Assembly (NCBI GenBank): GCA_965224465.1
Contig: OZ245049.1
Span: 690,001-722,000, forward strand
DNA from: Flavobacteriaceae bacterium
GTDB lineage: Bacteria; Bacteroidota; Bacteroidia; Flavobacteriales; Flavobacteriaceae
Direction of reading: 5' to 3'
DNA: 32,000 nucleotides
Under the pieces are notes generated by a model. That model was not told the origin of the DNA, made no database searches, and saw only the letters and a program-made list of their open reading frames with translations. A program made the position numbers and the translations under genes. Below are positions 1 through 32,000 of the stretch, one piece after another. The number at the start of each line of letters is the position of its first letter. Positions within the stretch are counted from its first letter, which is position 1.

Positions 1-727
1 ATACTTTTAATTGCTCGTGTAAGCGTTGTTCTTTGTTGCAGTTTGGATTGAACAGTTTTTCGCTTTGCTCTGTATTTGGCTTGTTGTTTCTACCTATCCC
101 TCTAAAATCGGTAATATAATCGTGAAAAGGAATTATCTGATTTGCTTCTAATTTTACTGTTCTGCTGTTCTTTCTTCTTACTCCTCCTGGGACTTTTATG
201 ATTCCTTTTTTTAGATCTAAATCTTCTAATTCTAAATTCATTAAATCTTGCTTGTCCAATGCTTGAAAAATCATTAACCCCAATAGTAGTTTATTGCTGT
301 ATTTAAAATATCCGTGTTTAGTTTTGTCTTGATAATTGGTGTAGATTTCTTGTAGTTCTTCTTCTGTTAATAAAATGATTTGCTCTTGTGCTACTCCTCT
401 TAATCTTACATTTAAAGCAATGTTTTGTATTGCTTCTGTTGAGCTATTTAAAAGACGCTGTGCGTCTAAAAAGTGGTAATAATGTTCTATTGCTCTTAAA
501 GTTGTATTGATACTTGTTTTTGATTTCTCTTGATTTTGTAAGTGTCCTATATAGTTTAATAACTGATTGTATTTTATCGTTTTCACGGTTAGTTTATTTA
601 GCTGTAACCAAATTGTAAAAAGTCCTATTCTCATTATAAAATCCTTGATACATTTTTCGCTATAAAACCTATCTGTTAGCCATTTATCAAAGGCGAGAGG
701 CTCGCTACCCAATTTATTATTTTTCAT
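1..727 (-). CDS. Second, divergent tyrosine-recombinase-like protein (313-aa type), 3' part cut by the window edge
   Basis: nt 1-992 match nt 7570-8561 (offset 7569) wherever compared. ATG at 727-725 corresponds to the start of ORF 7355-8296. It overlaps the stop of the upstream recombinase gene by 11 nt, as in the other copies. Confidence 0.85.
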   Translation of the reverse strand, partial: MKNNKLGSEPLAFDKWLTDRFYSEKCIKDFIMRIGLFTIWLQLNKLTVKTIKYNQLLNYIGHLQNQEKSKTSINTTLRAIEHYYHFLDAQRLLNSSTEAIQNIALNVRLRGVAQEQIILLTEEELQEIYTNYQDKTKHGYFKYSNKLLLGLMIFQALDKQDLMNLELEDLDLKKGIIKVPGGVRRKNSRTVKLEANQIIPFHDYITDFRGIGRNNKPNTEQSEKLFNPNCNKEQRLHEQLKV

Positions 728-1574
728 CCTGTATTAATTGGCTGTCTGCCTCAGACTCTTCAAGTATGTGCGTATAAATCTGTGTACTATCTAACCTTTT
801 ATGTCCTAAAAAATTACCAATATATTCTAACTCCATTCCTTGCTGTAAAAGATGTGTAGCAATGCTATGACGTAAACTGTGCAGGCTCGCCTGTTTTGTT
901 ATCTCTGATTTCTTCATCAAAACTTTTAACCTGTTGTTTAAATATTGTCCTGTTACTTGTGGTTTTGATTTTCCAACTAATAAATAGTTACTATTTGGAT
1001 TGATTATTTCTCTTGCAAACTCAATATATTCTTTTAAATCTGCTATTACTTTTTTACTCATTGGAACGTATCTACTTTGGTAATTCTTAGATGGTTTTAC
1101 GTAGATTAATCCTTTGTTAAAATCGAGTTCTTTGGGTTCTAAATTAATGCCTTCTTTACTTCTTAATCCGCAACCATAGTAAATACTTAGCATTGCTTTA
1201 TCAAATAAACCACTTGGACTGTGCCCATCAATTGAAGAAAAAATACTTTTAATTTCTACTTGACTAAAGATTGTTTTTTCTGTTTTTATTTCTCTTTCTA
1301 CTATAATTTTATTGACTGCTAATTTCTGTTTCTTAGTCTTTTCTAAAAAGGCACTATATCTATTTATTACGTTAATATGACCTTGTATGTATTGTCTACT
1401 CGCTTTAGTTTGATGTAGGCCTTTTATGAAGTTTTCTATCTCTTGTTGATTAGCTTTTCTTTGATTTAAGTACTTGAAAAAGTTAGCTAATAATCTTACA
1501 TATCCTTTAATGGTACTTTCTGCATAACCCAATCTAATCAACCAATTTTCAAAGTTTTCTAATTCTGTTTTCAT
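717..1574 (-). CDS. Tyrosine recombinase/integrase (XerC/D-like phage-integrase family), module 1
   Basis: ORF track, 285 aa. Motifs by eye: GCGLRSKEG (Arg-I), HSLRHSIATHLL (HxxR), LGHKRLDSTQIYTHI (His plus Tyr nucleophile). N-terminal SAM-like core-binding region. Confidence 0.9.
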   Translation of the reverse strand: MKTELENFENWLIRLGYAESTIKGYVRLLANFFKYLNQRKANQQEIENFIKGLHQTKASRQYIQGHINVINRYSAFLEKTKKQKLAVNKIIVEREIKTEKTIFSQVEIKSIFSSIDGHSPSGLFDKAMLSIYYGCGLRSKEGINLEPKELDFNKGLIYVKPSKNYQSRYVPMSKKVIADLKEYIEFAREIINPNSNYLLVGKSKPQVTGQYLNNRLKVLMKKSEITKQASLHSLRHSIATHLLQQGMELEYIGNFLGHKRLDSTQIYTHILEESEADSQLIQDEK

Positions 1575-1604
1575 AGGGGTGCCTTGCGTTTTGAGATTTG
1601 TATT

Positions 1605-1688
1605 GAGGTACTGACTTAACTTACTGATAATCTTTCAGTTTAGTTCCTCACTAAGCTAACTGAGGAACTAATGAGGTACTGAGGTACT
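1605..1688. repeat. Iteron-like GAGGTACT cluster plus 11-bp perfect hairpin spanning the stop of the type-1 primase gene
   Basis: GAGGTACT at 1605-1612, 1673-1680 and 1681-1688. Variant GAGGAACT at 1662-1669. Stem TTAGTTCCTCA (1640-1650) pairs with TGAGGAACTAA (1661-1671), with a 10-nt loop that contains the stop codon. Confidence 0.6.
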
Positions 1689-4191
1689 CGCTTTTAATAT
1701 CTTCAAGGGCTTTGTCTAAGGCATTTGTGATGTTGTCTTTCAAGTTTTGATACTCATCTTGATTGATAATTTCATACTCAAATCCTGTTCTGTACTTATT
1801 TCCGCCTATTATTTTGATATATCCGTAACTTTGCAAATCATATAAATATCTGCTTAATGTTTTGGGGTTGATTCGCATTTTGGCACGTAATTCTTTAGCG
1901 TAAAAACTTTGTGAACCACTCTTTTTTAAGTGTGCTTTCAGTACTTCCAAGAAATCCCTACACGCTTTTGTTAACTCATCACTTTTTGCCAGCAGTACTG
2001 TTTTCAATAAGGTATTCGCTTGTTCTATATCTTCAAGAGTCGTTTCAATATAGCGTTGCCCTGTCTGCTTGTCGGTGCTTACCGACCGTTGGTATTGATG
2101 ATAGAATGTTACCGTTTCTATAAATGCCAAATAATGGGTATTTGTTCTCAAGGGTTTAAAAACTGTTTCGGGAATATTTAATAGTGTAGCGTAGGGATTT
2201 ACAACTTTTACTTTCTCTAATAACCATTGTACATCTTTTAAAAACTCTTTTGATTGGCTCTCTTCTTGCTTGTTAATTTTCCCTGCTGAACTATTTTGCT
2301 GATAACTCATAATTCCCTCTTTTTGTTCTTTTGAATTGTCTAAATAAATGAGTAAACTTCTGTTGGCATTATCTTCATAAATCTTTTCTTTGGTGGTTGT
2401 TCCGGCTAAACAAATTGGGCCTTCTACTGTTAAGGTGATTGTTTTTAGGTTTCCTTTAGCATCTTTTATAGGAATGGTTTTACTTATTTTTCGTTTACTC
2501 ATTAACTCTCTGATAGCATACAAAATCTTATCGTCTTGTGCTCCGTCCAGATCTTCTATTAGTATCAATTTGTTTTTGAGTTCTGTCCTATCAAAGTAGT
2601 AAAGTGCATTTTCTGATAGTGCAGTAATTTCTAATTTATGTTCTTCTGGTATCAGGTCTGCTATTTTTTCTTGTAGGTACGTTTTTCCTGTTCCACTTGC
2701 TCCAAGACTTATAATGTGTAGCGGTTGCTCTCGTAATCTGCTTGTAAAAACTAAATACATTAACAACCGATTATCAACCTCTCCAACCATTCCAGTTTTA
2801 CCGATTAAGTCATTTGTGTTTTGTAGTAAATTTTCTCCTTTCAAAAACTCAATTGCTTTTTGTTTTCTTAGCTCTGTGAGTTCTCTTAATTTCTTCTTTT
2901 GTGGCTTCTGTGAGTCAACTTGTCTTAATCTATAATCTTCTAATCCGTTTATTAACTCTGCTATGGCGTATTGTATTTCTCTTGTTCCTAATTCTAATCT
3001 TTCGGCTACTTTTCTTGTAAATTTCTCTGTTGTATCATCATTGTATAAATCTAAATTACTTTGTCTGATATTATATATTGGACTTGGATTGTCGGTTCTT
3101 GTAATTCTTAAAGTGACTTTTAACTTGTCTAAACTAAATAGGTTTATCCCGCCTAAAACGGCTATTAGAATATTATTGTTTTGGTAAGTGATGTAATCTT
3201 GGTTTTCTGTGTTCAGCTCGTTACTTACTGGTTCTGTCTGCTCTGTTACAAATTCAGTTTCTGAGCCAAATAGGTTTTCTCTTTCACTTATTAAATGTTC
3301 TAAAATTGTAAGTTCGTGGCTCTGTACTAAACTATTTATATCTTCTCCTTGCGGACAATTAATTTTACTGATGCTTAGATTGTTGAATAGTTGATTTAAT
3401 GTTTTAGAATGTTCTTGTATTGCTTTTTCACCTGCTTCATCTCCATCAAAGAAAAGTACAACTTCTTTTAAATTTTCTAACTTTAATAATGCTTGTTTGT
3501 GTTCTTCAGTTAGTCCATTTGTTCCAAACAAAGCAAGTGTTTCAAAGTTGGTGTATTTCTGAAGTGTGGCACTATCAATTATACTTTCTGTTAATATTAT
3601 TACTTGCGTTTCTTTGTGTGGATATTTTGGATAAAGTCCTTTTCTGTTAGCTGTATAGTAGTGCGTTCCTGTTTTTGCTATATTTCTACCGTATAGACTT
3701 ACAATTTCGTTTTGTTCGTTTTTTAAAGGGTAAATTATACAGTTTTTGAGTTGTTTAAAGTGAGTTCCATTATTATATCCTTGTTCTAATTTCACATCAT
3801 AGATTCCTCTTTCTTCTAAATACGTTATTGCTTTTTTTGTTCTGTGTAGGCTTTGTTTGAATTTCACAAATAGCTCTGAGTAGTTAATTTCTTCCTGTAT
3901 TTCTGTTGTTGCTTTGGTTGGTTTTATTTCTGCAGTACCGATTAATTCCTTTGCTTTTTTCAATGCTTTATGTTTGGTACATTTTTCAATGTCTTGAATA
4001 AACTGTATTACATCTCCTGTTTTATCACAACCAAAACAAGTGTAAGTATTCGTTTCGGGGTAAATTCTTAAACTTGGTTTATCATCTTTATGGAAAGGAC
4101 ACAAACAATGCTTGTTTTTGTTGATTGAGATATTGTACTCACTTAGCACTGTTGTTATTTGCAATTGTTTTTTAATCTCTGTTATCTCCAT
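1651..4191 (-). CDS. Primase-helicase-like replication protein (CHC2 Zn finger + TOPRIM + P-loop NTPase + C-terminal wHTH-like tail, tail type 1)
   Basis: ORF track, 846 aa. Motifs by eye: CPFHKDDKPS...CFGCDKTGD (DnaG-type CHC2 finger), LTESIIDS and FFDGDEAGEKA (TOPRIM E and DxD), GASGTGKT (Walker A), LILIEDLDG (Walker B). Confidence 0.9.
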   Translation of the reverse strand: MEITEIKKQLQITTVLSEYNISINKNKHCLCPFHKDDKPSLRIYPETNTYTCFGCDKTGDVIQFIQDIEKCTKHKALKKAKELIGTAEIKPTKATTEIQEEINYSELFVKFKQSLHRTKKAITYLEERGIYDVKLEQGYNNGTHFKQLKNCIIYPLKNEQNEIVSLYGRNIAKTGTHYYTANRKGLYPKYPHKETQVIILTESIIDSATLQKYTNFETLALFGTNGLTEEHKQALLKLENLKEVVLFFDGDEAGEKAIQEHSKTLNQLFNNLSISKINCPQGEDINSLVQSHELTILEHLISERENLFGSETEFVTEQTEPVSNELNTENQDYITYQNNNILIAVLGGINLFSLDKLKVTLRITRTDNPSPIYNIRQSNLDLYNDDTTEKFTRKVAERLELGTREIQYAIAELINGLEDYRLRQVDSQKPQKKKLRELTELRKQKAIEFLKGENLLQNTNDLIGKTGMVGEVDNRLLMYLVFTSRLREQPLHIISLGASGTGKTYLQEKIADLIPEEHKLEITALSENALYYFDRTELKNKLILIEDLDGAQDDKILYAIRELMSKRKISKTIPIKDAKGNLKTITLTVEGPICLAGTTTKEKIYEDNANRSLLIYLDNSKEQKEGIMSYQQNSSAGKINKQEESQSKEFLKDVQWLLEKVKVVNPYATLLNIPETVFKPLRTNTHYLAFIETVTFYHQYQRSVSTDKQTGQRYIETTLEDIEQANTLLKTVLLAKSDELTKACRDFLEVLKAHLKKSGSQSFYAKELRAKMRINPKTLSRYLYDLQSYGYIKIIGGNKYRTGFEYEIINQDEYQNLKDNITNALDKALEDIKSEYLSTSLVPQLA

Positions 4192-4221
4192 AATTTATTA
4201 TTTGACTTGTAACACATATTG

Positions 4222-4229
4222 CAAATGTA
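4222..4229 (-). promoter_or_regulatory. Candidate -7 box (TACATTTG on the minus strand) for the primase operon
   Basis: Matches TAnnTTTG, about 30 nt upstream of the primase ATG (4191). It is surrounded by ACATAT(T) half-site repeats at about 4212-4255, which are possible XRE operators. Confidence 0.4.
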
Positions 4230-4299
4230 TAATATATGTTTTAAAAACATATTAATTTTGGAGTTTATTTTTGATATTGACTAAATAATCATATTTAAC

Positions 4300-4307
4300 T
4301 ACCTTTG
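4300..4307 (+). promoter_or_regulatory. Candidate Bacteroidota -7 promoter box (TACCTTTG) for the XRE gene
   Basis: Matches TAnnTTTG, 20 nt upstream of ATG 4328. Confidence 0.45.
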
Positions 4308-4327
4308 TTGTGTTATAAAACAATAAA

Positions 4328-4690
4328 ATGAACATAGGAAAAAGAATAAAGCAAATAAGAACCTCTAAGAAGCTTTCTCAAAAAGAATTAGCTCTTTCTA
4401 TCGGGATAGACCAAGGACAATATAGTAGAATGGAAAACGGAAAAGTAGAGCCTACTTTATCTTCTTTAGAGAAAATAGCAGAAGCTTTGAGTATTAAAAT
4501 TGCGGAACTCTTTGACGAAAACGAACCTATTGATGTTAATAGTTATGATAAAAGTATAGTGGAAAGATTACGCCTTTTAGACCAATTAGAAGAAACAGAA
4601 AAGGCTTCTATCTTTAACATTATTGATATGGCTATTACTAAGAAACGCTTGAAAGACACGCTTTCTAATGCGTTAAATGGAACTATGTGA
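4328..4690 (+). CDS. XRE/Cro-C1-type HTH transcriptional regulator, divergent from the primase gene
   Basis: ORF track, 120 aa. N-terminal HTH (KKLSQKELALSIGIDQGQYSRMENGK). The C-terminal helical part is shared with the other module regulators (LRLLDQLEETEK..IFNIIDM). Confidence 0.85.
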   Translation: MNIGKRIKQIRTSKKLSQKELALSIGIDQGQYSRMENGKVEPTLSSLEKIAEALSIKIAELFDENEPIDVNSYDKSIVERLRLLDQLEETEKASIFNIIDMAITKKRLKDTLSNALNGTM

Positions 4691-4702
4691 TGTTTTATGA
4701 AT

Positions 4703-5476
4703 TTAAGAAACTTCATCTTTCAAAAAATCATAAGGTATTTCATAATTATCTAAAGGGTCAATAGGTAATATTTCTTTTGGAATAAGCGGAGAGTTAACTT
4801 CTACTTCTAAACCTTGCCTCCAAGCTAATTTTGCATAACCTAATGCAGGCTGAGAAACATATTTATTTAAAACTGCATTATCATTTCTCTTTTTATGAAT
4901 TTTAGGACTAACTAACTCCTCTAAAAGTTCCTCACATTTAGATTCATCTTTTGACAAAAGAGCTTTGTAAAATTCATAATCGATTTTTAACTCTTGTTGA
5001 TTCTTTGGTAATTTGGGCAGTGTTAAAGTTTCAATGATGTTTAGGTTTCTTTCTATTCCTTGAGTATCGTTAGCCATAAAAAACTGAATTGTATTACACC
5101 AAATAGCACTTTCGCCTTGCAATATCATTTCATCCATTGACAACTCTGAATTCTCACTTTTTTGATAGCGCAATTTTGAATACTGTTGAATTAATTGCTC
5201 GTTATCACTTAATATAGGATAACACACATTAGGTAATCCAAAATCGAATAATCTATCATTAAATTTATCTATTCTTAATTTATCTAAAAGAGTTGCATTA
5301 TAAAAATATTGCCTACTGTTTTCATTCATCATTAAAGAATAAATAGCAATATCGTATTCCATAAATCTAAAATTAAGAGCAACTTTATTCAGGTTAGATT
5401 TATCATTAATAACAAGACTTAACAATTTATCTTTTCGATTTAAAGCACGCTCTATCTTCTCCTTTAACTTTATCAT
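4703..5476 (-). CDS. Putative immunity protein for the upstream toxin (family not recognised)
   Basis: ORF track, 257 aa. ATG lies 2 nt after the toxin stop, which suggests translational coupling. No signal peptide visible. The call rests on position only. Confidence 0.5.
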   Translation of the reverse strand: MIKLKEKIERALNRKDKLLSLVINDKSNLNKVALNFRFMEYDIAIYSLMMNENSRQYFYNATLLDKLRIDKFNDRLFDFGLPNVCYPILSDNEQLIQQYSKLRYQKSENSELSMDEMILQGESAIWCNTIQFFMANDTQGIERNLNIIETLTLPKLPKNQQELKIDYEFYKALLSKDESKCEELLEELVSPKIHKKRNDNAVLNKYVSQPALGYAKLAWRQGLEVEVNSPLIPKEILPIDPLDNYEIPYDFLKDEVS

Positions 5477-5478
5477 AA

Positions 5479-6189
5479 TTAGAAGTTTGCTAATTTTATA
5501 AAATTAATCTCTCCAGTTGTCTTATCTACTACAGCAACATATTTCTGTATTGAACCATTAGATGCTGATATAATAGCATCAGCAGTTTGTTGTTTCAAAC
5601 CTCCAAGTCCGTCTAATTTATCTGTTGCAACATAATTTATCCAGTTATCACTCATTTGAGAAGGAAGACCTGTGTTTGTATTTGGTCCACTTAAAGATGC
5701 TGAACCACTTGAAGACATTTGTTTGCTTTCAATAATAATTATCTCTGAAGGGTTATCAATTCCACCTTTATAATATATACCATCATATCCATTGACACCA
5801 TTTGCTCCATAATATTTACCATCTGCTATTTGATATCCTTGTCCAGTCATAATATCATCTACTAATCCTTCTGTCTTAGCTCCTAAATTATCTCCATTTA
5901 CAATAATATCATCAACTACATTCTTTGCAGAACTTCCATTTGTTGGTGTTATCTTATAAGCATCATTCCAAAGTGTTTTTCCAATGTTAGTCTTATTTGC
6001 TCCTCCTGGTATTTTAGCTGTAATATTCTTAAATGATGAAAGACTAAACCAGTTACTCCCTGCGTTAGCCAATTCTTCAAGCCTTTCACTACTTTTTTCA
6101 ATTGAAAAAAAAGTGTCGTTTGCACTTAAATTGAGTGTCGAAAAAACACTAAGTACAACAATTAGGAATATTTTAAATAAGCTGTTCAC
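5479..6189 (-). CDS. Secreted polymorphic toxin, body type A (possible PD-(D/E)xK-like nuclease)
   Basis: ORF track, 236 aa with a GTG start. The leader NSLFKIFLIVVLSVFSTLNLSA|NDTFFSIEKSS..EELAN is shared with the other toxins. The body contains YDGIYY...IIIIESK, read by eye as D...ExK; the nuclease call is weak. Confidence 0.65.
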   Translation of the reverse strand: MNSLFKIFLIVVLSVFSTLNLSANDTFFSIEKSSERLEELANAGSNWFSLSSFKNITAKIPGGANKTNIGKTLWNDAYKITPTNGSSAKNVVDDIIVNGDNLGAKTEGLVDDIMTGQGYQIADGKYYGANGVNGYDGIYYKGGIDNPSEIIIIESKQMSSSGSASLSGPNTNTGLPSQMSDNWINYVATDKLDGLGGLKQQTADAIISASNGSIQKYVAVVDKTTGEINFIKLANF

Positions 6190-6764
6190 GGATTACAAAG
6201 ATAGTTGATTTCTTAGTTTTTGTTTTTCTTCAATTGAAAAAAAAATAAACACAAAGTTTAAGGCTTGATTTTTTGTAATTAATGCCTTATCGAAATTTTC
6301 ATTTTTTAGAATAATGCTCTATGGCATTGATTATAAAAAATGAGCATCCAAGGGGTTTGGGGAATGGAAGATTCCCCATATAAATAAATCCTGCGTAGCA
6401 GACCTATTATTTTTTTTGTGCGGTTGGGAGCGTTGGATGTGTGGCTATTTTGCATAATACCAGTTATAACTACCTGGAGTTTTTCACGCAAGAGTATTAT
6501 AACTTGTATTATGTTACTTAGCTTGGGGTGGTTTTTATGGCGGATTTTTTGCTTTTGTGCGGTGGCACAGCTCTTTGGATTTTCTTTTTTTCAATTGAAA
6601 ATAAAAACGATAAAAAAGAAAATACAATGTGCTGTTTTTGCGGTGGGTTGCAGAAAGTGTGACATAAAAACCACAGAAGGGTTGGCGTGCGGAACAACAT
6701 AAAGCACAAAGGCTTTTTGCTTTTTCTGCAAAAGTTTGGGTTTTATGTTGTGGGGATTGGTCGG
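6065..6764 (-). repeat. Leader + junction region, allele A
   Basis: Conserved between all module boundaries. T-run-CAATTG-A-run palindromes at 6093-6112 (inside the leader CDS), 6229-6238 and 6590-6599. GGGGAAT-GGAAG-ATTCCCC hairpin at 6359-6377. (G)TGCGGT(T)GG repeats at 6418-6427, 6557-6565 and 6639-6646. Confidence 0.8.
6453..6513. repeat. 17-bp inverted repeat (CATAATACCAGTTATAA / TTATAACTTGTATTATG) with a 27-nt loop
   Basis: Arms at 6453-6469 and 6497-6513, complementary at 16 of 17 positions. The loop sequence is unrelated to the other copies and lacks the CAATTG palindrome. Confidence 0.75.
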
Positions 6765-7043
6765 TTATTTCTCTCCATAATGAGAATGTGCATTTAGTAC
6801 ATAAACTGTAACTATTTCTTCATTTATAGAATACACTAATCGGTGTTTATGGTTGATTCTTCTTGAATACAATCCTTTTAAATTATGTTTCAACATTTCG
6901 GGTTGTCCTGTTCCTGTTGTTGGGTGTTCCATTAATTCAGTTAATAATTTCTGTAACTTCTTTAAAATTGATTTATCTCCTACTTTTTTATGTTTCTCAA
7001 TATCTTCTAAAGCGGTTTTAGAAAATTCTAATTTATAACTCAT
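6765..7043 (-). CDS. yoeB: YoeB/Txe-family toxin (RelE superfamily mRNA interferase)
   Basis: ORF track, 92 aa. GQPEMLKHNLKGLYSRRINHKHRLVYSI closely resembles E. coli YoeB [28 protein letters not shown]. It overlaps the antitoxin stop by 4 nt. Confidence 0.88.
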   Translation of the reverse strand: MSYKLEFSKTALEDIEKHKKVGDKSILKKLQKLLTELMEHPTTGTGQPEMLKHNLKGLYSRRINHKHRLVYSINEEIVTVYVLNAHSHYGEK

Positions 7044-7291
7044 AAACCTAATAATTCACTTATTTCTTTAGGTGTAGAAATGGTTTTTGTTTCTCCATTT
7101 TGAACTTCTAAAACGCTTTGTTGAATACGTTCTATCATCTTTGCATTAAAGTACATATCGTTCTCACTAACAAGAGTTAATGCATACGATTTATCTTTCC
7201 CCCTTTGAACAATTATATACTCTCCTTTATCTACTCTTTCGAAGTATTCTTTTTGATTTTGTCTAAATTCTCTACTGCTTATAACTAACAT
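7040..7291 (-). CDS. Phd/YefM-family antitoxin
   Basis: ORF 7040-7354 trimmed to the internal ATG at 7291 (MLVISSREFRQNQKEYFERV...), which resembles the YefM N-terminus (ISYSEARQNL). The upstream 21 codons overlap a palindromic operator-like site and look non-coding. Confidence 0.75.
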   Translation of the reverse strand: MLVISSREFRQNQKEYFERVDKGEYIIVQRGKDKSYALTLVSENDMYFNAKMIERIQQSVLEVQNGETKTISTPKEISELLGL

Positions 7292-7306
7292 AATATCATA
7301 TTTTGT

Positions 7307-7321
7307 GTACCAATATGGTAC
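7307..7321. promoter_or_regulatory. Perfect palindrome GTACCA-ATA-TGGTAC upstream of the antitoxin gene (candidate YefM/YoeB operator)
   Basis: 6-bp arms with a 3-bp spacer, 16 nt upstream of ATG 7291. Type II TA operons are typically autoregulated at such palindromes. Confidence 0.55.
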
Positions 7322-7354
7322 AATATACAAATAAATAAGCAAAAAGTATTCCAT

Positions 7355-8296
7355 TTACCCTAAAGGATGAAACATTTCTATTTGTTTACTCAAATTCTTC
7401 ATGTCTTTATTACGGTACTTTTCTATATTTCCAACATTTTTATAACCGCTTAAATATTGGGTTTTTCTTAATCCAAATAAATCTATCCAAATGCCTATTC
7501 TTGATTGTTTGAGTTGAGTTAATCTTTTAATGTTTATTGTTGGATTCTGCTCCTTTATGGTTTTTACTAATACTTTTAATTGCTCGTGTAAGCGTTGTTC
7601 TTTGTTGCAGTTTGGATTGAACAGTTTTTCGCTTTGCTCTGTATTTGGCTTGTTGTTTCTACCTATCCCTCTAAAATCGGTAATATAATCGTGAAAAGGA
7701 ATTATCTGATTTGCTTCTAATTTTACTGTTCTGCTGTTCTTTCTTCTTACTCCTCCTGGGACTTTTATGATTCCTTTTTTTAGATCTAAATCTTCTAATT
7801 CTAAATTCATTAAATCTTGCTTGTCCAATGCTTGAAAAATCATTAACCCCAATAGTAGTTTATTGCTGTATTTAAAATATCCGTGTTTAGTTTTGTCTTG
7901 ATAATTGGTGTAGATTTCTTGTAGTTCTTCTTCTGTTAATAAAATGATTTGCTCTTGTGCTACTCCTCTTAATCTTACATTTAAAGCAATGTTTTGTATT
8001 GCTTCTGTTGAGCTATTTAAAAGACGCTGTGCGTCTAAAAAGTGGTAATAATGTTCTATTGCTCTTAAAGTTGTATTGATACTTGTTTTTGATTTCTCTT
8101 GATTTTGTAAGTGTCCTATATAGTTTAATAACTGATTGTATTTTATCGTTTTCACGGTTAGTTTATTTAGCTGTAACCAAATTGTAAAAAGTCCTATTCT
8201 CATTATAAAATCCTTGATACATTTTTCGCTATAAAACCTATCTGTTAGCCATTTATCAAAGGCGAGAGGCTCGCTACCCAATTTATTATTTTTCAT
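7355..8296 (-). CDS. Second, divergent tyrosine-recombinase-like protein (313-aa type)
   Basis: ORF track. SAM-like N-terminal region (TSINTTLRAIEHYYHFL). The C-terminal region aligns by eye to the first recombinase, but the Arg-I position reads D (QALDKQDL), GH is GY, and the terminal Tyr is kept (NIEKY). Confidence 0.8.
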   Translation of the reverse strand: MKNNKLGSEPLAFDKWLTDRFYSEKCIKDFIMRIGLFTIWLQLNKLTVKTIKYNQLLNYIGHLQNQEKSKTSINTTLRAIEHYYHFLDAQRLLNSSTEAIQNIALNVRLRGVAQEQIILLTEEELQEIYTNYQDKTKHGYFKYSNKLLLGLMIFQALDKQDLMNLELEDLDLKKGIIKVPGGVRRKNSRTVKLEANQIIPFHDYITDFRGIGRNNKPNTEQSEKLFNPNCNKEQRLHEQLKVLVKTIKEQNPTINIKRLTQLKQSRIGIWIDLFGLRKTQYLSGYKNVGNIEKYRNKDMKNLSKQIEMFHPLG

Positions 8297-9149
8297 CCTG
8301 TATTAATTGGCTGTCTGCCTCAGACTCTTCAAGTATGTGCGTATAAATCTGTGTACTATCTAACCTTTTATGTCCTAAAAAATTACCAATATATTCTAAC
8401 TCCATTCCTTGCTGTAAAAGATGTGTAGCAATGCTATGACGTAAACTGTGCAGGCTCGCCTGTTTTGTTATCTCTGATTTCTTCATCAAAACTTTTAACC
8501 TGTTGTTTAAATATTGTCCTGTTACTTGTGGTTTTGATTTTCCAACTAATAAATAGTTACTTTCTGTATTGATTATCTCCCTTGCAAACTCAACATATTC
8601 TTTTAAATCTGCTATTACTTTTTGAGACATTGGAACATATCTACTTTGATAATTCTTACTTGGTTTTACATAAATTAATCCTTTGTTAAAGTCTAATTCT
8701 TTTGGCTCTAAATTAATTCCCTCTTTACTTCTTAATCCGCAACCGTAGTAAATACTTAGTATTGCTTTATCAAAAAGCCCTAAGGGCTTATTTTCATCTA
8801 CAGCCTTGAATAAGGCTTGTATTTCTGATTGGCTAAAAATGGTTCTTTGGGTTCTGATTTCCTTTTCTACTATGATTTTACCTGTTACTAATTTTTGCTT
8901 TTTGGTGAGTTCTAAAAACTTACTGTACCTGTTTATTACATTAATATAACCTTGTATTGATTGTCTTGCTAATTTAGTTTGATGTAGGTCTTTTATGAAG
9001 TTTTCTATCTCTTGTTGATTAGGCTTTCTTTGATTTAAATACTTGAAAAAATTAGCTAATAACCTGACATATCCTTTGATGGTGCTTTCTGCATAACCCA
9101 ATCTAATTAACCACAGCTTGAAGCTGTTCAATTCATTTTCTTTCTCCAT
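8286..9149 (-). CDS. Tyrosine recombinase/integrase, module 2
   Basis: ORF track, 287 aa, with the same R...HxxR...H...Y motifs as 717-1574. Its 3' part is identical to 717-992 in the tract compared. Confidence 0.9.
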   Translation of the reverse strand: MEKENELNSFKLWLIRLGYAESTIKGYVRLLANFFKYLNQRKPNQQEIENFIKDLHQTKLARQSIQGYINVINRYSKFLELTKKQKLVTGKIIVEKEIRTQRTIFSQSEIQALFKAVDENKPLGLFDKAILSIYYGCGLRSKEGINLEPKELDFNKGLIYVKPSKNYQSRYVPMSQKVIADLKEYVEFAREIINTESNYLLVGKSKPQVTGQYLNNRLKVLMKKSEITKQASLHSLRHSIATHLLQQGMELEYIGNFLGHKRLDSTQIYTHILEESEADSQLIQDEK

Positions 9150-9165
9150 TTTTAAATATTTGGGT

Positions 9166-9180
9166 GTCGAGCCTCTCGAC
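9166..9180 (-). other. Hairpin GTCGAG-CCT-CTCGAC between the primase stop and the recombinase start
   Basis: Perfect 6-bp stem, about 17 nt upstream of the recombinase ATG (9149) on the minus strand. Confidence 0.5.
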
Positions 9181-9246
9181 TAGGGGGTGCCTTGCATTTT
9201 GGGATTTTACTGGGCTACCTCAGTAACTTGTTGATAGTCTTTTAGT

Positions 9247-11796
9247 TTAGTTGCCCACTAACTCAACTGGGTCACTGTGGTTTACTGGTTCACTCATTAT
9301 TGCTTTTATATCTTCCAAAGCCTTATCTAATGCGGACTCTATACAGTTTTTTAAGTTTTCGTATTCTTCTGTATTCAGTAATTCATATTCGTAACCTCTT
9401 GCTTTATTACCTCCAATTACACTTAAATATCCGTATCTGTTCAAATCTGATAAATACCTATTTAATGTGGTTGGTGCAAAACGATATGCCTTTCTAATTT
9501 CTTTGCTATAAAAACTCTTTTTTTGATGTTTGGATAGATATGTTTTAAGTAACTCCAAAAAATCCCTACACGCTTTTGTTAACTCATCACTTTTCGCCAG
9601 CAGTACCGTTTTTAACAGCTTATTGGCTTGTTCTATATCTTCTAAAGTCGTTTCTATATAATAGTTTCCTTGTTCGTCTTTTTTACGTTCTCGTTGATAC
9701 TGATGGTAAAAAGTAACGGTTTCTATAAATGCCAAATAATGGGTATTTGTTCTCAAGGGTTTAAAAACTGTTTCGGGAATATTGAGCATTGTAGCATAAG
9801 GATTTACAACTTTTACTTTTTCTAATAACCATTGCACATCTTTTAAAAATTCCCTGGCGTTATTCTCTTCTTGCTTGTTAATCTTTCCTGCTGAACTATT
9901 TTGTTGATAGCTCATAATCCCTTCTTTTTGTTGTTTGCTGTTATCTAAATAAATGAGCAAACTTCTATTAGCATTATCTTCATAAATCTTTTCTTTGGTG
10001 GTTGTTCCGGCTAAACAAATTGGGCCTTCTACTGTTAAGGTGATTGTTTTTAGGTTTCCTTTAGCATCTTTTATAGGAATGGTTTTACTTATTTTTCGTT
10101 TACTCATTAATTCACGGATAGCATACAAAATCTTATCATCTTGTGCTCCGTCCAAGTCCTCAATTAGAACTAATTTATTTTTGAGTTCTGTTCTATCAAA
10201 GTAGTAAAGTGCATTTTCTGATAGTGCTGTAATTTCTAATTTATGTTCTTCTGGTATGAGGTCTGATATTTTTTCTTGTAGGTAGGTTTTCCCTGTTCCA
10301 CTTGCTCCAAGGCTTATAATGTGTAGCGGTTGTTCTCTTAATCTGCTCGTAAAAACCAAATACATTAACAAACGATTATTAACCTCTCCAACCATTCCAG
10401 TTTTACCAATTAAGTCGTTTGTGTTTTGTAGTAAATTTTCTCCTTTTAAGAATTCAATTGCTTTTTGTTTTCTTAGTTCCGTGAGTTCTCTTAATTTCTT
10501 TTTCTGTGGTTTTTGTGCATCTACTTGTCTTAATCTGTAATCTTCTAATCCGTTTATGAGTTCTGCTATTGCGTATTGTATTTCTCTTGTTCCTAATTCT
10601 AATCTTTCGGCTACTTTCCTTGTAAATTTCTCGGTTGAATCATCATTGTATAAATCTAAATTACTTTGTCTGATGTTATATATTGGACTTGGGTTATCTG
10701 TTCTTGTGATGCGTAGGGTTACTTTTAACTTGTCTAAACTGAACAAGTTTACCCCTCCTAAAACGGCTATTAAAATGTTGTTGTTTTGGTAAGTGATGTA
10801 ATCTTGGTTTTCTGTGTTCAGCTCGTTACTTACTGGTTCTGCCTGCTCTGCTACAAATTCAGTTTCCGAACCATATAAATTTACTCTTTCGCTTATTAGA
10901 TGCTCTAAAATACTTGGCTCGTGTGATTGTACCAGACTATTTATATCTTCTCCTTGCGGACAATTAATTTTACTGATGCTTAGATTGTTAAATAGTTGAT
11001 TTAATGTTTTAGAATGTTCTTGTATTGCTTTTTCTCCTGCTTCATCTCCATCAAAAAAGAGTATCACTTCTTTTAAATTCTCTATTCTTTTAAGTGCTTC
11101 TAAATGCTCATTGGTTAGCCCATTTGTTCCGTAAAGTGCAAGTGTTTCAAAGTTGGTGTATTTCTGAAGTGTAACACTATCAATTATACTTTCTGTAAGG
11201 ACTATTACTTGCGTTTCTTTGTTTGGATATTTGGGATAAAGCCCTTTTCTGTTTGCTGTATAGTAGTGCGTTCCTGTTTTTGCTATATTTCTACCGTACA
11301 GACTTACTATTTCGTTTTGCTCATTTTTTAGAGGATAGATAATACAGTTTTTTAAGTTCTTATAAATTCCTCCAGAGTTATAGCCTTGTTCTAATTTCAC
11401 ATCATAAATCCCTCTTTCTTCTAAATAGGCGATTGCTTTTTTACTTCTATGTAGGCTTTGTTTGAATTTTGGGAATAATTCGGTAAAGTTTATAGCCTCC
11501 TGTATTTCTGTTGTTGTTTTGAGTGGTTTTATTTCTGCAGTACCAATTAACTCTTTTGCCTTTTTGATTGCTTGGTGTTTTGTACAGTTCTCTATTTCTT
11601 GTATAAACTGTATTGCATCTCCTGTTTTATCACAACCAAAGCAAGTGTAGGTGTTTGTATTTGGGTAAATTCTTAAACTGGGTTTATTGTCTTTATGGAA
11701 TGGGCATTTTGCGTGGTTGTTATTATTTACGCTTATGTTGTACTCATTTAGTACTGTTTCTATGCTTAATTGCTCTTTAATTTGCTTGATTTCCAT
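9247..11796 (-). CDS. Primase-helicase-like replication protein (tail type 2)
   Basis: ORF track, 849 aa, with CHC2 finger, TOPRIM and Walker A/B as in 1651-4191. The C-terminal ~150 aa differ (..QRERKKDEQGNYYIETT..RYGYLSVIGGNKARGYEYELL..). Confidence 0.9.
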   Translation of the reverse strand: MEIKQIKEQLSIETVLNEYNISVNNNNHAKCPFHKDNKPSLRIYPNTNTYTCFGCDKTGDAIQFIQEIENCTKHQAIKKAKELIGTAEIKPLKTTTEIQEAINFTELFPKFKQSLHRSKKAIAYLEERGIYDVKLEQGYNSGGIYKNLKNCIIYPLKNEQNEIVSLYGRNIAKTGTHYYTANRKGLYPKYPNKETQVIVLTESIIDSVTLQKYTNFETLALYGTNGLTNEHLEALKRIENLKEVILFFDGDEAGEKAIQEHSKTLNQLFNNLSISKINCPQGEDINSLVQSHEPSILEHLISERVNLYGSETEFVAEQAEPVSNELNTENQDYITYQNNNILIAVLGGVNLFSLDKLKVTLRITRTDNPSPIYNIRQSNLDLYNDDSTEKFTRKVAERLELGTREIQYAIAELINGLEDYRLRQVDAQKPQKKKLRELTELRKQKAIEFLKGENLLQNTNDLIGKTGMVGEVNNRLLMYLVFTSRLREQPLHIISLGASGTGKTYLQEKISDLIPEEHKLEITALSENALYYFDRTELKNKLVLIEDLDGAQDDKILYAIRELMSKRKISKTIPIKDAKGNLKTITLTVEGPICLAGTTTKEKIYEDNANRSLLIYLDNSKQQKEGIMSYQQNSSAGKINKQEENNAREFLKDVQWLLEKVKVVNPYATMLNIPETVFKPLRTNTHYLAFIETVTFYHQYQRERKKDEQGNYYIETTLEDIEQANKLLKTVLLAKSDELTKACRDFLELLKTYLSKHQKKSFYSKEIRKAYRFAPTTLNRYLSDLNRYGYLSVIGGNKARGYEYELLNTEEYENLKNCIESALDKALEDIKAIMSEPVNHSDPVELVGN

Positions 11797-11843
11797 CTTT
11801 ATTTGAAATTGTTTAAAAAAAGTTGTTTGTTACACTTTGGCTA

Positions 11844-11851
11844 CAAAAGTA
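11844..11851 (-). promoter_or_regulatory. Candidate -7 box (TACTTTTG on the minus strand) for the primase operon
   Basis: Matches TAnnTTTG, about 47 nt upstream of the primase ATG (11796). Confidence 0.4.
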
Positions 11852-11908
11852 AACAAACAGTAATTAAAAACCAAAACTTTTGGATTTGTTTTTACTCAAA
11901 CTATGCTA

Positions 11909-11916
11909 TATATTTG
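11909..11916 (+). promoter_or_regulatory. Candidate -7 box (TATATTTG) for the XRE-SUKH operon
   Basis: Matches TAnnTTTG, 36 nt upstream of ATG 11953. Confidence 0.45.
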
Positions 11917-11952
11917 CAGAAACCATTACAGAATGGCAACAAACAGCATATT

Positions 11953-12300
11953 ATGAGTACAGATTTTGGAAAAAGATTAAAAACAGTAAGAGAAGAGAAA
12001 GGTTTGAAACGTGAGGATATTGCGAAAAAAATAGGAACATCTTCTGCAATTATAGGGCGTTATGAACGTAACGAAAGAACTCCAAATATTGATATTGCTA
12101 AAAATATTGCAGAAGCTCTTGAAGTAAGTCTTGATTATTTAGTGGGTGATACTACAGTATTATTGAAAGACAAGAAAATGCTTTACCGTTTAGAAATTTT
12201 ACAGAAAGTTAGTAGTAGCCAAAAAGATAGGATTTTATATATGTTTGATTTGATGCTCAAAGATGCTCAAAATAATTCTTTGCAAGAGAAATTAGCTTAA
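11953..12300 (+). CDS. XRE/Cro-C1-type HTH regulator
   Basis: ORF 11770-12300 trimmed to ATG 11953 (MSTDFGKRLKTVREEKGLKREDIAKKIGTSSAIIGRYERNER). The longer ORF would overlap the primase start and the promoter region. A TAnnTTTG box lies at 11909-11916. Confidence 0.8.
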   Translation: MSTDFGKRLKTVREEKGLKREDIAKKIGTSSAIIGRYERNERTPNIDIAKNIAEALEVSLDYLVGDTTVLLKDKKMLYRLEILQKVSSSQKDRILYMFDLMLKDAQNNSLQEKLA

Positions 12301-12307
12301 AATTGAT

Positions 12308-12757
12308 ATGGAAAATATATTTGGAAACTTTGATTTAGTACCCGATAATGAAAAAGGGTACATTGAAGAATTGGAAAAGGAATACGGTATTTCACTACCT
12401 CCAATATTTAAAGTATTTTGTCAAACTTTTGTTTTAAACTCTCTTAAGCCAAATGAAAACCACCATATATTTTATCCTGATGAAGAGTTAGGCTTTGATG
12501 GTTTTGAATTTAACCTAAAAGAATTATTAGGATACTATCAAGAAGTAGGGGAACCTCATTCTCAAAGAAAAATGATTCCAATAGCGACTTCATCTCTACA
12601 TTCTGGTGGGATATGTATTTGCTATGACAATCAGAATAAAGATAAAATCTACGTAAATGATGAAATGTCAGATGATGATTTTACACAAGTAGCTACTGAT
12701 ATTCTCGATTTTATCTCGCAAATAGGACAGTTTAATTTTTCAAATAACAATTCTTAA
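12308..12757 (+). CDS. SUKH-1 (SMI1/KNR4-like) immunity protein
   Basis: ORF track, 149 aa. The N-terminus (IEELEKEYGISLPPIFKVFCQTF) is typical of SMI1/KNR4-SUKH immunity proteins. It lies 7 nt after the XRE stop and is convergent with the WHH-type toxin. Confidence 0.7.
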   Translation: MENIFGNFDLVPDNEKGYIEELEKEYGISLPPIFKVFCQTFVLNSLKPNENHHIFYPDEELGFDGFEFNLKELLGYYQEVGEPHSQRKMIPIATSSLHSGGICICYDNQNKDKIYVNDEMSDDDFTQVATDILDFISQIGQFNFSNNNS

Positions 12758-13563
12758 AACCCCATAAATTCAAATAAATCTTGTAACCCTTTTGAAATTA
12801 TTGATTTACCTCCTGAATGATTAAACCCTTTAGGTACACTATGTATAGATGTCTTAACAGGAAATAAAGTTCTCCCATCTTCAAAATGATGCCAAGTATA
12901 TGTCTCCCAATTACCATTCTCAAATAATTGAAATTGCTTTGACATTCCACCTGAATTGGTTTGTGCAATTCTAAAGTTCCCATTAGTCATATAGCCATTA
13001 TTCCAAGGCCAATTACCGCCTGATTTTTCAATCCCAAATTTCTTTGCTAAAGCCGTATTTGCTTGAGTAAAATCCGTTCCTGCACCTGTTAGATTTGGTG
13101 ATTCAAATTTAAACTTGCTTGCAGTTGTTCCATCAGTAAAATTGAGAATGGGTGAATTAGAACGTAAATCCGGCATTCCTTTTTTATAGGTTACAGAAAC
13201 ACTTTGCCCATCAATAACTTTTGTAACAGTATAATCCATCTGACCACCATAACCTTGTGGATGTTTGAGTGTTTTATAGTGATTATCTAATTGTTGAAGT
13301 TTTACGTCAGTAAGATTATCTAATTTAGCCAAGAAAGAAGCATCAGCAACATCATCTAAGCTGTTCACAAAGTTTTTAGCAAAACTTAAATCCCCTAAAG
13401 CATCAAGTTTTGTAATAATTTTAGATTTCCCCACCGTATTAGCCAATTCTTCAACACTATTACTACTTTTTTCAGTTGAAAAAAAAGTATCGTTTGCACT
13501 TAAATTTAGTGTCGAAAAAACACTAAGTACAACTAATAGGAATATTTTAAATTGATTACTCAC
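12754..13563 (-). CDS. Secreted polymorphic toxin, body type B (WHH-type HNH/EndoVII-fold nuclease)
   Basis: The ORF track gives 12754-13572 with a TTG start. I prefer GTG at 13563, which aligns with the GTG start of 5479-6189. Shared leader. The C-terminus TYTWHHFEDGRTLFPVKTSIHSVPKGFNHSGG fits the WHH clade of HNH/EndoVII toxins, which commonly pair with SUKH immunity proteins. Confidence 0.75.
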   Translation of the reverse strand: MSNQFKIFLLVVLSVFSTLNLSANDTFFSTEKSSNSVEELANTVGKSKIITKLDALGDLSFAKNFVNSLDDVADASFLAKLDNLTDVKLQQLDNHYKTLKHPQGYGGQMDYTVTKVIDGQSVSVTYKKGMPDLRSNSPILNFTDGTTASKFKFESPNLTGAGTDFTQANTALAKKFGIEKSGGNWPWNNGYMTNGNFRIAQTNSGGMSKQFQLFENGNWETYTWHHFEDGRTLFPVKTSIHSVPKGFNHSGGKSIISKGLQDLFEFMGF

Positions 13564-14153
13564 AGATGACAAAGGTAACAGTTTTCTTAGTTTTTCTTTT
13601 TCTTCAATTGAAAAAAAAACTAAGGCTTGATTTTTTTATAATTATTGCCTTGTCGAAATGTTGATTTTAAAACTAATGTTCTTGGCAATGATTATGAAAA
13701 AATGAGCATCCAAAGGGGTTTGGGGAATGGAAGATTCCCCATATAAATAAATCCTGCGTAGCAGACCTATTTTTTTAGTGTGTCGGCAAGTGTGGTGGAT
13801 GTGTGGCTATTTTGCATAATACCAGTTATAATGACATTTTTTTCAATTGAAAAGAAAATAATCAACTCGAAAAATGTGCGAAGCGAACTTATAACTTGTA
13901 TTATGTAACTTAGCTTGGGGTTTAATTTTTTGGCATTGCTTTTTGTTCTGTGCGGTGGGGTAGCTGTTTGGTGTTGGCTTTTTTTATTTTCAAAAAAAAC
14001 AATAACAAAGTGCTACTTGTGGAATGGCTTACAAAAACTATGACAAAAAATTAAACAGAAGGGATGGCGAGCGGAACAAAAGGAAACACAAAGGCTTTTT
14101 GCTTTTTCTGCAAAAATTTGGGTTTACTTTTGTGGGGATTTGTGCGGTGGATT
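13439..14153 (-). repeat. Leader + junction region, allele B
   Basis: Palindromes at 13467-13486 (CAGTTG variant, inside the CDS), 13603-13612 and 13842-13851. A degenerate T-run/A-run relic lies at about 13979-13999. Hairpin at 13722-13740. GTGCGGTGG at 13950-13958 and 14142-14150. Confidence 0.8.
13815..13905. repeat. Same 17-bp inverted repeat with a 57-nt loop containing a CAATTG palindrome
   Basis: Arms at 13815-13831 and 13889-13905. Confidence 0.75.
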
Positions 14154-15035
14154 TTATCCCAATGGATGAAACATTTCTATCTGTTTACTAAGGTTTTTCA
14201 TATCCTTATTTCGGTACTTTTCTATATTCCCAACATTTTTATAGCCACTTAAATATTGTGTTTTTCTTAATCCATATAAATCTATCCAAATACCTATTCT
14301 TGATTGTTTGAGCTGGGTTAGTCTTTTGATATTTAGTGCTGGATTTTGTTCTCTAATTGTTTTTACTAATGCTTTTAATTGTTCGTGCACCCTCTGTTCT
14401 TTATTGACATTTGGATGAAATAGTTTTTCGCTTTCTTCTAAACTTACTTTTCCATTTCTTCCTATTCCTCTAAAGTTGGTTATGTAATCGTGTAATGGTA
14501 TTATCTGATTGGCTTCTAATTTTACTACTCTACTATTTTTTCTTCTGATTCCTCCAGGTACTTTTATAATTCCTTTTTCTAAATCTAAATCGTCTAATTC
14601 TAAATTCATTAAATCTTGCTTGTCTAATGCTTGAAAAAGCATTAATCCTAATAGTAATTTATTGCTGTATTTAAAATAACCGTGTTTGGTCTTATCTTGA
14701 TAATTGGTATAGATTTCTTGTAGTTCCTTTTCTGTTAATAGTATGATTTGTTCTTGTGCTACTCCTCTTAATCTTACATTTAAAGCAATATTATCTATCC
14801 TTAAAAAATGGTAATAATGTTCTATTGCTCTAAGGGTTGTATTGATACTTGTTTTTGATTTCTCTTGATTCTGTAAATGTCCTATGTAGTTTAATAGTTG
14901 ATTGTATTTTATGGTTTTTAGGGTTAGTTTATTAAGTTTTAACCAAATTGTAAAAAGTCCTATTCGCATTATAAAACCTTTGATACATTTCTCACTGTAA
15001 TATCTATCAATTAACCATTTTCTGTATTCTTCCAT
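14154..15035 (-). CDS. Second, divergent tyrosine-recombinase-like protein (293-aa type)
   Basis: ORF track. Paralogue of 7355-8296 that lacks the N-terminal extension and the DAQRLLNSSTEAIQN insert. It overlaps the upstream recombinase gene by 25 nt. Confidence 0.8.
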   Translation of the reverse strand: MEEYRKWLIDRYYSEKCIKGFIMRIGLFTIWLKLNKLTLKTIKYNQLLNYIGHLQNQEKSKTSINTTLRAIEHYYHFLRIDNIALNVRLRGVAQEQIILLTEKELQEIYTNYQDKTKHGYFKYSNKLLLGLMLFQALDKQDLMNLELDDLDLEKGIIKVPGGIRRKNSRVVKLEANQIIPLHDYITNFRGIGRNGKVSLEESEKLFHPNVNKEQRVHEQLKALVKTIREQNPALNIKRLTQLKQSRIGIWIDLYGLRKTQYLSGYKNVGNIEKYRNKDMKNLSKQIEMFHPLG

Positions 15036-15862
15036 TCCTCCAATATGTGCGTGTAAATCTGTGTACTATCCAACCTTTTATGACCTAAAAAATTACCGAT
15101 ATATTCTAACTCCATTCCTTGCTGTAAAAGATGTGTTGCAATGCTATGTCTTAAACTGTGTAGACTTGCTTTTTTAGTAATATTGGCTTTATTCATTAAC
15201 TTCTTTAATCTGCTGTTTAAATATTGTCCTGTTACTTGTGGTTTTGTTTTTCCAACTAATAAATAGTTACTTTCTGTATTGATTATCTCCCTTGCAAACT
15301 CAACATATTCTTTTAAATCTGCTATTACTTTTTGAGACATTGGAACATATCTACTTTGATAATTCTTACTTGGTTTTATGTACAATAATCCTTTGTTATA
15401 GTCTATTTCTTTAGGTTCTAAATTAATGCCTTCTTTACTTCTTAATCCACAACCATAGTAGATACTTAGCATTGCTTTATCAAATAAACCACTCGGACTG
15501 TGCCCATCAATTGAAGAAAAAAGTTGTTGTATTTCTAATTGATTAAAGATTACTTTTTCTGTTTTTATTTCTCTTTCTACTATAATTTTATTGACTGCTA
15601 ATTTCTGTTTTTTGGTCTTTTCTAAAAAGGCACTGTATCTATTTATTACGTTAATATGACCTTGTATATATTGTCTACTGGCTTTAGTTTGATGTAGGTC
15701 TTTTATGAAGTTTTCTATCTCTTTTTGATTAGGCTTTCTTTGGTTTAAATACTTGAAAAAATTAGCTAATAATCTTACATATCCTTTGATGGTGCTTTCT
15801 GCATAACCCAATCTTATCAACCAATTCTCAAAGTTTTCTAATTCTTCTTTTAAGTTTATCAT
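15011..15862 (-). CDS. Tyrosine recombinase/integrase, module 3
   Basis: ORF track, 283 aa, with GCGLRSKEG, HSLRHSIATHLL and LGHKRLDSTQIYTHI. The C-terminal tail (EEWKNTENG) differs from modules 1, 2 and 5. Confidence 0.9.
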   Translation of the reverse strand: MINLKEELENFENWLIRLGYAESTIKGYVRLLANFFKYLNQRKPNQKEIENFIKDLHQTKASRQYIQGHINVINRYSAFLEKTKKQKLAVNKIIVEREIKTEKVIFNQLEIQQLFSSIDGHSPSGLFDKAMLSIYYGCGLRSKEGINLEPKEIDYNKGLLYIKPSKNYQSRYVPMSQKVIADLKEYVEFAREIINTESNYLLVGKTKPQVTGQYLNSRLKKLMNKANITKKASLHSLRHSIATHLLQQGMELEYIGNFLGHKRLDSTQIYTHILEEWKNTENG

Positions 15863-15880
15863 CTTGTTTTGTAATTGGGT

Positions 15881-15895
15881 GTCGAACCTTTCGAC
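15881..15895 (-). other. Hairpin GTCGAA-CCT-TTCGAC (compensatory variant of 9166-9180)
   Basis: G to A in the left arm is matched by C to T in the right arm relative to module 2, so pairing is preserved. Confidence 0.5.
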
Positions 15896-15960
15896 AGGGG
15901 GTGCTGTGCATTTTGAGATTTTACTGGGCTACCTTTCTAATTCATTGATATACTTAACTT

Positions 15961-18540
15961 TTAGTTGCCCACTAACAGGGCTGGGCTACTGTGGTTTACT
16001 GGTTCACTGCGGAGAGCCTCCGCTGGCGTATTTTCTTTTCTTATATCTTCCAAAGCCTTATCTAATGCTGTTTCTATACTGTTTTTTAAGTTTTCGTATT
16101 CTTCTGTATTCAATAACTCATACTCGTAACCTCTTGCTCTGTTACCTCCAATTACACTTAAATATCCATATCTGTTTAAGTCTGATAAATGCCTGTTTAA
16201 TGTGGTTGGTGCAAAACGATATGCCTTTCTAATTTCTTTACTGTAAAAACTCTTTTTTTGATATTTAGATAAATACCCTTTAAGTAATTCCAAAAAATCT
16301 CGACACGCTTTTGTTAGTTCATCACTTTTAGCTAATAGTACCGTTTTTAATAGCTTATTGGCTTGTTCTATATCTTCTAAAGTCGTTTCGATATAATAGT
16401 TTCCTTGTTCGTCTTTTTTACGCTCTCGCTGGTATTGATGATAAAATGTTACCGTTTCTATAAAGCTTAAATAATGGGTGTTGGTTCTTAATGGTTTAAA
16501 AACTGTTTCGGGAATATTTAATAGTGTAGCGTAGGGATTTACAACTTTTACTTTCTCTAACAACCATTGTACATCTTTCAAAAATTCCCTGGCGTTATTC
16601 TCTTCTTGCTTGTTGATTTTTCCTGCTGAACTATTTTGTTGATAGCTCATAATTCCCTCTTTTTGTTCTTTTGAATTGTCTAAATAAATGAGTAAACTTC
16701 TGTTGGCATTATCTTCATAAATCTTTTCTTTGGTGGTTGTTCCTGCTAAACAAATTGGTCCTTCTACGGTTAGGGTCACGGTTTTTAGGTTTCCTTTGGC
16801 ATCTTTTATAGGAATAGTTTTACTTATTTTTCGTTTACTCATTAGCTCTCTTATAGCATACAGAATTTTATCATCTTGTGCTCCGTCCAGATCCTCAATT
16901 AGAACTAATTTATTTTTCAGTTCTGTTCTATCAAAATAGTATAAAGCATTTTCGGATAATGCTGTAATTTCTAATTTATGTTCTTCTGGTATCAGGTCTG
17001 ATATTTTTTCTTGTAGGTAGGTTTTCCCTGTTCCACTTGCTCCAAGACTTATAATGTGTAGCGGTTGTTCTCTTAATCTGCTCGTAAAAACCAAATACAT
17101 TAACAAACGATTATCAAACTCTCCAACCATTCCCGTTTTCCCGATTAAATCATTTGTGTTTTGTAGTAAATTCTCTCCTTTTAAGAACTCAATTGCCTTT
17201 TGTTTTCTTAGCTCTGTTAGTTCCCTTAATTTCTTCTTTTGTGGCTTCTGTGAATCAACTTGTCTTAACCTGTAATCTTCTAATAAATTAATCAACTCAA
17301 AAAGGGTGCTTTGTATTTCTCGTGTTCCTAACTCTAACCTTTCGGCTACTTTTCTTATAAATTTCTCCGTTGCATCATCATTGTATAAATCTAAATTACT
17401 TTGTCTAATGTTGTAGATTGGACTTGGATTATCTGTTCTTGTTATTCGTAAGGTTACTTTTAGCTTATCTAAACTGAATAGGTTTATTCCACCTAAAACG
17501 GCTACTAAAATATTGTTGTTTTGATATGTTATGTATTCTGAATTTGTAACATCTAAATTATTGCCTGCAGGTGCTACCTGCTCTGTTATAAATTCAGTTT
17601 CTGAACCAAATAAATTTATTCTTTCATTTATTAAATGCTCTAATATTTCGGAACTATGACTAATTACCAAACTATTTATATCTTCTCCTTGCGGACAATT
17701 AATTTTACTTATTGATAAATTATTGAGTAGTTGGTTTAGTGTTTTAGAATGTTCTTGTATTGCTTTTTCACCTGCTTCATCTCCATCAAAGAAAAATATC
17801 ACTTCTTGTAAATTCTCTATTCTTTTAATCGCCTCCAAGTGCAACTTGGTAAATCCATTTGTTCCATATAAAGCAAGTGTTTCATAGTTGGTATATTTCT
17901 GAAGTGTAGCACTATCAATTATACTTTCTGTAAGGATTATTACTTGTGTTTCTGCAGGTGGATATTTCGGATACAATCCTTTTCTGTTAGCTGTATAATA
18001 ATGCGTTCCTGTTTTGGCTATATTTCTGCCGTAGAGACTTACTATCTCGTTTTGCTCATTTTTGAGTGGGTAAACAATACAGTTTTTGAGTTGTTTAAAT
18101 TGAGTACCATTATTATACCCTTGCTCTAACTTTACATCATAGATTCCTCTTTCTTCTAAATAGGCAATTGCTTTTTTACTTCTGTGTAGGCTTTGTTTGA
18201 ATTTTGGAAATAGCTCTTCAAAATTTACATTCTCTATCTTTTCAAGTTTAGAAGTGCTCGTAATTTTTAATTCATCATTCGTAATTGACAAAAGGCTTTT
18301 CGCCTTTTGTATTGCTTTGTGTTTTGTACATTTCTCAAAATCTTGAATAAACTGTATTACATCTCCTGTTTTATCACAACCAAAACAAGTGTAAGTATTC
18401 GTTTCTGGGTAAATTCTTAAACTTGGTTTATCGTCTTTATGGAAAGGACACAAACAATGCTTGTTTTTATTCATTACAACACTGTACTCGTTTAGTACTG
18501 TAACTATGCTTAATTGCTCTTTAATTTGCTTGATTTCCAT
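15961..18540 (-). CDS. Primase-helicase-like replication protein (tail type 2)
   Basis: ORF track, 859 aa, same domain motifs. Variable linker after the Zn finger. Extra C-terminal residues encoded by a GCGGAG-AGC-CTCCGC hairpin-forming insert. Confidence 0.9.
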   Translation of the reverse strand: MEIKQIKEQLSIVTVLNEYSVVMNKNKHCLCPFHKDDKPSLRIYPETNTYTCFGCDKTGDVIQFIQDFEKCTKHKAIQKAKSLLSITNDELKITSTSKLEKIENVNFEELFPKFKQSLHRSKKAIAYLEERGIYDVKLEQGYNNGTQFKQLKNCIVYPLKNEQNEIVSLYGRNIAKTGTHYYTANRKGLYPKYPPAETQVIILTESIIDSATLQKYTNYETLALYGTNGFTKLHLEAIKRIENLQEVIFFFDGDEAGEKAIQEHSKTLNQLLNNLSISKINCPQGEDINSLVISHSSEILEHLINERINLFGSETEFITEQVAPAGNNLDVTNSEYITYQNNNILVAVLGGINLFSLDKLKVTLRITRTDNPSPIYNIRQSNLDLYNDDATEKFIRKVAERLELGTREIQSTLFELINLLEDYRLRQVDSQKPQKKKLRELTELRKQKAIEFLKGENLLQNTNDLIGKTGMVGEFDNRLLMYLVFTSRLREQPLHIISLGASGTGKTYLQEKISDLIPEEHKLEITALSENALYYFDRTELKNKLVLIEDLDGAQDDKILYAIRELMSKRKISKTIPIKDAKGNLKTVTLTVEGPICLAGTTTKEKIYEDNANRSLLIYLDNSKEQKEGIMSYQQNSSAGKINKQEENNAREFLKDVQWLLEKVKVVNPYATLLNIPETVFKPLRTNTHYLSFIETVTFYHQYQRERKKDEQGNYYIETTLEDIEQANKLLKTVLLAKSDELTKACRDFLELLKGYLSKYQKKSFYSKEIRKAYRFAPTTLNRHLSDLNRYGYLSVIGGNRARGYEYELLNTEEYENLKNSIETALDKALEDIRKENTPAEALRSEPVNHSSPALLVGN

Positions 18541-18574
18541 ACTCTAAAATATTTGGTTGTTAATTTCAACACCA

Positions 18575-18582
18575 CAAATATA
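18575..18582 (-). promoter_or_regulatory. Candidate -7 box (TATATTTG on the minus strand) for the primase operon
   Basis: Matches TAnnTTTG, about 34 nt upstream of the primase ATG (18540). Confidence 0.4.
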
Positions 18583-18655
18583 AAATATAGTTTCGATAAT
18601 AAAAACATAAATGTTTTTTAAATCAATACATTTTTGATAATATTTCTATTTAAGC

Positions 18656-18663
18656 TACTTTTG
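18656..18663 (+). promoter_or_regulatory. Candidate -7 box (TACTTTTG) for the XRE gene
   Basis: Matches TAnnTTTG only 4 nt before ATG 18668, which would imply a leaderless or near-leaderless mRNA. Confidence 0.4.
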
Positions 18664-18667
18664 TGTT

Positions 18668-19033
18668 ATGGATTTAGCAGAAAACATTAAAGCAATTAGA
18701 GAAGAAAAGGGTTTAAAACAGATTGAAGTAGCTGATTATATTGGTGTTGATAAATCCGCTTATAGTAAAATTGAAAAAGGTTCTCGTTCTTTGGCTATTG
18801 AGGAACTTCAAAAAATGGCACAGCTCTTTAATCTGACTACTGACCAAATTCTTAACTATGATGGTAACATACCTAAAGAGGTAACCATTGAAGATAAAAC
18901 CGCAGTAGAGCAAATGAGGTTGATACAAGAATTAGATGAAGAGGATAAACAAACTGTCTTTAAAATAATTGATAAGATGCTTACTACTAAGAAATTTAAA
19001 GACTTCTTTAATAAAAATGTAGCTACGCTTTGA
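18668..19033 (+). CDS. XRE/Cro-C1-type HTH regulator
   Basis: ORF track, 121 aa (IREEKGLKQIEVADYIGVDKSAYSKIEKGSR). Divergent from the primase gene. Confidence 0.85.
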   Translation: MDLAENIKAIREEKGLKQIEVADYIGVDKSAYSKIEKGSRSLAIEELQKMAQLFNLTTDQILNYDGNIPKEVTIEDKTAVEQMRLIQELDEEDKQTVFKIIDKMLTTKKFKDFFNKNVATL

Positions 19034-19129
19034 TTTTTATTTAGAATAAATATAAATTAAGTGTTTCTTACGATACAGTAAATATGCCTTATAGGTAGCA
19101 AATGTGCTATATAGGTGTCAAAGTTATTT

Positions 19130-19570
19130 TTAAGATAATTCGTTAAAGGAATTTTCATCTATAATAGTTTTTCCATCAACAAGAAGTAGCGCATTCAAAT
19201 GATTTGCCATTTTAAAAAAAATGTTTAAATCTTCTAATTTAGGAGTTCGTTCAAAATTTATACTTATCCAATTATTCCTTGAACTAAATCCTACATTAAT
19301 ATCATAATACCCTTTTTTGTCATTAAACTCAGCATAACAACTAACCTTATTTAAACTACCTAAAACACGCTCTCTGAAACCTTCTGGAACATTATCTATA
19401 TCCTTTAGTATTTCTATGCCATCTTTAGTATTTTCTTTCCAAATAAACTCACTCAAATGACTCTCAACAAAATCTACCCATTTTTCATAGTTTAAGGGTA
19501 ATGACTGAGTAAATACATCATCAATTGTGTTTATTGCTATTCTTAAATCTGTATTTCGGCTTAGTTTCAT
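19130..19570 (-). CDS. Putative immunity protein (family not recognised)
   Basis: ORF track, 146 aa. Its ATG overlaps the toxin stop by 1 nt (TAATG). No signal peptide visible. The call rests on position. Confidence 0.55.
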   Translation of the reverse strand: MKLSRNTDLRIAINTIDDVFTQSLPLNYEKWVDFVESHLSEFIWKENTKDGIEILKDIDNVPEGFRERVLGSLNKVSCYAEFNDKKGYYDINVGFSSRNNWISINFERTPKLEDLNIFFKMANHLNALLLVDGKTIIDENSFNELS

Positions 19571-20226
19571 TAGTTTATAAAATCTTCAAGTGCTTTAATT
19601 TCAAAAGTTATATCAGGATCAACTGTATTAAGTTTATTCATCCATTCCGTTTTCAATGTTGGCGTTATACTGGCTTTAGGCATATAGACATCAATTTTAG
19701 CATTTGTAATAAACATTGTTTTCCCATTGCTCACGAGACCTGTTGAAGGGTCTAGACCTTCTTTTAGAAATTTAATATTTTTCTGCATTGGTGCTGACGC
19801 TAACCAAGTATCAACATTTGTTGAAATAGTCGTTTTCATAGAAACAGCTGTATTTGCAAAAATTTGATTTGCTGTTTCTGTCCCTTTGTAAAAATCGATT
19901 CCTTTAAAGTTAAATGATATATCTCCTGTATGAAGCCACCCAGATGATTTAGTGTAACGATATTGTCCCATTACATCTTCAAAGAAACTTCTACCACCTA
20001 ACATATCAGGTATAGGATATTTCGTTTTCCAAATATCGTCTATGTGTTTAAGCTTATCAGATAAGGACTTGCTAATGAAGCCAGCCAAATCATCCACCGA
20101 GTTAGCCAATTCTTCAACACTATTACTACTTTTTTCAGTTGAAAAAAAAGTATCGTTTGCACTTAAATTTAGTGTCGAAAAAACACTAAGTACAACTAAT
20201 AGGAATATTTTAAATTGATTACTCAC
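19570..20226 (-). CDS. Secreted polymorphic toxin, body type C (possible PD-(D/E)xK-like nuclease)
   Basis: The ORF track gives 19570-20235 (TTG). GTG at 20226 is preferred by alignment with the paralogues. Shared leader. The body has GGRSFFEDV...GIDFY...AVSMKT, read by eye as E...D...SxK; the nuclease call is weak. Confidence 0.65.
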   Translation of the reverse strand: MSNQFKIFLLVVLSVFSTLNLSANDTFFSTEKSSNSVEELANSVDDLAGFISKSLSDKLKHIDDIWKTKYPIPDMLGGRSFFEDVMGQYRYTKSSGWLHTGDISFNFKGIDFYKGTETANQIFANTAVSMKTTISTNVDTWLASAPMQKNIKFLKEGLDPSTGLVSNGKTMFITNAKIDVYMPKASITPTLKTEWMNKLNTVDPDITFEIKALEDFIN

Positions 20227-20816
20227 AGATGACAAAGGTAACAGTTTTCTTAGTTTTTCTTTTTCTTCAATTGAAAAAAAAACTAAGGCTTGATTTTTTT
20301 ATAATTATTGCCTTGTCGAAATGTTGATTTTAAAACTAATGTTCTTGGCAATGATTATGAAAAAATGAGCATCCAAAGGGGTTTGGGGAATGGAAGATTC
20401 CCCATATAAATAAATCCTGCGTAGCAGACCTATTTTTTTAGTGTGTCGGCAAGTGTGGTGGATGTGTGGCTATTTTGCATAATACCAGTTATAATGACAT
20501 TTTTTTCAATTGAAAAGAAAATAATCAACTCGAAAAATGTGCGAAGCGAACTTATAACTTGTATTATGTAACTTAGCTTGGGGTTTAATTTTTTGGCATT
20601 GCTTTTTGTTCTGTGCGGTGGGGTAGCTGTTTGGTGTTGGCTTTTTTTATTTTCAAAAAAAACAATAACAAAGTGCTACTTGTGGAATGGCTTACAAAAA
20701 CTATGACAAAAAATTAAACAGAAGGGATGGCGAGCGGAACAAAAGGAAACACAAAGGCTTTTTGCTTTTTCTGCAAAAATTTGGGTTTACTTTTGTGGGG
20801 ATTTGTGCGGTGGATT
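20102..20816 (-). repeat. Leader + junction region, allele B (duplicate)
   Basis: Same as 13439-14153 at +6663. Palindromes at 20130-20149, 20266-20275 and 20505-20514. Hairpin at 20385-20403. Confidence 0.8.
20478..20568. repeat. Same 17-bp inverted repeat (duplicate of 13815-13905)
   Basis: Offset 6663. Confidence 0.75.
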
Positions 20817-21698
20817 TTATCCCAATGGATGAAACATTTCTATCTGTTTACTAAGGTTTTTCATATCCTTATTTCGGTACTTTTCTATATTCCCAACATT
20901 TTTATAGCCACTTAAATATTGTGTTTTTCTTAATCCATATAAATCTATCCAAATACCTATTCTTGATTGTTTGAGCTGGGTTAGTCTTTTGATATTTAGT
21001 GCTGGATTTTGTTCTCTAATTGTTTTTACTAATGCTTTTAATTGTTCGTGCACCCTCTGTTCTTTATTGACATTTGGATGAAATAGTTTTTCGCTTTCTT
21101 CTAAACTTACTTTTCCATTTCTTCCTATTCCTCTAAAGTTGGTTATGTAATCGTGTAATGGTATTATCTGATTGGCTTCTAATTTTACTACTCTACTATT
21201 TTTTCTTCTGATTCCTCCAGGTACTTTTATAATTCCTTTTTCTAAATCTAAATCGTCTAATTCTAAATTCATTAAATCTTGCTTGTCTAATGCTTGAAAA
21301 AGCATTAATCCTAATAGTAATTTATTGCTGTATTTAAAATAACCGTGTTTGGTCTTATCTTGATAATTGGTATAGATTTCTTGTAGTTCCTTTTCTGTTA
21401 ATAGTATGATTTGTTCTTGTGCTACTCCTCTTAATCTTACATTTAAAGCAATATTATCTATCCTTAAAAAATGGTAATAATGTTCTATTGCTCTAAGGGT
21501 TGTATTGATACTTGTTTTTGATTTCTCTTGATTCTGTAAATGTCCTATGTAGTTTAATAGTTGATTGTATTTTATGGTTTTTAGGGTTAGTTTATTAAGT
21601 TTTAACCAAATTGTAAAAAGTCCTATTCGCATTATAAAACCTTTGATACATTTCTCACTGTAATATCTATCAATTAACCATTTTCTGTATTCTTCCAT
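20817..21698 (-). CDS. Second, divergent tyrosine-recombinase-like protein (293-aa type), duplicate copy
   Basis: Translation identical to 14154-15035 (offset 6663). Confidence 0.8.
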   Translation of the reverse strand: MEEYRKWLIDRYYSEKCIKGFIMRIGLFTIWLKLNKLTLKTIKYNQLLNYIGHLQNQEKSKTSINTTLRAIEHYYHFLRIDNIALNVRLRGVAQEQIILLTEKELQEIYTNYQDKTKHGYFKYSNKLLLGLMLFQALDKQDLMNLELDDLDLEKGIIKVPGGIRRKNSRVVKLEANQIIPLHDYITNFRGIGRNGKVSLEESEKLFHPNVNKEQRVHEQLKALVKTIREQNPALNIKRLTQLKQSRIGIWIDLYGLRKTQYLSGYKNVGNIEKYRNKDMKNLSKQIEMFHPLG

Positions 21699-22525
21699 TC
21701 CTCCAATATGTGCGTGTAAATCTGTGTACTATCCAACCTTTTATGACCTAAAAAATTACCGATATATTCTAACTCCATTCCTTGCTGTAAAAGATGTGTT
21801 GCAATGCTATGTCTTAAACTGTGTAGACTTGCTTTTTTAGTAATATTGGCTTTATTCATTAACTTCTTTAATCTGCTGTTTAAATATTGTCCTGTTACTT
21901 GTGGTTTTGTTTTTCCAACTAATAAATAGTTACTTTCTGTATTGATTATCTCCCTTGCAAACTCAACATATTCTTTTAAATCTGCTATTACTTTTTGAGA
22001 CATTGGAACATATCTACTTTGATAATTCTTACTTGGTTTTATGTACAATAATCCTTTGTTATAGTCTATTTCTTTAGGTTCTAAATTAATGCCTTCTTTA
22101 CTTCTTAATCCACAACCATAGTAGATACTTAGCATTGCTTTATCAAATAAACCACTCGGACTGTGCCCATCAATTGAAGAAAAAAGTTGTTGTATTTCTA
22201 ATTGATTAAAGATTACTTTTTCTGTTTTTATTTCTCTTTCTACTATAATTTTATTGACTGCTAATTTCTGTTTTTTGGTCTTTTCTAAAAAGGCACTGTA
22301 TCTATTTATTACGTTAATATGACCTTGTATATATTGTCTACTGGCTTTAGTTTGATGTAGGTCTTTTATGAAGTTTTCTATCTCTTTTTGATTAGGCTTT
22401 CTTTGGTTTAAATACTTGAAAAAATTAGCTAATAATCTTACATATCCTTTGATGGTGCTTTCTGCATAACCCAATCTTATCAACCAATTCTCAAAGTTTT
22501 CTAATTCTTCTTTTAAGTTTATCAT
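21674..22525 (-). CDS. Tyrosine recombinase/integrase, module 4 (duplicate of module 3)
   Basis: Translation identical to 15011-15862. Confidence 0.9.
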   Translation of the reverse strand: MINLKEELENFENWLIRLGYAESTIKGYVRLLANFFKYLNQRKPNQKEIENFIKDLHQTKASRQYIQGHINVINRYSAFLEKTKKQKLAVNKIIVEREIKTEKVIFNQLEIQQLFSSIDGHSPSGLFDKAMLSIYYGCGLRSKEGINLEPKEIDYNKGLLYIKPSKNYQSRYVPMSQKVIADLKEYVEFAREIINTESNYLLVGKTKPQVTGQYLNSRLKKLMNKANITKKASLHSLRHSIATHLLQQGMELEYIGNFLGHKRLDSTQIYTHILEEWKNTENG

Positions 22526-22543
22526 CTTGTTTTGTAATTGGGT

Positions 22544-22558
22544 GTCGAACCTTTCGAC
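22544..22558 (-). other. Hairpin (duplicate of 15881-15895)
   Basis: Offset 6663. Confidence 0.5.
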
Positions 22559-22623
22559 AGGGGGTGCTGTGCATTTTGAGATTTTACTGGGCTACCTTTC
22601 TAATTCATTGATATACTTAACTT

Positions 22624-25203
22624 TTAGTTGCCCACTAACAGGGCTGGGCTACTGTGGTTTACTGGTTCACTGCGGAGAGCCTCCGCTGGCGTATTTTCTT
22701 TTCTTATATCTTCCAAAGCCTTATCTAATGCTGTTTCTATACTGTTTTTTAAGTTTTCGTATTCTTCTGTATTCAATAACTCATACTCGTAACCTCTTGC
22801 TCTGTTACCTCCAATTACACTTAAATATCCATATCTGTTTAAGTCTGATAAATGCCTGTTTAATGTGGTTGGTGCAAAACGATATGCCTTTCTAATTTCT
22901 TTACTGTAAAAACTCTTTTTTTGATATTTAGATAAATACCCTTTAAGTAATTCCAAAAAATCTCGACACGCTTTTGTTAGTTCATCACTTTTAGCTAATA
23001 GTACCGTTTTTAATAGCTTATTGGCTTGTTCTATATCTTCTAAAGTCGTTTCGATATAATAGTTTCCTTGTTCGTCTTTTTTACGCTCTCGCTGGTATTG
23101 ATGATAAAATGTTACCGTTTCTATAAAGCTTAAATAATGGGTGTTGGTTCTTAATGGTTTAAAAACTGTTTCGGGAATATTTAATAGTGTAGCGTAGGGA
23201 TTTACAACTTTTACTTTCTCTAACAACCATTGTACATCTTTCAAAAATTCCCTGGCGTTATTCTCTTCTTGCTTGTTGATTTTTCCTGCTGAACTATTTT
23301 GTTGATAGCTCATAATTCCCTCTTTTTGTTCTTTTGAATTGTCTAAATAAATGAGTAAACTTCTGTTGGCATTATCTTCATAAATCTTTTCTTTGGTGGT
23401 TGTTCCTGCTAAACAAATTGGTCCTTCTACGGTTAGGGTCACGGTTTTTAGGTTTCCTTTGGCATCTTTTATAGGAATAGTTTTACTTATTTTTCGTTTA
23501 CTCATTAGCTCTCTTATAGCATACAGAATTTTATCATCTTGTGCTCCGTCCAGATCCTCAATTAGAACTAATTTATTTTTCAGTTCTGTTCTATCAAAAT
23601 AGTATAAAGCATTTTCGGATAATGCTGTAATTTCTAATTTATGTTCTTCTGGTATCAGGTCTGATATTTTTTCTTGTAGGTAGGTTTTCCCTGTTCCACT
23701 TGCTCCAAGACTTATAATGTGTAGCGGTTGTTCTCTTAATCTGCTCGTAAAAACCAAATACATTAACAAACGATTATCAAACTCTCCAACCATTCCCGTT
23801 TTCCCGATTAAATCATTTGTGTTTTGTAGTAAATTCTCTCCTTTTAAGAACTCAATTGCCTTTTGTTTTCTTAGCTCTGTTAGTTCCCTTAATTTCTTCT
23901 TTTGTGGCTTCTGTGAATCAACTTGTCTTAACCTGTAATCTTCTAATAAATTAATCAACTCAAAAAGGGTGCTTTGTATTTCTCGTGTTCCTAACTCTAA
24001 CCTTTCGGCTACTTTTCTTATAAATTTCTCCGTTGCATCATCATTGTATAAATCTAAATTACTTTGTCTAATGTTGTAGATTGGACTTGGATTATCTGTT
24101 CTTGTTATTCGTAAGGTTACTTTTAGCTTATCTAAACTGAATAGGTTTATTCCACCTAAAACGGCTACTAAAATATTGTTGTTTTGATATGTTATGTATT
24201 CTGAATTTGTAACATCTAAATTATTGCCTGCAGGTGCTACCTGCTCTGTTATAAATTCAGTTTCTGAACCAAATAAATTTATTCTTTCATTTATTAAATG
24301 CTCTAATATTTCGGAACTATGACTAATTACCAAACTATTTATATCTTCTCCTTGCGGACAATTAATTTTACTTATTGATAAATTATTGAGTAGTTGGTTT
24401 AGTGTTTTAGAATGTTCTTGTATTGCTTTTTCACCTGCTTCATCTCCATCAAAGAAAAATATCACTTCTTGTAAATTCTCTATTCTTTTAATCGCCTCCA
24501 AGTGCAACTTGGTAAATCCATTTGTTCCATATAAAGCAAGTGTTTCATAGTTGGTATATTTCTGAAGTGTAGCACTATCAATTATACTTTCTGTAAGGAT
24601 TATTACTTGTGTTTCTGCAGGTGGATATTTCGGATACAATCCTTTTCTGTTAGCTGTATAATAATGCGTTCCTGTTTTGGCTATATTTCTGCCGTAGAGA
24701 CTTACTATCTCGTTTTGCTCATTTTTGAGTGGGTAAACAATACAGTTTTTGAGTTGTTTAAATTGAGTACCATTATTATACCCTTGCTCTAACTTTACAT
24801 CATAGATTCCTCTTTCTTCTAAATAGGCAATTGCTTTTTTACTTCTGTGTAGGCTTTGTTTGAATTTTGGAAATAGCTCTTCAAAATTTACATTCTCTAT
24901 CTTTTCAAGTTTAGAAGTGCTCGTAATTTTTAATTCATCATTCGTAATTGACAAAAGGCTTTTCGCCTTTTGTATTGCTTTGTGTTTTGTACATTTCTCA
25001 AAATCTTGAATAAACTGTATTACATCTCCTGTTTTATCACAACCAAAACAAGTGTAAGTATTCGTTTCTGGGTAAATTCTTAAACTTGGTTTATCGTCTT
25101 TATGGAAAGGACACAAACAATGCTTGTTTTTATTCATTACAACACTGTACTCGTTTAGTACTGTAACTATGCTTAATTGCTCTTTAATTTGCTTGATTTC
25201 CAT
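22624..25203 (-). CDS. Primase-helicase-like replication protein (duplicate of module 3)
   Basis: Translation identical to 15961-18540. Confidence 0.9.
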   Translation of the reverse strand: MEIKQIKEQLSIVTVLNEYSVVMNKNKHCLCPFHKDDKPSLRIYPETNTYTCFGCDKTGDVIQFIQDFEKCTKHKAIQKAKSLLSITNDELKITSTSKLEKIENVNFEELFPKFKQSLHRSKKAIAYLEERGIYDVKLEQGYNNGTQFKQLKNCIVYPLKNEQNEIVSLYGRNIAKTGTHYYTANRKGLYPKYPPAETQVIILTESIIDSATLQKYTNYETLALYGTNGFTKLHLEAIKRIENLQEVIFFFDGDEAGEKAIQEHSKTLNQLLNNLSISKINCPQGEDINSLVISHSSEILEHLINERINLFGSETEFITEQVAPAGNNLDVTNSEYITYQNNNILVAVLGGINLFSLDKLKVTLRITRTDNPSPIYNIRQSNLDLYNDDATEKFIRKVAERLELGTREIQSTLFELINLLEDYRLRQVDSQKPQKKKLRELTELRKQKAIEFLKGENLLQNTNDLIGKTGMVGEFDNRLLMYLVFTSRLREQPLHIISLGASGTGKTYLQEKISDLIPEEHKLEITALSENALYYFDRTELKNKLVLIEDLDGAQDDKILYAIRELMSKRKISKTIPIKDAKGNLKTVTLTVEGPICLAGTTTKEKIYEDNANRSLLIYLDNSKEQKEGIMSYQQNSSAGKINKQEENNAREFLKDVQWLLEKVKVVNPYATLLNIPETVFKPLRTNTHYLSFIETVTFYHQYQRERKKDEQGNYYIETTLEDIEQANKLLKTVLLAKSDELTKACRDFLELLKGYLSKYQKKSFYSKEIRKAYRFAPTTLNRHLSDLNRYGYLSVIGGNRARGYEYELLNTEEYENLKNSIETALDKALEDIRKENTPAEALRSEPVNHSSPALLVGN

Positions 25204-25237
25204 ACTCTAAAATATTTGGTTGTTAATTTCAACACCA

Positions 25238-25245
25238 CAAATATA
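25238..25245 (-). promoter_or_regulatory. Candidate -7 box (duplicate of 18575-18582)
   Basis: Offset 6663. Confidence 0.4.
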
Positions 25246-25318
25246 AAATATAGTTTCGATAATAAAAACATAAATGTTTTTTAAATCAATACATTTTTGA
25301 TAATATTTCTATTTAAGC

Positions 25319-25326
25319 TACTTTTG
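25319..25326 (+). promoter_or_regulatory. Candidate -7 box (duplicate of 18656-18663)
   Basis: Offset 6663. Confidence 0.4.
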
Positions 25327-25330
25327 TGTT

Positions 25331-25696
25331 ATGGATTTAGCAGAAAACATTAAAGCAATTAGAGAAGAAAAGGGTTTAAAACAGATTGAAGTAGCTGATT
25401 ATATTGGTGTTGATAAATCCGCTTATAGTAAAATTGAAAAAGGTTCTCGTTCTTTGGCTATTGAGGAACTTCAAAAAATGGCACAGCTCTTTAATCTGAC
25501 TACTGACCAAATTCTTAACTATGATGGTAACATACCTAAAGAGGTAACCATTGAAGATAAAACCGCAGTAGAGCAAATGAGGTTGATACAAGAATTAGAT
25601 GAAGAGGATAAACAAACTGTCTTTAAAATAATTGATAAGATGCTTACTACTAAGAAATTTAAAGACTTCTTTAATAAAAATGTAGCTACGCTTTGA
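25331..25696 (+). CDS. XRE/Cro-C1-type HTH regulator (duplicate)
   Basis: Translation identical to 18668-19033. Confidence 0.85.
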   Translation: MDLAENIKAIREEKGLKQIEVADYIGVDKSAYSKIEKGSRSLAIEELQKMAQLFNLTTDQILNYDGNIPKEVTIEDKTAVEQMRLIQELDEEDKQTVFKIIDKMLTTKKFKDFFNKNVATL

Positions 25697-25792
25697 TTTT
25701 TATTTAGAATAAATATAAATTAAGTGTTTCTTACGATACAGTAAATATGCCTTATAGGTAGCAAATGTGCTATATAGGTGTCAAAGTTATTT

Positions 25793-26233
25793 TTAAGATA
25801 ATTCGTTAAAGGAATTTTCATCTATAATAGTTTTTCCATCAACAAGAAGTAGCGCATTCAAATGATTTGCCATTTTAAAAAAAATGTTTAAATCTTCTAA
25901 TTTAGGAGTTCGTTCAAAATTTATACTTATCCAATTATTCCTTGAACTAAATCCTACATTAATATCATAATACCCTTTTTTGTCATTAAACTCAGCATAA
26001 CAACTAACCTTATTTAAACTACCTAAAACACGCTCTCTGAAACCTTCTGGAACATTATCTATATCCTTTAGTATTTCTATGCCATCTTTAGTATTTTCTT
26101 TCCAAATAAACTCACTCAAATGACTCTCAACAAAATCTACCCATTTTTCATAGTTTAAGGGTAATGACTGAGTAAATACATCATCAATTGTGTTTATTGC
26201 TATTCTTAAATCTGTATTTCGGCTTAGTTTCAT
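25793..26233 (-). CDS. Putative immunity protein (duplicate)
   Basis: Translation identical to 19130-19570. Confidence 0.55.
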   Translation of the reverse strand: MKLSRNTDLRIAINTIDDVFTQSLPLNYEKWVDFVESHLSEFIWKENTKDGIEILKDIDNVPEGFRERVLGSLNKVSCYAEFNDKKGYYDINVGFSSRNNWISINFERTPKLEDLNIFFKMANHLNALLLVDGKTIIDENSFNELS

Positions 26234-26889
26234 TAGTTTATAAAATCTTCAAGTGCTTTAATTTCAAAAGTTATATCAGGATCAACTGTATTAAGTTTAT
26301 TCATCCATTCCGTTTTCAATGTTGGCGTTATACTGGCTTTAGGCATATAGACATCAATTTTAGCATTTGTAATAAACATTGTTTTCCCATTGCTCACGAG
26401 ACCTGTTGAAGGGTCTAGACCTTCTTTTAGAAATTTAATATTTTTCTGCATTGGTGCTGACGCTAACCAAGTATCAACATTTGTTGAAATAGTCGTTTTC
26501 ATAGAAACAGCTGTATTTGCAAAAATTTGATTTGCTGTTTCTGTCCCTTTGTAAAAATCGATTCCTTTAAAGTTAAATGATATATCTCCTGTATGAAGCC
26601 ACCCAGATGATTTAGTGTAACGATATTGTCCCATTACATCTTCAAAGAAACTTCTACCACCTAACATATCAGGTATAGGATATTTCGTTTTCCAAATATC
26701 GTCTATGTGTTTAAGCTTATCAGATAAGGACTTGCTAATGAAGCCAGCCAAATCATCCACCGTATTAGCCAATTCGTCAACACTATCACTACTTTTTTCA
26801 ATTGAAAAAAAAGTGTCGTTTGCACTCAAATTTAGTGTCGAAAAAACACTAAGTACAACTAATAGAAATATTTTAAATTGATTACTCAC
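26233..26889 (-). CDS. Secreted polymorphic toxin, body type C behind a different leader allele
   Basis: The body is identical to 19570-20226 up to ..VDDLAGF. The leader differs (FFSIEKSSDSVDELANT vs FFSTEKSSNSVEELANS). ORF-track entry 26233-27027 is trimmed to the conserved GTG at 26889. Confidence 0.65.
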   Translation of the reverse strand: MSNQFKIFLLVVLSVFSTLNLSANDTFFSIEKSSDSVDELANTVDDLAGFISKSLSDKLKHIDDIWKTKYPIPDMLGGRSFFEDVMGQYRYTKSSGWLHTGDISFNFKGIDFYKGTETANQIFANTAVSMKTTISTNVDTWLASAPMQKNIKFLKEGLDPSTGLVSNGKTMFITNAKIDVYMPKASITPTLKTEWMNKLNTVDPDITFEIKALEDFIN

Positions 26890-27496
26890 AGATGACAAAG
26901 GTAACAGTTTTCTTAGTTTTTCTTTTTCTTCAATTGAAAAAAAATAAACGCAAGATTTTAAGGCTTGATTTTTTGTAATTAATGCCTTGTCGAATTTTTT
27001 GTTTTTTAGAAGAATGCTTCTTGGCATTGATTACAAAAAATGAGCATCCAAAGGGGTTTGGGGAATGGAAGATTCCCCATATAAATCAATCCTGCGTAGC
27101 AGACTTATTATTTTTTTGTGCGGTGGGGAATGGTGGAAGTGTGGCTATTTTGCATAATACCAGTTATAACGACCTTTTTTTTCAATTGAAAATCAATTAA
27201 TAAAGTCAAAAAAATGTGCGTAGCGAACTTATAACTTGTATTATGTTACTTAGCTTGGGGTGGTTTTTATGGCGGATTTTTTGCTTTTGTGCGGTGGCAC
27301 AGCTCTTTGGATTTTCTTTTTTTCAATTGAAAATAAAAACGATAAAAAAGAAAATACAATGTGCTGTTTTTGCGGTGGGTTGCAGAAAGTGTGACATAAA
27401 AACCACAGAAGGGTTGGCGTGCGGAACAACATAAAGCACAAAGGCTTTTTGCTTTTTCTGCAAAAGTTTGGGTTTTATGTTGTGGGGATTGGTCGG
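26765..27496 (-). repeat. Leader + junction region, allele D (chimeric; right part identical to allele A)
   Basis: Palindromes at 26793-26812 (inside the CDS), 26929-26938, 27181-27190 and 27322-27331. Hairpin at 27060-27078. GTGCGGTGG at 27118-27126 and 27289-27297, and TGCGGTGG at 27371-27378. Confidence 0.8.
27153..27245. repeat. Same 17-bp inverted repeat with a 59-nt loop (third loop allele, contains CAATTG)
   Basis: Arms at 27153-27169 and 27229-27245. Confidence 0.75.
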
Positions 27497-27775
27497 TTAT
27501 TTCTCTCCATAATGAGAATGTGCATTTAGTACATAAACTGTAACTATTTCTTCATTTATAGAATACACTAATCGGTGTTTATGGTTGATTCTTCTTGAAT
27601 ACAATCCTTTTAAATTATGTTTCAACATTTCGGGTTGTCCTGTTCCTGTTGTTGGGTGTTCCATTAATTCAGTTAATAATTTCTGTAACTTCTTTAAAAT
27701 TGATTTATCTCCTACTTTTTTATGTTTCTCAATATCTTCTAAAGCGGTTTTAGAAAATTCTAATTTATAACTCAT
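27497..27775 (-). CDS. yoeB: YoeB/Txe-family toxin (second copy)
   Basis: Translation identical to 6765-7043 (offset 20732). Confidence 0.88.
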   Translation of the reverse strand: MSYKLEFSKTALEDIEKHKKVGDKSILKKLQKLLTELMEHPTTGTGQPEMLKHNLKGLYSRRINHKHRLVYSINEEIVTVYVLNAHSHYGEK

Positions 27776-28023
27776 AAACCTAATAATTCACTTATTTCTT
27801 TAGGTGTAGAAATGGTTTTTGTTTCTCCATTTTGAACTTCTAAAACGCTTTGTTGAATACGTTCTATCATCTTTGCATTAAAGTACATATCGTTCTCACT
27901 AACAAGAGTTAATGCATACGATTTATCTTTCCCCCTTTGAACAATTATATACTCTCCTTTATCTACTCTTTCGAAGTATTCTTTTTGATTTTGTCTAAAT
28001 TCTCTACTGCTTATAACTAACAT
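27772..28023 (-). CDS. Phd/YefM-family antitoxin (second copy)
   Basis: Identical to 7040-7291. Trimmed to the internal ATG in the same way. Confidence 0.75.
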   Translation of the reverse strand: MLVISSREFRQNQKEYFERVDKGEYIIVQRGKDKSYALTLVSENDMYFNAKMIERIQQSVLEVQNGETKTISTPKEISELLGL

Positions 28024-28038
28024 AATATCATATTTTGT

Positions 28039-28053
28039 GTACCAATATGGTAC
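28039..28053. promoter_or_regulatory. Same palindrome, second copy
   Basis: Offset 20732 from 7307-7321. Confidence 0.55.
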
Positions 28054-28086
28054 AATATACAAATAAATAAGCAAAAAGTATTCCAT

Positions 28087-29028
28087 TTACCCTAAAGGAT
28101 GAAACATTTCTATTTGTTTACTCAAATTCTTCATGTCTTTATTACGGTACTTTTCTATATTTCCAACATTTTTATAACCGCTTAAATATTGGGTTTTTCT
28201 TAATCCAAATAAATCTATCCAAATGCCTATTCTTGATTGTTTGAGTTGAGTTAATCTTTTAATGTTTATTGTTGGATTCTGCTCCTTTATGGTTTTTACT
28301 AATACTTTTAATTGCTCGTGTAAGCGTTGTTCTTTGTTGCAGTTTGGATTGAACAGTTTTTCGCTTTGCTCTGTATTTGGCTTGTTGTTTCTACCTATCC
28401 CTCTAAAATCGGTAATATAATCGTGAAAAGGAATTATCTGATTTGCTTCTAATTTTACTGTTCTGCTGTTCTTTCTTCTTACTCCTCCTGGGACTTTTAT
28501 GATTCCTTTTTTTAGATCTAAATCTTCTAATTCTAAATTCATTAAATCTTGCTTGTCCAATGCTTGAAAAATCATTAACCCCAATAGTAGTTTATTGCTG
28601 TATTTAAAATATCCGTGTTTAGTTTTGTCTTGATAATTGGTGTAGATTTCTTGTAGTTCTTCTTCTGTTAATAAAATGATTTGCTCTTGTGCTACTCCTC
28701 TTAATCTTACATTTAAAGCAATGTTTTGTATTGCTTCTGTTGAGCTATTTAAAAGACGCTGTGCGTCTAAAAAGTGGTAATAATGTTCTATTGCTCTTAA
28801 AGTTGTATTGATACTTGTTTTTGATTTCTCTTGATTTTGTAAGTGTCCTATATAGTTTAATAACTGATTGTATTTTATCGTTTTCACGGTTAGTTTATTT
28901 AGCTGTAACCAAATTGTAAAAAGTCCTATTCTCATTATAAAATCCTTGATACATTTTTCGCTATAAAACCTATCTGTTAGCCATTTATCAAAGGCGAGAG
29001 GCTCGCTACCCAATTTATTATTTTTCAT
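28087..29028 (-). CDS. Second, divergent tyrosine-recombinase-like protein (313-aa type), third copy
   Basis: Translation identical to 7355-8296. Confidence 0.8.
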   Translation of the reverse strand: MKNNKLGSEPLAFDKWLTDRFYSEKCIKDFIMRIGLFTIWLQLNKLTVKTIKYNQLLNYIGHLQNQEKSKTSINTTLRAIEHYYHFLDAQRLLNSSTEAIQNIALNVRLRGVAQEQIILLTEEELQEIYTNYQDKTKHGYFKYSNKLLLGLMIFQALDKQDLMNLELEDLDLKKGIIKVPGGVRRKNSRTVKLEANQIIPFHDYITDFRGIGRNNKPNTEQSEKLFNPNCNKEQRLHEQLKVLVKTIKEQNPTINIKRLTQLKQSRIGIWIDLFGLRKTQYLSGYKNVGNIEKYRNKDMKNLSKQIEMFHPLG

Positions 29029-29881
29029 CCTGTATTAATTGGCTGTCTGCCTCAGACTCTTCAAGTATGTGCGTATAAATCTGTGTACTATCTAATCTTT
29101 TATGACCTAAAAAATTACCAATATATTCTAACTCCATTCCTTGCTGTAAAAGGTGTGTCGCTATACTGTGGCGTAAACTGTGCAGTGTTGCATTTTTATT
29201 AATGTTTGCCTTATTCATTAACTTCTTTAATCTACTGTTTAAATATTGACCTGTTACTTGTGGATTTGATTTCCCAACTAATAAATAGTTACTTTCTGTA
29301 TTGATTATCTCCCTTGCAAACTCAACATATTCTTTTAAATCTGCTATTACTTTTTTACTCATTGGAACGTATCTACTTTGATAATTCTTACTTGGTTTGA
29401 CATAAATTAATCCTTTGTTAAAGTCTAATTCTTTTGGTTCTAAATTAATACCTTCTTTACTTCTTAATCCACAACCATAGTAGATACTTAGCATTGCTTT
29501 ATCAAATAAACCACTCGGACTGTGCCCATCAATTGAAGAAAAAAGTTGTTGTATTTCTAATTGATTAAAGATTACTTTTTCTGTTTTTATTTCTCTTTCT
29601 ACTATAATTTTATTGACTGCTAATTTCTGTTTTTTGGTCTTTTCTAAAAAGGCACTGTATCTATTTATTACGTTAATATGACCTTGTATATATTGTCTAC
29701 TGGCTTTGGTTTGATGCAAGCCTTTTATAAACTCTTCTATCTCTTGTTGATTAGCTTTTCTTTGATTTAAGTACTTGAAAAAATTAGCTAATAACCTTAC
29801 ATATCCTTTGATGGTGCTTTCTGCATAGCCTAATCTAACTAACCAATTCTCAAAGTTTTCTAATTCTTCTTTTAAATTCAT
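29018..29881 (-). CDS. Tyrosine recombinase/integrase, module 5 (mosaic)
   Basis: ORF track, 287 aa. The C-terminal tail matches modules 1 and 2 (EESEADSQLIQDEK). The N-terminal two-thirds resemble modules 3 and 4 (EKVIFNQLEIQQLFSSIDGHSPSG). Confidence 0.9.
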   Translation of the reverse strand: MNLKEELENFENWLVRLGYAESTIKGYVRLLANFFKYLNQRKANQQEIEEFIKGLHQTKASRQYIQGHINVINRYSAFLEKTKKQKLAVNKIIVEREIKTEKVIFNQLEIQQLFSSIDGHSPSGLFDKAMLSIYYGCGLRSKEGINLEPKELDFNKGLIYVKPSKNYQSRYVPMSKKVIADLKEYVEFAREIINTESNYLLVGKSNPQVTGQYLNSRLKKLMNKANINKNATLHSLRHSIATHLLQQGMELEYIGNFLGHKRLDSTQIYTHILEESEADSQLIQDEK

Positions 29882-29924
29882 ATTTAAAATTTAGGGGGGT
29901 GCCTTGCGTTTTGAGATTTGTATT

Positions 29925-30008
29925 GAGGTACTGACTTAACTTACTGATAATCTTTTAGTTTAGTACCTCGCTAAGCTAACTGAGGCACTAATGAGGTACT
30001 GAGGTACT
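29925..30008. repeat. Same iteron-like cluster at the second type-1 primase gene
   Basis: GAGGTACT at 29925-29932, 29993-30000 and 30001-30008. Inverted copy AGTACCTC at 29962-29969. Variant GAGGCACT at 29982-29989. The hairpin is imperfect here. Confidence 0.55.
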
Positions 30009-32000
30009 CGATTTAATATCTTCAAGGGCTTTGTCTAAGGCATTTGTGATGTTATCTTTTAGATTTTGATACTCATCTTGATTAATTACCTCATACTCAA
30101 ATCCTGTGCTGTACTTGTTTCCGCCTATTATTTTGATGTAACCGTAACTTTGTAAATCATATAAATACCTGCTTAATGTTTTGGGGTTAATTCGCATTTT
30201 AGCACGTAATTCTTTAGCATAAAAACTTTGCCCATTTCCCTTTTTTAAGTGTGCTTTCAGCACTTCCAAAAAATCTCTACACGCTTTTGTCAACTCATCA
30301 CTTTTGGCAAGTAATACCGTTTTTAGTAGCTTATTAGCTTGTTCTATATCTTCCAATGTCGTTTCTATGTATTTTTCTCCAGTAGTTTCATTTATTTTTA
30401 TTTGCCTCTGCCGCTGGCAGTAAAATGTTACCGTTTCTATAAATGCTAAATAATGGGTGTTTGTTCTTAATGGCTTAAAAACTGTTTCGGGGATATTTAA
30501 TAGTGTAGCGTAGGGATTGACAACTTTTACTTTCTCTAATAACCATTGTACATCCTTTAAAAATTCCCTGGCATTATTTTCTTCTTGCTTGTTAATCTTT
30601 CCTGCCGATATGTTTTGCTGATAGCTCATAATTCCCTCTTTTTGTTGTTTACTGTTGTCTAAATAGATTAATAATGAACGGTTTGCATTGTCTTCATAAA
30701 TCTTTTCTTTGGTAGTTGTTCCTGCTAAACAAATTGGTCCTTCTACGGTTAGGGTTACTGTTTTTAGGTTTCCTTTTGCATCTTTTATAGGTATGGTTTT
30801 ACTTATTTTTCGTTTACTCATTAGTTCTCTTATAGCGTACAGTATCTTATCATCTTGTGCTCCATCCAAATCTTCAATTAATATCAATTTGTTTTTTAGT
30901 TCTGTTCTGTCAAAGTAGTAAAGTGCATTTTCTGATAGTGCGGTGATTTCTAATTTATGTTCTTCAGGGATTAAGTCTGCTATTTTTTCTTGTAGGTAAG
31001 TTTTTCCTGTGCCGCTTGCTCCAAGACTTATAATATGTAGCGGTTGTTCTCGTAATCTACTCGTAAAAACCAAATACATTAACAGCCGATTATCGACCTC
31101 TCCAACCATTCCCGTTTTACCGATTAAATCATTTGTCTTCCGGAGTAGATTTTCGCCTTTTAAAAAGGTAATTGCTTTTTGTTTTCTTAGCTCTGTTAAT
31201 TCTCTTTGTTTCTTTTTTTGTGGTTTTTGAGCATCAACTTGTCTTAATCTGTAATCTTCTAATCCGTTTATGAGTTCTGCTATTACGTATTGTATTTCTC
31301 GTGTTCCTAATTCTAATCTTTCTGCTACTTTTCTTGTAAATTTCTCTGTTGAATCATCATTGTATAAATCTAAATTACTTTGTCTGATATTATATATTGG
31401 ACTTGGATTATCTGTTCTTGTAATGCGTAAAGTAACTTTTAGCTTGTCTAAACTGAACAAGTTTATCCCACCTAAAACGGCTATTAAAATGTTGTTGTTT
31501 TGGTAAGTGATGTAATCTTGGTTTTCTGTGTTCAGCTCGTTACTTACTGGCTCTGCCTGCTCTGTTACAAATTCAGTTTCTGAACCAAATAGGTTTTCTC
31601 TTTCACTTATTAAATGTTCTAAAATTGTAGGTTCGTGGCTCTGTACTAAACTATTTATATCTTCTCCTTTCGGACAATTAATTTTACTTATTGATAGATT
31701 ATTGAATAGTTGGTTTAGTGTTTTAGAATGTTCTTGCACTGCTTTTTCTCCCGCTTCATCTCCATCAAAGAAAAGTACAACTTCTTTTAAATTTTCTAAT
31801 TTTAATAATGCTTGCTTGTGTTCTTCAGTAAAGCCATTTGTTCCATATAAAGCAAGTGTTTCAAAGTTGGTGTATTTCTGAAGTGTGGCACTATCGATTA
31901 TACTTTCTGTTAAAATGATTACTTGCGTTTCTTTGTTTGGGTATTTTGGATAAAGTCCTTTTCTGTTAGCTGTATAGTAGTGCGTTCCTGTTTTGGCTAT
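29988..32000 (-). CDS. Primase-helicase-like replication protein (tail type 1), 5' end beyond the window
   Basis: The ORF track starts at an internal GTG (31739). My translation of 31740-32000 in the same frame is open and reads IAKTGTHYYTANRKGLYPKYPNKETQVIILTESIIDSATLQKYTNFETLALYGTNGFTEEHKQALLKLENLKEVVLFFDGDEAGEKAVQEHS, colinear with the other copies. The gene therefore continues past nt 32000. Confidence 0.88.
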   Translation of the reverse strand: MAKTGTHYYTANRKGLYPKYPNKETQVIILTESIIDSATLQKYTNFETLALYGTNGFTEEHKQALLKLENLKEVVLFFDGDEAGEKAVQEHSKTLNQLFNNLSISKINCPKGEDINSLVQSHEPTILEHLISERENLFGSETEFVTEQAEPVSNELNTENQDYITYQNNNILIAVLGGINLFSLDKLKVTLRITRTDNPSPIYNIRQSNLDLYNDDSTEKFTRKVAERLELGTREIQYVIAELINGLEDYRLRQVDAQKPQKKKQRELTELRKQKAITFLKGENLLRKTNDLIGKTGMVGEVDNRLLMYLVFTSRLREQPLHIISLGASGTGKTYLQEKIADLIPEEHKLEITALSENALYYFDRTELKNKLILIEDLDGAQDDKILYAIRELMSKRKISKTIPIKDAKGNLKTVTLTVEGPICLAGTTTKEKIYEDNANRSLLIYLDNSKQQKEGIMSYQQNISAGKINKQEENNAREFLKDVQWLLEKVKVVNPYATLLNIPETVFKPLRTNTHYLAFIETVTFYCQRQRQIKINETTGEKYIETTLEDIEQANKLLKTVLLAKSDELTKACRDFLEVLKAHLKKGNGQSFYAKELRAKMRINPKTLSRYLYDLQSYGYIKIIGGNKYSTGFEYEVINQDEYQNLKDNITNALDKALEDIKSSTSVPH

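Follow-up and report, generated by a model that had tools for sequence, protein, structure and literature searches.

A Flavobacteriaceae array of primase- and recombinase-bearing units that meet at a conserved in-frame core inside toxin genes

The stretch of Flavobacteriaceae DNA analysed here (GCA_965224465.1 OZ245049.1:690001-722000; 32,000 nucleotides, hereafter the window) consists of five co-oriented, head-to-tail units of 6.7-7.4 kb each, as delimited by self-comparison. Neighbouring units are joined at an 8-mer, TTGGCTAA (Leu-Ala-Asn), which is invariant and in frame and occurs at 4/4 unit boundaries and at the main-gene junctions of relatives. We propose, with a probability of about 0.6, that the unit is an integrative element, probably self-replicating, that attaches where the delivery and toxin parts of polymorphic toxin genes meet; its integration would swap the toxin tip in frame and push older tips downstream. 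A first-pass annotation had described a five-module array with primase stops at 1651, 9247, 15961, 22624 and 29988 on a single strand; ORF calls and self-comparison confirmed both the unit structure and these stops, which lie on the minus strand. Each unit comprises genes for an XRE regulator, a DnaG-primase/AAA+ protein and two tyrosine recombinases, the first intact and the second a degenerate paralogue. An optional YoeB/YefM pair follows, then a conserved junction of ~600 bp, a short toxin leader, and a variable toxin C-terminus (CT) with its immunity gene. The features are as follows.

1-6064, minus: unit A, cut by window start (ORF calls, self-comparison, Pfam)
1 to ~727, minus: unit A degenerate recombinase, cut by window start
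717-1574, minus: unit A active-type recombinase
1651-4191, minus: unit A primase-AAA+ protein
4328-4690, plus: unit A regulator, XRE_A
4703-5476, minus: unit A Imm49 immunity gene
5479-6064, minus: unit A CT_A (toxin ORF 5479-6189)
6065-6072, minus: core TTGGCTAA (Leu-Ala-Asn), switch point between unit B leader and CT_A
6073-6764, minus: unit B leader and junction
6073-6189, minus: unit B leader coding part (signal peptide, TFFSIEKS)
6186-6203, minus: unit B -7 box and GTG start
6096-6107, 6228-6239, 6589-6600: unit B palindromes TTTCAATTGAAA
6359-6377: unit B junction hairpin
6444-6469/6497-6521: unit B junction inverted repeat
6765-7354, minus: unit B accessory slot (Pfam)
6765-7043, minus: unit B YoeB toxin (Pfam)
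7040-7354, minus: unit B YefM antitoxin, likely start 7291 (Pfam)
7355-8296, minus: unit B degenerate tyrosine-recombinase paralogue (Pfam, residue comparison)
8286-9149, minus: unit B tyrosine recombinase, XerC/D-like (Pfam, residue comparison)
9247-11796, minus: unit B primase-helicase
11953-12300, plus: unit B regulator, XRE_B (Pfam)
12308-12757, plus: unit B SUKH/SMI1-KNR4 immunity gene (Pfam)
12754-13438, minus: unit B CT_B, WHH (HNH/EndoVII) nuclease toxin domain (toxin ORF 12754-13563; Pfam)
13439-13446, minus: core TTGGCTAA between unit C leader and CT_B; next two nucleotides TA
13447-20101, minus: unit C
13447-14153, minus: unit C leader and junction
14154-15035, minus: unit C degenerate recombinase
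15011-15862, minus: unit C recombinase
15961-18540, minus: unit C primase
18668-19033, plus: unit C regulator, XRE_C
19130-19570, minus: unit C immunity gene
19570-20101, minus: unit C CT_C (toxin ORF to 20226)
20102-20109, minus: core TTGGCTAA between unit D leader and CT_C copy 2; next two nucleotides CT
20110-26764, minus: unit D, genes at unit C coordinates + 6663
26765-26772, minus: core TTGGCTAA between unit E leader and CT_C copy 1; next two nucleotides TA
26773-32000, minus: unit E, cut by window end
26773-27496, minus: unit E leader and junction
27497-27775, minus: unit E YoeB
27772-28086, minus: unit E YefM
28087-29028, minus: unit E degenerate recombinase
29018-29881, minus: unit E recombinase
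29988 to 32000 and beyond, minus: unit E primase, frame intact to the window edge

Pfam searches bore out the conserved gene order and the domain assignments. The primase matched Zn_ribbon_DnaG and Toprim, and in unit B the full primase-helicase combines a CHC2 zinc ribbon, a DnaG catalytic core/TOPRIM, a P-loop AAA+ domain (weakly MCM-like) and a C-terminal winged helix, a domain naming also found in PMC1891008. An AlphaFold model of the ATPase half was of low confidence (pLDDT 40-50); its fold search gave weak MCM/AAA+ matches only, and a comparison with PDB sequences gave no match. Full-length homologues of this DnaG-primase, AAA+ and wHTH protein occur on plasmids at 25-36% identity. The active-type recombinase gave a full Phage_integrase match (E 1e-36) and has the complete R..HxxR..H..Y set in its 283-287 aa; its degenerate paralogue matched the same family weakly, having lost the first catalytic Arg and the His of HxxR and retained the Tyr. 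The recombinase pair and the primase were conserved throughout, and the YoeB/YefM pair was present in units B and E. The regulators belong to HTH_3, and in unit B the XRE_B and SUKH genes are co-oriented and divergent from the primase. Each cargo combines a toxin and immunity gene with a cognate XRE gene and operator region. A link between XRE type and CT type was rejected, since in L001 and L073 regulators of the XRE_A type accompany other CTs.

Self-comparison also agreed with the claim of a conserved but mosaic backbone bearing three toxin types. Backbone identity between units was 81-91%, and the cargo regions at 4200-6064, 11804-13430 and 18541-20093 were mutually unrelated, with 25204-26756 a repeat of the third. 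Pfam identified Imm49, WHH nuclease toxin and SUKH immunity among the cargo, such that WHH is paired with SUKH and a CT without a known family is paired with Imm49; the third type, CT_C, had no Pfam match, but one relative of it carries a PT-HINT pretoxin domain. For units C and D, mere similarity proved an understatement: 6,661 of 6,663 nucleotides are identical, and the sole difference is the core-adjacent dinucleotide (26763-26764 in unit D). Such near-identity, together with the perfect tandem duplicates common among relatives (L029, L041, L043, L045, L083, L086), is what would be expected if one chromosomal segment had been amplified in tandem and had then diverged, or if the array were an integrated plasmid multimer or an assembly artefact. 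We consider this origin very improbable: the cargo is non-homologous, the backbones differ by 9-19%, the source genome encodes at least 7 distinct primase variants, and the same arrays are present in independent long-read assemblies. Furthermore, the two nucleotides by which units C and D differ rule out an artefact of collapsed or duplicated reads. At the B/C, C/D and D/E cores the adjacent dinucleotides read TA, CT, TA, a pattern that counts against the integrative model in that it requires heteroduplex resolution or two events.

The unit boundaries give evidence for a defined exchange point. The first-pass annotation had placed the junction inside a toxin gene, and indeed the homology between units ends directly after GAATTGGCTAA, within the toxin ORF; what that description left underspecified is that the junction is a defined in-frame core. 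In the window and its close relatives, 18 TTGGCTAA sites join 6 unrelated N-terminal modules, including the giant toxin genes (at least 1,500 aa) found at the head of such arrays, to 14 unrelated CTs. Identical WHH CT DNA lies behind the giant gene of L044 and behind leader B of the window, with the N-terminal module switching exactly at TTGGCTAA. The same exact switch was seen for the CT 'KAGGSF', which lies behind the L080 giant gene and behind the L080 and L074 leaders, and between positions 1014 and 8232 of L001, where the same CT DNA follows different N-terminal modules. In addition, the Leu-Ala codons at the core are always TTG GCT. Under the codon usage of the window the probability of TTG GCT given Leu-Ala is 0.025, or ~9e-9 over five further independent modules, and therefore the constraint acts on DNA. 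Other lineages have their own short cores at the equivalent position (a 16-mer in L003, a 20-mer in L006, and the DPIGL codons in Enterobacteria).

These boundaries bear on a second explanation, namely that the window is an ordinary Rhs/CDI-like orphan toxin/immunity array shaped by homologous recombination, and that the primase-recombinase units are unrelated selfish elements that favour such loci and have no role in tip exchange. In several lineages the main gene and its orphans share 130-390 nt, and homologous recombination could therefore swap tips there; orphans with pre-CT homology of this length occur in L021, L031, L036, L040 and L064, some of them without an adjacent backbone, and the mosaic backbone also fits frequent homologous exchange. 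In the lineage of the window, however, just 8-16 nt are common to the giant genes and the leaders, which is too short for ordinary homologous recombination. Moreover, the backbone-adjacent orphan starts at one fixed position per lineage, and the backbone keeps the same place relative to the tip across five classes and two phyla. On balance we think this explanation unlikely, and we favour integration at the core.

Homology placed the true toxin start at a GTG 6 nt after a TAYMTTTG box, making the toxin genes shorter than the ORFs first listed. The promoter was called by inspection as a Bacteroidota -7 motif; a sigma-70 promoter scan scored no higher than shuffles. The palindromes TTTCAATTGAAA are junction-specific (13 found against 0.85 expected). 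Some homology breakpoints in L065 and L069 fall at palindromes and not at the core, and for this reason the true crossover site is uncertain. The palindrome as sole crossover site was rejected, as main-gene junctions are without it, and we retain it as a candidate arm or origin site.

The window is the interior of an array, cut inside units A and E, and its anchoring to a main gene is predicted from relatives. In the close relatives L044, L073 and L080 the first gene of the array is a giant polymorphic toxin gene, and the cargo of the first unit forms its C-terminal domain. The units are real, but the array is probably not free-standing; because the arrays of relatives begin at a giant toxin gene, we regard it as the part of a polymorphic toxin locus that holds the 'orphan tips'. 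Big co-oriented toxin genes likewise head the arrays of L013, L021, L023, L030, L031, L036, L038, L040, L041, L044, L051, L064, L073 and L080, and their pre-CT sequence recurs just after recB and the junction in relatives. Further proteins carry the leader in front of WHH, ART, Tox-SHH and Fic domains.

This kind of element is widespread, is not unique to the source genome, and reaches E. coli. A shared layout of big toxin gene, tip, immunity gene, XRE gene, primase, recombinase(s), short toxin fragment and displaced tip recurs in Chitinophagia, Cytophagia, Saprospiria, Ralstonia and E. coli rhs loci, and the same gene order was found in Lonsdalea, Ralstonia and E. coli; over five classes and two phyla the position of the backbone relative to the tip is constant. 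E. coli carries 1-6 copies per genome in 60/5,426 genomes, its rhsE loci are mostly element-free, and strain R12 holds a single intact copy that matches the predicted single-insertion state. Among distant cousins, one- and two-unit circular records have been deposited as small "plasmids", and in an 11.3 kb Lonsdalea circle the primase protein is the only replication-type gene; such deposits could be assembly by-products of tandem repeats. A circularity test was negative, with no terminal overlaps among 40 small contigs of relatives, so that 5-8 kb contigs were dropped as free plasmids and taken as fragments broken at repeats. For the window's lineage we saw no circular form, empty site or excision junction. 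Of the first proposal, tandem accretion of small, self-replicating integrative elements, the unit array is upheld, and its most economical origin is that elements with an integrase and a primase integrated serially; self-replication and excision are putative for this lineage.

A further possibility is that the units are phage satellites (PICI/P4/VEIME-like) or vesicle-borne, tycheposon-like elements inserted serially at one site, with the toxin/immunity genes as host-benefit cargo and the toxin-gene position incidental. The combination of repressor, primase-helicase and integrase in 6-8 kb with tandem stacking would suit this reading, as would the packaging of similar-sized marine satellites as concatemers (PMC9618062) and the stacking of tycheposons at one att site. 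Yet Pfam and PHROGs returned primase, integrase and regulator matches only, with no capsid, terminase-small-subunit, AlpA or excisionase genes, and IMG/VR scans (with a single protein and by alignment) yielded no relatives, phage records matching the primase domain only. PLSDB gave no DNA match, and DNA searches of plasmid and phage collections gave nothing useful. As first annotated, relaxase, capsid, terminase and transposase genes are absent from the window, and in ~20 relatives no ICE or prophage genes lie within 10 kb. No tRNA or tmRNA was found within the 32 kb, and Rfam had no match across 5400-14300 (one unit and its junctions). The toxin-gene target is conserved across phyla and is therefore not incidental. 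We regard a satellite origin as decidedly unlikely.

Under the integrative model that we prefer, the element would extend on the minus strand from one TTGGCTAA core to the next and would comprise CT, immunity gene, XRE gene, primase-helicase, active recombinase, inactive paralogue, optional addiction pair, junction and leader. The XRE protein would repress the divergent primase-recombinase operon, and upon derepression the recombinase pair would excise a circle in which leader, core and the element's own CT form an intact small toxin gene. The circle would be replicated by the primase/AAA+ protein and may pass between cells. If it integrated at the core of a toxin gene already present, the CT and immunity gene of the element would come to lie in frame behind the resident N-terminal part, and the displaced CT would gain the element's leader arm (promoter and signal peptide); we propose that the old immunity gene stays expressed because the displaced CT receives this arm. 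Further rounds of integration would line up units in head-to-tail order behind the main toxin gene, producing the array in the window. In this cycle, catalysis by these recombinases, excision, replication and intercellular transfer are steps that we infer; against the model, the units encode no transfer function.

Several described systems share parts of this organization. The likeness to PICI/P4, tycheposon and rAID elements noted in the first-pass annotation goes no further than resemblance: their defining features (packaging genes; tRNA targets; immunity-only Bacteroidales arrays) are absent here. Orphan CT/immunity arrays of Rhs and CdiA and their 'C-terminal displacement' (Jackson 2009, PMC2935791; Poole 2011, PMC3150448) similarly stack displaced tips with cognate immunity downstream of a full-length toxin gene and have a conserved coding motif at the switch point, and orphans of our relatives keep a pre-toxin piece. 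The classical model attributes the exchange to homologous recombination and specifies no vehicle. Here, by contrast, every tip is accompanied by a repressor, a primase-helicase and two tyrosine recombinases, the shared sequence in the window's lineage amounts to only 8-16 nt, and displaced tips gain a promoter and signal-peptide leader. Tycheposons of cyanobacteria and other plankton, which have tRNA/tmRNA targets and metabolic or defence cargo (Hackl et al., bioRxiv 10.1101/2020.12.28.424599), are also small, cargo-carrying, and equipped with a tyrosine recombinase and primase/helicase, and their successive one-site integrations push older elements inward. In contrast, the target here lies inside a toxin ORF and the protein is rebuilt in frame. 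In shufflons, the Rci recombinase swaps PilV C-termini, and invertible tail-fibre C-terminal switches are comparable. There, as we propose here, C-terminal segments are exchanged in frame by site-specific recombination at short sites in coding DNA, but a shufflon inverts resident segments and has no replicon, whereas we propose integration and excision of circles bringing segments from outside. Recombinase-associated acquired interbacterial defence (rAID-1) was reportedly described by Ross in 2019. Like polyimmunity loci with XerC/D (Zhang 2012, PMC3482391), in Bacteroidota it places tyrosine recombinases beside arrays made up of immunity genes and pieces of toxins. In rAID-1, however, one recombinase heads an integron-like, mostly immunity-gene array in Bacteroidales with no primase and no repeated backbone, whereas the window's units each repeat the whole backbone and their toxins are complete. 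Marine VEIMEs are defined operationally as concatemers recovered from purified virions (PMC9618062). They and PICI/P4-type satellites resemble the window's units in having an integrase and a divergent repressor/replication switch, in being small and in forming concatemers, but the window's units are without packaging or interference genes, a known helper or matches in viral collections. Finally, Prim-Hel/cHTH/SymE neighbourhoods near haemagglutinin and RHS genes (Kawano 2007, PMC1891008) and Rhs-associated integrases in bee-gut bacteria (Steele 2017, PMC5727410) are probably proteobacterial cousins. These reports describe gene neighbourhoods only and do not define an element, attachment site, tip-swapping model or arrays; our literature searches turned up these passing mentions from 2007 and 2017 but no account of the element itself.

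For polymorphic toxins (Rhs, CDI-like and others), the in-frame gain of new killing domains has so far been described only as 'C-terminal displacement', no vehicle or enzyme being known. What the array and its relatives suggest is a concrete, testable mechanism: a small element that encodes recombinases and a replication protein of its own and is aimed at the delivery/toxin boundary. Cultured E. coli cousins such as R12 are convenient for experiments. If the model is true, it would explain orphan-tip arrays, tie mobile-element biology to interbacterial warfare, predict rapid and reversible switching of toxin specificity within populations, and constitute a natural system for in-frame protein-domain swapping. 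More tentatively, it is possible, though we would not presume it, that such 'toxin-tip replicons' form a cross-phylum class of self-replicating, site-specifically integrating elements and the general vehicle of C-terminal displacement in Rhs and non-Rhs toxins: small circles would bring a new killing domain with its immunity gene, spliced in frame at a conserved coding core, and the tip that is displaced would acquire a new leader through which the older immunity gene stays expressed. Were this so, any core-to-core segment could be excised and re-inserted, and backbone-less cassettes could be mobilised in trans, amounting to an integron-like system for protein C-termini.

Self-alignment resolved the window into five head-to-tail units (A to E; A and E are cut by the window ends), as the first-pass annotation had claimed in describing an array of at least five modules. 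The gene order and protein identities that it had assigned were upheld by Pfam, NCBIfam and PHROGs, which supported all gene calls of the units, and we likewise found no transfer, capsid or transposase genes in the window. The long ORFs, regulators excepted, all lie on the minus strand, on which each unit reads as follows:

Order of parts in a unit, minus strand
toxin C-terminal domain (CT), immunity gene, divergent XRE regulator
primase-ATPase, 846-867 aa
tyrosine recombinase, 283-287 aa
recombinase paralogue overlapping the recombinase, 293-313 aa
YoeB/YefM pair, optional (units B and E)
conserved non-coding junction, ~600 bp, then short toxin leader

The units share 81-91% identity in backbone and junction; their cargo (CT, immunity gene, XRE gene and XRE-primase intergenic region) is unrelated. 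In unit B the SUKH immunity and XRE genes form one operon on the strand opposite the toxin (11953-12757), the SUKH gene converging on the toxin gene with a 4-nt overlap, unlike units A, C and D, where the toxin comes first and the immunity gene next. The window holds no tRNA, and a single Rfam search of 5400-14300 gave no match. A second, accessory cargo slot lies between paralogue and junction in the window and in fetched loci of relatives (L numbers):

Accessory slot contents
window 6765-7354 and 27497-28086, YoeB/YefM
L003 14452-14970, ORF6N
L078 773-1870, Fic and DeoR-HTH
L084 (Lonsdalea) 29-630, RelE/DinJ

The N-terminal half of the primase matches DnaG structures (2au3, E 1.6e-15). Its C-terminal half, a P-loop ATPase that ends in a winged helix, matches MCM/AAA+ proteins weakly, and the structural model of this half is poor. 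The same architecture was named 'Prim-Hel' by Kawano et al. 2007 (PMC1891008). Because the winged helix occurs in at least three sequence types among proteins otherwise 80-90% identical (proteins P0002-P0014 and the window regions below), it suggests an exchangeable DNA-binding, perhaps origin, specificity.

Variable primase C-termini in the window
1651-~2000
9247-~9600
15961-~16300

In a Cytophagales MAG (CBDDKZ01; L045, L046, L041, L059) Prim-Hel is split or without its TOPRIM part, and these units remain tandem at 8-9.7 kb each. The first recombinase carries the full R/HxxR/H/Y set; its paralogue, which in every lineage retains the Tyr but lacks the first Arg and the HxxR His, is therefore probably a non-catalytic partner.

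On the toxin side, homology between units stops directly after GAATTGGCTAA (E-L-A-N codons in the toxin ORF), at the invariant in-frame core TTGGCTAA that joins the leader of one unit to the CT of its neighbour. Over 6,661 nt unit C matches unit D exactly; only the dinucleotide immediately 3' of the core sets them apart. Tyrosine-recombinase strand exchange would leave heteroduplex at this position. The dinucleotides following three successive cores are TA, CT and TA, which would be an outcome that simple unequal crossing-over does not give. The leader carries a -7 box of Bacteroidota type (TAYMTTTG) 6 nt ahead of a GTG start, encodes what by inspection is a Sec-type signal peptide, and holds the perfect palindrome TTTTTTCAATTGAAAAAA, coding 'FFSIEK'. 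This palindrome has 13 copies in the window vs 0.85 expected, all confined to junctions and leaders, and is kept at the same position in Chitinophagaceae relatives. Every junction also has a conserved inverted repeat with 25-26-nt arms; its spacer varies from 27 to 59 nt and in some junctions includes the palindrome for a third time. This repeat may serve as an origin, form a cruciform or provide an arm site for the recombinase. The invariant hairpin GGGGAATCTTCCATTCCCC lies downstream of the recombinase/TA genes, precedes a run rich in T and may be a terminator.

Cores, hairpins and inverted repeats
6065-6072, core
13439-13446, core
20102-20109, core
26765-26772, core
6359-6377, hairpin
13722-13740, hairpin
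20385-20403, hairpin
27060-27078, hairpin
6444-6469/6497-6521, inverted repeat
13806-13831/13889-13913, inverted repeat
20469-20494/20552-20576, inverted repeat
27144-27169/27229-27253, inverted repeat

Scanning metagenomes with the leader palindrome yielded 13 further contexts. In the pooled set, limited to sites with flanks of at least 60 nt, 18 TTGGCTAA junctions link 14 unrelated CTs with 6 N-terminal modules that are likewise unrelated: three giant genes, the leader, a short module of lipoprotein type ('NCCNFSE..GGLAN') and a sixth. Three independent cases show identical CT DNA on differing N-modules, each with its switch exactly at the 8-mer. TTG GCT is used at every junction (conditional probability 0.025 under window codon usage), and its use in five further independent modules has a probability of about 9e-9, so the constraint on the core acts on DNA. 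The 8-16 common bases are below the need of ordinary homologous recombination; some lineages have longer homologies between main gene and orphan, and there homologous recombination is possible.

Primase homologues number more than 2,400, mostly in Bacteroidota. The backbone of XRE, primase, recombinase and paralogue was conserved in all 69 genomic loci that we fetched; tandem copies are common. Upstream lies either another unit or a large co-oriented ORF ending 0.3-1.5 kb before the XRE gene, and these ORFs are polymorphic toxins (RHS/DUF6443; LRR; SprB-repeat with a CDI-EC869-like CT; fn3 with WHH; EndoU). Among the nearest relatives, whose primases are 78-88% identical, giant ORFs read through ...LAN into the CT of the first unit (L073, at least 1,502 aa; L080, at least 1,592 aa; L044, 1,670 aa). 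At L065 (4302-7660) the array adjoins the housekeeping genes accB-accC-pdxA, and in place of a giant gene its first toxin is a 388-aa leader type. This toxin has an additional 130-aa segment, and junction homology begins immediately downstream of pdxA, past its stop codon, where the second palindrome is positioned. Some homology breakpoints fall at palindromes (L065, L069). Close relatives can hold up to three toxin/immunity pairs in a single unit. Their cargo includes additional short toxin genes with the lipoprotein-like N-module '..NCCNFSE..GGLAN', whose CT switch is also at TTGGCTAA:

Extra lipoprotein-like toxin genes
L080 6066-6980
L082 4893-5795
L082 6234-7217
L074 1183-2697
L076 680-1618

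Other lineages have switch points of their own. In the Aquimarina locus L003, the gene for an EndoU toxin shares a different, 16-nt core with the leader toxin across the element, L006 has a 20-mer at the core position, and in RHS-linked lineages the junction-adjacent orphan begins at a fixed point of the RHS core end (NYYPFGLEIPG in L013, WNHFELREYD in L064). The same gene order is found in Aureibacter pAT2 and an Aureispira plasmid, where the main genes are RHS and the tandem units identical, in a Ralstonia megaplasmid, and at vgrG-rhsE in E. coli; strain EC77 carries five to six units there, from the main rhs gene to pptA. Among 5,426 complete E. coli genomes, 60 carry 1-6 copies, every one chromosomal. 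In the proteobacterial cousins (L087/L089 from EC77, L084, L088) a SymE-family gene adjoins the XRE gene in every unit, and ISEc1 (ISAs1, the classical rhs 'H-repeat') interrupts some tips. E. coli R12 (NZ_CP066740) has an intact rhs gene with in-frame tip, followed by immunity, SymE, XRE, primase, XerC and junction; 3' of the junction lie 85 nt of RHS sequence joined to the displaced tip, and homology between main gene and orphan starts exactly at GAYCCGATAGGGCT (DPIGL codons). This is the single-insertion state predicted by the integration model. Circular 'plasmid' records from Lonsdalea (11,289 bp, two units) and Shigella (8,758 bp, one unit, matching a single period of the E. coli arrays in colinear order) could represent excised circles or have arisen during assembly. 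For the window's lineage, we found neither circles nor empty sites. Of 40 small contigs of relatives, L048 (8,161 bp) was alone in having a 20-nt terminal overlap, which might reflect a circle or coincidence.

Neighbourhoods of Prim-Hel and SymE near RHS genes were noted in 2007 (PMC1891008), and 'Rhs-associated integrases', function untested, in 2017 (PMC5727410). Apart from these passing mentions, we found no description in the literature searched; subscription papers were incompletely covered, so one may exist. The array combines known kinds, working like an orphan-tip array with stacked integrative elements. The suggested likeness to tycheposons holds for the stack, but their defining tRNA target is absent. 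The likeness to PICI/P4 satellites does not extend to their defining packaging genes, which are absent, and scans of viral collections found no relatives of the units; the array also fails the defining test of rAID-1, to whose type it had also been compared. Its outcome, an in-frame exchange of C-termini at short sites in coding DNA, is like that of a shufflon.

The most economical model, to which we give a probability of roughly 0.6, is an integrative, probably replicative element that attaches where the delivery and toxin parts of polymorphic toxin genes meet. Anatomy, switch point, combinatorial joining, anchoring at toxin genes and conservation are observed; we infer recombinase catalysis, excision, replication and transfer. 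The lack of circles and empty sites in this lineage, the longer homologies of some lineages, the breakpoints at palindromes and the L065 array may count against the model. Repeated integration events would build the array, and the frequent identical neighbouring units among relatives suggest that multimers integrate or that units re-integrate repeatedly once replicated. Each integration would replace the resident tip and immunity gene in frame and supply the displaced tip with the element's promoter and signal-peptide leader.

Follow-up and report, generated by a model that had tools for sequence, protein, structure and literature searches.

A conserved DNA palindrome at the junctions of tandem toxin modules in Bacteroidota and its possible role as a cassette operator

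The window examined here, a 32,000-nt stretch of flavobacterial DNA, contains more than four modules of ~7 kb arranged in tandem, each comprising an XRE repressor, a primase-helicase, two Xer-type recombinases, a junction and a toxin-immunity cassette. A palindrome consisting of a T-run, CAATTG and an A-run (hereafter the PAL box) recurs at the junctions, raising the question of what it is for. The original prediction proposed three roles: (a) a core site for the recombinase pair, (b) an operator for a dimeric regulator such as the XRE protein, and (c) an architectural or DNA-bending site.

A palindrome confined to the module junctions

Re-inspection of the window confirmed the palindrome at the coordinates and with the sequences first reported. 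The exact 10-mer TTCAATTGAA was found 11 times against 0.14 expected, a count reached in 0 of 100 shuffles, and all 11 copies lie within the four junctions (A to D), in agreement with the earlier claims that it is non-random and, within the window, junction-specific. A search for the 14-mer allowing up to two mismatches returned 13 copies against 2.05 expected, every one in the junctions. Because the four junctions are paralogous copies and junction C repeats junction B within a perfect 6,663-bp duplication, the window provides 3–4 independent sites rather than 11–15.

As predicted, each junction carries one copy inside the toxin coding sequence, TTTTTTCAATTGAAAAAAAA in A and D and a CAGTTG variant in B and C. 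On the minus strand this leader copy is translated as DTFFSIEK or DTFFSTEK, a stretch that begins directly behind the signal peptide, which reads (V/M)xxxFKIFLxVVLSVFSTLNLSA across the four junctions. The upstream copies at 6229, 13603, 20266 and 26929 were also present, but their distance from the leader copy is 132 bp, not the ~120 bp first given. The copies in the loop of the inverted repeat (13842, 20505 and 27181, with none in junction A) and those further upstream (6590 and 27322, with relics at 13978 and 20641) were likewise recovered. The PAL boxes, to which no strand is assigned, and the neighbouring direct repeats are as follows:

6093..6112: leader copy, junction A, T6-CAATTG-A8, encoding FFSIEK on the minus strand; centre at about +90 from the inferred toxin transcription start
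6223..6245: promoter-proximal copy, junction A; centre 42.5 nt ahead of the inferred start of transcription at 6191; counterpart of the copy retained by most PAL-bearing relatives
6585..6607: copy flanked by two iteron-like repeats, junction A
13467..13486: leader copy, junction B, centre mutated to CAGTTG (FFSTEK)
13597..13619: promoter-proximal copy, junction B
13837..13858: copy in the loop separating two dif-like sites, junction B
13978..13999: decayed relic, junction B, CTTTTTTTATTTTCAAAAAAAA
20130..20149: leader copy, junction C, CAGTTG variant, within the 6,663-bp duplicate of B
20260..20282: promoter-proximal copy, junction C
20500..20521: loop copy, junction C
20641..20662: decayed relic, junction C
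26793..26812: leader copy, junction D, perfect
26923..26944: promoter-proximal copy, junction D
27175..27192: loop copy, junction D
27317..27339: copy flanked by iteron-like repeats, junction D
6553..6565, plus strand: iteron-like direct repeat TTTTGTGCGGTGG; further repeats have their ends at 6426, 6646, 13958, 14150, 20621, 20813, 27126, 27297 and 27378

Folded as single-stranded DNA, the window copies reach only -2 to -4 kcal/mol, within the range of shuffled sequences. The junctions also contain dif-like 11-6-11 sites of the form ATAA-N6-TTATG, of which the window holds eight against 0.36 expected. They form one inverted pair per junction, and the pair is kept even in relatives that lack the palindrome:

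6447..6473, minus strand: left dif-like site, GTAGTTATAA-CTGGTA-TTATGCAAAAT; copies at 13809-13835, 20472-20498 and 27147-27173
6492..6519, plus strand: right dif-like site, GAGTATTATAA-CTTGTA-TTATGTTACTT; copies at 13884-13911, 20547-20574 and 27224-27251

The box in Bacteroidota relatives

Relatives comprised 69 loci from GTDB species genomes (821 kb) and more than 526 metagenomic relatives, and the element family is hosted by Flavobacteriaceae, Chitinophagaceae, Cytophagales and related groups. The 69 loci contain 71 PAL copies against 3.5 expected, all of them inside modules; none occurs in the host flanks of these loci, which argues against a genome-wide dispersed repeat of the REP or MITE type. 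When the junctions of 41 loci were compared, no 11-mer was shared more widely than the box, and it is retained in hosts of 30–49% GC and in elements with primases only 38–64% identical to that of the window. In relatives it is often a 26–30-bp dyad, and these long forms fold at -6 to -10 kcal/mol. Where TTCAATTGAA lies inside the primase-helicase linker, it encodes FSIE in most loci and FQLK in both modules of L031; the same DNA is thus read in two frames, and it must therefore be the DNA itself that is under selection, as the earlier suggestion of a function at the DNA level held. We take it as shown that the PAL box is symmetric, occurs only in the elements and is under selection as DNA.

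Variation among relatives separates the box into halves. In seven loci (L130, L131, L152, L137, L140, L099 and L147), TTCAA and TTGAAAAGAAAAAA are kept 14–40 nt apart or are accompanied by an extra direct half-site, and one clade retains the cassette-side half-site only. The logo and these split, tandem and half-only variants reveal a dyad with separable half-sites, as expected of an operator; split and half-only forms behave as protein-binding units would, unlike a hairpin or a crossover core. Upstream and leader copies are separated by 132 bp in the window and L069, by 133 bp in L001 and L091, and by 121 bp in L044 and L169. Modules B and C carry a mutated leader copy, and L003 has lost it; this copy may be dispensable, or partly maintained by the peptide.

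Among 2.9 million viral contigs, the exact 18-mer matched 20 times, always in DNA unrelated to the family, and the long form matched nowhere, so the box is not a phage feature. A search of a plasmid collection with one whole module gave no match. No tRNA gene was found as an integration target in the window and 14 loci, and the XRE-side end of the element, searched for conserved motifs, showed only terminator hairpins.

The cargo consists of signal-peptide toxins in the window and orphan Rhs tips in relatives, and in L013 the element and an orphan tip come after a full-length Rhs-like gene of 1,918 aa. Tandem cassettes are also known from orphan Rhs and other polymorphic-toxin arrays and from the recombinase-associated immunity islands (rAID) of Bacteroidales. 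The present elements resemble them in stacking toxin-tip and immunity cassettes behind a conserved 5' region, but differ in that every cassette comes with a complete backbone of XRE protein, primase-helicase, two recombinases and PAL box. Our literature search for this architecture found no paper describing it. The box is the signature of a widespread, tandemly arrayed and apparently undescribed family of toxin-carrying mobile elements in Bacteroidota. Concatemers of marine phage satellites (PMC9618062) are a different case, as the window modules are not identical copies.

A possible operator at the cassette promoter

We favor, at a probability of about 0.4, the reading that the PAL box is a duplex protein-binding operator at the promoter of the toxin-immunity cassette. 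This proposal is based on the split and half-site variants, the weak hairpin energy and an apparently fixed spacing to a -7-type promoter box:

6196..6203, minus strand: -7-type promoter box TATCTTTG with the consensus TAnnTTTG, followed after 6 nt by the GTG start (6189-6187)
13570-13577, 20233-20240 and 26896-26903: equivalent -7-type boxes TACCTTTG

In the window, this conserved TA(T/C)CTTTG box follows the PAL box by 27 nt and precedes the GTG start by 6 nt; the flavobacterial -7 box spans -12 to -5 (PMC9723704). On the minus strand, transcription is predicted to start at about 6191, 13565, 20228 and 26891. Of 71 unique non-primase boxes, 17 have a TAnnTT[TG]N box 12–18 nt past CAATTG towards the cassette, compared with 2 of 71 on the mirror side. 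None of the 34 primase-internal copies is followed by a promoter box, nor is the copy between primase and recA in L015 or those after recB in L017, L024 and L027. The copy on the cassette side appears to be linked to a -7-type box, which many copies lack.

The canonical spacing to a -7 box is ~19–20 nt. From the TTG of the PAL box it amounts to 13–16 nt in relatives and 27 nt in the window, so a promoter reading is not clean, and we rejected the box as a -33 element on this ground. Two divergent promoters were rejected as well, a mirror-side -7 box being present in just 2 of 71 cases. A scan for sigma-70 promoters and terminators found no enrichment, using models ill-suited to Bacteroidota promoters.

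The proposed operator would offer two inverted half-sites, roughly TTGAAAAGAAAAAA, to a sequence-specific protein. Its constant copy, kept in most PAL-bearing elements, directly precedes the -33 region of the cassette promoter-like box or overlaps it; relative to the inferred start, its centre falls at about -42.5 in the window and, in Chitinophagaceae relatives, at about -29 to -32. A protein occupying this copy would be expected to gate expression of the toxin-immunity cassette at the level of transcription. The additional copies, 132 bp downstream in the signal-peptide coding sequence and 250–360 bp upstream, could act as auxiliary operators allowing cooperative binding or looping around the promoter; those upstream are located in or beside the dif-like hairpin and between iteron-like repeats. 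We infer protein binding to the box, the transcription start, repression or activation, and looping. The binder may be a host factor or a conserved backbone protein, with the winged-helix tail of the primase-helicase and the catalytically degenerate recombinase paralogue as candidates. No regulator covarying with the box was found, and an RHH-like ORF of L013, considered as a PAL-adjacent DNA-binding gene, proved private to that locus.

In the gal (OE/OI) and deo systems, a dyad operator upstream of the promoter is looped together with a second one in the first coding region. The window likewise has identical short dyads, one ahead of the promoter and one some 90 nt inside the coding sequence, where the copy is tolerated in frame, with more copies hundreds of bp away. 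Unlike the gal and deo operators, the PAL box is much more AT-rich and longer (20–30 bp), also occurs inside a replication gene, and shows spacings of 121 and 132 bp that correspond to half-integral helical turns.

Alternative candidate roles: origin, bend, repressor site and crossover

One finding stands against a pure cassette operator, which does not predict that the box is confined to modules with a primase-fused helicase. This finding favors a second, more tentative possibility, namely that the box is an origin or priming signal of the element replicon, recognised or melted by the P4-alpha-like primase-helicase, with a symmetry that would present an identical template on either strand and so permit bidirectional initiation. 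Exact boxes were present in 32 of 54 modules with a fusion of helicase and DnaG-type primase domain and in 0 of 18 helicase-only modules, kinship being ignored; the counts are 22 of 28 versus 0 of 14 in genomes and 10 of 26 versus 0 of 4 in metagenomes. The association holds within mixed arrays of a single host (L027, L029 and L033), and in L029 both module types share the upstream junction and the same Rhs-tip cargo type. It is nevertheless phylogenetically non-independent, and 22 of the 54 primase-fused modules lack the exact box. As many as 29 of the 71 copies are located in the primase-helicase linker, exactly where helicase-only proteins start, and the protein itself comprises a zinc ribbon, a Toprim domain, a P-loop and a C-terminal winged-helix-like tail, but alignment of the tail shows no split by box status. 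An extremely AT-rich sequence, placed in the window between iteron-like repeats, would suit an origin; the poor hairpins of the window copies are unlike G4-type priming signals, and neither a fixed promoter-box spacing nor 3–4 copies over 500 bp would be expected of one. In addition, DnaG-type primases normally read trinucleotides in single-stranded DNA.

Origins inside initiator genes are known from lambda (ori in O) and SPP1 (oriR in gene 38), and the alpha primase-helicase of P4 binds two sites, ori and crr. The PAL copies inside the replication gene would parallel these cases: relatives have one copy in the interdomain linker and a second ~4.8 kb away, and the element protein shares the three-part architecture of P4 alpha. 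The parallel is limited in that the gene-internal copy is absent from this window and that the iterons of P4 lack palindromic symmetry. In iteron replicons (RepE of F; RepA of pPS10 and pSC101), inverted-repeat operators share their half-site with the iterons. The PAL half-site is likewise found inverted in pairs and, in some relatives, directly repeated, the element replication protein has a winged-helix-like tail, and the box overlaps a putative promoter; unlike in those replicons, control would be exerted on the promoter of the toxin cassette rather than of the replication gene, and the separate iteron-like repeats of the element (TGCGGTGG) differ from the PAL box in sequence.

A more specific form of the origin proposal, which we regard as unlikely, makes the box a dedicated initiation signal for the fusion of DnaG-type primase and SF3-like helicase, coupling toxin-cassette exchange, replication and cassette transcription. 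The dif-like pair would fold into a hairpin like that of CTX phage or attC and undergo single-strand exchange by one active and one dead Xer paralogue, and replication begun at the PAL box would resolve the exchange. As single-stranded DNA, the dif-like pair folds at -11 to -15 kcal/mol with a central mismatch. One recombinase of the window is catalytically complete and the other lacks R, R and H, a combination that fits single-strand exchange.

Somewhat less probable still is role (c), in which the box is a bending site, either bound by a host nucleoid protein or intrinsically kinkable, that would aid assembly of a recombination or replication complex at the dif-like hairpin. Phased T and A tracts around two CA/TG steps are consistent with such a site, as are its flexible position and its location in the dif-like loop or ~70–90 nt away in the subfamily of the window (window, L001, L044, L169 and L098). 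The Chitinophagaceae-type junction box, however, is separated from the dif-like pair by 400–900 nt, no box lies near the pair in L069 or L091, the strict conservation of the 10-bp core exceeds what bending sites usually need, and the box is specific to the element lineage within a single host.

Role (b) fared unevenly: the operator class it belongs to is the best supported, but the XRE protein is an improbable binder. Every module encodes an XRE helix-turn-helix protein, RstR-like in type, and a dyad would suit a dimer of it. Three XRE types that are mutually 36% identical nevertheless accompany identical boxes, and the XRE of a box-free helicase-only module (L033) is 45% identical to window type A, closer than window type C. 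The XRE-primase intergenic regions, where an autoregulatory site would be expected, vary with XRE type and contain neither box nor half-site; neither covariation nor autoregulatory placement was thus observed.

Role (a) was not supported, and a crossover core whose symmetric spacer permits inversion and deletion is very unlikely. In its long form, TTTTTTTCTTT-CAATTG-AAAGAAAAAAA, the box has the 11-6-11 layout of a tyrosine-recombinase core, with arm interruptions often one position off, and it lies at module seams (primase/helicase, backbone/cargo and after recB). Better cores exist, however, in the inverted dif-like pair of every junction, which matches the ATAA-N6-TTATGTAA of E. coli and B. 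subtilis dif, a signature that the PAL box lacks; the dif-like sites are likely the true recombinase core. Breakpoints also fall outside the box. Modules A and D are 100% identical over 1,866 bp from the inner arm of the right dif-like site, with the switch at 6498 inside that site, and the crossover of the 6,663-bp duplication is 17–30 nt outside the leader box. Similarity between modules extends 35–230 nt beyond the box (window, L062 and L035), helicase-only modules have both recombinases and no box, and single-copy elements have a box at one junction and none at the other end. We conclude that the PAL box is probably not a recombinase cut site and is separate from the recombination breakpoints. 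In a comparison with dif, the forked attP(+) hairpin of CTX phage and integron attC, the two inverted simple sites per junction resemble these, as the RstR-like repressor resembles that of CTX phage, whereas the PAL box is neither a carrier of ATAA-N6-TTAT nor a breakpoint. The element differs from these systems in supplying its own recombinases and in keeping the dif-like pair intact in integrated single copies.

Finally, a functionless by-product of AT-rich composition, F-S-I-E-K-type peptides and terminator T-runs is highly improbable: the linker peptide FxFSxE(K/N) does persist in primases without the exact core, and the T-run of some boxes follows a GC hairpin like a terminator tail (L015, L016, L030 and L061), but copies are enriched 20- to 80-fold and mostly non-coding, hosts of 45–49% GC have conserved the box, and the same DNA is read in two frames. 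An intrinsic terminator was rejected, the box having no GC stem of its own and occurring inside open reading frames. Rfam gave no match at gathering score, only chance microRNA-like hairpins (E >= 0.01), and a covarying RNA stem noticed by eye downstream of the Chitinophagaceae box was dismissed when RNAalifold returned no consensus pairs.

The PAL box provides a simple, searchable hallmark of a large family of Bacteroidota elements that pile up toxin-immunity cassettes in tandem. The natural first guess is corrected in that the recombination site is probably the less conspicuous inverted dif-like pair and not the conspicuous palindrome. Separating an operator or origin from the crossover site makes the acquisition of toxin tips, their silencing or expression, and their amplification directly testable; should replication from the PAL box indeed resolve cassette exchange, these elements would represent a new type of replicative toxin-swapping element in Bacteroidota.

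Module architecture and cargo

The window (32 kb, GC about 31%) contains more than four tandem modules of 6.7–7.6 kb each, and modules B and C form a perfect 6,663-bp tandem duplication (about 13446–20109 and 20109–26772). In its three-part organisation, the primase-helicase of each module matches P4 alpha.

Components of the modules (genes on the minus strand unless noted)
Primase-helicase: 846–859 aa; DnaG-type zinc ribbon and Toprim, then P-loop NTPase and winged-helix-like tail
First recombinase, Xer-type tyrosine recombinase: 283–287 aa; catalytic residues complete
Second recombinase, its paralogue: 293–313 aa; copies at 7355–8296, 14154–15035, 20817–21698 and 28087–29028
YefM/YoeB toxin-antitoxin pair: in some modules only; 6765–7354 and 27497–28086
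Junction: non-coding, about 580 bp
Toxin gene: begins with a conserved signal peptide; WHH nuclease domain in one toxin
Immunity gene: SUKH or Imm49
RstR-like XRE repressor: opposite strand, divergent from the next primase gene

The YefM/YoeB pair occurs only in the modules preceding junctions A and D and is absent from those preceding junctions B and C.

Primase-helicase relatives were found at 69 loci in GTDB species genomes (related Bacteroidota loci, from genomes or metagenomes, carry L numbers below), with hosts including Flavobacteriaceae, Chitinophagaceae and Cytophagales. Frequently arrayed in tandem or located on 7–8-kb contigs, they share the backbone order XRE, primase-helicase, first recombinase, second recombinase, junction, cargo. 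Chitinophagaceae-type relatives carry as cargo an orphan Rhs/YD C-terminal tip together with an immunity gene (L013 3373–9129 and 15732–17487; L035 7776–9439; L029 7509–8863; L064 15823–18459). A full-length 1,918-aa Rhs-like gene and its immunity gene lie immediately upstream of the L013 element, an arrangement that looks as if an older tip had been displaced by the element. Among viral contigs we found no relatives, and the 18-mer palindrome turned up there just 20 times, by chance; no description of the element family or the palindrome was found in the searchable literature.

Conservation of the palindrome

Every copy of the T-run–CAATTG–A-run palindrome (PAL box) claimed in the original prediction was found in place, although the promoter-proximal upstream copy, said to lie about 120 bp away, is 132 bp from the leader copy within the toxin signal-peptide coding region. 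We counted 11 exact TTCAATTGAA cores in the window versus 0.14 expected, and 13 matches to the 14-mer at up to two mismatches versus 2.05 expected, with all matches confined to junctions, as had been proposed. The window alone provides only three to four independent sites, because its junctions are paralogues. The leader copy is indeed coding, and specifies DTFFS(I/T)EK immediately after the predicted signal-peptide cleavage site.

Across the 69 loci (821 kb), we observed 71 copies of the 10-mer versus 3.5 expected: 41 in a junction or cassette 5′ end, 29 within the primase-helicase gene, one between the primase and first recombinase genes, and none in the host flanks. No junction 11-mer is shared more widely than the box. 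It extends to a longer form, typically aTTTTTTTCTTTCAATTGAAAAGAAAAAAt, in relatives of up to 49% GC, and its logo comprises an invariant core with a T-run on one side and an A-run on the other, each interrupted once at positions ±7–9, mostly by C opposite G or A opposite T.

The copies within the primase-helicase gene occupy the linker that joins Toprim to helicase, where most loci translate them as F-S-I-E. In both L031 modules, identical box DNA is read F-Q-L-K with homologous protein on both sides; conservation therefore acts on the nucleotides rather than on the peptide. Evidence for DNA-level selection is weaker for the toxin-leader copy: adjacent codons are conserved to an equal degree, modules B and C carry CAGTTG, and in L003 the core is lost while the peptide is still similar. 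We conclude that this palindrome is a genuine cis-element and that its conservation is deep.

Judged from sequence alone, a −1 shift on the box T-run (6093–6112, and primase-internal boxes of relatives) would read TTC AAT TGA, an immediate stop; at the primase-internal box, the product would be primase-only. In addition, a GC-rich hairpin (tccggg...cccgga) abuts the T-run in L015 (about 10520–10560), L016 (about 7680–7715), L030 and L061, so that the left arm of the box doubles as the terminator-like U-tract of an upstream small ORF.

Candidate roles of the palindrome

The reading we rank first, at a probability of roughly 0.4, is an operator-type box, putatively bound by a protein, at the promoter of the toxin-immunity cassette, with further copies in auxiliary roles. 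Several features favour such an operator, recognised as duplex DNA. Window copies form weak hairpins (−2 to −4 kcal/mol), similar to shuffles. The dyad is split by 14–40 nt or accompanied by an added direct half-site in L131, L140, L099 (5041–5098, two full cores 38 nt apart), L147 (3966, two adjoining dyads), and L130 (7663), L152 (5225) and L137 (4920), the last three with the extra half-site 14–17 nt off. One clade retains the cassette-side half only, TTCAATTAAAAGAAAAAAG, at an unchanged distance from the downstream box.

A −7-type box, TAnnTT[TG]N, follows CAATTG by 12–18 nt on the cassette side in 17 of 71 unique non-primase boxes, versus 2 of 71 on the mirror side and 0 of 34 primase-internal copies. 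In the window family, a conserved TA(T/C)CTTTG follows the box at a distance of 27 nt, or 18 nt in L044, and precedes the GTG start by 6 nt (6187–6203 and equivalents). Because the flavobacterial −7 box spans −12 to −5 (PMC9723704), we place the transcription start at about 6191, with the upstream box centred at about −42.5 and the leader box at about +90; in Chitinophagaceae-type elements the box centre falls about −29 to −32 from the predicted start. The boxes flanking this start keep a conserved spacing of 132–133 or 121 bp and would resemble auxiliary operators. With the −7-type box so close to the GTG, the toxin mRNA would be nearly leaderless, and the predicted 2-nt leader with a GUG start is unusual; leaderless mRNAs make up about 5% in flavobacteria (PMC9723704).

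Second in our ranking, and unlikely, is an origin or priming signal of a primase-bearing replicon. Among modules from genomes, 22 of 28 primase-fused ones carry the box versus 0 of 14 helicase-only ones; at metagenomic loci picked by helicase motif, independently of the box, the counts are 10 of 26 versus 0 of 4 (all raw counts that ignore kinship). L027, L029 and L033 combine both module types within one array, and in L029 these have a common upstream junction and the same Rhs-tip cargo type. Two of the three iteron-like TTTTGTGCGGTGG repeats of a window junction flank a box. However, the box is missing from many primase-fused modules, and its presence or absence is not mirrored in the winged-helix tail.

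The TTTTGTGCGGTGG direct repeats (10 observed versus 0.37 expected in the window) all lie in junctions, two or three per junction in a single orientation, and may be bound by the winged-helix tail of the primase-helicase.

Repeats in junction A (equivalents in junctions B–D)
6410–6426: TTTTGTGCGGTGG repeat
6553–6565: TTTTGTGCGGTGG repeat
6635–6646: TTTTGTGCGGTGG repeat

The helicase-only backbone variant (L029 2986–4560, L033 1644–3188, L040, L047, L050–L053) has no zinc-ribbon or Toprim domains; its protein begins some 25 residues ahead of the first helicase motif, exactly at the position of the PAL box in primase-fused genes.

An architectural site is improbable and comes third. Below it stands the proposal that the box is the operator of the XRE protein, which we doubt strongly: identical boxes are paired with three XRE types, mutually 36% identical; the type A XRE is nearer to that of a box-free module than to the window's own type C; and the XRE–primase intergenic regions vary with XRE type and contain no boxes. 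The proposed crossover core for the recombinase pair fares worse still and is very improbable, as the 6,663-bp duplication crossover maps to the conserved leader (alignment columns 73–86), 17–30 nt outside the leader box, module similarity continues 35–230 nt beyond the box (window, L062, L035), and helicase-only modules lack the box despite encoding both recombinases. That the box is a mere by-product is the least credible reading of all.

The dif-like pair and recombination

Dif-like sites fit the role of crossover core better. What had been described as a 17-bp inverted repeat is present, but consists of two dif-like 11-6-11 sites in inverted orientation, each of 28 bp, xxxxxTTATAA-CT(T/G)GTA-TTATGT(T/A)ACTT and TTATGCAAAAT, in every junction.

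Dif-like pairs
6447–6519: junction A
13809–13911: junction B
20472–20574: junction C
27147–27251: junction D

These sites match the dif core of E. coli and B. subtilis, ATAA-N6-TTATGTxAA (PMC3025954), and TATAA-N6-TTATG occurs in the window exclusively at them (8 observed versus 0.36 expected). The pair is kept family-wide, including in box-free relatives such as L040, L052 and L033. Folded as single-stranded DNA, it forms a hairpin of −11 to −15 kcal/mol (z about −3.3) whose spacer contains a mismatch; this fold recalls CTX-phage attP(+) and integron attC. Modules A and D share 1,866 bp at 100% identity (6498–8363 versus 27230–29095), whereas to the left of 6498/27230 they differ by 5–40%; the point where identity sets in coincides exactly with the right dif-like site's inner arm. 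This switch looks like the signature expected of a site-specific crossover, and these features point to the dif-like sites as putative recombinase cores.

In the second recombinase of the window, D replaces Arg-I, K Arg-II and Y the histidine; among relatives, L029 retains some catalytic residues, and L013 and L035 have N at Arg-I. Judged by these residues, the second recombinase may be an inactive partner, suggesting that exchange in these elements would be single-stranded.

Follow-up and report, generated by a model that had tools for sequence, protein, structure and literature searches.

New tips of polymorphic toxins are mostly ascribed to homologous recombination with orphan cassettes. 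Tycheposons and P4-like satellites are small integrative elements that combine a tyrosine recombinase with a primase-helicase and stack in tandem at one site. In the C-terminal displacement of Rhs, CdiA and MafB proteins (in part from PMC3482391) a constant delivery part meets a variable C-terminal toxin at a short motif, cognate immunity genes are adjacent, older tips lie in orphan arrays downstream of the full-length gene and the same tip occurs on different carriers. Export by Sec alone is also a listed class of polymorphic toxins ('T2SS'), in which a signal peptide and a short conserved N-terminus (MAFB-N, Microscilla-N, Amoebophilus APD1/APD2) precede highly polymorphic toxins (Zhang et al. 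2012, PMC3482391). The locus described here resembles each of these systems, including the recombinase and primase-helicase core, the variable cargo and the tandem stacking at one attachment site of the satellites. It differs from the Rhs, CdiA and MafB arrays in that a complete, apparently integrative and replicative element lies between successive stored tips, in that every stored tip is equipped with a start codon, a promoter-like box and a Sec-type signal of its own, and in a junction overlap of about 8-17 nt, which points to site-specific rather than homologous exchange. In contrast to the Sec-only toxins, the constant part is only ~44 aa long, lacks a globular domain, is encoded by the element instead of a chromosomal gene family and shares its junction with a giant carrier. 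Unlike tycheposons and P4-like satellites, the elements would have their attachment site in frame inside a toxin gene and not in a tRNA gene, and their cargo completes the target gene. No description of such tip-carrying elements was found in a literature search.

The window, i.e. the whole stretch of 32,000 nucleotides that was analysed, is part of a 66-kb array in which nine elements of 6.7-8.0 kb follow one another in tandem (genome positions 680934 to 747173) in a genome assembled as a single 5.24-Mb contig, 99.99% complete. Each element has two tyrosine recombinases, a primase-helicase and an HTH gene, and the array comprises nine primase/recombinase units, ten in-frame LAN/LAE junctions and six tip types with a partner gene beside each. 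The proposal of a first-pass annotation that the small toxins are the variable cargo of an element is correct. The HTH gene travels with the toxin/immunity cassette, and its type co-varies with the type of cargo along the array. The elements carry in addition a classical TA pair (Phd/YoeB) or a YhcG nuclease; in the element at 6065..13446, Phd/YoeB is followed by a conserved non-coding region of ~570 nt and then by the leader. Three cargo pairs are 100%-identical neighbouring duplicates and the element backbones are mosaic, so that homologous recombination and duplication also shape the array. The array region contains no tRNA that could provide an attachment site, and no element genes come after the last leader-toxin (173 aa) and its partner, with which the array ends downstream. 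The features referred to below are as follows.

4703..5476 (-): Imm49 immunity protein for toxin A (Pfam Imm49, E 1.7e-24)
5479..6189 (-): leader-toxin A, predicted PD-(D/E)xK nuclease body of the PoNe / Tox-REase-1/6 type
6065..13446 (-): one complete element, junction to junction, beginning with body B, SUKH and HTH
6765-7354: Phd/YoeB (Pfam), within the element 6065..13446
7355-8296: second recombinase-like gene, weak XerD match only
8286-9149: XerD-like recombinase (recB), XerD/XerA models E 5e-49, containing LRHS...LGH...Y
9247-11796: primase-helicase, within the element 6065..13446
11959..12300 (+): Xre-type HTH_3 regulator (Pfam HTH_3 1.3e-15), divergent from the primase gene
12308..12757 (+): SUKH (SMI1/KNR4) immunity protein for toxin B (Pfam)
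12754..13563 (-): leader-toxin B, 269 aa: Sec-like signal of 23 aa, linker up to and including LAN, WHH (HNH/EndoVII) nuclease
13439..13446 (-): junction core TTGGCTAA (codons Leu-Ala-Asn) at the leader/body B boundary, proposed crossover site
6065-6072, 20102-20109 and 26765-26772: equivalent junction cores in the window
13447..13563 (-): element-borne leader before body B; it is part of the adjacent element, which carries body C as cargo
19130..19570 (-): 146-aa partner of toxin C, presumed immunity protein (copy at 25793-26233)
19570..20226 (-): leader-toxin C with a PD-(D/E)xK-like core (identical copy at 26233-26889)
L004, 8048-9285: paralogous WHH/SUKH locus with the same convergent layout

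The identity of the tips was considered next to the first-pass annotation, which had read body B as a WHH-type HNH/EndoVII nuclease beside a SUKH/SMI1-KNR4 immunity protein and bodies A and C as candidates for the restriction-endonuclease fold. For toxin B both assignments hold. The frame extends over 12754-13572(-) (272 aa), with the GTG at 13563 as the most likely start, and the WHH domain at residues ~225-261 of the 272-aa frame is preceded by an N-terminal subdomain of ~175 aa. Pfam WHH (PF14414) matches at E 2.1e-7 (31 bits, cut-off 25.1), a result reproduced with the body alone, and among solved structures the C-terminal toxins of the Rhs proteins 8bd1_A (3e-6) and 8h8a_B (1.5e-4) are matched as well. 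W182, H183, H184, H199 and H207-S-G209 of body B are invariant across seven homologues and align with the Rhs toxin 8bd1_A; the conserved WHH, H and HxG residues are the hallmark of Tox-WHH in the table of Zhang et al. (2012, PMC3482391). The open reading frame 12308-12757(+) passes the cut-offs of both SUKH_6 (3.6e-10, 40.8 bits, cut-off 27) and SMI1_KNR4 (2.6e-9, 38.2 bits, cut-off 25.4). By these signatures WHH and SUKH are a genuine polymorphic toxin/immunity pair, which shares with the Tox-WHH/Imm-SUKH pairs of Rhs 8bd1 and 8h8a the WHH, H, HxG catalytic motif, the SUKH immunity protein and the C-terminal position of the toxin domain. Unlike in those Rhs proteins, the ~175-aa subdomain ahead of WHH is specific to the family, and the immunity gene is convergent and predicted to be co-transcribed with an HTH regulator.

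The arrangement of the partner genes is not the same for all tips. The SUKH gene lies on the strand opposite toxin B, the two stop codons overlapping by 4 nt, and starts 7 nt downstream of the HTH gene 11959-12300(+); it is therefore predicted to be co-transcribed with the HTH gene rather than translationally coupled to toxin B. The earlier claim that each toxin is translationally coupled to its partner thus applies to toxin A and Imm49 (TAA, 2 nt, ATG) and to toxin C and its partner (TAATG overlap at the toxin stop) and fails for the convergent B/SUKH pair.

Body A gave no match in Pfam or NCBIfam, with Pfam empty even at E 10, and only weak restriction-endonuclease matches in Foldseek, the best being MspJI (E 0.06). 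As the Foldseek results on bodies A and C were weak to moderate, they were used only together with the motif positions. In the family alignment of body A, E62, D91, E109-x-K111 and Q133 are invariant, and the AF2 model (pLDDT 93.9) places these motifs on helix 56-71, on strands 92-98 and 101-112 and just before helix 136-147. A search with the family profile finds the PoNe domain of VP14465 (9waq_B) at E 0.0017, in an alignment that superimposes the motifs GxxE, G[YI]DG, ExK and QMSDxW of the PoNe DNases (Jana et al. 2019, PMC6688995; 9waq, PMC13377157), and the same E, D, ExK, Q pattern is found in Tox-REase-1 and -6. The partner Imm49 is listed with Tox-REase-1 and Tox-REase-6 (Zhang et al. 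2012, PMC3482391). Signature, partner and profile match all agree with the fold suggested before, and body A is a predicted PD-(D/E)xK nuclease resembling PoNe/Tox-REase. It differs from PoNe in its immunity protein, which is Imm49 and not a DUF1911-type PoNi, in the lack of any matching Pfam model and in its carrier, which is not a T6SS MIX effector.

For body C, too, there is no Pfam or NCBIfam match (Pfam empty even at E 10), nor is there one for its 146-aa partner. The AF2 model (pLDDT 93.1) has its best structural matches in the CdiA-CT toxins of Yersinia pseudotuberculosis YPIII (4zqu_A; Foldseek E 3.3e-3, prob 0.99, TM 0.40/0.52) and E. coli TA271 (4g6u_A; E 2e-2). With these it shares an alpha-beta-beta-beta-alpha-beta core that carries the conserved E, D and xK residues, in body C the invariant E38, D66 and S84-x-K86. 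The TM-scores are only 0.40-0.52 at 14-16% identity, the third motif is S-x-K in place of (D/E)-x-K and the partner has no detectable family. The model thus suggests a PD-(D/E)xK-like core closest to CdiA-CT toxins, in line with the restriction-endonuclease fold anticipated for this body.

The first-pass annotation had found it puzzling that these small toxins had no large carrier. Such carriers exist. At its upstream end the array is placed in the 3' end of the gene for an 1827-aa toxin, the giant, which has a Sec-signal N-terminus, fn3 domains and an AHH tip (tip E). The WHH tip at the end of a giant paralogue is 64% identical to B and joined at the same junction motif, here LADKVG, and the convergent SUKH gene beside it has a product 46% identical to that of the window. 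Among homologues of body B five different N-terminal parts precede the tip, four of the five being joined at an LA-x-x-VG-type motif. All full-length matches among the relatives of body C (n=106) sit at the C-terminal end of the protein, and one relative follows a PT-HINT domain; carriers have 999-1868 aa, and those of 1263, 1557, 1677 and 1868 aa have the fn3 architecture of the giant, three of the four together with its Sec-signal N-terminus. With the same tips on giant carriers, the puzzle of the missing carrier largely dissolves. Delivery by a T6SS was considered and rejected, no match to the VipB/TssC sheath (PF05943) being found in the 99.99%-complete genome. A Sec signal is atypical for T6SS cargo.

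The boundary between delivery part and tip could be located precisely. Over its last 756 nt the giant gene does not differ from the next leader-toxin; this identity sets in exactly at TTGGCTAA, with no shared sequence ahead of it. Both ends of the array are defined at this core, and it is only at these two ends that the crossover point in the tandem array can be read. Giant and leader have only about 8-17 nt in common at the junction, too little for ordinary homologous recombination, which points to a site-specific exchange. Judged from the sequence, cargo is apparently exchanged with the host toxin gene at an in-frame junction. A palindrome (T-run-CAATTG-A-run) within the leader codons TFFS[IT]EK was also considered as the crossover site and discarded: identity breaks ~30 nt downstream of it, at TTGGCTAA, and the giant gene has no such palindrome near its junction. 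In a same-genus comparison for an empty site the giant was present in 0/4 genomes, all four of them incomplete.

What the domains are, how the array is laid out, where exactly the junction lies and that giant carriers bear the same tips was observed directly, and this makes it most likely that the small proteins are displaced or stored tips. We consider it probable that they belong to a polymorphic toxin system delivered by the 1827-aa giant and that their tips are swapped by integrating elements. A cassette of tip, immunity and HTH genes would be carried by an integrative, self-replicating element of ~7 kb (XerD-like recombinase, second recombinase-like protein, primase-helicase), and this element would recombine in frame at the short core TTGGCTAA (Leu-Ala-Asn), the boundary of delivery part and tip. 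Site-specific integration, presumably driven by the recombinases, would fuse the element's tip to the giant and join the previous tip to the element's own leader of ~44 codons, which has a promoter-like -7 box, a GTG start and a Sec-type signal peptide. Successive rounds of integration would yield the nine elements and nine parked leader-tips, and the immunity genes would remain expressed, either as part of the HTH operon or because they are coupled to the leader-toxin. The -7 box would act as a promoter and the leader forms would be exported by Sec and cleaved; the parked forms themselves would probably not be delivered to target cells.

Related elements are found in other Bacteroidota. In at least five other genera one lies directly behind an Rhs-like toxin of 1439-1979 aa, where, after the recombinases, a short open reading frame repeats the end of the Rhs core and is followed by a different tip and immunity gene; the displaced tips of these Rhs-targeting relatives receive a leader without signal peptide (MGCxKL..). 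The order tip, immunity, HTH, primase, two recombinases and leader recurs in several Bacteroidota families, always behind a toxin gene, and many related metagenome contigs are of unit length (7-8 kb). It appears that the toxin gene is a site of insertion for mobile elements, which replace its tip.

The leader is common to all four toxins in the window and to nine toxins in the genome, with the pattern M..FKIFL[IL]VVLSVFSTLNLSA|ND..FFS[IT]EKSS..[VL][ED]ELAN. It precedes tip bodies of 170-230 aa, and similarity ends at LAN, so the Sec-like leader and linker are, as had been observed before, the sole common part of the small toxins. Proteins from public metagenomes combine this leader with SHH, Fic, ART, AHH, colicin-DNase and unassigned bodies; its conservation on such varied bodies goes far beyond chance. 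The signal peptide was called from sequence features only. These features (K6, an 11-aa core IFLIVVLSVFS with a mean Kyte-Doolittle hydropathy of 3.0, and NLSA|ND with A at -1 and L at -3) fit a Sec signal peptide for signal peptidase I, i.e. a charged n-region, a core of at least 10 aa and a small -1 residue. With no Cys it is not a lipoprotein signal, and with no RR it is not a Tat signal. Each of the four window units has a Bacteroidetes-type -7 box (TAnnTTTG), the end of which lies 6 nt upstream of the GTG. Leader comparisons gave 2-8 synonymous against 11-24 non-synonymous changes; the few synonymous changes indicate that conservation is largely at the DNA level, and selection on the peptide is not thereby proven. 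Signal-peptide character is kept in a leader variant of 43% identity (L007) and likewise in P0038, a third leader, and in the unrelated 'type-2' one; its presence in two unrelated leader types and in the diverged variant is a hint that export is a real function. The leader forms may be active products and not merely parked ones.

Taken further, this would make the leader-toxins autonomous, Sec-exported effectors of the bacteriocin type, perhaps released in outer-membrane vesicles, and the element's working weapon, with the fusion to the giant incidental. Their reading frames are intact with a cognate immunity gene for each, the -7 box and the signal character of the three other leaders would serve such a function, and Sec-only toxins with small constant N-termini are known (Zhang et al. 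2012, PMC3482391). However, the bodies have no receptor-binding or outer-membrane translocation part and come with no lysis or release gene, they recur as tips of 1000-1900-aa carriers, the Rhs-targeting relatives provide their displaced tips with a leader that has no signal peptide at all, and a nuclease in the periplasm is without substrate. We regard this explanation as unlikely. A soluble bacteriocin of the colicin or pyocin type does not fit, only 44 aa standing ahead of the tips and no unit containing a lysis gene.

That the pairs serve inside the producer as addiction (TA-like) modules which stabilise the elements, and are not interbacterial weapons, has a precedent in orphan Rhs toxin/immunity pairs of Salmonella, reported as type II TA-like (PMC7043789), and Phd/YoeB is present in elements of the array. 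With a signal peptide, however, the toxin would be removed from the cytoplasm, where its target lies, the elements are already equipped with a classical TA pair or a YhcG nuclease, and the tips come from families found on exported carriers, so that this reading is very improbable. The three pairs of 100%-identical neighbouring units and the mosaic backbones would also be expected of a mis-assembly, or of an orphan toxin/immunity array of the ordinary kind that arose through homologous recombination and duplication and has primase and recombinases as unrelated passengers, and related metagenome contigs of 7-8 kb are what collapsed repeats would give. Against either stand the recurrence of gene set and gene order in several Bacteroidota families, always behind a toxin gene, the 8-17 nt that giant and leader share at the junction, and the single 5.24-Mb contig with its 99.99% completeness; we consider this the least probable account.

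We thus favour displaced or stored tips that are swapped by integrating elements. Tips including an ordinary WHH/SUKH pair then ride integrative elements that appear to target the delivery/tip boundary of a toxin gene. If confirmed, this would be a dedicated mobile vehicle for the exchange of weapon and antidote across Bacteroidota, for fn3-type giants as well as Rhs toxins, would explain tandem toxin arrays in Bacteroidota genomes and would offer a simple experimental handle, two recombinases and a site of ~17 nt. As to the role of the leader, a more speculative and rather doubtful suggestion is that it is a purpose-built 'parking' device of promoter, start and Sec signal, by which a displaced tip and its immunity gene stay expressed while surplus nuclease is shipped out; a cell that adopts a new toxin would then stay immune to the toxins its kin still fire. 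Another possibility is that the leader-tips, once exported, find a second use outside, by loading in trans onto the giant/SprB-like surface apparatus or into vesicles, which would make the array a multi-warhead arsenal rather than an archive.

Bodies D and F and their partners gave nothing in Pfam and NCBIfam, even at E 10, apart from a marginal match of body D to CDI_toxin_EC869_like (E 0.15). Bodies A (PoNe-like, with an Imm49 partner) and C (CdiA-CT-like, with a new partner) add two predicted nuclease tip families without Pfam models.

ORF analysis of the interval 12308-13563 revealed two convergent genes, toxin B and its SUKH partner. These genes, the adjacent HTH gene and the leader-toxins A and C are located in the window as follows:

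5479-6189, leader-toxin A, with a PD-(D/E)xK motif pattern and an Imm49 partner
11959-12300, plus strand, Xre-type HTH gene; the SUKH start lies 7 nt past its stop codon
12308-12757, plus strand, SUKH ORF, with SUKH_6 and SMI1_KNR4 matches above cut-offs
12754-13572, minus strand, toxin B ORF; the GTG at 13563 is the most likely start, as in the public gene call P0001
19570-20226, leader-toxin C, without a family match; duplicated at 26233-26889

In toxin B, the leader MSNQFKIFLLVVLSVFSTLNLSA/NDTFFSTEKSSNSVEELAN precedes a body of 227 aa. The Pfam WHH family matched the C-terminus of this body above cut-off (E 2.1e-7), and the body also matched the C-terminal toxins of the solved Rhs proteins 8bd1_A and 8h8a_B. 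An alignment of seven toxin B homologues showed invariant WHH, H and HxG residues, the Tox-WHH pattern of Zhang et al. 2012 (PMC3482391), in which the immunity families of Tox-WHH include SUKH. With both families above their Pfam cut-offs and the WHH catalytic residues invariant, the pairing proposed in the first-pass annotation is confirmed. Translational coupling, also proposed there for each toxin and its partner, was found for A (TAA, 2 nt, ATG) and C (TAATG), but not for B and SUKH, the stop codons of which overlap by 4 nt on opposite strands.

Body A had no Pfam match, even at E 10. Its partner is Imm49 (Pfam, E 1.7e-24), a family listed with Tox-REase-1 and Tox-REase-6, signature 'E, D, ExK, Q' (Zhang et al. 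2012, PMC3482391), and the invariant residues in an alignment of eleven body A homologues are E62, D91, E109-x-K111 and Q133. In the AF2 model (pLDDT 93.9) these residues lie on the canonical helix and strands of the PD-(D/E)xK core. The Foldseek matches were weak, but MspJI (E 0.06), lambda exonuclease and SPARDA, in this order, are nucleases with the PD-(D/E)xK fold. The family profile matched the PoNe DNase structure 9waq_B from VP14465, a Vibrio T6SS effector (PMC13377157), at E 0.0017 with the GxxE, GxDG, ExK and QMSDxW motifs aligned. The AF2 model of body C was likewise confident (pLDDT 93.1). Its best Foldseek matches were the PD-(D/E)xK CdiA-CT toxins 4zqu_A (E 3.3e-3, prob 0.99) and 4g6u_A, ahead of Shedu, Mus81 and other proteins of the XPF type, and its invariant residues E38, D66 and S84-x-K86 are placed on helix 1, strand 2 and strand 3, respectively. 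From these motif, model, Foldseek and profile results, the restriction-endonuclease fold guessed earlier for both bodies has good support for A and moderate support for C.

At first sight, the small toxins seemed to lack a large carrier. This view has to be abandoned, since C-terminal parts, or tips, of these kinds sit on a 1827-aa Sec-signal protein (the giant), on its paralogue and on large relatives. A second, IS-disrupted giant paralogue carries a terminal WHH tip, joined at LADKVG and with 64% identity to B, and its convergent SUKH gene (46% identical) shows the same 4-nt overlap. In an exhaustive search for body C relatives (n=106), every full-length match lay at a protein C-terminus. 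Four carriers of 1263, 1557, 1677 and 1868 aa have the fn3 architecture of the giant, three of them also its Sec-signal N-terminus; another is a 1836-aa DUF6443 protein, and one relative follows PT-HINT. Five different N-terminal parts precede body B in the proteins that contain it, and an LA-x-x-VG-type motif forms the joint in four of them. The giant and its relatives have their own Sec signal with cleavage predicted before Gln; a T6SS sheath gene was not found in the genome. At genome 752821-757958, upstream of the giant gene, are conserved neighbours: one encodes a PKD-domain protein of 460 aa, the other a SprB-repeat protein of 1251 aa whose C-terminus is a T9SS sorting domain. The first two genes of this neighbourhood are syntenic in Aquimarina sp. 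(L007 2-2701). Both proteins may belong to the surface or delivery machinery of the Sec-exported giant. Behind the IS-broken paralogue (genome 643147-647277) lies a classical orphan array in which no primase or recombinase genes were found. It repeats a 163-aa SUKH gene, a ~95-aa 'type-2' signal-peptide leader with a tip, and an immunity gene; its tips, joined at the same LA[NE]xVD motif, include an Endonuclea_NS_2 nuclease.

The window (genome 690001-722000) lies within a single 5.24-Mb contig, in which tblastn and motif scans delineated nine tandem units, as assembled, at 680934-747173, bounded by ten in-frame junctions. Each unit contains a primase-helicase, an XerD-like recombinase, a second recombinase-like gene and an HTH gene, and may have accessory cargo in a slot after the second recombinase and ahead of the leader. 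This slot is occupied by Phd/YoeB (window 6765-7354 and 27497-28086) or by a 343-aa YhcG/DUF1016 PD-(D/E)xK nuclease (L002:2676-3707 and 10230-11261); in the related loci L005 and L007 the cargo is an unassigned ORF of 172 aa. At the upstream end of the array stands the giant, which combines fn3 domains and an HExxH motif with an AHH tip. The final 756 nt of its gene and of the next leader-toxin gene match base for base, and this identity starts exactly at TTGGCTAA, upstream of which the sequences are unrelated. The array closes downstream with a leader-toxin of 173 aa and its 111-aa partner; beyond them lie a group II intron and IS remnants, and no element genes were found there.

We consider it probable that the small proteins are tips of the giant that were displaced or stored, each fused to a leader which the element supplies. 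A circular element (leader, LAN, tip X, immunity gene X, HTH, primase, recombinases) would recombine with the giant gene at LAN, the Leu-Ala-Asn core of the junction, presumably by means of its recombinases; the giant would gain tip X and the leader would gain the old tip. The identity break at the junction and the element-free downstream end are the pattern expected from such an event, and the co-variation of HTH type with tip across the array is likewise predicted by it. Directly 3' of TTGGCTAA, a 4-nt polymorphism (TACG or CTCG; 13435-13438, 20098-20101, 26761-26764) is linked neither to the upstream leader allele nor to the downstream tip; as a mere hint, it may mark the strand-exchange overlap region.

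The leader of ~44 aa is common to all four window toxins and to nine in the genome. Its similarity stops sharply past GAATTGGCTAA (…ELAN), and ~570 nt of non-coding DNA upstream of it also align among the four window junction regions. With a single Lys, a core of 11 aa (mean hydropathy 3.0), A at −1, and neither Cys nor twin Arg, it fits a signal peptidase I substrate, and the leader forms are predicted to be exported and cleaved. A TAnnTTTG box, which we take to be the Bacteroidetes −7 promoter element, ends 6 nt ahead of the GTG in every unit; this short distance suggests that, were the putative promoter active, the leader-toxin transcript would be nearly leaderless. Codon-level comparison with five diverged copies revealed few synonymous changes, hence most of the conservation of the leader is that of its DNA. 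The features of a signal peptide are still present in the 43%-identical leader variant of L007, in the unrelated type-2 leader (MNFL…GAQTTYA/KT) and in a third leader (P0038), a persistence which argues that export of the leader forms matters, as judged from sequence. The main rival explanation regards the leader forms as autonomous effectors that are secreted; it is partly compatible with their being stored tips. Less likely are addiction modules acting inside the producer, or a plain orphan array. In public metagenome proteins the bodies behind the ~44-aa leader are SHH, Fic, ADP-ribosyltransferase, AHH, colicin-DNase or unassigned. Two proteins of one flavobacterial MAG (P0002 and P0029, locus L069) have an extra ~130-aa Gly/Ile-rich hydrophobic segment after the leader, then an LAE/VLVES junction and a B or C body, forming a carrier of intermediate size.

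A pattern scan with the primase yielded 69 related loci, nearly all from Bacteroidota (Flavobacteriaceae, Chitinophagaceae, Cytophagales, Crocinitomicaceae and others), a few MAG bins being labelled otherwise. At no fewer than five loci with enough flank, one element lies immediately past an Rhs-like toxin of 1439-1979 aa. The recombinase genes of this element are followed by a short ORF in which the final ~100 aa of the Rhs core (YYPFGL…DPxG) recur, and then come a different tip and immunity gene. These displaced tips begin with MGCxKL… and lack a signal peptide, which makes the Sec leader a feature of the flavobacterial subfamily alone.

The WHH/SUKH pair, Imm49 and the PoNe-like and CdiA-CT-like nucleases are of known kinds, and Sec-only polymorphic toxins with short constant N-termini are an already listed class (Zhang et al. 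2012, PMC3482391). The novelty is the vehicle, an integrative, replicative element that attaches at the in-frame boundary between delivery part and tip of a toxin gene and also gives the displaced tip a leader; a full-text literature search found no description of such an element.

Eight related loci (L005, L006, L008, L012, L013, L016, L020 and L026) are metagenome contigs of 7-8.3 kb, about one unit length, as expected for collapsed tandem repeats or free circular copies. Where the downstream end of the array abuts the group II intron (genome 675307-679524), the intron reverse transcriptase is interrupted by an IS and followed by an IS4-like transposase, an Imm11/Imm43 gene and a 1381-aa giant paralogue with another tip (…IIIENK). 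Finally, a T-run-CAATTG-A-run palindrome, seen at 6093-6112 and 13467-13486, occurs in four copies per junction region, one of them inside the leader codons TFFSIEK; its position differs from the identity break. The same box is present in the Chitinophagaceae relatives L017, L025 and L033, where it is read as FFLSIEKKK or FSIENKK.

Follow-up and report, generated by a model that had tools for sequence, protein, structure and literature searches.

The locus lies in a window of 32,000 nucleotides from a Flavobacteriaceae bacterium (assembly GCA_965224465.1, contig OZ245049.1, positions 690,001 to 722,000 of the forward strand), to which all coordinates refer. It contains two head-to-tail copies, c1 and c2, of a 6663-bp unit. 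Both belong to an array that spans 66 kb, comprises nine integrative elements and lies in the 3' part of a gene for an 1827-aa polymorphic toxin (...RLLAN|TVGD..., with an AHH nuclease tip). The array units are 82–100% identical, and each carries a toxin tip, an immunity gene, an HTH regulator, a primase-helicase, a complete Xer-like recombinase along with a second, degenerate one, and a signal-peptide leader. Ten tips are lined up in a row, each displaced tip having a start codon and a signal-peptide leader, with primase and recombinase genes between successive tips; Imm49 and SUKH immunity genes were recognized among them. Four of the five tip types are present as adjacent pairs, an arrangement that a random order of the nine units would produce with P = 120/22680 = 0.005. 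Along the minus strand, unit c reads tip c, immunity gene, HTH regulator, primase-helicase, int1, int2, non-coding region and leader (Table 1).

Table 1. Features of the c1/c2 dimer and its flanks.
Feature	Position	Second copy	Strand	Remarks
Copy c1 of the 6663-bp unit	13439..20101		-	Differs from 20102-26764 only in the last two bases
Copy c2, same 6663-bp unit	20102..26764		-	Sequence comparison with c1
Outer junction of c1, attR-type	13431..13446		-	TTGGCTAA-TA-CGGTGG; leader c joined to tip d
Center seam, attP-type joint	20094..20109		-	TTGGCTAA-CT-CGGTGG (E-L-A-N-S-V); leader c fused in frame to tip c
Outer junction of c2, attL-type	26757..26772		-	TTGGCTAA-TA-CGGTGG; leader b' joined to tip c
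Unit d toxin, 272 aa	12754..13572		-	Leader from c1, then WHH nuclease tip (Pfam WHH, E = 2.1e-7)
Non-coding region, ~0.58 kb, upstream of leader	13573..14153	20236-20816	-	76-87% conserved among units
int2, second Xer-like protein	14154..15035	20817-21698	-	Overlaps int1; Pfam E = 1.2e-7; NCBIfam Xer-type
int1, Xer-like tyrosine recombinase	15011..15862	21674-22525	-	Pfam Phage_integrase, E = 1.5e-35
Primase-helicase, 859 aa	15961..18540	22624-25203	-	Pfam and NCBIfam DnaG-type matches
XRE-type HTH regulator	18668..19033	25331-25696	+	Pfam HTH_3, E = 5.8e-17; divergent from primase gene
Putative immunity protein of tip c, 146 aa	19130..19570	25793-26233	-	Start overlaps toxin stop
c1 toxin gene, 221 aa	19570..20235		-	Translation; leader, then tip c (175 aa)
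c2 toxin gene	26233..26898		-	Same tip c behind leader of unit b'; ORF open to 27027

Aligned to the XerC-like protein 4a8e, int1 displays the full catalytic set R, HxxR, H and Y; it matches XerA, XerD and XerC in NCBIfam, and its profile is Xer/integron-integrase-like. The overlapping int2 is probably a non-catalytic partner, because an Asp takes the place of Arg-I in the same alignment (QALDKQDL opposite AGLRVSEL). The primase-helicase combines a CHC2 zinc ribbon, a Toprim domain and a C-terminal P-loop (GASGTGKT), the Walker A motif being visible in an alignment of the protein. No ORF, tRNA or Rfam family was found in the non-coding region, which presumably holds the promoter and protein-binding boxes of the leader-tip gene, and no tRNA genes or Rfam families were present within the window as candidate integration targets.

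Tip c has no sequence match in Pfam, NCBIfam or PDB. Its AlphaFold model is of moderate confidence only (pLDDT 65.6) and gave no Foldseek match below E = 0.02; the top hits, weak and non-significant, are PD-(D/E)xK nucleases, a hint that tip c is possibly a nuclease of this kind. The putative immunity protein matched no family in Pfam or NCBIfam, and an exact-protein look-up in public assemblies returned no record of it, but the position of its gene corresponds to that of the Imm49 and SUKH immunity genes in the neighboring units. The leader of the c1 toxin (20102-20235), a Sec-type signal peptide, is supplied by copy c2, and the unit d toxin forms the right-hand flank of the dimer. A double-glycine bacteriocin leader, an idea raised by the CGGTGG motif, was discarded, as the translation gives a Sec-type signal peptide followed by the E-L-A-N boundary.

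Direct comparison of the assembled sequence showed that 13439-20099 equals 20102-26762 over 6661 bp, without mismatches or indels and with a period of 6663. The sole difference between the two units is AG at 20100-20101 versus TA at 26763-26764; positions 13437-13438 are likewise TA. To the left of 13439, tip d and tip c are at background identity except for CCACCG. On the other side, beyond 26764, leader c and the leader of the following unit part at the 12th base (T/G); they are 83% identical overall. A preliminary description had proposed a perfect, very recent tandem duplication of 6663 bp with edges at the leader boundary and AG versus TA beside CCACCG as the only change at the seam, and had suggested an exact self-alignment of 13439-20101 against 20102-26764 as a check. 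All of this is borne out: 6661 of 6661 positions agree without scattered mismatches, the differences are confined to the two seam nucleotides, and the repeat edges coincide exactly with the end of the toxin leaders (...E-E-L-A-N|). An exact repeat of 6.6 kb cannot arise by chance. Since the copies are letter-perfect, the duplication is recent, and the process that generated it is therefore probably still active.

Among the exact direct repeats of the genome, a single contig of 5.24 Mb, c1/c2 ranks third in size; first is e1/e2, another near-perfect doublet of the array, whose members are distinguished by one base. This doublet may be explained equally well by homologous crossover, because it is flanked by 2.5 kb of identical sequence.

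Every one of the 10 array junctions breaks at a ~16-bp core with the consensus TTGGCTRA-NN-SRGKGG, and this holds also for the junction within the gene of the 1827-aa toxin. The genome contains 11 such sites, against 0.36 expected: the ten array junctions and one in a second toxin-tip locus. The dinucleotide NN varies among the junctions (TA, TG, CG, CT and GG). In independent contigs, this core is joined to other partners. An independent metagenome contig (L065), 98% identical to tip c and its immunity gene, has a different leader and the junction GCTAA-CT-CGGTGGAT, and a contig from another genome (L024) has TTGGCTAA-TA-CGGTGGGG in front of a d-like tip. The layout of the latter is big toxin...LAN|d-like tip...element...leader|other tip, and a similar arrangement is seen in L017 and L031. 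Letter-perfect doublets bounded at the equivalent core were identified in at least two other genomes with the element family. A Flavobacterium metagenome-assembled genome (MAG) contains a doublet of 7766 bp whose copies agree with 0 mismatches and whose seam has zero-bp ambiguity, and a Cytophagales long-read MAG has a period of 8071 bp with an 18-bp core at three of three junctions. No close DNA relatives were found among 40 related genomes, and no circular contigs among the related loci, as judged from terminal overlaps.

The duplicating exchange can be placed within at most 19 bp, CCACCG-NN-TTAGCCAATTC, and the center leader is pure leader c up to 11 nt from the seam. Unit c and its neighbor b' share 45 exact tracts of at least 20 bp (1554 bp in total, the longest 257 bp), in which a RecA crossover would be far likelier, but none of these was used. 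The crossover is thus confined to the core rather than spread across flanking homology, as it is in the relatives, where the corresponding intervals are zero-bp and 18-bp. An exchange of at most 19 bp despite longer unused homology makes unequal crossover between leaders unlikely. The preliminary description placed the joining of units at this site, which holds for all ten junctions and for the relatives elsewhere. It offered re-integration and unequal crossover as equal ways of adding units; unequal crossover does not keep equal rank, given the pure leader and the 45 unused tracts. Its wording that the seam is direct evidence of unit addition at the site was too strong, since the second copy could have entered by homologous recombination at any point within a resident copy. 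What the seam proves, at the level of the sequence, is an attP-type joint at the core.

On the minus strand, the dinucleotides at the outer, center and outer junctions are TA, CT and TA. CT (AG on the plus strand) is native to tip c, as in L065, and TA to d-type tips, as in L024; a combination of an attP with TA and an attB with CT was therefore rejected. By this comparison, TA at 26763-26764 is the changed, non-native allele and the outer junction of c2, not the center seam, the odd one; tip c is seen with both CT and TA. The outer junctions in their present form cannot have given rise to the center joint, and no single conservative exchange of any parental pair yields TA/CT/TA. Every model needs one extra event at the outer junction of c2, and the seam dinucleotide therefore fails to discriminate among re-integration, attL x attR exchange between sister chromatids, dimer integration and homologous models.

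Based on these observations, we consider it probable that c1/c2 is a tandem dimer of one small integrative element, c (6663 bp), formed by its own recombinases at the core. The element is probably self-replicating. We infer that int1 and int2 cut at the core and that a circular replicating form exists. The core, as the presumed attachment site, sits in frame at the boundary of leader and tip in the element; in the target gene, it separates the delivery part from the tip, likewise in frame. Upon integration, the big toxin would gain a new tip, and the old tip would be expressed behind the element's own leader. The center seam (leader c | tip c) would then be an attP-type joint made by the element's recombinases, by what may be any of three routes: a second circular copy integrates into attL or attR, a dimeric circle integrates, or attL and attR recombine between sister chromosomes. 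The location of the seam on the joining site of every unit, together with the perfect copies, suggests that site-specific recombination continues to add copies in this element family.

A free circular c, newly entered or excised and replicated, could instead have been recombined by RecA within the 6.6 kb of identity in a Campbell-type event, so that the seam is the attP of the circle and the core was unused in the duplication. This predicts the observed structure, with perfect copies and an intact central attP carrying the tip-native CT, and it would also explain the adjacency of like-tipped units. Moreover, homologous exchange operates in the array, as exact blocks common to non-adjacent units show; e2 and d are identical over 2497 bp, and an exact block of 1867 bp is common to d and b'. 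However, the circle would still need an attP from site-specific recombination, which makes this a variant of formation by the element's recombinases rather than an alternative to it, and TA at the outer junction of c2 is left unexplained. We regard it as rather unlikely, although the two are inseparable by sequence alone.

An assembly artefact, in which one chromosomal c was written as two because of reads from an excised circle or plasmid or a miscounted repeat, is less probable still. Perfect 6.6-kb tandem repeats are indeed structures whose copy number assemblers can get wrong, and perfect doublets are also present in metagenome-assembled genomes, where a chromosome-plus-circle loop in the assembly graph could produce them. 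Against this, the single 5.24-Mb contig resolves a 66-kb array of units that are 82–100% identical, and the neighboring e1/e2 doublet is resolved by a single base. Furthermore, CT at the seam is absent from both outer junctions, which excludes a circle excised from the present single copy as the source. An attP-type joint would be physically present even in this case, and the element therefore active.

Unequal homologous crossover between sister chromosomes, in the leaders or other homologous parts of neighboring units and with no recombinase involved, is very unlikely. Units c and b' offer homology for it (83% over about 710 bp of leader and upstream sequence, and 82% over 4.4 kb of the bodies), and it could have made the e1/e2 doublet. 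Yet it predicts a hybrid leader or body, and the center unit is pure c up to 11 nt from the seam, which would force the crossover into an 11-bp tract although 45 tracts of 20–257 bp were available. It also predicts TA at the seam, as in both parental junctions, where CT is found; in addition, the equivalent seam in the Flavobacterium MAG has no shared bases. Short repeats often give rise to tandem duplications in bacteria, and identical 19-bp direct repeats flank the dimer, but template switching or slippage between copies of CCACCGTATTAGCCAATTC on either side of a single c is the least credible origin, as it predicts a seam like the flanking repeats (TA, not CT), and requires the coincidence that the tract is the core of all ten junctions and that relatives with different cores show the same type of doublet.

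Several known systems resemble the array in part. CTX-phi and IMEX form tandem prophage arrays using XerC/XerD at dif; they share with it the Xer-type recombinase pair, the tandem arrays and a possible role of tandem copies in releasing a mobile form without loss of the integrated copy. Here, however, the recombinases are encoded in every unit and are not those of the host, and the target is a toxin gene and not the chromosomal dif, so that IMEX was rejected as a classification; phage genes are lacking as well. P4-like satellites and PICI-type islands combine an integrase, an HTH regulator and a primase-helicase, and are similar to element c in this minimal integrate-and-replicate gene set and in size range. 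The differences are that no capsid-redirecting or packaging genes were recognized, that an immunity gene and a secreted toxin tip make up the cargo, and that the attachment site is within a coding sequence, where the reading frame is preserved. An integron, with one platform integrase, an attI site and promoterless cassettes terminated by folded attC sites, was likewise dismissed; each unit has two recombinases, a primase and a promoter region, and the junction core is inside a coding sequence.

Tandem arrays of site-specific elements have been described for SXT/R391 at prfC, SGI1, ICEclc amplification, ICESt1 accretion and lambda polylysogens (PMC5812530; PMC2297512; Burrus & Waldor 2004, PMC387804, cited in PMC5812530). 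As in accretion and polylysogeny, there is an own tyrosine recombinase, the same core at both outer junctions and between the copies, and a crossover confined to that core. Shared features are stacks of identical or related elements in head-to-tail order, the copies being linked by an attP-type joint, an att core regenerated at every junction, later remodeling by homologous recombination into hybrids and, as in SXT/R391, SGI1 and lambda polylysogens, the proposed site-specific dimer formation at att. In contrast, the present units are only 6.7–8 kb with no conjugation or packaging genes, encode two Xer-like proteins of which one is degenerate, and target the in-frame boundary at which the delivery part of a polymorphic toxin gene meets the tip rather than the end of a tRNA or housekeeping gene, each integration rewiring two toxin genes.

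Integrases of the CTnDOT/NBU type, from the same phylum, tolerate heterology in the overlap region (PMC2034462, PMC2817482). The junctions described here similarly have a variable dinucleotide in the apparent crossover region with conserved bases on either side, and this dinucleotide, like a coupling sequence, may be inherited from either partner; int1 is, however, by profile not IntDOT-like. Recombination of the IntDOT kind involves staggered cleavage around a partly heterologous overlap, so that a junction may carry the bases of either partner. In Rhs, CdiA and MafB, displacement of C-termini leaves arrays of orphan tip and immunity genes (Jackson et al. 2009, PMC2935791, cited in PMC13183296). 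These systems share with the array a large toxin whose pre-tip motif is conserved and whose tip is variable, an accompanying immunity gene, and displaced pairs in a row behind the main gene. They differ in that their displaced tips are promoterless fragments, exchanged by homologous recombination in the conserved region, whereas the tips here are joined to a start codon, a signal peptide and a promoter that the element provides, have full sets of replication and recombination genes between them, and are exchanged at the ~16-bp core. The array thus contains a large toxin and alternative tip/immunity pairs, but not startless orphans without mobility genes.

Polymorphic toxins such as Rhs, CdiA and their relatives swap toxic tips and leave orphan tips behind, which is usually attributed to homologous recombination, and we know of no dedicated machinery described for this exchange. 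The array points to tip exchange by a small mobile element with its own recombinases, a replication protein and a leader that would keep the displaced tip expressed. A literature search, which does not prove absence, found no description of the element family, and it is apparently undescribed. No other single feature of the array is as sharp a piece of evidence as the perfect dimer, which maps the exchange to at most 19 bp. The element of 6.7 kb, its 16-bp site and the two recombinase genes also offer an experimental system.

A further proposal, which we consider possible but doubtful, is that perfect tandem dimers are the normal functional state of these elements and a means of copy-and-keep diversification of secreted and Rhs-type toxins across Bacteroidota, with NN in a heterology-tolerant overlap. 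The central attP joint would allow one unit to be freed as a circle, by the recombinases or any homologous exchange, and to be replicated by the primase-helicase, while the toxin gene retains a copy, much as CTX-phi depends on tandem prophages; the last recombination partner would be recorded at each junction. If so, the family would be a dedicated site-specific toxin-diversifying system across the phylum. Taken with the perfect doublets of distant relatives, the perfect dimer suggests that copy doubling occurs regularly in the element family, and 2.5 perfect units are present on one 19.6-kb contig.

Base-by-base comparison of the two adjacent copies of unit c in the toxin-gene array, c1 (13439-20101) and c2 (20102-26764), showed that positions 13439-20099 and 20102-26762 are identical over 6661 bp, with no mismatches and no indels at a period of 6663 bp. 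The perfect 6663-bp tandem duplication reported in the preliminary description was thus exact, as was its observation that a single dinucleotide distinguishes the units: AG at 20100-20101 versus TA at 26763-26764. The two bases to the left of c1 (13437-13438) are TA as well. Beyond the repeat, same-offset identity falls to background after a few bases on the left and to 83% on the right, where mismatches begin at the 12th base. With an assumed rate of 1e-6 to 1e-7 substitutions per site per year, zero differences in 6661 bp give a 95% upper bound of roughly 225 to 2250 years on the age of the doublet; gene conversion could homogenise the copies, so that this apparent age could be too young.

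The contents of the unit are listed in the table, together with the head gene of the array, the like-tip pairs and the junctions of the doublet. The C-terminal motif of int2 aligns poorly and, judged from its sequence, int2 may be a non-catalytic partner of int1. Polymorphic-toxin cargo was recognised in neighbouring units, namely two nucleases, one of the WHH type (with a SUKH immunity protein) and one of the AHH type, and an immunity protein of the Imm49 family; some units carry a YoeB/Phd toxin-antitoxin pair. Searches gave no confident fold assignment for tip c, and neither tRNA genes nor Rfam families were found within the window.

Features of unit c and of the array (window positions unless marked genome; the HTH gene is the only gene of the unit on the plus strand; for pairs, identity and compared length are given)
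Feature	Position	Strand	Particulars
Toxin tip	first part of unit, minus-strand reading	-	
Small gene in immunity-gene position	after tip	-	
XRE-type HTH gene, divergent	after immunity position	+	
Primase-helicase, 859 aa		-	CHC2 zinc ribbon, Toprim, C-terminal Walker A
int1, Xer-like tyrosine recombinase		-	catalytic set complete
int2, second Xer-like gene, overlapping int1	14154-15035 and 20817-21698	-	Asp replaces Arg-I
Non-coding DNA, ~0.58 kb	between int2 and leader		
Leader, first 45 codons of next toxin gene		-	Sec-type signal peptide and linker, ending E-E-L-A-N
Head gene, 1827 aa	genome 746418-751901	-	fibronectin-type domains, HExxH motif, AHH nuclease tip
Pair c1/c2			100%, 6661 bp
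Pair e1/e2			one mismatch, 7567 bp
Pair a/a'			98.5%, 6.3 kb
Pair b/b'			93.6%, 5.9 kb
Outer junction of c2	26757-26772	-	leader b'-TA-tip c
Centre seam	20094-20109	-	leader c-CT-tip c
Outer junction of c1	13431-13446	-	leader c-TA-tip d

The window corresponds to genome positions 690001-722000, and the array reaches beyond it on both sides. The host genome is a single contig of 5.24 Mb with a G+C content of about 31%, in which the array extends from ~680.2 kb to 746.4 kb and comprises nine units behind the head gene, a polymorphic toxin gene. All ten junctions read TTGGCT(A/G)A-NN-(C/G)(G/A)G(G/T)GG on the minus strand, and this core translates as L-A-N/E followed by the first residues of the tip. 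The core consensus was observed 11 times in the genome as compared to 0.36 times expected, the 11th copy belonging to another tip locus (641-649 kb), one without mobility genes. The tip of the head gene and that of the first downstream unit are 100% identical over 756 bp, and the identity stops 8 bases into TTGGCTAA. On a related contig from another genome (L024), a big toxin with ...N-N-L-A-N followed by T-V-G-K, the start of a d-like tip, precedes an element and then a leader joined to another tip; two further contigs from other genomes (L017 and L031) have similar layouts, with the same core and other partners. Since the core is common to all array junctions and to related contigs with other partners, we conclude that the unit is an integrative element with its attachment site in frame between leader and tip, and that the array consists of serial insertions into a polymorphic toxin gene at the boundary of its tip.

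The second tip locus (genome 641600-649300, 41-48 kb before the window) is element-free. It contains two orphan toxins with a different leader of ~100 aa ending YLAN/YLAE, and a 264-aa fragment with full identity to the end of the 1827-aa toxin that precedes the tip. This fragment is fused to a tip of the WHH type, which is accompanied by a SUKH gene; a degenerate leader lies next to it, as do a YoeB/Phd pair and an IS66-type gene. Where the array ends distally, its last tip/immunity pair (tip f, 680213-681051) is bordered directly by transposase genes and a fragment of a group II intron-type reverse transcriptase (genome 675300-679600).

The seam dinucleotide was compared with that of related junctions. 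A metagenome contig with 98% DNA identity to tip c and its immunity gene, but with a different leader, reads GCTAA-CT-CGGTGGAT at the junction, and a Flavobacteriaceae MAG reads TTGGCTAA-TA-CGGTGGGG before a d-like tip. Judged from these two junctions, the native dinucleotide is CT for tip c and TA for d-type tips. The seam in the centre looks like an untouched attP-type joint, and the altered junction is the outer one of c2 (26763-26764). We worked through conservative exchanges with the dinucleotide placed to the left of, to the right of or inside a staggered overlap, and in these models no single reciprocal event yields the pattern TA/CT/TA from a CT attP and a TA attB. All of them need one further event at the outer c2 junction, for example repair of mismatches in a heteroduplex overlap or the arrival and subsequent departure of a TA-type element; the dinucleotide therefore cannot choose among the site-specific routes. 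That the only two differences in 13.3 kb fall inside the core shows that the core is recombinationally active. The variable bases inside the putative crossover region at the array junctions recall IntDOT of the same phylum, whose overlap region tolerates heterology (PMC2034462, PMC2817482), although int1 is Xer-like by profile.

The simplest route to the dimer would be recombinase action at the core, leaving an attP-type centre seam. A second circular copy of c could integrate into attL or attR, a dimeric circle could integrate once, or attL on one sister chromosome could recombine with attR on the other. The tandem arrays described for SXT/R391, SGI1, ICEclc and ICESt1 are held to form by such routes (PMC5812530, PMC2297512). 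The presence of a primase-helicase suggests that the putative excised form is replicated, which would provide extra copies. In a close rival reading, a circular copy would have entered through homologous recombination at any point within a resident copy; this predicts the same sequence and likewise depends on a circle that was made at the core.

To locate the exchange, we regarded the tandem duplication as having created one new joint, at which tip c, where the unit ends, meets leader c, where it begins. The leader of b', to the right of the dimer, departs from that of c 12 bases from the seam, and tips c and d have only CGGTGG in common, so the joint is confined to CCACCG-NN-TTAGCCAATTC, the 19-bp core common to all junctions. 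Between c and b', 45 tracts of at least 20 bp match exactly (1554 bp in total, the longest 257 bp), and a RecA-type crossover would be expected in one of these, leaving a hybrid leader or a hybrid body. Neither was found, and thus microhomology slippage is a poor fit and unequal crossover between leaders, which the preliminary description had offered as an alternative, is unlikely. An assembly artefact is improbable, since the assembly resolves the entire 66-kb array and keeps e1 and e2 apart by one base, the seam sequence is obtainable from neither flank, and the centre joint is not derivable from the outer junctions in their present state, as it would be had a circle been cut from a single resident copy.

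In the array, adjacent like-tip pairs are formed by four of its five tip types; under random ordering of the nine units, the chance that all four pairs are adjacent is P = 120/22680 = 0.005. The e1/e2 doublet has a period of 7569 bp (genome 680929-698561; window 1-6064 and upstream), its single mismatch being C at genome 681725 versus T at 689294. It is less informative because the identity runs on for 2497 bp into unit d (2.33 copies in all), which makes homologous crossover just as possible for this doublet. The non-adjacent units d and b' have in common an exact block of 1867 bp (6497-8363 and 27229-29095) that holds the upstream region, the YoeB/Phd pair, int2 and the start of int1. Its presence in non-adjacent units shows that homologous exchange, too, shapes the array, and indicates gene conversion or recombinant units within it. 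Elsewhere in the genome (~3564000-3584000), a sequence with a period of ~8504 bp is repeated three times head to tail, with an IS110-type transposase gene in each copy; judged from typical spurious ORFs alone, the copies look like rRNA operons.

Tandem accretion of integrative elements and arrays of orphan tips are each well known. What appears to be new is their combination in an element of 6.7-8 kb that encodes a Xer-like pair and a primase-helicase of its own, inserts in frame where the tip of a polymorphic toxin gene begins and re-equips the displaced tip with a leader, perfect dimers being frequent; a literature search found no description of an element combining these features.

Three further cases were identified outside this genome. 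The first, in a Flavobacterium MAG, is an exact 7766-bp doublet with a primase that is only 38% identical; the head gene is Rhs-like and the seam lies between two adjacent bases, with zero shared sequence. The second, in a Cytophagales long-read MAG, is an exact doublet with a period of 8071 bp and an 18-bp core at all three junctions, and a second, neighbouring pair in that genome shows 99.3% identity. The third is a 19638-bp contig (CBDDKS010000002.1; L025 and L039) that contains nothing but a related Rhs-targeting element, whose 7941-bp unit is repeated perfectly 2.5 times; the units differ only by deletions of 329 bp and 157 bp at the leader/promoter region next to the junction. The binning of this contig as Kangiellaceae is doubtful, given the resemblance of its element to those in the Cytophagales MAG, with segments showing 82-97% DNA identity. 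Perfect doublets bounded at a lineage-specific core thus recur in the element family, which appears to adapt leader and core to the targeted toxin class. At a Flavobacterium MAG locus (L077, G041:C32, 1582-17113), the same element type lies behind a multi-gene Rhs-like locus, and its leader mimics the Rhs core end (…QMWL followed by xIDPLAEK).

Follow-up and report, generated by a model that had tools for sequence, protein, structure and literature searches.

We lean towards the view that Int1 and Int2, two tyrosine recombinases encoded by overlapping genes, form an obligate XerC/XerD-like heteromer, in which Int1 would carry out the chemistry, whereas Int2, catalysing weakly or not at all, would bind DNA and control its partner. 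As key catalytic residues of Int2 have been lost, yet the protein is strongly conserved and accompanies Int1 throughout the phylum, Int2 is probably a helper subunit rather than a second full enzyme.

Organisation and conservation of the recombinase pair

The pair was studied in a 32,000-nucleotide stretch of a Flavobacteriaceae genome, hereafter the window, which contains five copies of it (Table 1). The genome as a whole carries at least nine, in a single tandem array. According to the ORF calls, the Int1 gene (283 aa) overlaps the Int2 gene (293 aa) by 25 nt at 14154-15862 on the minus strand, and in a second allele pair, comprising a 287-aa Int1 and a 313-aa Int2, the overlap is 11 nt. The longer Int2 differs from the shorter one by nine additional N-terminal residues and an insertion of 11 residues in the linker. 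This 313-aa allele, nucleotide-identical, is paired with three different Int1 alleles in the genome.

Every unit, about 7 kb long, comes with a primase-helicase, a regulator and a recombinase pair of its own. The primase-helicase gene immediately precedes that of Int1, in the same orientation, and the modules carry toxin tips as cargo, along with immunity genes of the Imm49 and SUKH types. An earlier note on this DNA had described, for every module, a canonical integrase followed by an overlapping second gene (11 or 25 nt) with two length variants (313 and 293 aa), a coupling of the pair to a primase-helicase, and no Xis-like small ORF. The ORFs match this description, and both length variants are present among the five pairs. 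The small ORFs of the modules correspond to a YoeB/YefM pair, immunity proteins and the XRE regulator, with no Xis-like gene among them. The coupling to the primase-helicase is likewise real: at 13 of the 14 loci examined in other genomes, the pair lies downstream of a primase and behind a polymorphic or RHS toxin gene. An XRE regulator occupies the matching position at related loci.

Table 1 Recombinase pairs and associated features of the window
Feature	Position	Strand	Basis
Int1, 283 aa, simple (Xer-like) tyrosine recombinase	15011..15862	-	Phage_integrase 122.9 bits
Int2, 293 aa, degenerate partner recombinase	14154..15035	-	alignments, AF2 model, dN/dS, tail motif
Int1, 287-aa allele	8286..9149	-	ORF and Pfam
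Int2, 313-aa allele	7355..8296	-	ORF and Pfam; 11 nt shared with Int1
Int1 copy, identical to 15011-15862	21674..22525	-	sequence identity
Int2 copy, identical to 14154-15035	20817..21698	-	sequence identity
Int1 copy, 287 aa	29018..29881	-	ORF
Int2 copy, 313-aa allele	28087..29028	-	ORF
Int1 copy, 285 aa	717..1574	-	ORF
Int2 copy, 313-aa allele, truncated by window edge	2..727	-	ORF
Module junction GAAGAATTGGCTAA (codons ..EELAN)	13439..13452	-	ten aligned junctions, with the full-length toxin gene among them
Primase-helicase, 859 aa	15961..18540	-	CHC2 Zn-ribbon, Toprim, Walker A GASGTGKT at residue 500
XRE-family HTH regulator, divergent	18668..19033	+	Pfam HTH_3, E 5.8e-17

The association between the two recombinases is far above chance. 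Among the 401 Bacteroidota genomes sampled, a strong Int1-type gene always adjoins an Int2-type gene, and the reverse, in 15 genomes including this one; in all 15 carriers the Int1-type gene is immediately upstream of the Int2-type gene on the same strand. The position of Int2 is kept over a range of 25% to 100% identity, and divergence in one protein is matched by divergence in the other (Mantel r 0.935). Clustered at 50% identity, the Int2 family comprises about 1000 clusters and is found in at least eight Bacteroidota families.

Active site of Int1

With regard to Int1, the active site is complete. It comprises R141, K166, H235, R238, H261 and Y270, corresponding to the R-K-H-R-H-Y set of tyrosine recombinases, and these six residues are unchanged in all 17 orthologues of the 17 matched pairs (14 genomes including this one). 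The Pfam Phage_integrase model gives 123-127 bits for Int1 vs 27-32 bits for Int2, and the NCBIfam XerA/XerD-like models give 161-165 bits for Int1, which is under their equivalog cut-offs. The AF2 model of Int1 has a pLDDT of 87.3. After the nucleophile, the protein ends in a short tail of 7-33 aa, which shows no conservation and is not a C-terminal tail of the Xer type.

Active site of Int2

The residues of Int2 were mapped by three independent alignments, namely phmmer, hhalign and a profile search against solved structures; hhalign matched the family alignments of Int2 and Int1 with a probability of 99.8. At the positions of R, K, H, R, H and Y, Int2 exhibits D138, R164, T240, K243, Y265 and Y274, although for R164, at the position of the beta-hairpin Lys, the alignment is ambiguous by one or two residues between methods. 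The profile alignment thus bears out the loss of canonical catalytic residues that had been proposed from an alignment by eye, including the D at Arg-I (ALDKQDL vs GLRxxEL, found by phmmer to XerA/XerD and by the two other alignments), the GY in place of GH and the retained terminal Tyr (EKY274). The N-terminal SAM-like domain was also recovered, as a Pfam match. The only misaligned residues were QSR, which had been read as a degenerate HxxR: H235..R238 of Int1 corresponds to T240-Q-L-K243 of Int2, and QSR are the three residues after T-Q-L-K, the counterpart of the 'HS+1' that follows Arg-II. As for the suggestion in the earlier note that Int2 is possibly inactive, the canonical residues are indeed lost, but Int2 may still be active, since Arg-II, His-III and Tyr are mostly kept across the family.

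In the 17 matched pairs (14 genomes including this one), the Arg-I position of Int2 is never R (0/17), the Lys position is K in two and the His-II position is H in one. Residues at Arg-I are hypervariable in the 151 representatives surveyed from the family, with T in 47, S in 19, R in 18, N in 14, D in 10, G in 10, K in 9 and other residues in the remainder. The R found in these 18 representatives (12%) overturned an initial observation, made on the first 29-46 sequences, that Arg-I is never R in this family. The most conserved columns of the 151 representatives are non-catalytic, namely Q135, R169, S245, R257 and P291. We considered R257, which is invariant and specific to Int2, together with Q260, as a relocated Arg-I and rejected this because these residues are part of the ordinary Xer motif 'DLRVVQMLLGH'; the ancestral motif 'LRxxQxxxG(H)' is retained in Int2.

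These observations bear on the possibility that Int2 is itself a working recombinase with a non-canonical site, Arg-I being supplied by R164/R165 and the general acid by K166, so that, on the XerC/XerD pattern, each partner would be responsible for the exchange of one strand pair. We regard this as a real but lesser possibility. In most members of the family, the beta-hairpin contains two successive basic residues, [RK][RK] (RRK in this genome), which could serve in this way; nevertheless, the basic residues are replaced by A, P, N, G or V in five of the 17 matched pairs. Across the 151 representatives, Tyr (94%), Arg-II (92%) and His-III (89%) are retained, a pattern more easily reconciled with persisting chemistry than with a role in architecture only, whereas Tyr is lost in the remaining 6%, in nine unrelated clusters, mainly to Phe (a change that recurs in seven clusters). 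The allele of this genome is acidic at Arg-I and has K at Arg-II and Y at His-III. In mutagenesis experiments, Cre tolerates the two latter changes, as R292K and W315Y/F, but its Arg-I tolerates only H or K and its Lys is strictly required (PMC2943603); the allele therefore combines one loss with two weakened positions. In addition, the catalytic columns of Int2 are less conserved than several non-catalytic ones, which is the opposite of working families, where Arg-II, Lys and Arg-I are conserved at 99%, 95% and 91%, respectively (PMC2943603). The very strong purifying selection on Int2 and the relocated arginine of IntDOT (PMC8138268) speak for activity. An IntDOT-like relocated arginine, drawn from the RRK hairpin, is possible in Int2 by analogy.

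Fold, C-terminal tail and selection of Int2

The AF2 model of Int2 (pLDDT 85.7) exhibits the full two-domain fold of tyrosine recombinases, and Foldseek ranks XerA, Tn1549 Int, IntI and Cre highest among its matches. Its C-terminal tail is of the Xer type and ends in FHPLG. The length of this tail is fixed at 18-20 aa and its motif, ..L...[IV]..[FY]HP[LM], resembles the C-terminus of XerD, ..LRQLHQQHHPR. In the model, the tail forms a separate terminal helix (residues 282-289), which is absent from the model of Int1. In Xer recombinases and Cre, the C-terminal helix with the HP motif docks onto the neighbouring subunit. The retention of this helix, of the HP motif and of the fold suggests that Int2 contacts neighbouring subunits within a recombinase tetramer.

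It follows that Int2 is rather improbable as a protein acting outside the tetramer, that is, as an independent DNA-binding accessory on a recombinase fold, involved in directionality, site choice, regulation or origin binding. Such a role would suit the degenerate active site and the modules without an Xis-like gene, and would provide the binder that the TTTCAATTGAAA palindromes need. Nevertheless, Int2 keeps the docking helix and HP motif together with the complete core-binding and catalytic-domain fold, its gene overlaps that of Int1, and the pairing is strictly 1:1.

The dN/dS values are 0.06-0.15 for Int2 and 0.13-0.31 for Int1, showing that purifying selection is stronger on Int2 than on Int1. 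Given these values and the full two-domain fold, Int2 is not decaying. A functionless, decaying duplicate of Int1 would account for the weak Pfam score and for the missing canonical residues, but we consider it very improbable, as hardly any copy has a broken reading frame, the family comprises 983 representative clusters at E<=1e-30, and its position is constant whatever the degree of identity. Selection and conservation effectively refute the idea that Int2 is a pseudogene.

Junctions and core site

At the GAAGAATTGGCTAA junction, the homology of the leader and toxin body stops and the tip-specific sequence starts. Four copies of the pattern are present in the window, where zero are expected; the other three are at 6065-6078, 20102-20115 and 26765-26778. 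The ten aligned junctions have only TTGGCT(A/G)A in common, which is a candidate for the crossover core; by eye, the flanks are without obvious dyad symmetry. In a relative, a 41-bp repeat is partly dyad-symmetric, forming an imperfect inverted repeat. Core sites of the XerC/XerD type have a central region of 6-8 bp between two unlike binding arms, one for each partner. The TTTCAATTGAAA palindromes are repeated in the conserved non-coding region that extends from Int2 to the junction. As the modules are in tandem and partly nucleotide-identical, a circle junction is indistinguishable from an inter-module junction.

Proposed mechanism

Based on these results, we propose that the pair is carried by small, integrative, self-replicating elements located where the body and tip of polymorphic toxin genes meet in Bacteroidota. 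Each element comprises an XRE regulator, the primase-helicase, the two recombinases and a toxin tip together with its immunity gene. Degeneration of the two paralogues is complementary, Int1 keeping its active site with a short tail and Int2 keeping its fold and tail with a lost active site. In the heteromer, two Int1 and two Int2 subunits would occupy unlike arms of the core sites, where Int2 would position Int1 and switch it on allosterically. Int1 would then exchange one pair of strands, and the resulting Holliday junction could be completed either by the weak residual chemistry of Int2 or by replication from the primase-helicase of the element.

A variant of this scheme, which we find unlikely, is that Int2 is a pseudo-enzyme subunit, derived from a Xer-like recombinase, that locks the tetramer so that only Int1 cuts. 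The toxin-tip elements would then integrate and excise by a route that is half site-specific and half replicative: after a single strand exchange, the primase-helicase of the element would resolve the Holliday junction. This would explain the invariable linkage to a primase and an array made up largely of tandem identical duplicates.

Comparison with known systems

With regard to known systems, the pair most resembles XerC/XerD. In both cases the partners are paralogues of the simple recombinase type, each of which combines a SAM-like core-binding domain with a catalytic one and lacks an arm-binding domain. Profile and fold comparisons gave XerA and XerD as the best matches, and the AF2 models resemble Cre as well as these two. 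XerC and XerD are encoded by host housekeeping genes, which are usually unlinked, and act at dif. In contrast, Int1 and Int2 are element-borne, their genes overlap, and one partner is constitutively degenerate: both Xer partners have complete active sites, whereas that of Int2 reads D/R/T/K/Y/Y. Against the NCBIfam XerC/XerD/XerA equivalogs, the pair scores 54-167 bits, far short of about 330; the best scores are 165 bits for Int1 and 58 bits for Int2, vs cut-offs of 220-335. Within NCBIfam, we found no specific family match to Int1 or Int2.

One-partner catalysis followed by replicative resolution, as proposed here, would by analogy resemble the IMEX pathway of CTX phage and other IMEXs, which is XerC-only and FtsK-independent: the Holliday junction is formed by one partner alone and completed through replication (PMC6744903). 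In IntDOT, the integrase of CTnDOT from Bacteroidota, the box-I arginine is absent from its usual place and a downstream arginine has been reported as a substitute (PMC8138268). Int2 is similar in that Arg-I is missing and basic residues are present in the beta-hairpin. However, IntDOT is a single integrase of about 400 aa with AB, CB and CAT domains, which keeps K, H, R, H and Y, whereas Int2 is a simple protein of 293 aa that starts at the SAM-like domain, has no AB domain and is always accompanied by a canonical partner. In Int2 of this genome, the identities of Lys, His-II, Arg-II and His-III are also lost, and the hairpin basic residues are not conserved family-wide.

In Tn554 (TnpA/TnpB), RIT and BIM elements, two or more tyrosine recombinase genes lie side by side, often with overlaps, and their products are thought to cooperate (PMC3414803). 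The parallel with Tn554 and RIT drawn in the earlier note therefore holds for the presence of several recombinases together, but by sequence both proteins of the present pair are simple and Xer-like. RIT elements encode three recombinases, each with RH-Y, and in BIM the second protein is something other than a recombinase (PMC3414803, PMC8138268). Here, the modules have two recombinase genes instead of three, and against GmtY of the gamma-mobile-trio the score is 23-24 bits, vs a cut-off of 340. Tn554 TnpA has N-terminal beta-strands and an inter-domain helix insertion, TnpB is long, and a third gene, tnpC, is present (PMC8138268, PMC3414803). Int1 and Int2, at 283-313 aa and plainly Xer-like, are set apart from the Tn554 proteins on the basis of published descriptions of the latter, and no tnpC-like gene was found beside the pair, the neighbours being the primase, the toxin-antitoxin pair and the leader.

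To our knowledge, none of the Tn554, RIT and BIM elements has been reported with a primase or inside toxin genes. The presence of a tyrosine recombinase with toxin-tip or immunity arrays in Bacteroidota is a feature shared with rAID-1 and with Rhs/CdiA orphan tips. In rAID-1 (recombinase-associated acquired interbacterial defence) of Bacteroidales, with B. fragilis as an example, one recombinase stands at the head of a row of short immunity genes, all in the same orientation, with conserved motifs between them (PMC12247911). In terms of architecture, the present modules differ, as each unit has a recombinase pair and a primase. In the literature searched, outside whose scope most subscription journals fell, we met rAID, RIT/BIM/Tn554, GInt, IntDOT and Rhs displacement, and found no description of the Int1/Int2 pair.

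Significance of the pair

Heteromeric tyrosine recombination is understood almost wholly from XerC/XerD, in which control is external, being exerted by FtsK, XafT or accessory sequences. In Int1 and Int2, the asymmetry is built into the proteins themselves, Int1 having the chemistry without the docking tail and Int2 having the tail with a drifting active site. The pair provides a natural system in which to study the non-catalytic contribution of a recombinase subunit, and how the order of strand exchange or directionality is set without Xis. Moreover, the pair drives elements that appear to swap the toxic tips of polymorphic toxins. As the engine of such tip-replacing elements, an understanding of it would help to explain the turnover of toxin and immunity repertoires in Bacteroidota.

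Organization of the module array

The source genome comprises 5.24 Mb in one contig, with 33.6% G+C. Five head-to-tail modules of 6.7-7.6 kb apiece are observed on the minus strand of the window, and the whole array (genome 680.5-746.4 kb) counts nine or more modules, on the minus strand throughout. Each module begins with a conserved leader and the toxin tip behind it. Next in order are immunity genes or different cargo, a divergent HTH regulator of XRE type, a primase-helicase, Int1 and Int2; after Int2 come a YefM/YoeB pair in some modules, a conserved non-coding stretch and the next leader. The primase-helicase (~850 aa) exhibits a CHC2 Zn-ribbon, a Toprim domain and a Walker A motif at residue 500. 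The array adjoins a 1827-aa fn3/AHH protein, which over its last 259 residues shares 98% identity with the nearest orphan tip, and TTGGCT(A/G)A at codons ..LAN is common to all junctions. The overlapping pair at 14154-15862, the second pair with its shorter overlap and the two Int2 lengths, as described in the earlier note, are confirmed from the ORFs.

Positions of features of the array (window coordinates unless stated) and of the repeat in the distant relative G191
Feature	Position	Strand	Remark
Int2, 293 aa	14154-15035	-	
Int1, 283 aa	15011-15862	-	25 nt shared with 293-aa Int2
Second Int2 allele, 313 aa	7355-8296	-	
Second Int1 allele, 287 aa	8286-9149	-	11 nt shared with 313-aa Int2
Identical 313-aa Int2 copies	682217-683158, 689786-690727, 697355-698296, 718087-719028		genome coordinates
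Two of these copies in the window	7355-8296, 28087-29028		
YefM/Phd-like antitoxin	7040-7354	-	true start probably internal
YoeB-like toxin	6765-7043	-	
YefM/YoeB-like pair	6765-7354	-	again at 27772-28086 and downstream
WHH (HNH/EndoVII) nuclease tip	12754-13572	-	
SUKH-family immunity gene	12308-12757	+	
Cargo of another module	4703-5476	-	module with a tip of no assigned family and then an Imm49 immunity gene
TTTCAATTGAAA copies	6096-6107, 6589-6600, 13841-13852, 20504-20515, 26796-26807, 27180-27191, 27321-27332		
41-bp repeat copies, G191:C15	4864, 11613, 18362		gene orientation

Tandem neighbours are often identical or near-identical duplicates (spacings 7569, 7569, 6663 and ~7580 bp), a pattern compatible with an excised element that replicates and repeatedly re-integrates, with multimer integration or with unequal crossing-over. 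The cargo varies by module: in one, the WHH tip is accompanied by a SUKH-family immunity gene that runs on the other strand, and in a different one a tip of no assigned family precedes Imm49. The YefM/YoeB-like pair occurs only behind the 313-aa Int2 allele and probably serves this element variant as an addiction module. The palindrome TTTCAATTGAAA is present in 7 copies in the window, where chance would give 0.02. The conserved non-coding stretch and leader that separate Int2 from the module junction contain all seven, one of them inside the leader codons DTFFSIEKS; the palindrome may serve as an operator, an origin iteron or an accessory site for the recombinase.

Linkage of Int1 and Int2

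The Int1/Int2 pair is an obligate, ancient unit. Of 400 other Bacteroidota genomes searched with the Int2 profile, 13 carry the gene; they come from at least seven families, and at every locus a same-strand Int1-type gene lies directly upstream, overlapping or within a few dozen bases. In the reverse search with the Int1 profile, matches above 327 bits are confined to Int2-bearing genomes, and both intermediate matches (280 and 248 bits) are adjoined by an Int2-type gene; ordinary single Xer-like genes score from ~204 bits down, leaving a clear gap. The pair is thus present in 15 of 401 genomes and either gene alone in none of the 401. Pairwise distances of Int1 and Int2 in 17 pairs are correlated (r=0.935), as expected for co-inherited genes. 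Within the genome, four nucleotide-identical 313-aa Int2 copies stand beside three Int1 alleles (84-92% aa identity), so the partners are exchangeable there and the modules are mosaic: close to the int1/int2 overlap lies a boundary left by recombination or gene conversion.

We sampled 14 contexts of 20 kb from 12 other genomes, and the order XRE, primase, Int1, Int2 is preserved in 13 of them, typically downstream of a gene whose product, 1100-1900 aa long, carries either DUF6443/RHS repeats or a toxin tip of the AHH/HNH kind. Across these loci (L028-L041), the primase exhibits two sizes, ~505-540 aa and ~840-885 aa, the latter with a P-loop C-terminal half; at locus L040 (G107:C3), no primase is recognisable beside the recombinase pair. 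In-frame stops interrupt some copies of Int1 (genomes G391, G084 and G275) or Int2 (G084). In the distant relative G191 (L032), a 41-bp repeat in three copies marks the bounds of a 6749-bp unit. The repeat lies where shell meets tip in an RHS toxin gene, encodes NYYPFGLKHKGYNN there and holds an imperfect inverted repeat (TTATTATCCTTT ... AAAGGCTATAATAA). This unit exhibits no leader ORF, and in its orphan copies the repeat comes after stop codons.

Catalytic residues of Int1 and Int2

With regard to domain models, Int1 is a standard simple tyrosine recombinase (Pfam Phage_integrase 123-127 bits) scoring 161-167 bits on the XerA/XerD models, under their equivalog cut-offs. Int2 barely passes the Pfam model (27-32 bits), yet aligns with XerD end to end. 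Three independent alignments gave the same residue mapping: phmmer against XerA and XerD, hhalign of 29 Int2 against 17 Int1 sequences (probability 99.8), and a profile search of solved structures. They bear out the proposal that the second protein lacks canonical catalytic residues: it reads D/R/T/K/Y/Y at the six positions, with the terminal Tyr retained. The HxxR motif is indeed degenerate, but the QSR to which it had been assigned lies three residues off: the motif reads T-Q-L-K, and Q-S-R comes after it. The hairpin alignment may slip by 1-2 residues because the Int2 loop reads G-I-R-R-K-N-S-R.

Catalytic positions in this genome and in the Int2 proteins of 17 matched pairs
Position	Int1	Int2	Int2, 17 matched pairs
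Arg-I	R141	D138	R 0/17; D5, T6, K3, E, N, S
Beta-hairpin Lys	K166	R164	K 2/17, R 9/17
His-II	H235	T240	H 1/17
Arg-II	R238	K243	R 12/17, K 5/17
His-III	H261	Y265	H 12/17
Tyr	Y270	Y274	Y 16/17

Int2 is functional and not decaying. Its AF2 model exhibits the full two-domain fold (pLDDT 85.7), with XerA, Tn1549 Int, IntI4, Cre and lambda Int as top Foldseek matches, and dN/dS among diverged copies in the genome is 0.06-0.15 for Int2, 0.13-0.31 for Int1 and 0.10-0.14 for the primase. Clustering at 90% identity divides the family into 67 clusters in one database, and among 1.84 billion proteins it has 983 representatives at E<=1e-30, the best 150 all below 1e-76. The databases offer no name beyond "site-specific integrase/XerD", and NCBIfam holds no specific model. 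That Int2 is a dead duplicate, a reading which its missing catalytic residues might invite, is extremely improbable.

Active-site drift in the Int2 family

Int1 exhibits the canonical residue at all six positions in 17 of 17 matched pairs. Among 151 Int2 representatives, Arg-I is the most variable of the catalytic columns (T47 S19 R18 N14 D10 G10 K9 ...) and His-II is mainly K, Q or R. The canonical residue is kept at Arg-II (R) in 139 representatives, at His-III (H) in 135 and at the Tyr position in 142. Nine clusters carry F (7), C or L in place of Tyr; their Arg-I residues differ, which suggests independent events. The top-conserved columns are all non-catalytic (Q135, R169, S245, R257 and P291). 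The Int2 active site is thus relaxed rather than abandoned; the loss of canonical residues is established, and inactivity is a possibility. The reading of Int2 as an independent accessory DNA-binding factor is improbable.

In working recombinases, Arg-I is conserved at 91%, Lys at 95%, Arg-II at 99% and His-III at 92%; Cre strictly needs only Tyr and Lys, accepts only H or K at Arg-I, and keeps partial activity with R292K and W315Y/F (PMC2943603). By the Cre yardstick, the Int2 of this genome, a member of the family's most degenerate subgroup (signature D|K,Y,Y), carries two severe lesions (acidic Arg-I, no aligned Lys) and two mild ones. In IntDOT, a downstream arginine is reported as a substitute for the missing Arg-I (PMC8138268), and the dibasic hairpin of Int2 (RRK here) could in principle provide a similar replacement; the hairpin basic residues are absent in 5 of 17 Int2 lineages. 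A reading in which Int2 is a true catalyst and its active site resembles that of IntDOT is possible but unlikely.

Degeneration of the two partners is complementary: Int2 retains ancestral Xer features that are gone from Int1. It exhibits the 'LRxxQxxxG(H)' motif (XerD: DLRVVQMLLGH) and a post-Tyr tail of fixed length, 18-20 residues, with the motif D[LM]xxLxxx[IV]xx[FY]HP[LM], which aligns to the XerD C-terminus ERLRQLHQQHHPR. The Int1 tail comprises 7-33 unconserved residues, just 7-8 in three lineages. In the AF2 models, Int2 exhibits a separate terminal helix (282-289) past a loop and Int1 one continuous helix. In Cre, lambda Int and Xer, the post-Tyr segment packs against the adjacent subunit, and in Xer it also contributes to control of the partner.

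Proposed mechanism and comparison with known systems

We propose that Int1 and Int2 would form a XerC/XerD-like heterotetramer on core sites with two differing arms. Int2 would occupy its own arm, with its tail activating Int1; Int1 would exchange one strand pair; and the Holliday junction would be finished either through weak catalysis by Int2 or through replication, a step for which the element carries its own primase-helicase. Taken as a whole, this four-step mechanism is the favoured reading and falls just on the probable side. Replication resolves XerC-made junctions of the CTX phage, which provides a precedent (PMC6744903). A lambda-type Xis is not expected because both proteins are simple recombinases without arm-binding domains, and none is present in the modules.

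Sequence and fold place both proteins among the simple Xer-like recombinases, and neither is an equivalog of XerC, XerD or XerA. Unlike RIT elements, the element has two recombinase genes and no GmtY/Rit signature; unlike Tn554, its recombinases exhibit no insertions or extensions and no tnpC is present, an architectural distinction. Int1 and Int2 lack the arm-binding domain of IntDOT, and the second BIM gene, unlike Int2, is not a recombinase. By their description, rAID arrays differ in having a single recombinase and lacking a primase. No account of the pair was found in the literature searched, whose coverage leaves out most subscription journals. The observation of the earlier note is confirmed and its interpretation supported in part. 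Int1/Int2 is a probable heteromeric tyrosine recombinase pair notable for its family-wide, hard-wired partner asymmetry, and also for its link to a primase inside toxin-tip elements; what is new here is the residue-level, family-wide analysis of Int2, the second subunit.

Follow-up and report, generated by a model that had tools for sequence, protein, structure and literature searches.

Tandem array of small, putatively integrative elements bounded at an in-frame pre-toxin motif in a Flavobacteriaceae genome

The analysed window (32,000 nt of contig OZ245049.1 from a Flavobacteriaceae bacterium, positions 690,001–722,000 of the forward strand) raises the question of how one toxin body can stand behind two different leaders. 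Four toxin genes in the window share a leader of about 117 nt, which comprises a GTG start codon, a Sec-type signal peptide and a linker ending in EELAN, and then become unrelated, as was described in the initial annotation of this DNA. Past EELAN, a few bases are still alike (..AAY-NCG-GTGG) at three of the four junctions. The sequence TTAGCCAATTC was found solely at positions 6065, 13439, 20102 and 26765, and these starts of the shared sequence, like all other coordinates reported previously, were confirmed.

It was found that the window is a head-to-tail array of at least five small mobile elements of 6.7–7.4 kb each; both ends of the array fall outside the window. The elements contain a toxin body, an immunity gene, an XRE regulator, a primase-helicase, two Xer-like tyrosine recombinases (rec1 and rec2), a junction and a leader. 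All units have the same orientation, and the genes are located on the minus strand unless marked (+). Unit 0 (1–6064) is truncated by the window start and includes a toxin body (5479–6055), the Imm49 immunity gene that follows it (4703–5476), XRE (4328–4690, +), primase-helicase (1651–4191) and rec1 (717–1574); its rec2, upstream of rec1, runs off the window start. Unit A (6065–13438) carries a WHH nuclease body (12754–13429) adjoined by a SUKH/SMI1-KNR4 immunity gene (12308–12757, +), followed by XRE (inside ORF 11770–12300, +), primase-helicase (9247–11796), rec1 (8286–9149), rec2 (7355–8296), Phd (7040–7354), YoeB (6765–7043), the junction and leader A. Unit B (13439–20101) contains a toxin body (19570–20092), immunity gene (19130–19570), XRE (18668–19033, +), primase-helicase (15961–18540), rec1 (15011–15862) and rec2 (14154–15035). 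In unit C (20102–26764), which is an exact copy of unit B, the body (26233–26755), immunity gene (25793–26233), XRE (25331–25696, +), primase-helicase (22624–25203), rec1 (21674–22525) and rec2 (20817–21698) are followed in transcription order by the junction and leader C. Unit D (26765–32000), truncated by the window end, includes leader D, a junction, YoeB (27497–27775), Phd (27772–28086), rec2 (28087–29028), rec1 (29018–29881) and primase-helicase (29988–32000); the ORF list suggested that this primase was disrupted, but its reading frame stays open as far as the end of the window. The 146-aa gene behind body B matched no family and is taken as the immunity gene solely because of where it lies and because it is inherited together with the toxin in a related locus (L002). 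The five array units differ in cargo and backbone and are 80–91% identical. A scan of the window against Rfam yielded no family at threshold.

Positions 13439–20099 and 20102–26762 are identical over 6661 nt, so that units B and C form an exact tandem repeat bounded at the leader/body edge, and it is for this reason that one toxin body lies behind two leader alleles. The previously noted identity of 13439–14153 with 20102–20816 is a part of this repeat. The bodies at 19570–20099 and 26233–26762 are identical as stated in the annotation, except that two bases at the edge differ (20100–20101, AG, vs. 26763–26764, TA), which is the sole difference between units B and C. The leader alleles were also confirmed, namely CAATTG vs. 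CAACTG (CAGTTG on the plus strand) and SIEKSSDSVDE vs. STEKSSNSVEE.

Leader D (26757–26903, minus strand) contains a putative −7 promoter box, TACCTTTG (26896–26903), the GTG start codon (26887–26889), the Sec-type signal peptide, a palindrome pal2 of the form T8-CAATTG-A6 (26793–26812, codons FFSIEK), the linker SSDSVDE and the boundary motif. Judging from its sequence, the leader would drive Sec export of the toxin body. Other copies of pal2 are located at 20130–20149, 13467–13486 and 6093–6112. Upstream of the start codon lies the palindrome pal1 (26923–26944, minus strand; other copies at 20260–20282, 13597–13619 and 6223–6245), with more copies deeper in every junction, which gives three to four palindromes per junction. 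The non-coding junction D (26890–27496, minus strand) separates the YoeB gene from leader D and corresponds to the junctions at 20227–20816, 13564–14153 and 6190–6764. An invariant hairpin GGGGAAT-CTTCC-ATTCCCC is present in every junction (27060–27078, minus strand; 20385–20403, 13722–13740 and 6359–6377). Junction D is a mosaic: it has its own allele at 26765–27228, and from 27229 to 29095 it is 100% identical to the junction A side (6497–8363), in agreement with the switch at 27229 reported earlier.

The initial annotation placed the crossover at or next to EELAN. In related contigs, the edge corresponds to the DNA motif TTGGCTAA-N4-GGKGG (protein L-A-N-x-G/V-G). Within the window it occurs, on the minus strand in every case, as TTGGCTAATACGGTGGA (26756–26772; L-A-N-T-V-D) between leader D and body C, where it is the proposed recombination core, as TTGGCTAACTCGGTGGA (20093–20109) between the identical units B and C, as TTGGCTAATACGGTGGG (13430–13446) where leader B meets the WHH toxin body, and as TTGGCTAACGCAGGGAG (6056–6072) between leader A and the unit 0 body. 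Since the TTGGCTAACTCGGTGGA site joins two identical units, it should be the native leader–body join of the B/C element. A search of the window with the 17-nt motif TTGGCTAANNNNGGGGG (up to two mismatches) matched the four junctions alone, with a chance expectation of 0.25, and none of 100 shuffled sequences reached four. Thus, the same short direct repeat marks all four unit boundaries and is found nowhere else in the window, as in integrative elements. The motif codons are always TTG, GCT and GGG-type in five unrelated N-terminal contexts; these make up merely 12%, 27% and 13% of the Leu, Ala and Gly codons of the window genes, respectively. Information content is limited to about −9 to +19 around the motif, with approximately 13 specified bases.

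Breakpoints were then compared at 34 motif sites. In 32 site pairs with identical N-terminal sides, identity collapses at +4 to +22 nt from the motif start and is 0.27–0.65 beyond it; in five site pairs with identical bodies, the break is at −4 to +9. Across the related loci, identity falls inside the motif from 100% to 27–65%, and the edge is sharp rather than the product of gradual decay. The crossover position is thereby supported, with the correction that it is not always at EELAN, because in some relatives the N-terminal module reaches beyond the leader (..KIKLKV|LAEAVG in locus L004). The motif also terminates other N-terminal modules, including those of giant toxins.

The independent assortment of leaders and bodies claimed for the window recurs outside it. 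The same body lies behind two leader alleles in L010/L018 and in L016/L025, and one leader allele stands ahead of at least seven different bodies in related metagenome samples, in whose contigs the 130-nt leader repeat may have caused chimeras. Loci L025 and L016 have 1388 nt in common at 99.8% from one motif to the next. Loci L011 and L020 have 1163 nt in common at 98.8% starting from motif base 1, and the modules ahead of this segment are unrelated (a leader in one locus and a CNFSE module in the other). Bodies identical in DNA were found after leader, CNFSE and giant modules. A Hint-domain protein (P0011) and other N termini likewise precede body B, and metagenome proteins join the same leader to bodies matching toxin-domain Pfam families. 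Motif-bounded segments (body, immunity gene and next N-terminal module) behave like cassettes. Variable toxin C-termini behind one leader, adjoining immunity genes and the same domain behind unrelated N-terminal modules are features of polymorphic toxins.

Array ends were examined in relatives. In L004, a chromosomal leader begins approximately 40 nt after pdxA, has no element junction upstream and is fused to the body of the first element. The last leader of L016 is joined to a body with its immunity gene, beyond which lie chromosomal genes. Both L025 and L014 have a giant chromosomal toxin whose C-terminus is the cargo of an element. These four ends fit the attP × attB-type insertion proposed in the annotation, in which recombinase catalysis and a circular attP would be the presumed steps. 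A lone leader–toxin–immunity locus without an element, which had been suggested as a thing to look for, was found in Psychroflexus tropicus (L009). No isogenic empty site was found among the related loci, no circular form or attP was recovered, the leader pattern and the primase had no match in viral contig collections, and phage records gave only partial primase matches. Two candidates were rejected: the 7.1-kb contig L019 is an array unit whose ends differ after TTGG and not a circular element, and the terminal leader copy of L002 is followed by an apparent deleted toxin remnant and is not a clean att site. L025, with body X present twice, could not be reconciled with a single simple integration.

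Of the two recombinases, rec1, located near the junction, matches Phage_integrase (1.5e-35), is Xer-like and aligns with XerD at all catalytic residues (R..HxxR..H..Y). The second, rec2, lacks the active-site Arg-I in all family members checked, which makes classical four-strand exchange uncertain. Xer and Cre sites show dyad symmetry. No dyad was found in or around the motif, which is therefore not of the Xer/dif type (about 28 bp, with two inverted 11-bp arms and a 6–8-bp centre); the T8-CAATTG-A6 palindromes do have an arm–spacer–arm shape, but they lie away from the unit boundary. An attC-like folded site was also considered and rejected, as no hairpin was shared and the fold z-scores ranged from −1.6 to +1.0 in ten 65–81-nt windows around the motif on both strands.

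The probable reading of the sequence comparisons is element-encoded site-specific integration at an in-frame pre-toxin motif, with C-terminal displacement and re-arming of the displaced toxin by the leader of the element. A small integrative element would have the 147-nt leader region as its downstream end module, which provides a promoter-proximal GTG, a Sec-type signal peptide and a linker that ends in the motif. In a presumed circular form, which may replicate through the primase-helicase, the leader would be followed by the element's own body, immunity gene, XRE, primase-helicase, rec1, rec2 and the junction leading back to the leader. The Xer-like pair would recombine the motif of the element with the copy present in a resident toxin gene, whether the leader gene of another element, a CNFSE-module gene or a giant polymorphic toxin, and the variable centre of about 8 nt may be the region of strand exchange. 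The resident N-terminal module would then bear the incoming body with its immunity gene behind it, and the displaced resident body would gain the promoter and leader of the element, so that it could still be expressed and exported as a small toxin. As each event would regenerate the motif, further integrations there would extend the tandem array. The annotation regarded the event as a 5' counterpart of C-terminal displacement. Displacement is supported, but it is not leader-specific: because the pre-toxin motif also ends other N-terminal modules, this would be C-terminal displacement itself and not solely its 5' counterpart.

An alternative that we consider unlikely is homologous recombination or gene conversion alone, in which the leader with EELAN is a conserved N-terminal module (like VENN in CdiA) exchanged by RecA-type swaps, the elements use another att site and the edge is simply the end of homology. 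Conserved pre-toxin motifs and orphan arrays are familiar from toxin families (Rhs, CDI). The leader and junction give 130–700 nt of homology for such exchange, and units A and D share a 1867-nt block that is 100% identical inside regions of 76–96% identity, a gene conversion which indicates that homologous recombination is active in the array. However, identical bodies occur behind N-terminal modules that have no common sequence upstream of the 17-nt motif (giant vs. leader; CNFSE vs. leader). RecA-dependent exchange needs 20–30 nt of identity, and the shorter motif therefore counts against an origin by homology alone. In addition, the switch points pile up at the 3' edge of the leader instead of being spread over it, and the joints of distant plasmid relatives have 6–8 nt of identity and none on the left. 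Finally, the middle B–C junction has its own motif centre (C-T) and both outer junctions have T-A; as it is not a hybrid of its neighbours, unequal homologous crossing-over was rejected as the origin of the B–C duplication.

It is improbable that site-specific exchange takes place elsewhere, either at the T8-CAATTG-A6 palindromes or about 25 nt upstream of GTG, so that the leader belongs with the following body and EELAN is a mere domain boundary. The palindromes resemble simple tyrosine-recombinase sites more than the motif does, signal-peptide and linker alleles were found to reassort across pal2 too, homology to the chromosome begins about 25 nt before GTG in L004 and at pal1 in L009 and L007, and in several relatives homology ends directly after pal2. 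The last observation is explained by longer N-terminal modules that place the motif further downstream, as in L004. For the window array, both positions were rejected: units B and C would differ by four leader substitutions for pal2, confined to the 32-nt linker, or by about eight for −25, all of them grouped within the leader, while the other 6.5 kb has none. In both L010/L018 and L016/L025, the linker allele stays with the signal peptide rather than the body, and giant toxins that bear the motif without a palindrome or leader still have bodies in common with leader genes. An assembly artefact, with units B and C or the leader–body joins being mis-joins across repeats, is very improbable: units B and C are 100% identical and many metagenome contigs stop within the leader, where assemblers apparently struggle, but the array cannot be a collapsed repeat, as its five units have different cargo and backbones, the motif is shorter than assembler k-mers and cannot cause chimeras between unrelated N-terminal modules, and the same architecture was found in independent MAGs, metagenomes and two finished plasmids.

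Integration at the pre-toxin motif was compared with known systems; a literature search found no published description of this element family. As in Rhs/CdiA C-terminal displacement and orphan toxin–immunity arrays, a conserved in-frame motif marks tip exchange, new tip–immunity pairs push older ones downstream, and the same toxin domains occur behind different delivery modules; distant backbone relatives even lie within Rhs genes. Unlike in those systems, a complete element with a regulator, primase-helicase and two recombinases lies between successive tips, and the joints between elements fall below the length needed for homologous recombination. A GTG start and a predicted signal-peptide leader, and probably a promoter, precede every displaced body of the window, in contrast to the silent Rhs/CdiA orphans. 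Neither the window proteins nor the giant toxins of L025 and L014 yielded any Rhs or CdiA domain.

Streptococcal ICE/IME-CIME arrays arise by tandem accretion of related elements at a regenerated att site; it is this regeneration of the target that makes the elements stack head to tail. The array described here is stacked similarly, and its members also trade segments by homologous recombination, but the streptococcal att sites are located at the ends of housekeeping or tRNA genes, where the gene is merely restored, whereas here toxin halves would be reshuffled at every event. In the mycoplasma vsa, vsp and vpma shufflons, Xer-like recombinases invert silent bodies at one expression site. They likewise have a site just after the signal-peptide region that links one leader to alternative bodies; in contrast to them, the four motif copies of the window are direct repeats on one strand, with no inverted recombination sites, every body has its own leader, and it is an integrative element that moves. 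With small P4-like/PICI-type elements, the units share a divergent XRE-type regulator adjoining a primase-helicase and integrase module, and they differ in lacking genes for packaging or helper exploitation, in having a pair of Xer-like recombinases where those elements have one arm-binding integrase, and in their target within toxin genes. Integron-like immunity arrays of Bacteroidales are known as rAID-1 (Ross et al., bioRxiv 10.1101/471110). In integrons and rAID-1, too, a tyrosine (XerD-like) recombinase accompanies toxin-defence cassettes that are arrayed between copies of a short repeat. Here, however, the repeat is part of the coding sequence and links protein domains in frame, toxins are carried in addition to immunity genes, and the units are autonomous, with their own recombinases. 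Unlike integron integrases, rec1 scored under the IntI-type cut-offs (121 vs. 265 bits for TIGR02249; 65 vs. 435 for PRK15417), and integron-type attC hairpins are lacking.

The acquisition of new toxin tips and the piling up of orphan tips are mostly credited to homologous recombination. For Rhs loci, nearby integrases have been mentioned solely as a possibility (PMC5727410). If the proposed mechanism is correct, tip acquisition would have a concrete agent, a 7-kb element that encodes its recombinases, recognises a defined in-frame target of 17 nt, delivers a toxin–immunity pair, swaps the tip of the resident toxin and re-arms the displaced one. The system would also exemplify site-specific recombination that fuses protein domains in frame, and its sites and enzymes could possibly be reused as a tool.

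A wider proposal can be offered tentatively, as a serious possibility short of a probable one. Small self-replicating elements across Bacteroidota may recombine short in-frame toxin-gene motifs by means of an Xer-like pair, one member of which is catalytically degenerate, and so act as a protein-domain integron with motif-bounded segments as cassettes. Giant toxins, Rhs and small leader toxins would then draw on one cassette pool, and the Flavobacteriia branch would have added the promoter and Sec leader that keep displaced toxins armed. Homologous backbones (primase approximately 35% identical), which also speak for site-specific integration as the reading of the window, were found on two Bacteroidota plasmids, of Aureispira and Aureibacter, in tandem within genes annotated as RHS. 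Their joints have 6–8-nt cores, with TACGAG or TATGGATT alone in common, and left-hand homology is absent. The displaced resident Rhs tip with its immunity gene is located behind the last plasmid copy, and both finished plasmids also carry two identical tandem copies.

The window (G+C content of 31%) consists of five or more related units, each 6.7-7.4 kb long, arrayed head to tail and transcribed on the minus strand. Each unit begins with a leader (a GTG start, a Sec-type signal peptide and a linker ending in EELAN) joined to a toxin body, followed by an immunity gene, an XRE-type regulator on the opposite strand, an 850 aa CHC2-Toprim primase fused to a P-loop helicase, a tyrosine recombinase (rec1) and a divergent tyrosine recombinase (rec2). 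A non-coding junction of approximately 580 nt then precedes the next leader. Units A and D alone carry a type II toxin-antitoxin pair, Phd/YoeB (6765-7354 and 27497-28086), between rec2 and the junction; such a pair was also found upstream of the leader in the related stretches L008 and L010. The unit backbones are 80-91% identical to one another, and the region between the primase start and EELAN, namely the regulator, immunity gene and toxin body, is unrelated from unit to unit. Unit A contains a WHH nuclease and a SUKH immunity gene, and unit 0 contains Imm49 (Pfam). No family was found for the body of unit B, the homologues of which include a Hint-domain protein; Hint domains are typical of polymorphic toxins. 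The SUKH gene of unit A (12308-12757, plus strand) is co-oriented with the XRE gene and overlaps the WHH toxin gene (12754-13572, minus strand) tail-to-tail by 4 nt. Unlike in unit A, the SUKH homologues of L003 and L004 have the same orientation as the toxin.

In the initial annotation, it was claimed that four toxin ORFs share their start and that one toxin body lies behind two leader and junction alleles, and both observations were reproduced. The four ORFs, all on the minus strand, have a conserved GTG and the pattern K-IFL[LI]VVLSVFSTLNLSA-NDTFFS[IT]EKSS...EELAN and are completely different thereafter; the shared sequence TTAGCCAATTC occurs at 6065, 13439, 20102 and 26765 and nowhere else in the window. 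The identical bodies and the identical leaders and junctions of units B and C are all contained in one exact match, in which the 6661 nt of 13439-20099 recur without a mismatch at 20102-26762. The junction D allele is distinct over 26765-27228 and then equals junction A across 27229-29095. The leader comparison also revealed, as was absent from the initial annotation, that similarity does not end with EELAN but extends a few bases further (AAY-NCG-GTGG). Exactly at the edge, two bases distinguish the "identical" bodies (AG at 20100-20101 vs TA at 26763-26764).

This edge coincides with a 17-nt in-frame boundary motif of the TTGGCTRA-N4-GGKGG type, which was found in the window at the four junctions only (0.25 expected). 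A search with the leader pattern retrieved six genome stretches and 19 metagenome stretches, the latter on short contigs, and in most of them the leader continues as ..GAAGAA-TTGG, about 8 variable bases and GKGG, followed by unrelated sequence. A search with the motif revealed that the same DNA (L-A-[NEKQ]-x-[GV]-[GD]) also ends other N-terminal modules: the "CNFSE" module of approximately 90 aa in second toxins carried inside elements, a leader with a 150-aa module in one Flavobacteriaceae MAG, and two giant toxins (one of 1542 aa, the other of 1470 aa and tipped with EndoU). Since these sites were collected via the motif, the evidence lies in the sharpness of the break and the matched flanks and not in motif occurrence. 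The sharp edge, as opposed to a gradual decay, was borne out by 32 pairs, drawn from 34 sites, whose N sides are identical for 40 nt or more; these pairs differ first at +4 to +22 from the motif start, mostly at +4 to +8, with an identity of 0.27-0.65 beyond. In the five pairs with identical bodies, the first difference is at -4 to +9. L025 and L016 have 1388 nt in common at 99.8% from motif to motif (body, immunity gene and CNFSE module), and L011 and L020 have 1163 nt in common at 98.8% from motif base 1, with a leader upstream in one and CNFSE in the other. The motif codons are always TTG, GCT and a G-rich Gly codon; because these are minority choices in the window genes (12% of Leu, 27% of Ala and 13% of Gly), they point to a constraint acting on the DNA, for which the peptide alone would not be enough.

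These characteristics allow us to propose that a circular element would carry the leader joined to its own body, and that its recombinases would exchange the motif with the same motif of a resident toxin gene. The new body would end up on the resident N module with its immunity gene behind, and the displaced body would become joined to the leader of the element. With the motif as the exchange point, units B and C are one element present twice. The motif centre is AAC-TCG at the middle junction and AAT-ACG at both outer junctions, so we infer that the middle one is the native join of leader and body, that the joins on either side of it are recombinant, and that the variable centre falls between staggered cuts. 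An unequal homologous crossover between these outer two was rejected, as it would not give the middle junction its own centre.

Homologous recombination alone is an unlikely source of this arrangement. It does operate here, as a 1867-nt block is 100% identical between units A and D (6497-8363 and 27229-29095), but it is unable to join partners with only 17 nt in common and leaves the stacking of switch points at the edge unexplained. This block and a second one of 992 nt (1-992 and 7570-8561, 100% identical between units) cover the distal junction, Phd/YoeB and rec2 and indicate recent gene conversion among array members; elsewhere, the units are 76-96% identical. A crossover at palindromes, such as pal2 inside the leader, or in the promoter region is less probable still: palindromes are an attractive site shape, but this position would require 4-8 leader-clustered substitutions between B and C with none in the remaining 6.5 kb, and it also fails in the linker co-segregation test. 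An assembly artefact is highly improbable given five distinct units and independent recurrences.

The array ends in relatives agree with the exchange at the motif, in which a resident N module gains a new body and the displaced body gains the leader. At the upstream end of L004, a leader gene starts approximately 40 nt after the pdxA stop with no element junction or upstream palindrome (pal1), with an element remnant behind its body and immunity gene; at the downstream end in the same MAG, a junction and leader precede a decayed body adjoining cydAB. At the downstream end of L016, a full body and immunity gene lie behind the last leader, ahead of a second toxin pair and chromosomal genes. The anticipated stand-alone locus was found in Psychroflexus tropicus (L009) as pal1, leader, motif, toxin and immunity gene with no backbone on either side. 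At the upstream end of L025 and L014, the partner is a giant toxin whose tip is element cargo; this extends the earlier model to resident partners other than leader genes. One simple integration event does not account for the L025 locus. No isogenic empty site was found among the related loci compared, and no circular form of the element was found.

Primase homologues with approximately 35% identity are located on plasmids of Aureispira sp. CCB-E (NZ_CP133672.1; L029/L032) and Aureibacter tunicatorum (pAT2, NZ_AP025307.1; L030/L031), inside RHS toxin genes. Both contain a giant RHS protein, immunity gene, HTH regulator, primase, recombinase, second recombinase-like gene and short RHS protein; this set repeats, and behind the second copy lie another RHS tip, displaced from the resident gene, with its immunity gene, and additional orphans. 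Identity between the tandem copies is 100% in Aureispira (5617 nt) and 99.97% in Aureibacter (5693 nt). The three joints have in common only TACGAG in Aureispira and TATGGATT, which codes for Y-G-F of the Rhs C-terminal core, in Aureibacter (cores of 6-8 nt); left of either core the sequences have no homology, and to the right the resident copy diverges at once. Judging by these joints, the plasmid relatives represent site-specific insertion of the same backbone family into a toxin gene, in frame, and show that this behaviour is not peculiar to the window array.

Both recombinases were classified from sequence as Xer-like simple recombinases. The catalytic set is complete in rec1, and rec2 (14154-15035, 20817-21698, 7355-8296 and 28087-29028) has lost the first catalytic arginine, Arg-I (GLR to ALD), and kept the tyrosine; the rec2 homologues of L001 and of both plasmids have the same loss. 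As a partner of rec1, rec2 may be half-active or not catalytic at all, and one could speculate that only one strand pair is exchanged enzymatically. Regulated episomal replication is suggested by the primase-helicase together with the XRE regulator. In the leader, a conserved GTG is followed by a positively charged start, a hydrophobic core and a ..LSA|ND cleavage-like site; a TAnnTTTG box 7 nt upstream matches the Bacteroidetes -7 promoter consensus. The upstream region would provide promoter function, and the leader would direct export.

Each junction contains three or four copies of a perfect palindrome, T4-9-CAATTG-A6-8, in junction D at 27312-27333, 27175-27192, 26923-26944 and 26793-26812, and likewise in units C, B and A (e.g., 20500-20516, 20260-20282 and 20130-20149). 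One copy lies inside the leader and codes for FFSIEK, and in L009 and L007 the junction homology starts with the copy that precedes the start codon. These palindromes could serve as accessory sites for the recombinases or as origin iterons of the primase-helicase. An invariant hairpin, GGGGAAT-CTTCC-ATTCCCC, is present in every junction (27060-27078, 20385-20403, 13722-13740 and 6359-6377) within a strongly conserved block of approximately 80 nt, as well as in L001 and L002; it has no Rfam match.

Functionally, the process corresponds to the C-terminal displacement of Rhs/CDI loci. Here, an integrative element that is autonomous would perform the displacement, and the tips displaced in this branch would be re-armed by the leader. 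For Rhs loci, nearby integrases have been mentioned as a possibility only (PMC5727410). There is a likeness to integrons and to the rAID-1 arrays of Bacteroidales (10.1101/471110), although integrase and attC tests were negative for the window element; mycoplasma expression-site shufflons are alike in site placement and unlike in topology. No description of this element family was found in the literature searched.

Another linker type, ..LIDAW.. (TTGATTGATGCGTGG), was noted in L001 (9621-9700), L005 and L012; in some relatives it comes directly after the leader, and in L001 it is also present within a large upstream toxin. It agrees with the LANAV motif TTGGCTAATGCGGTG at 10 of 15 positions and is a possible variant site. 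In L028 (reverse strand), three toxin-immunity pairs (114, 1243 and 2689) were found in one element, the second and third behind two CNFSE modules with 90% identity across 254 nt, their homology ending at TTGGCTAA; this looks like non-autonomous cassettes stacked within the element cargo.
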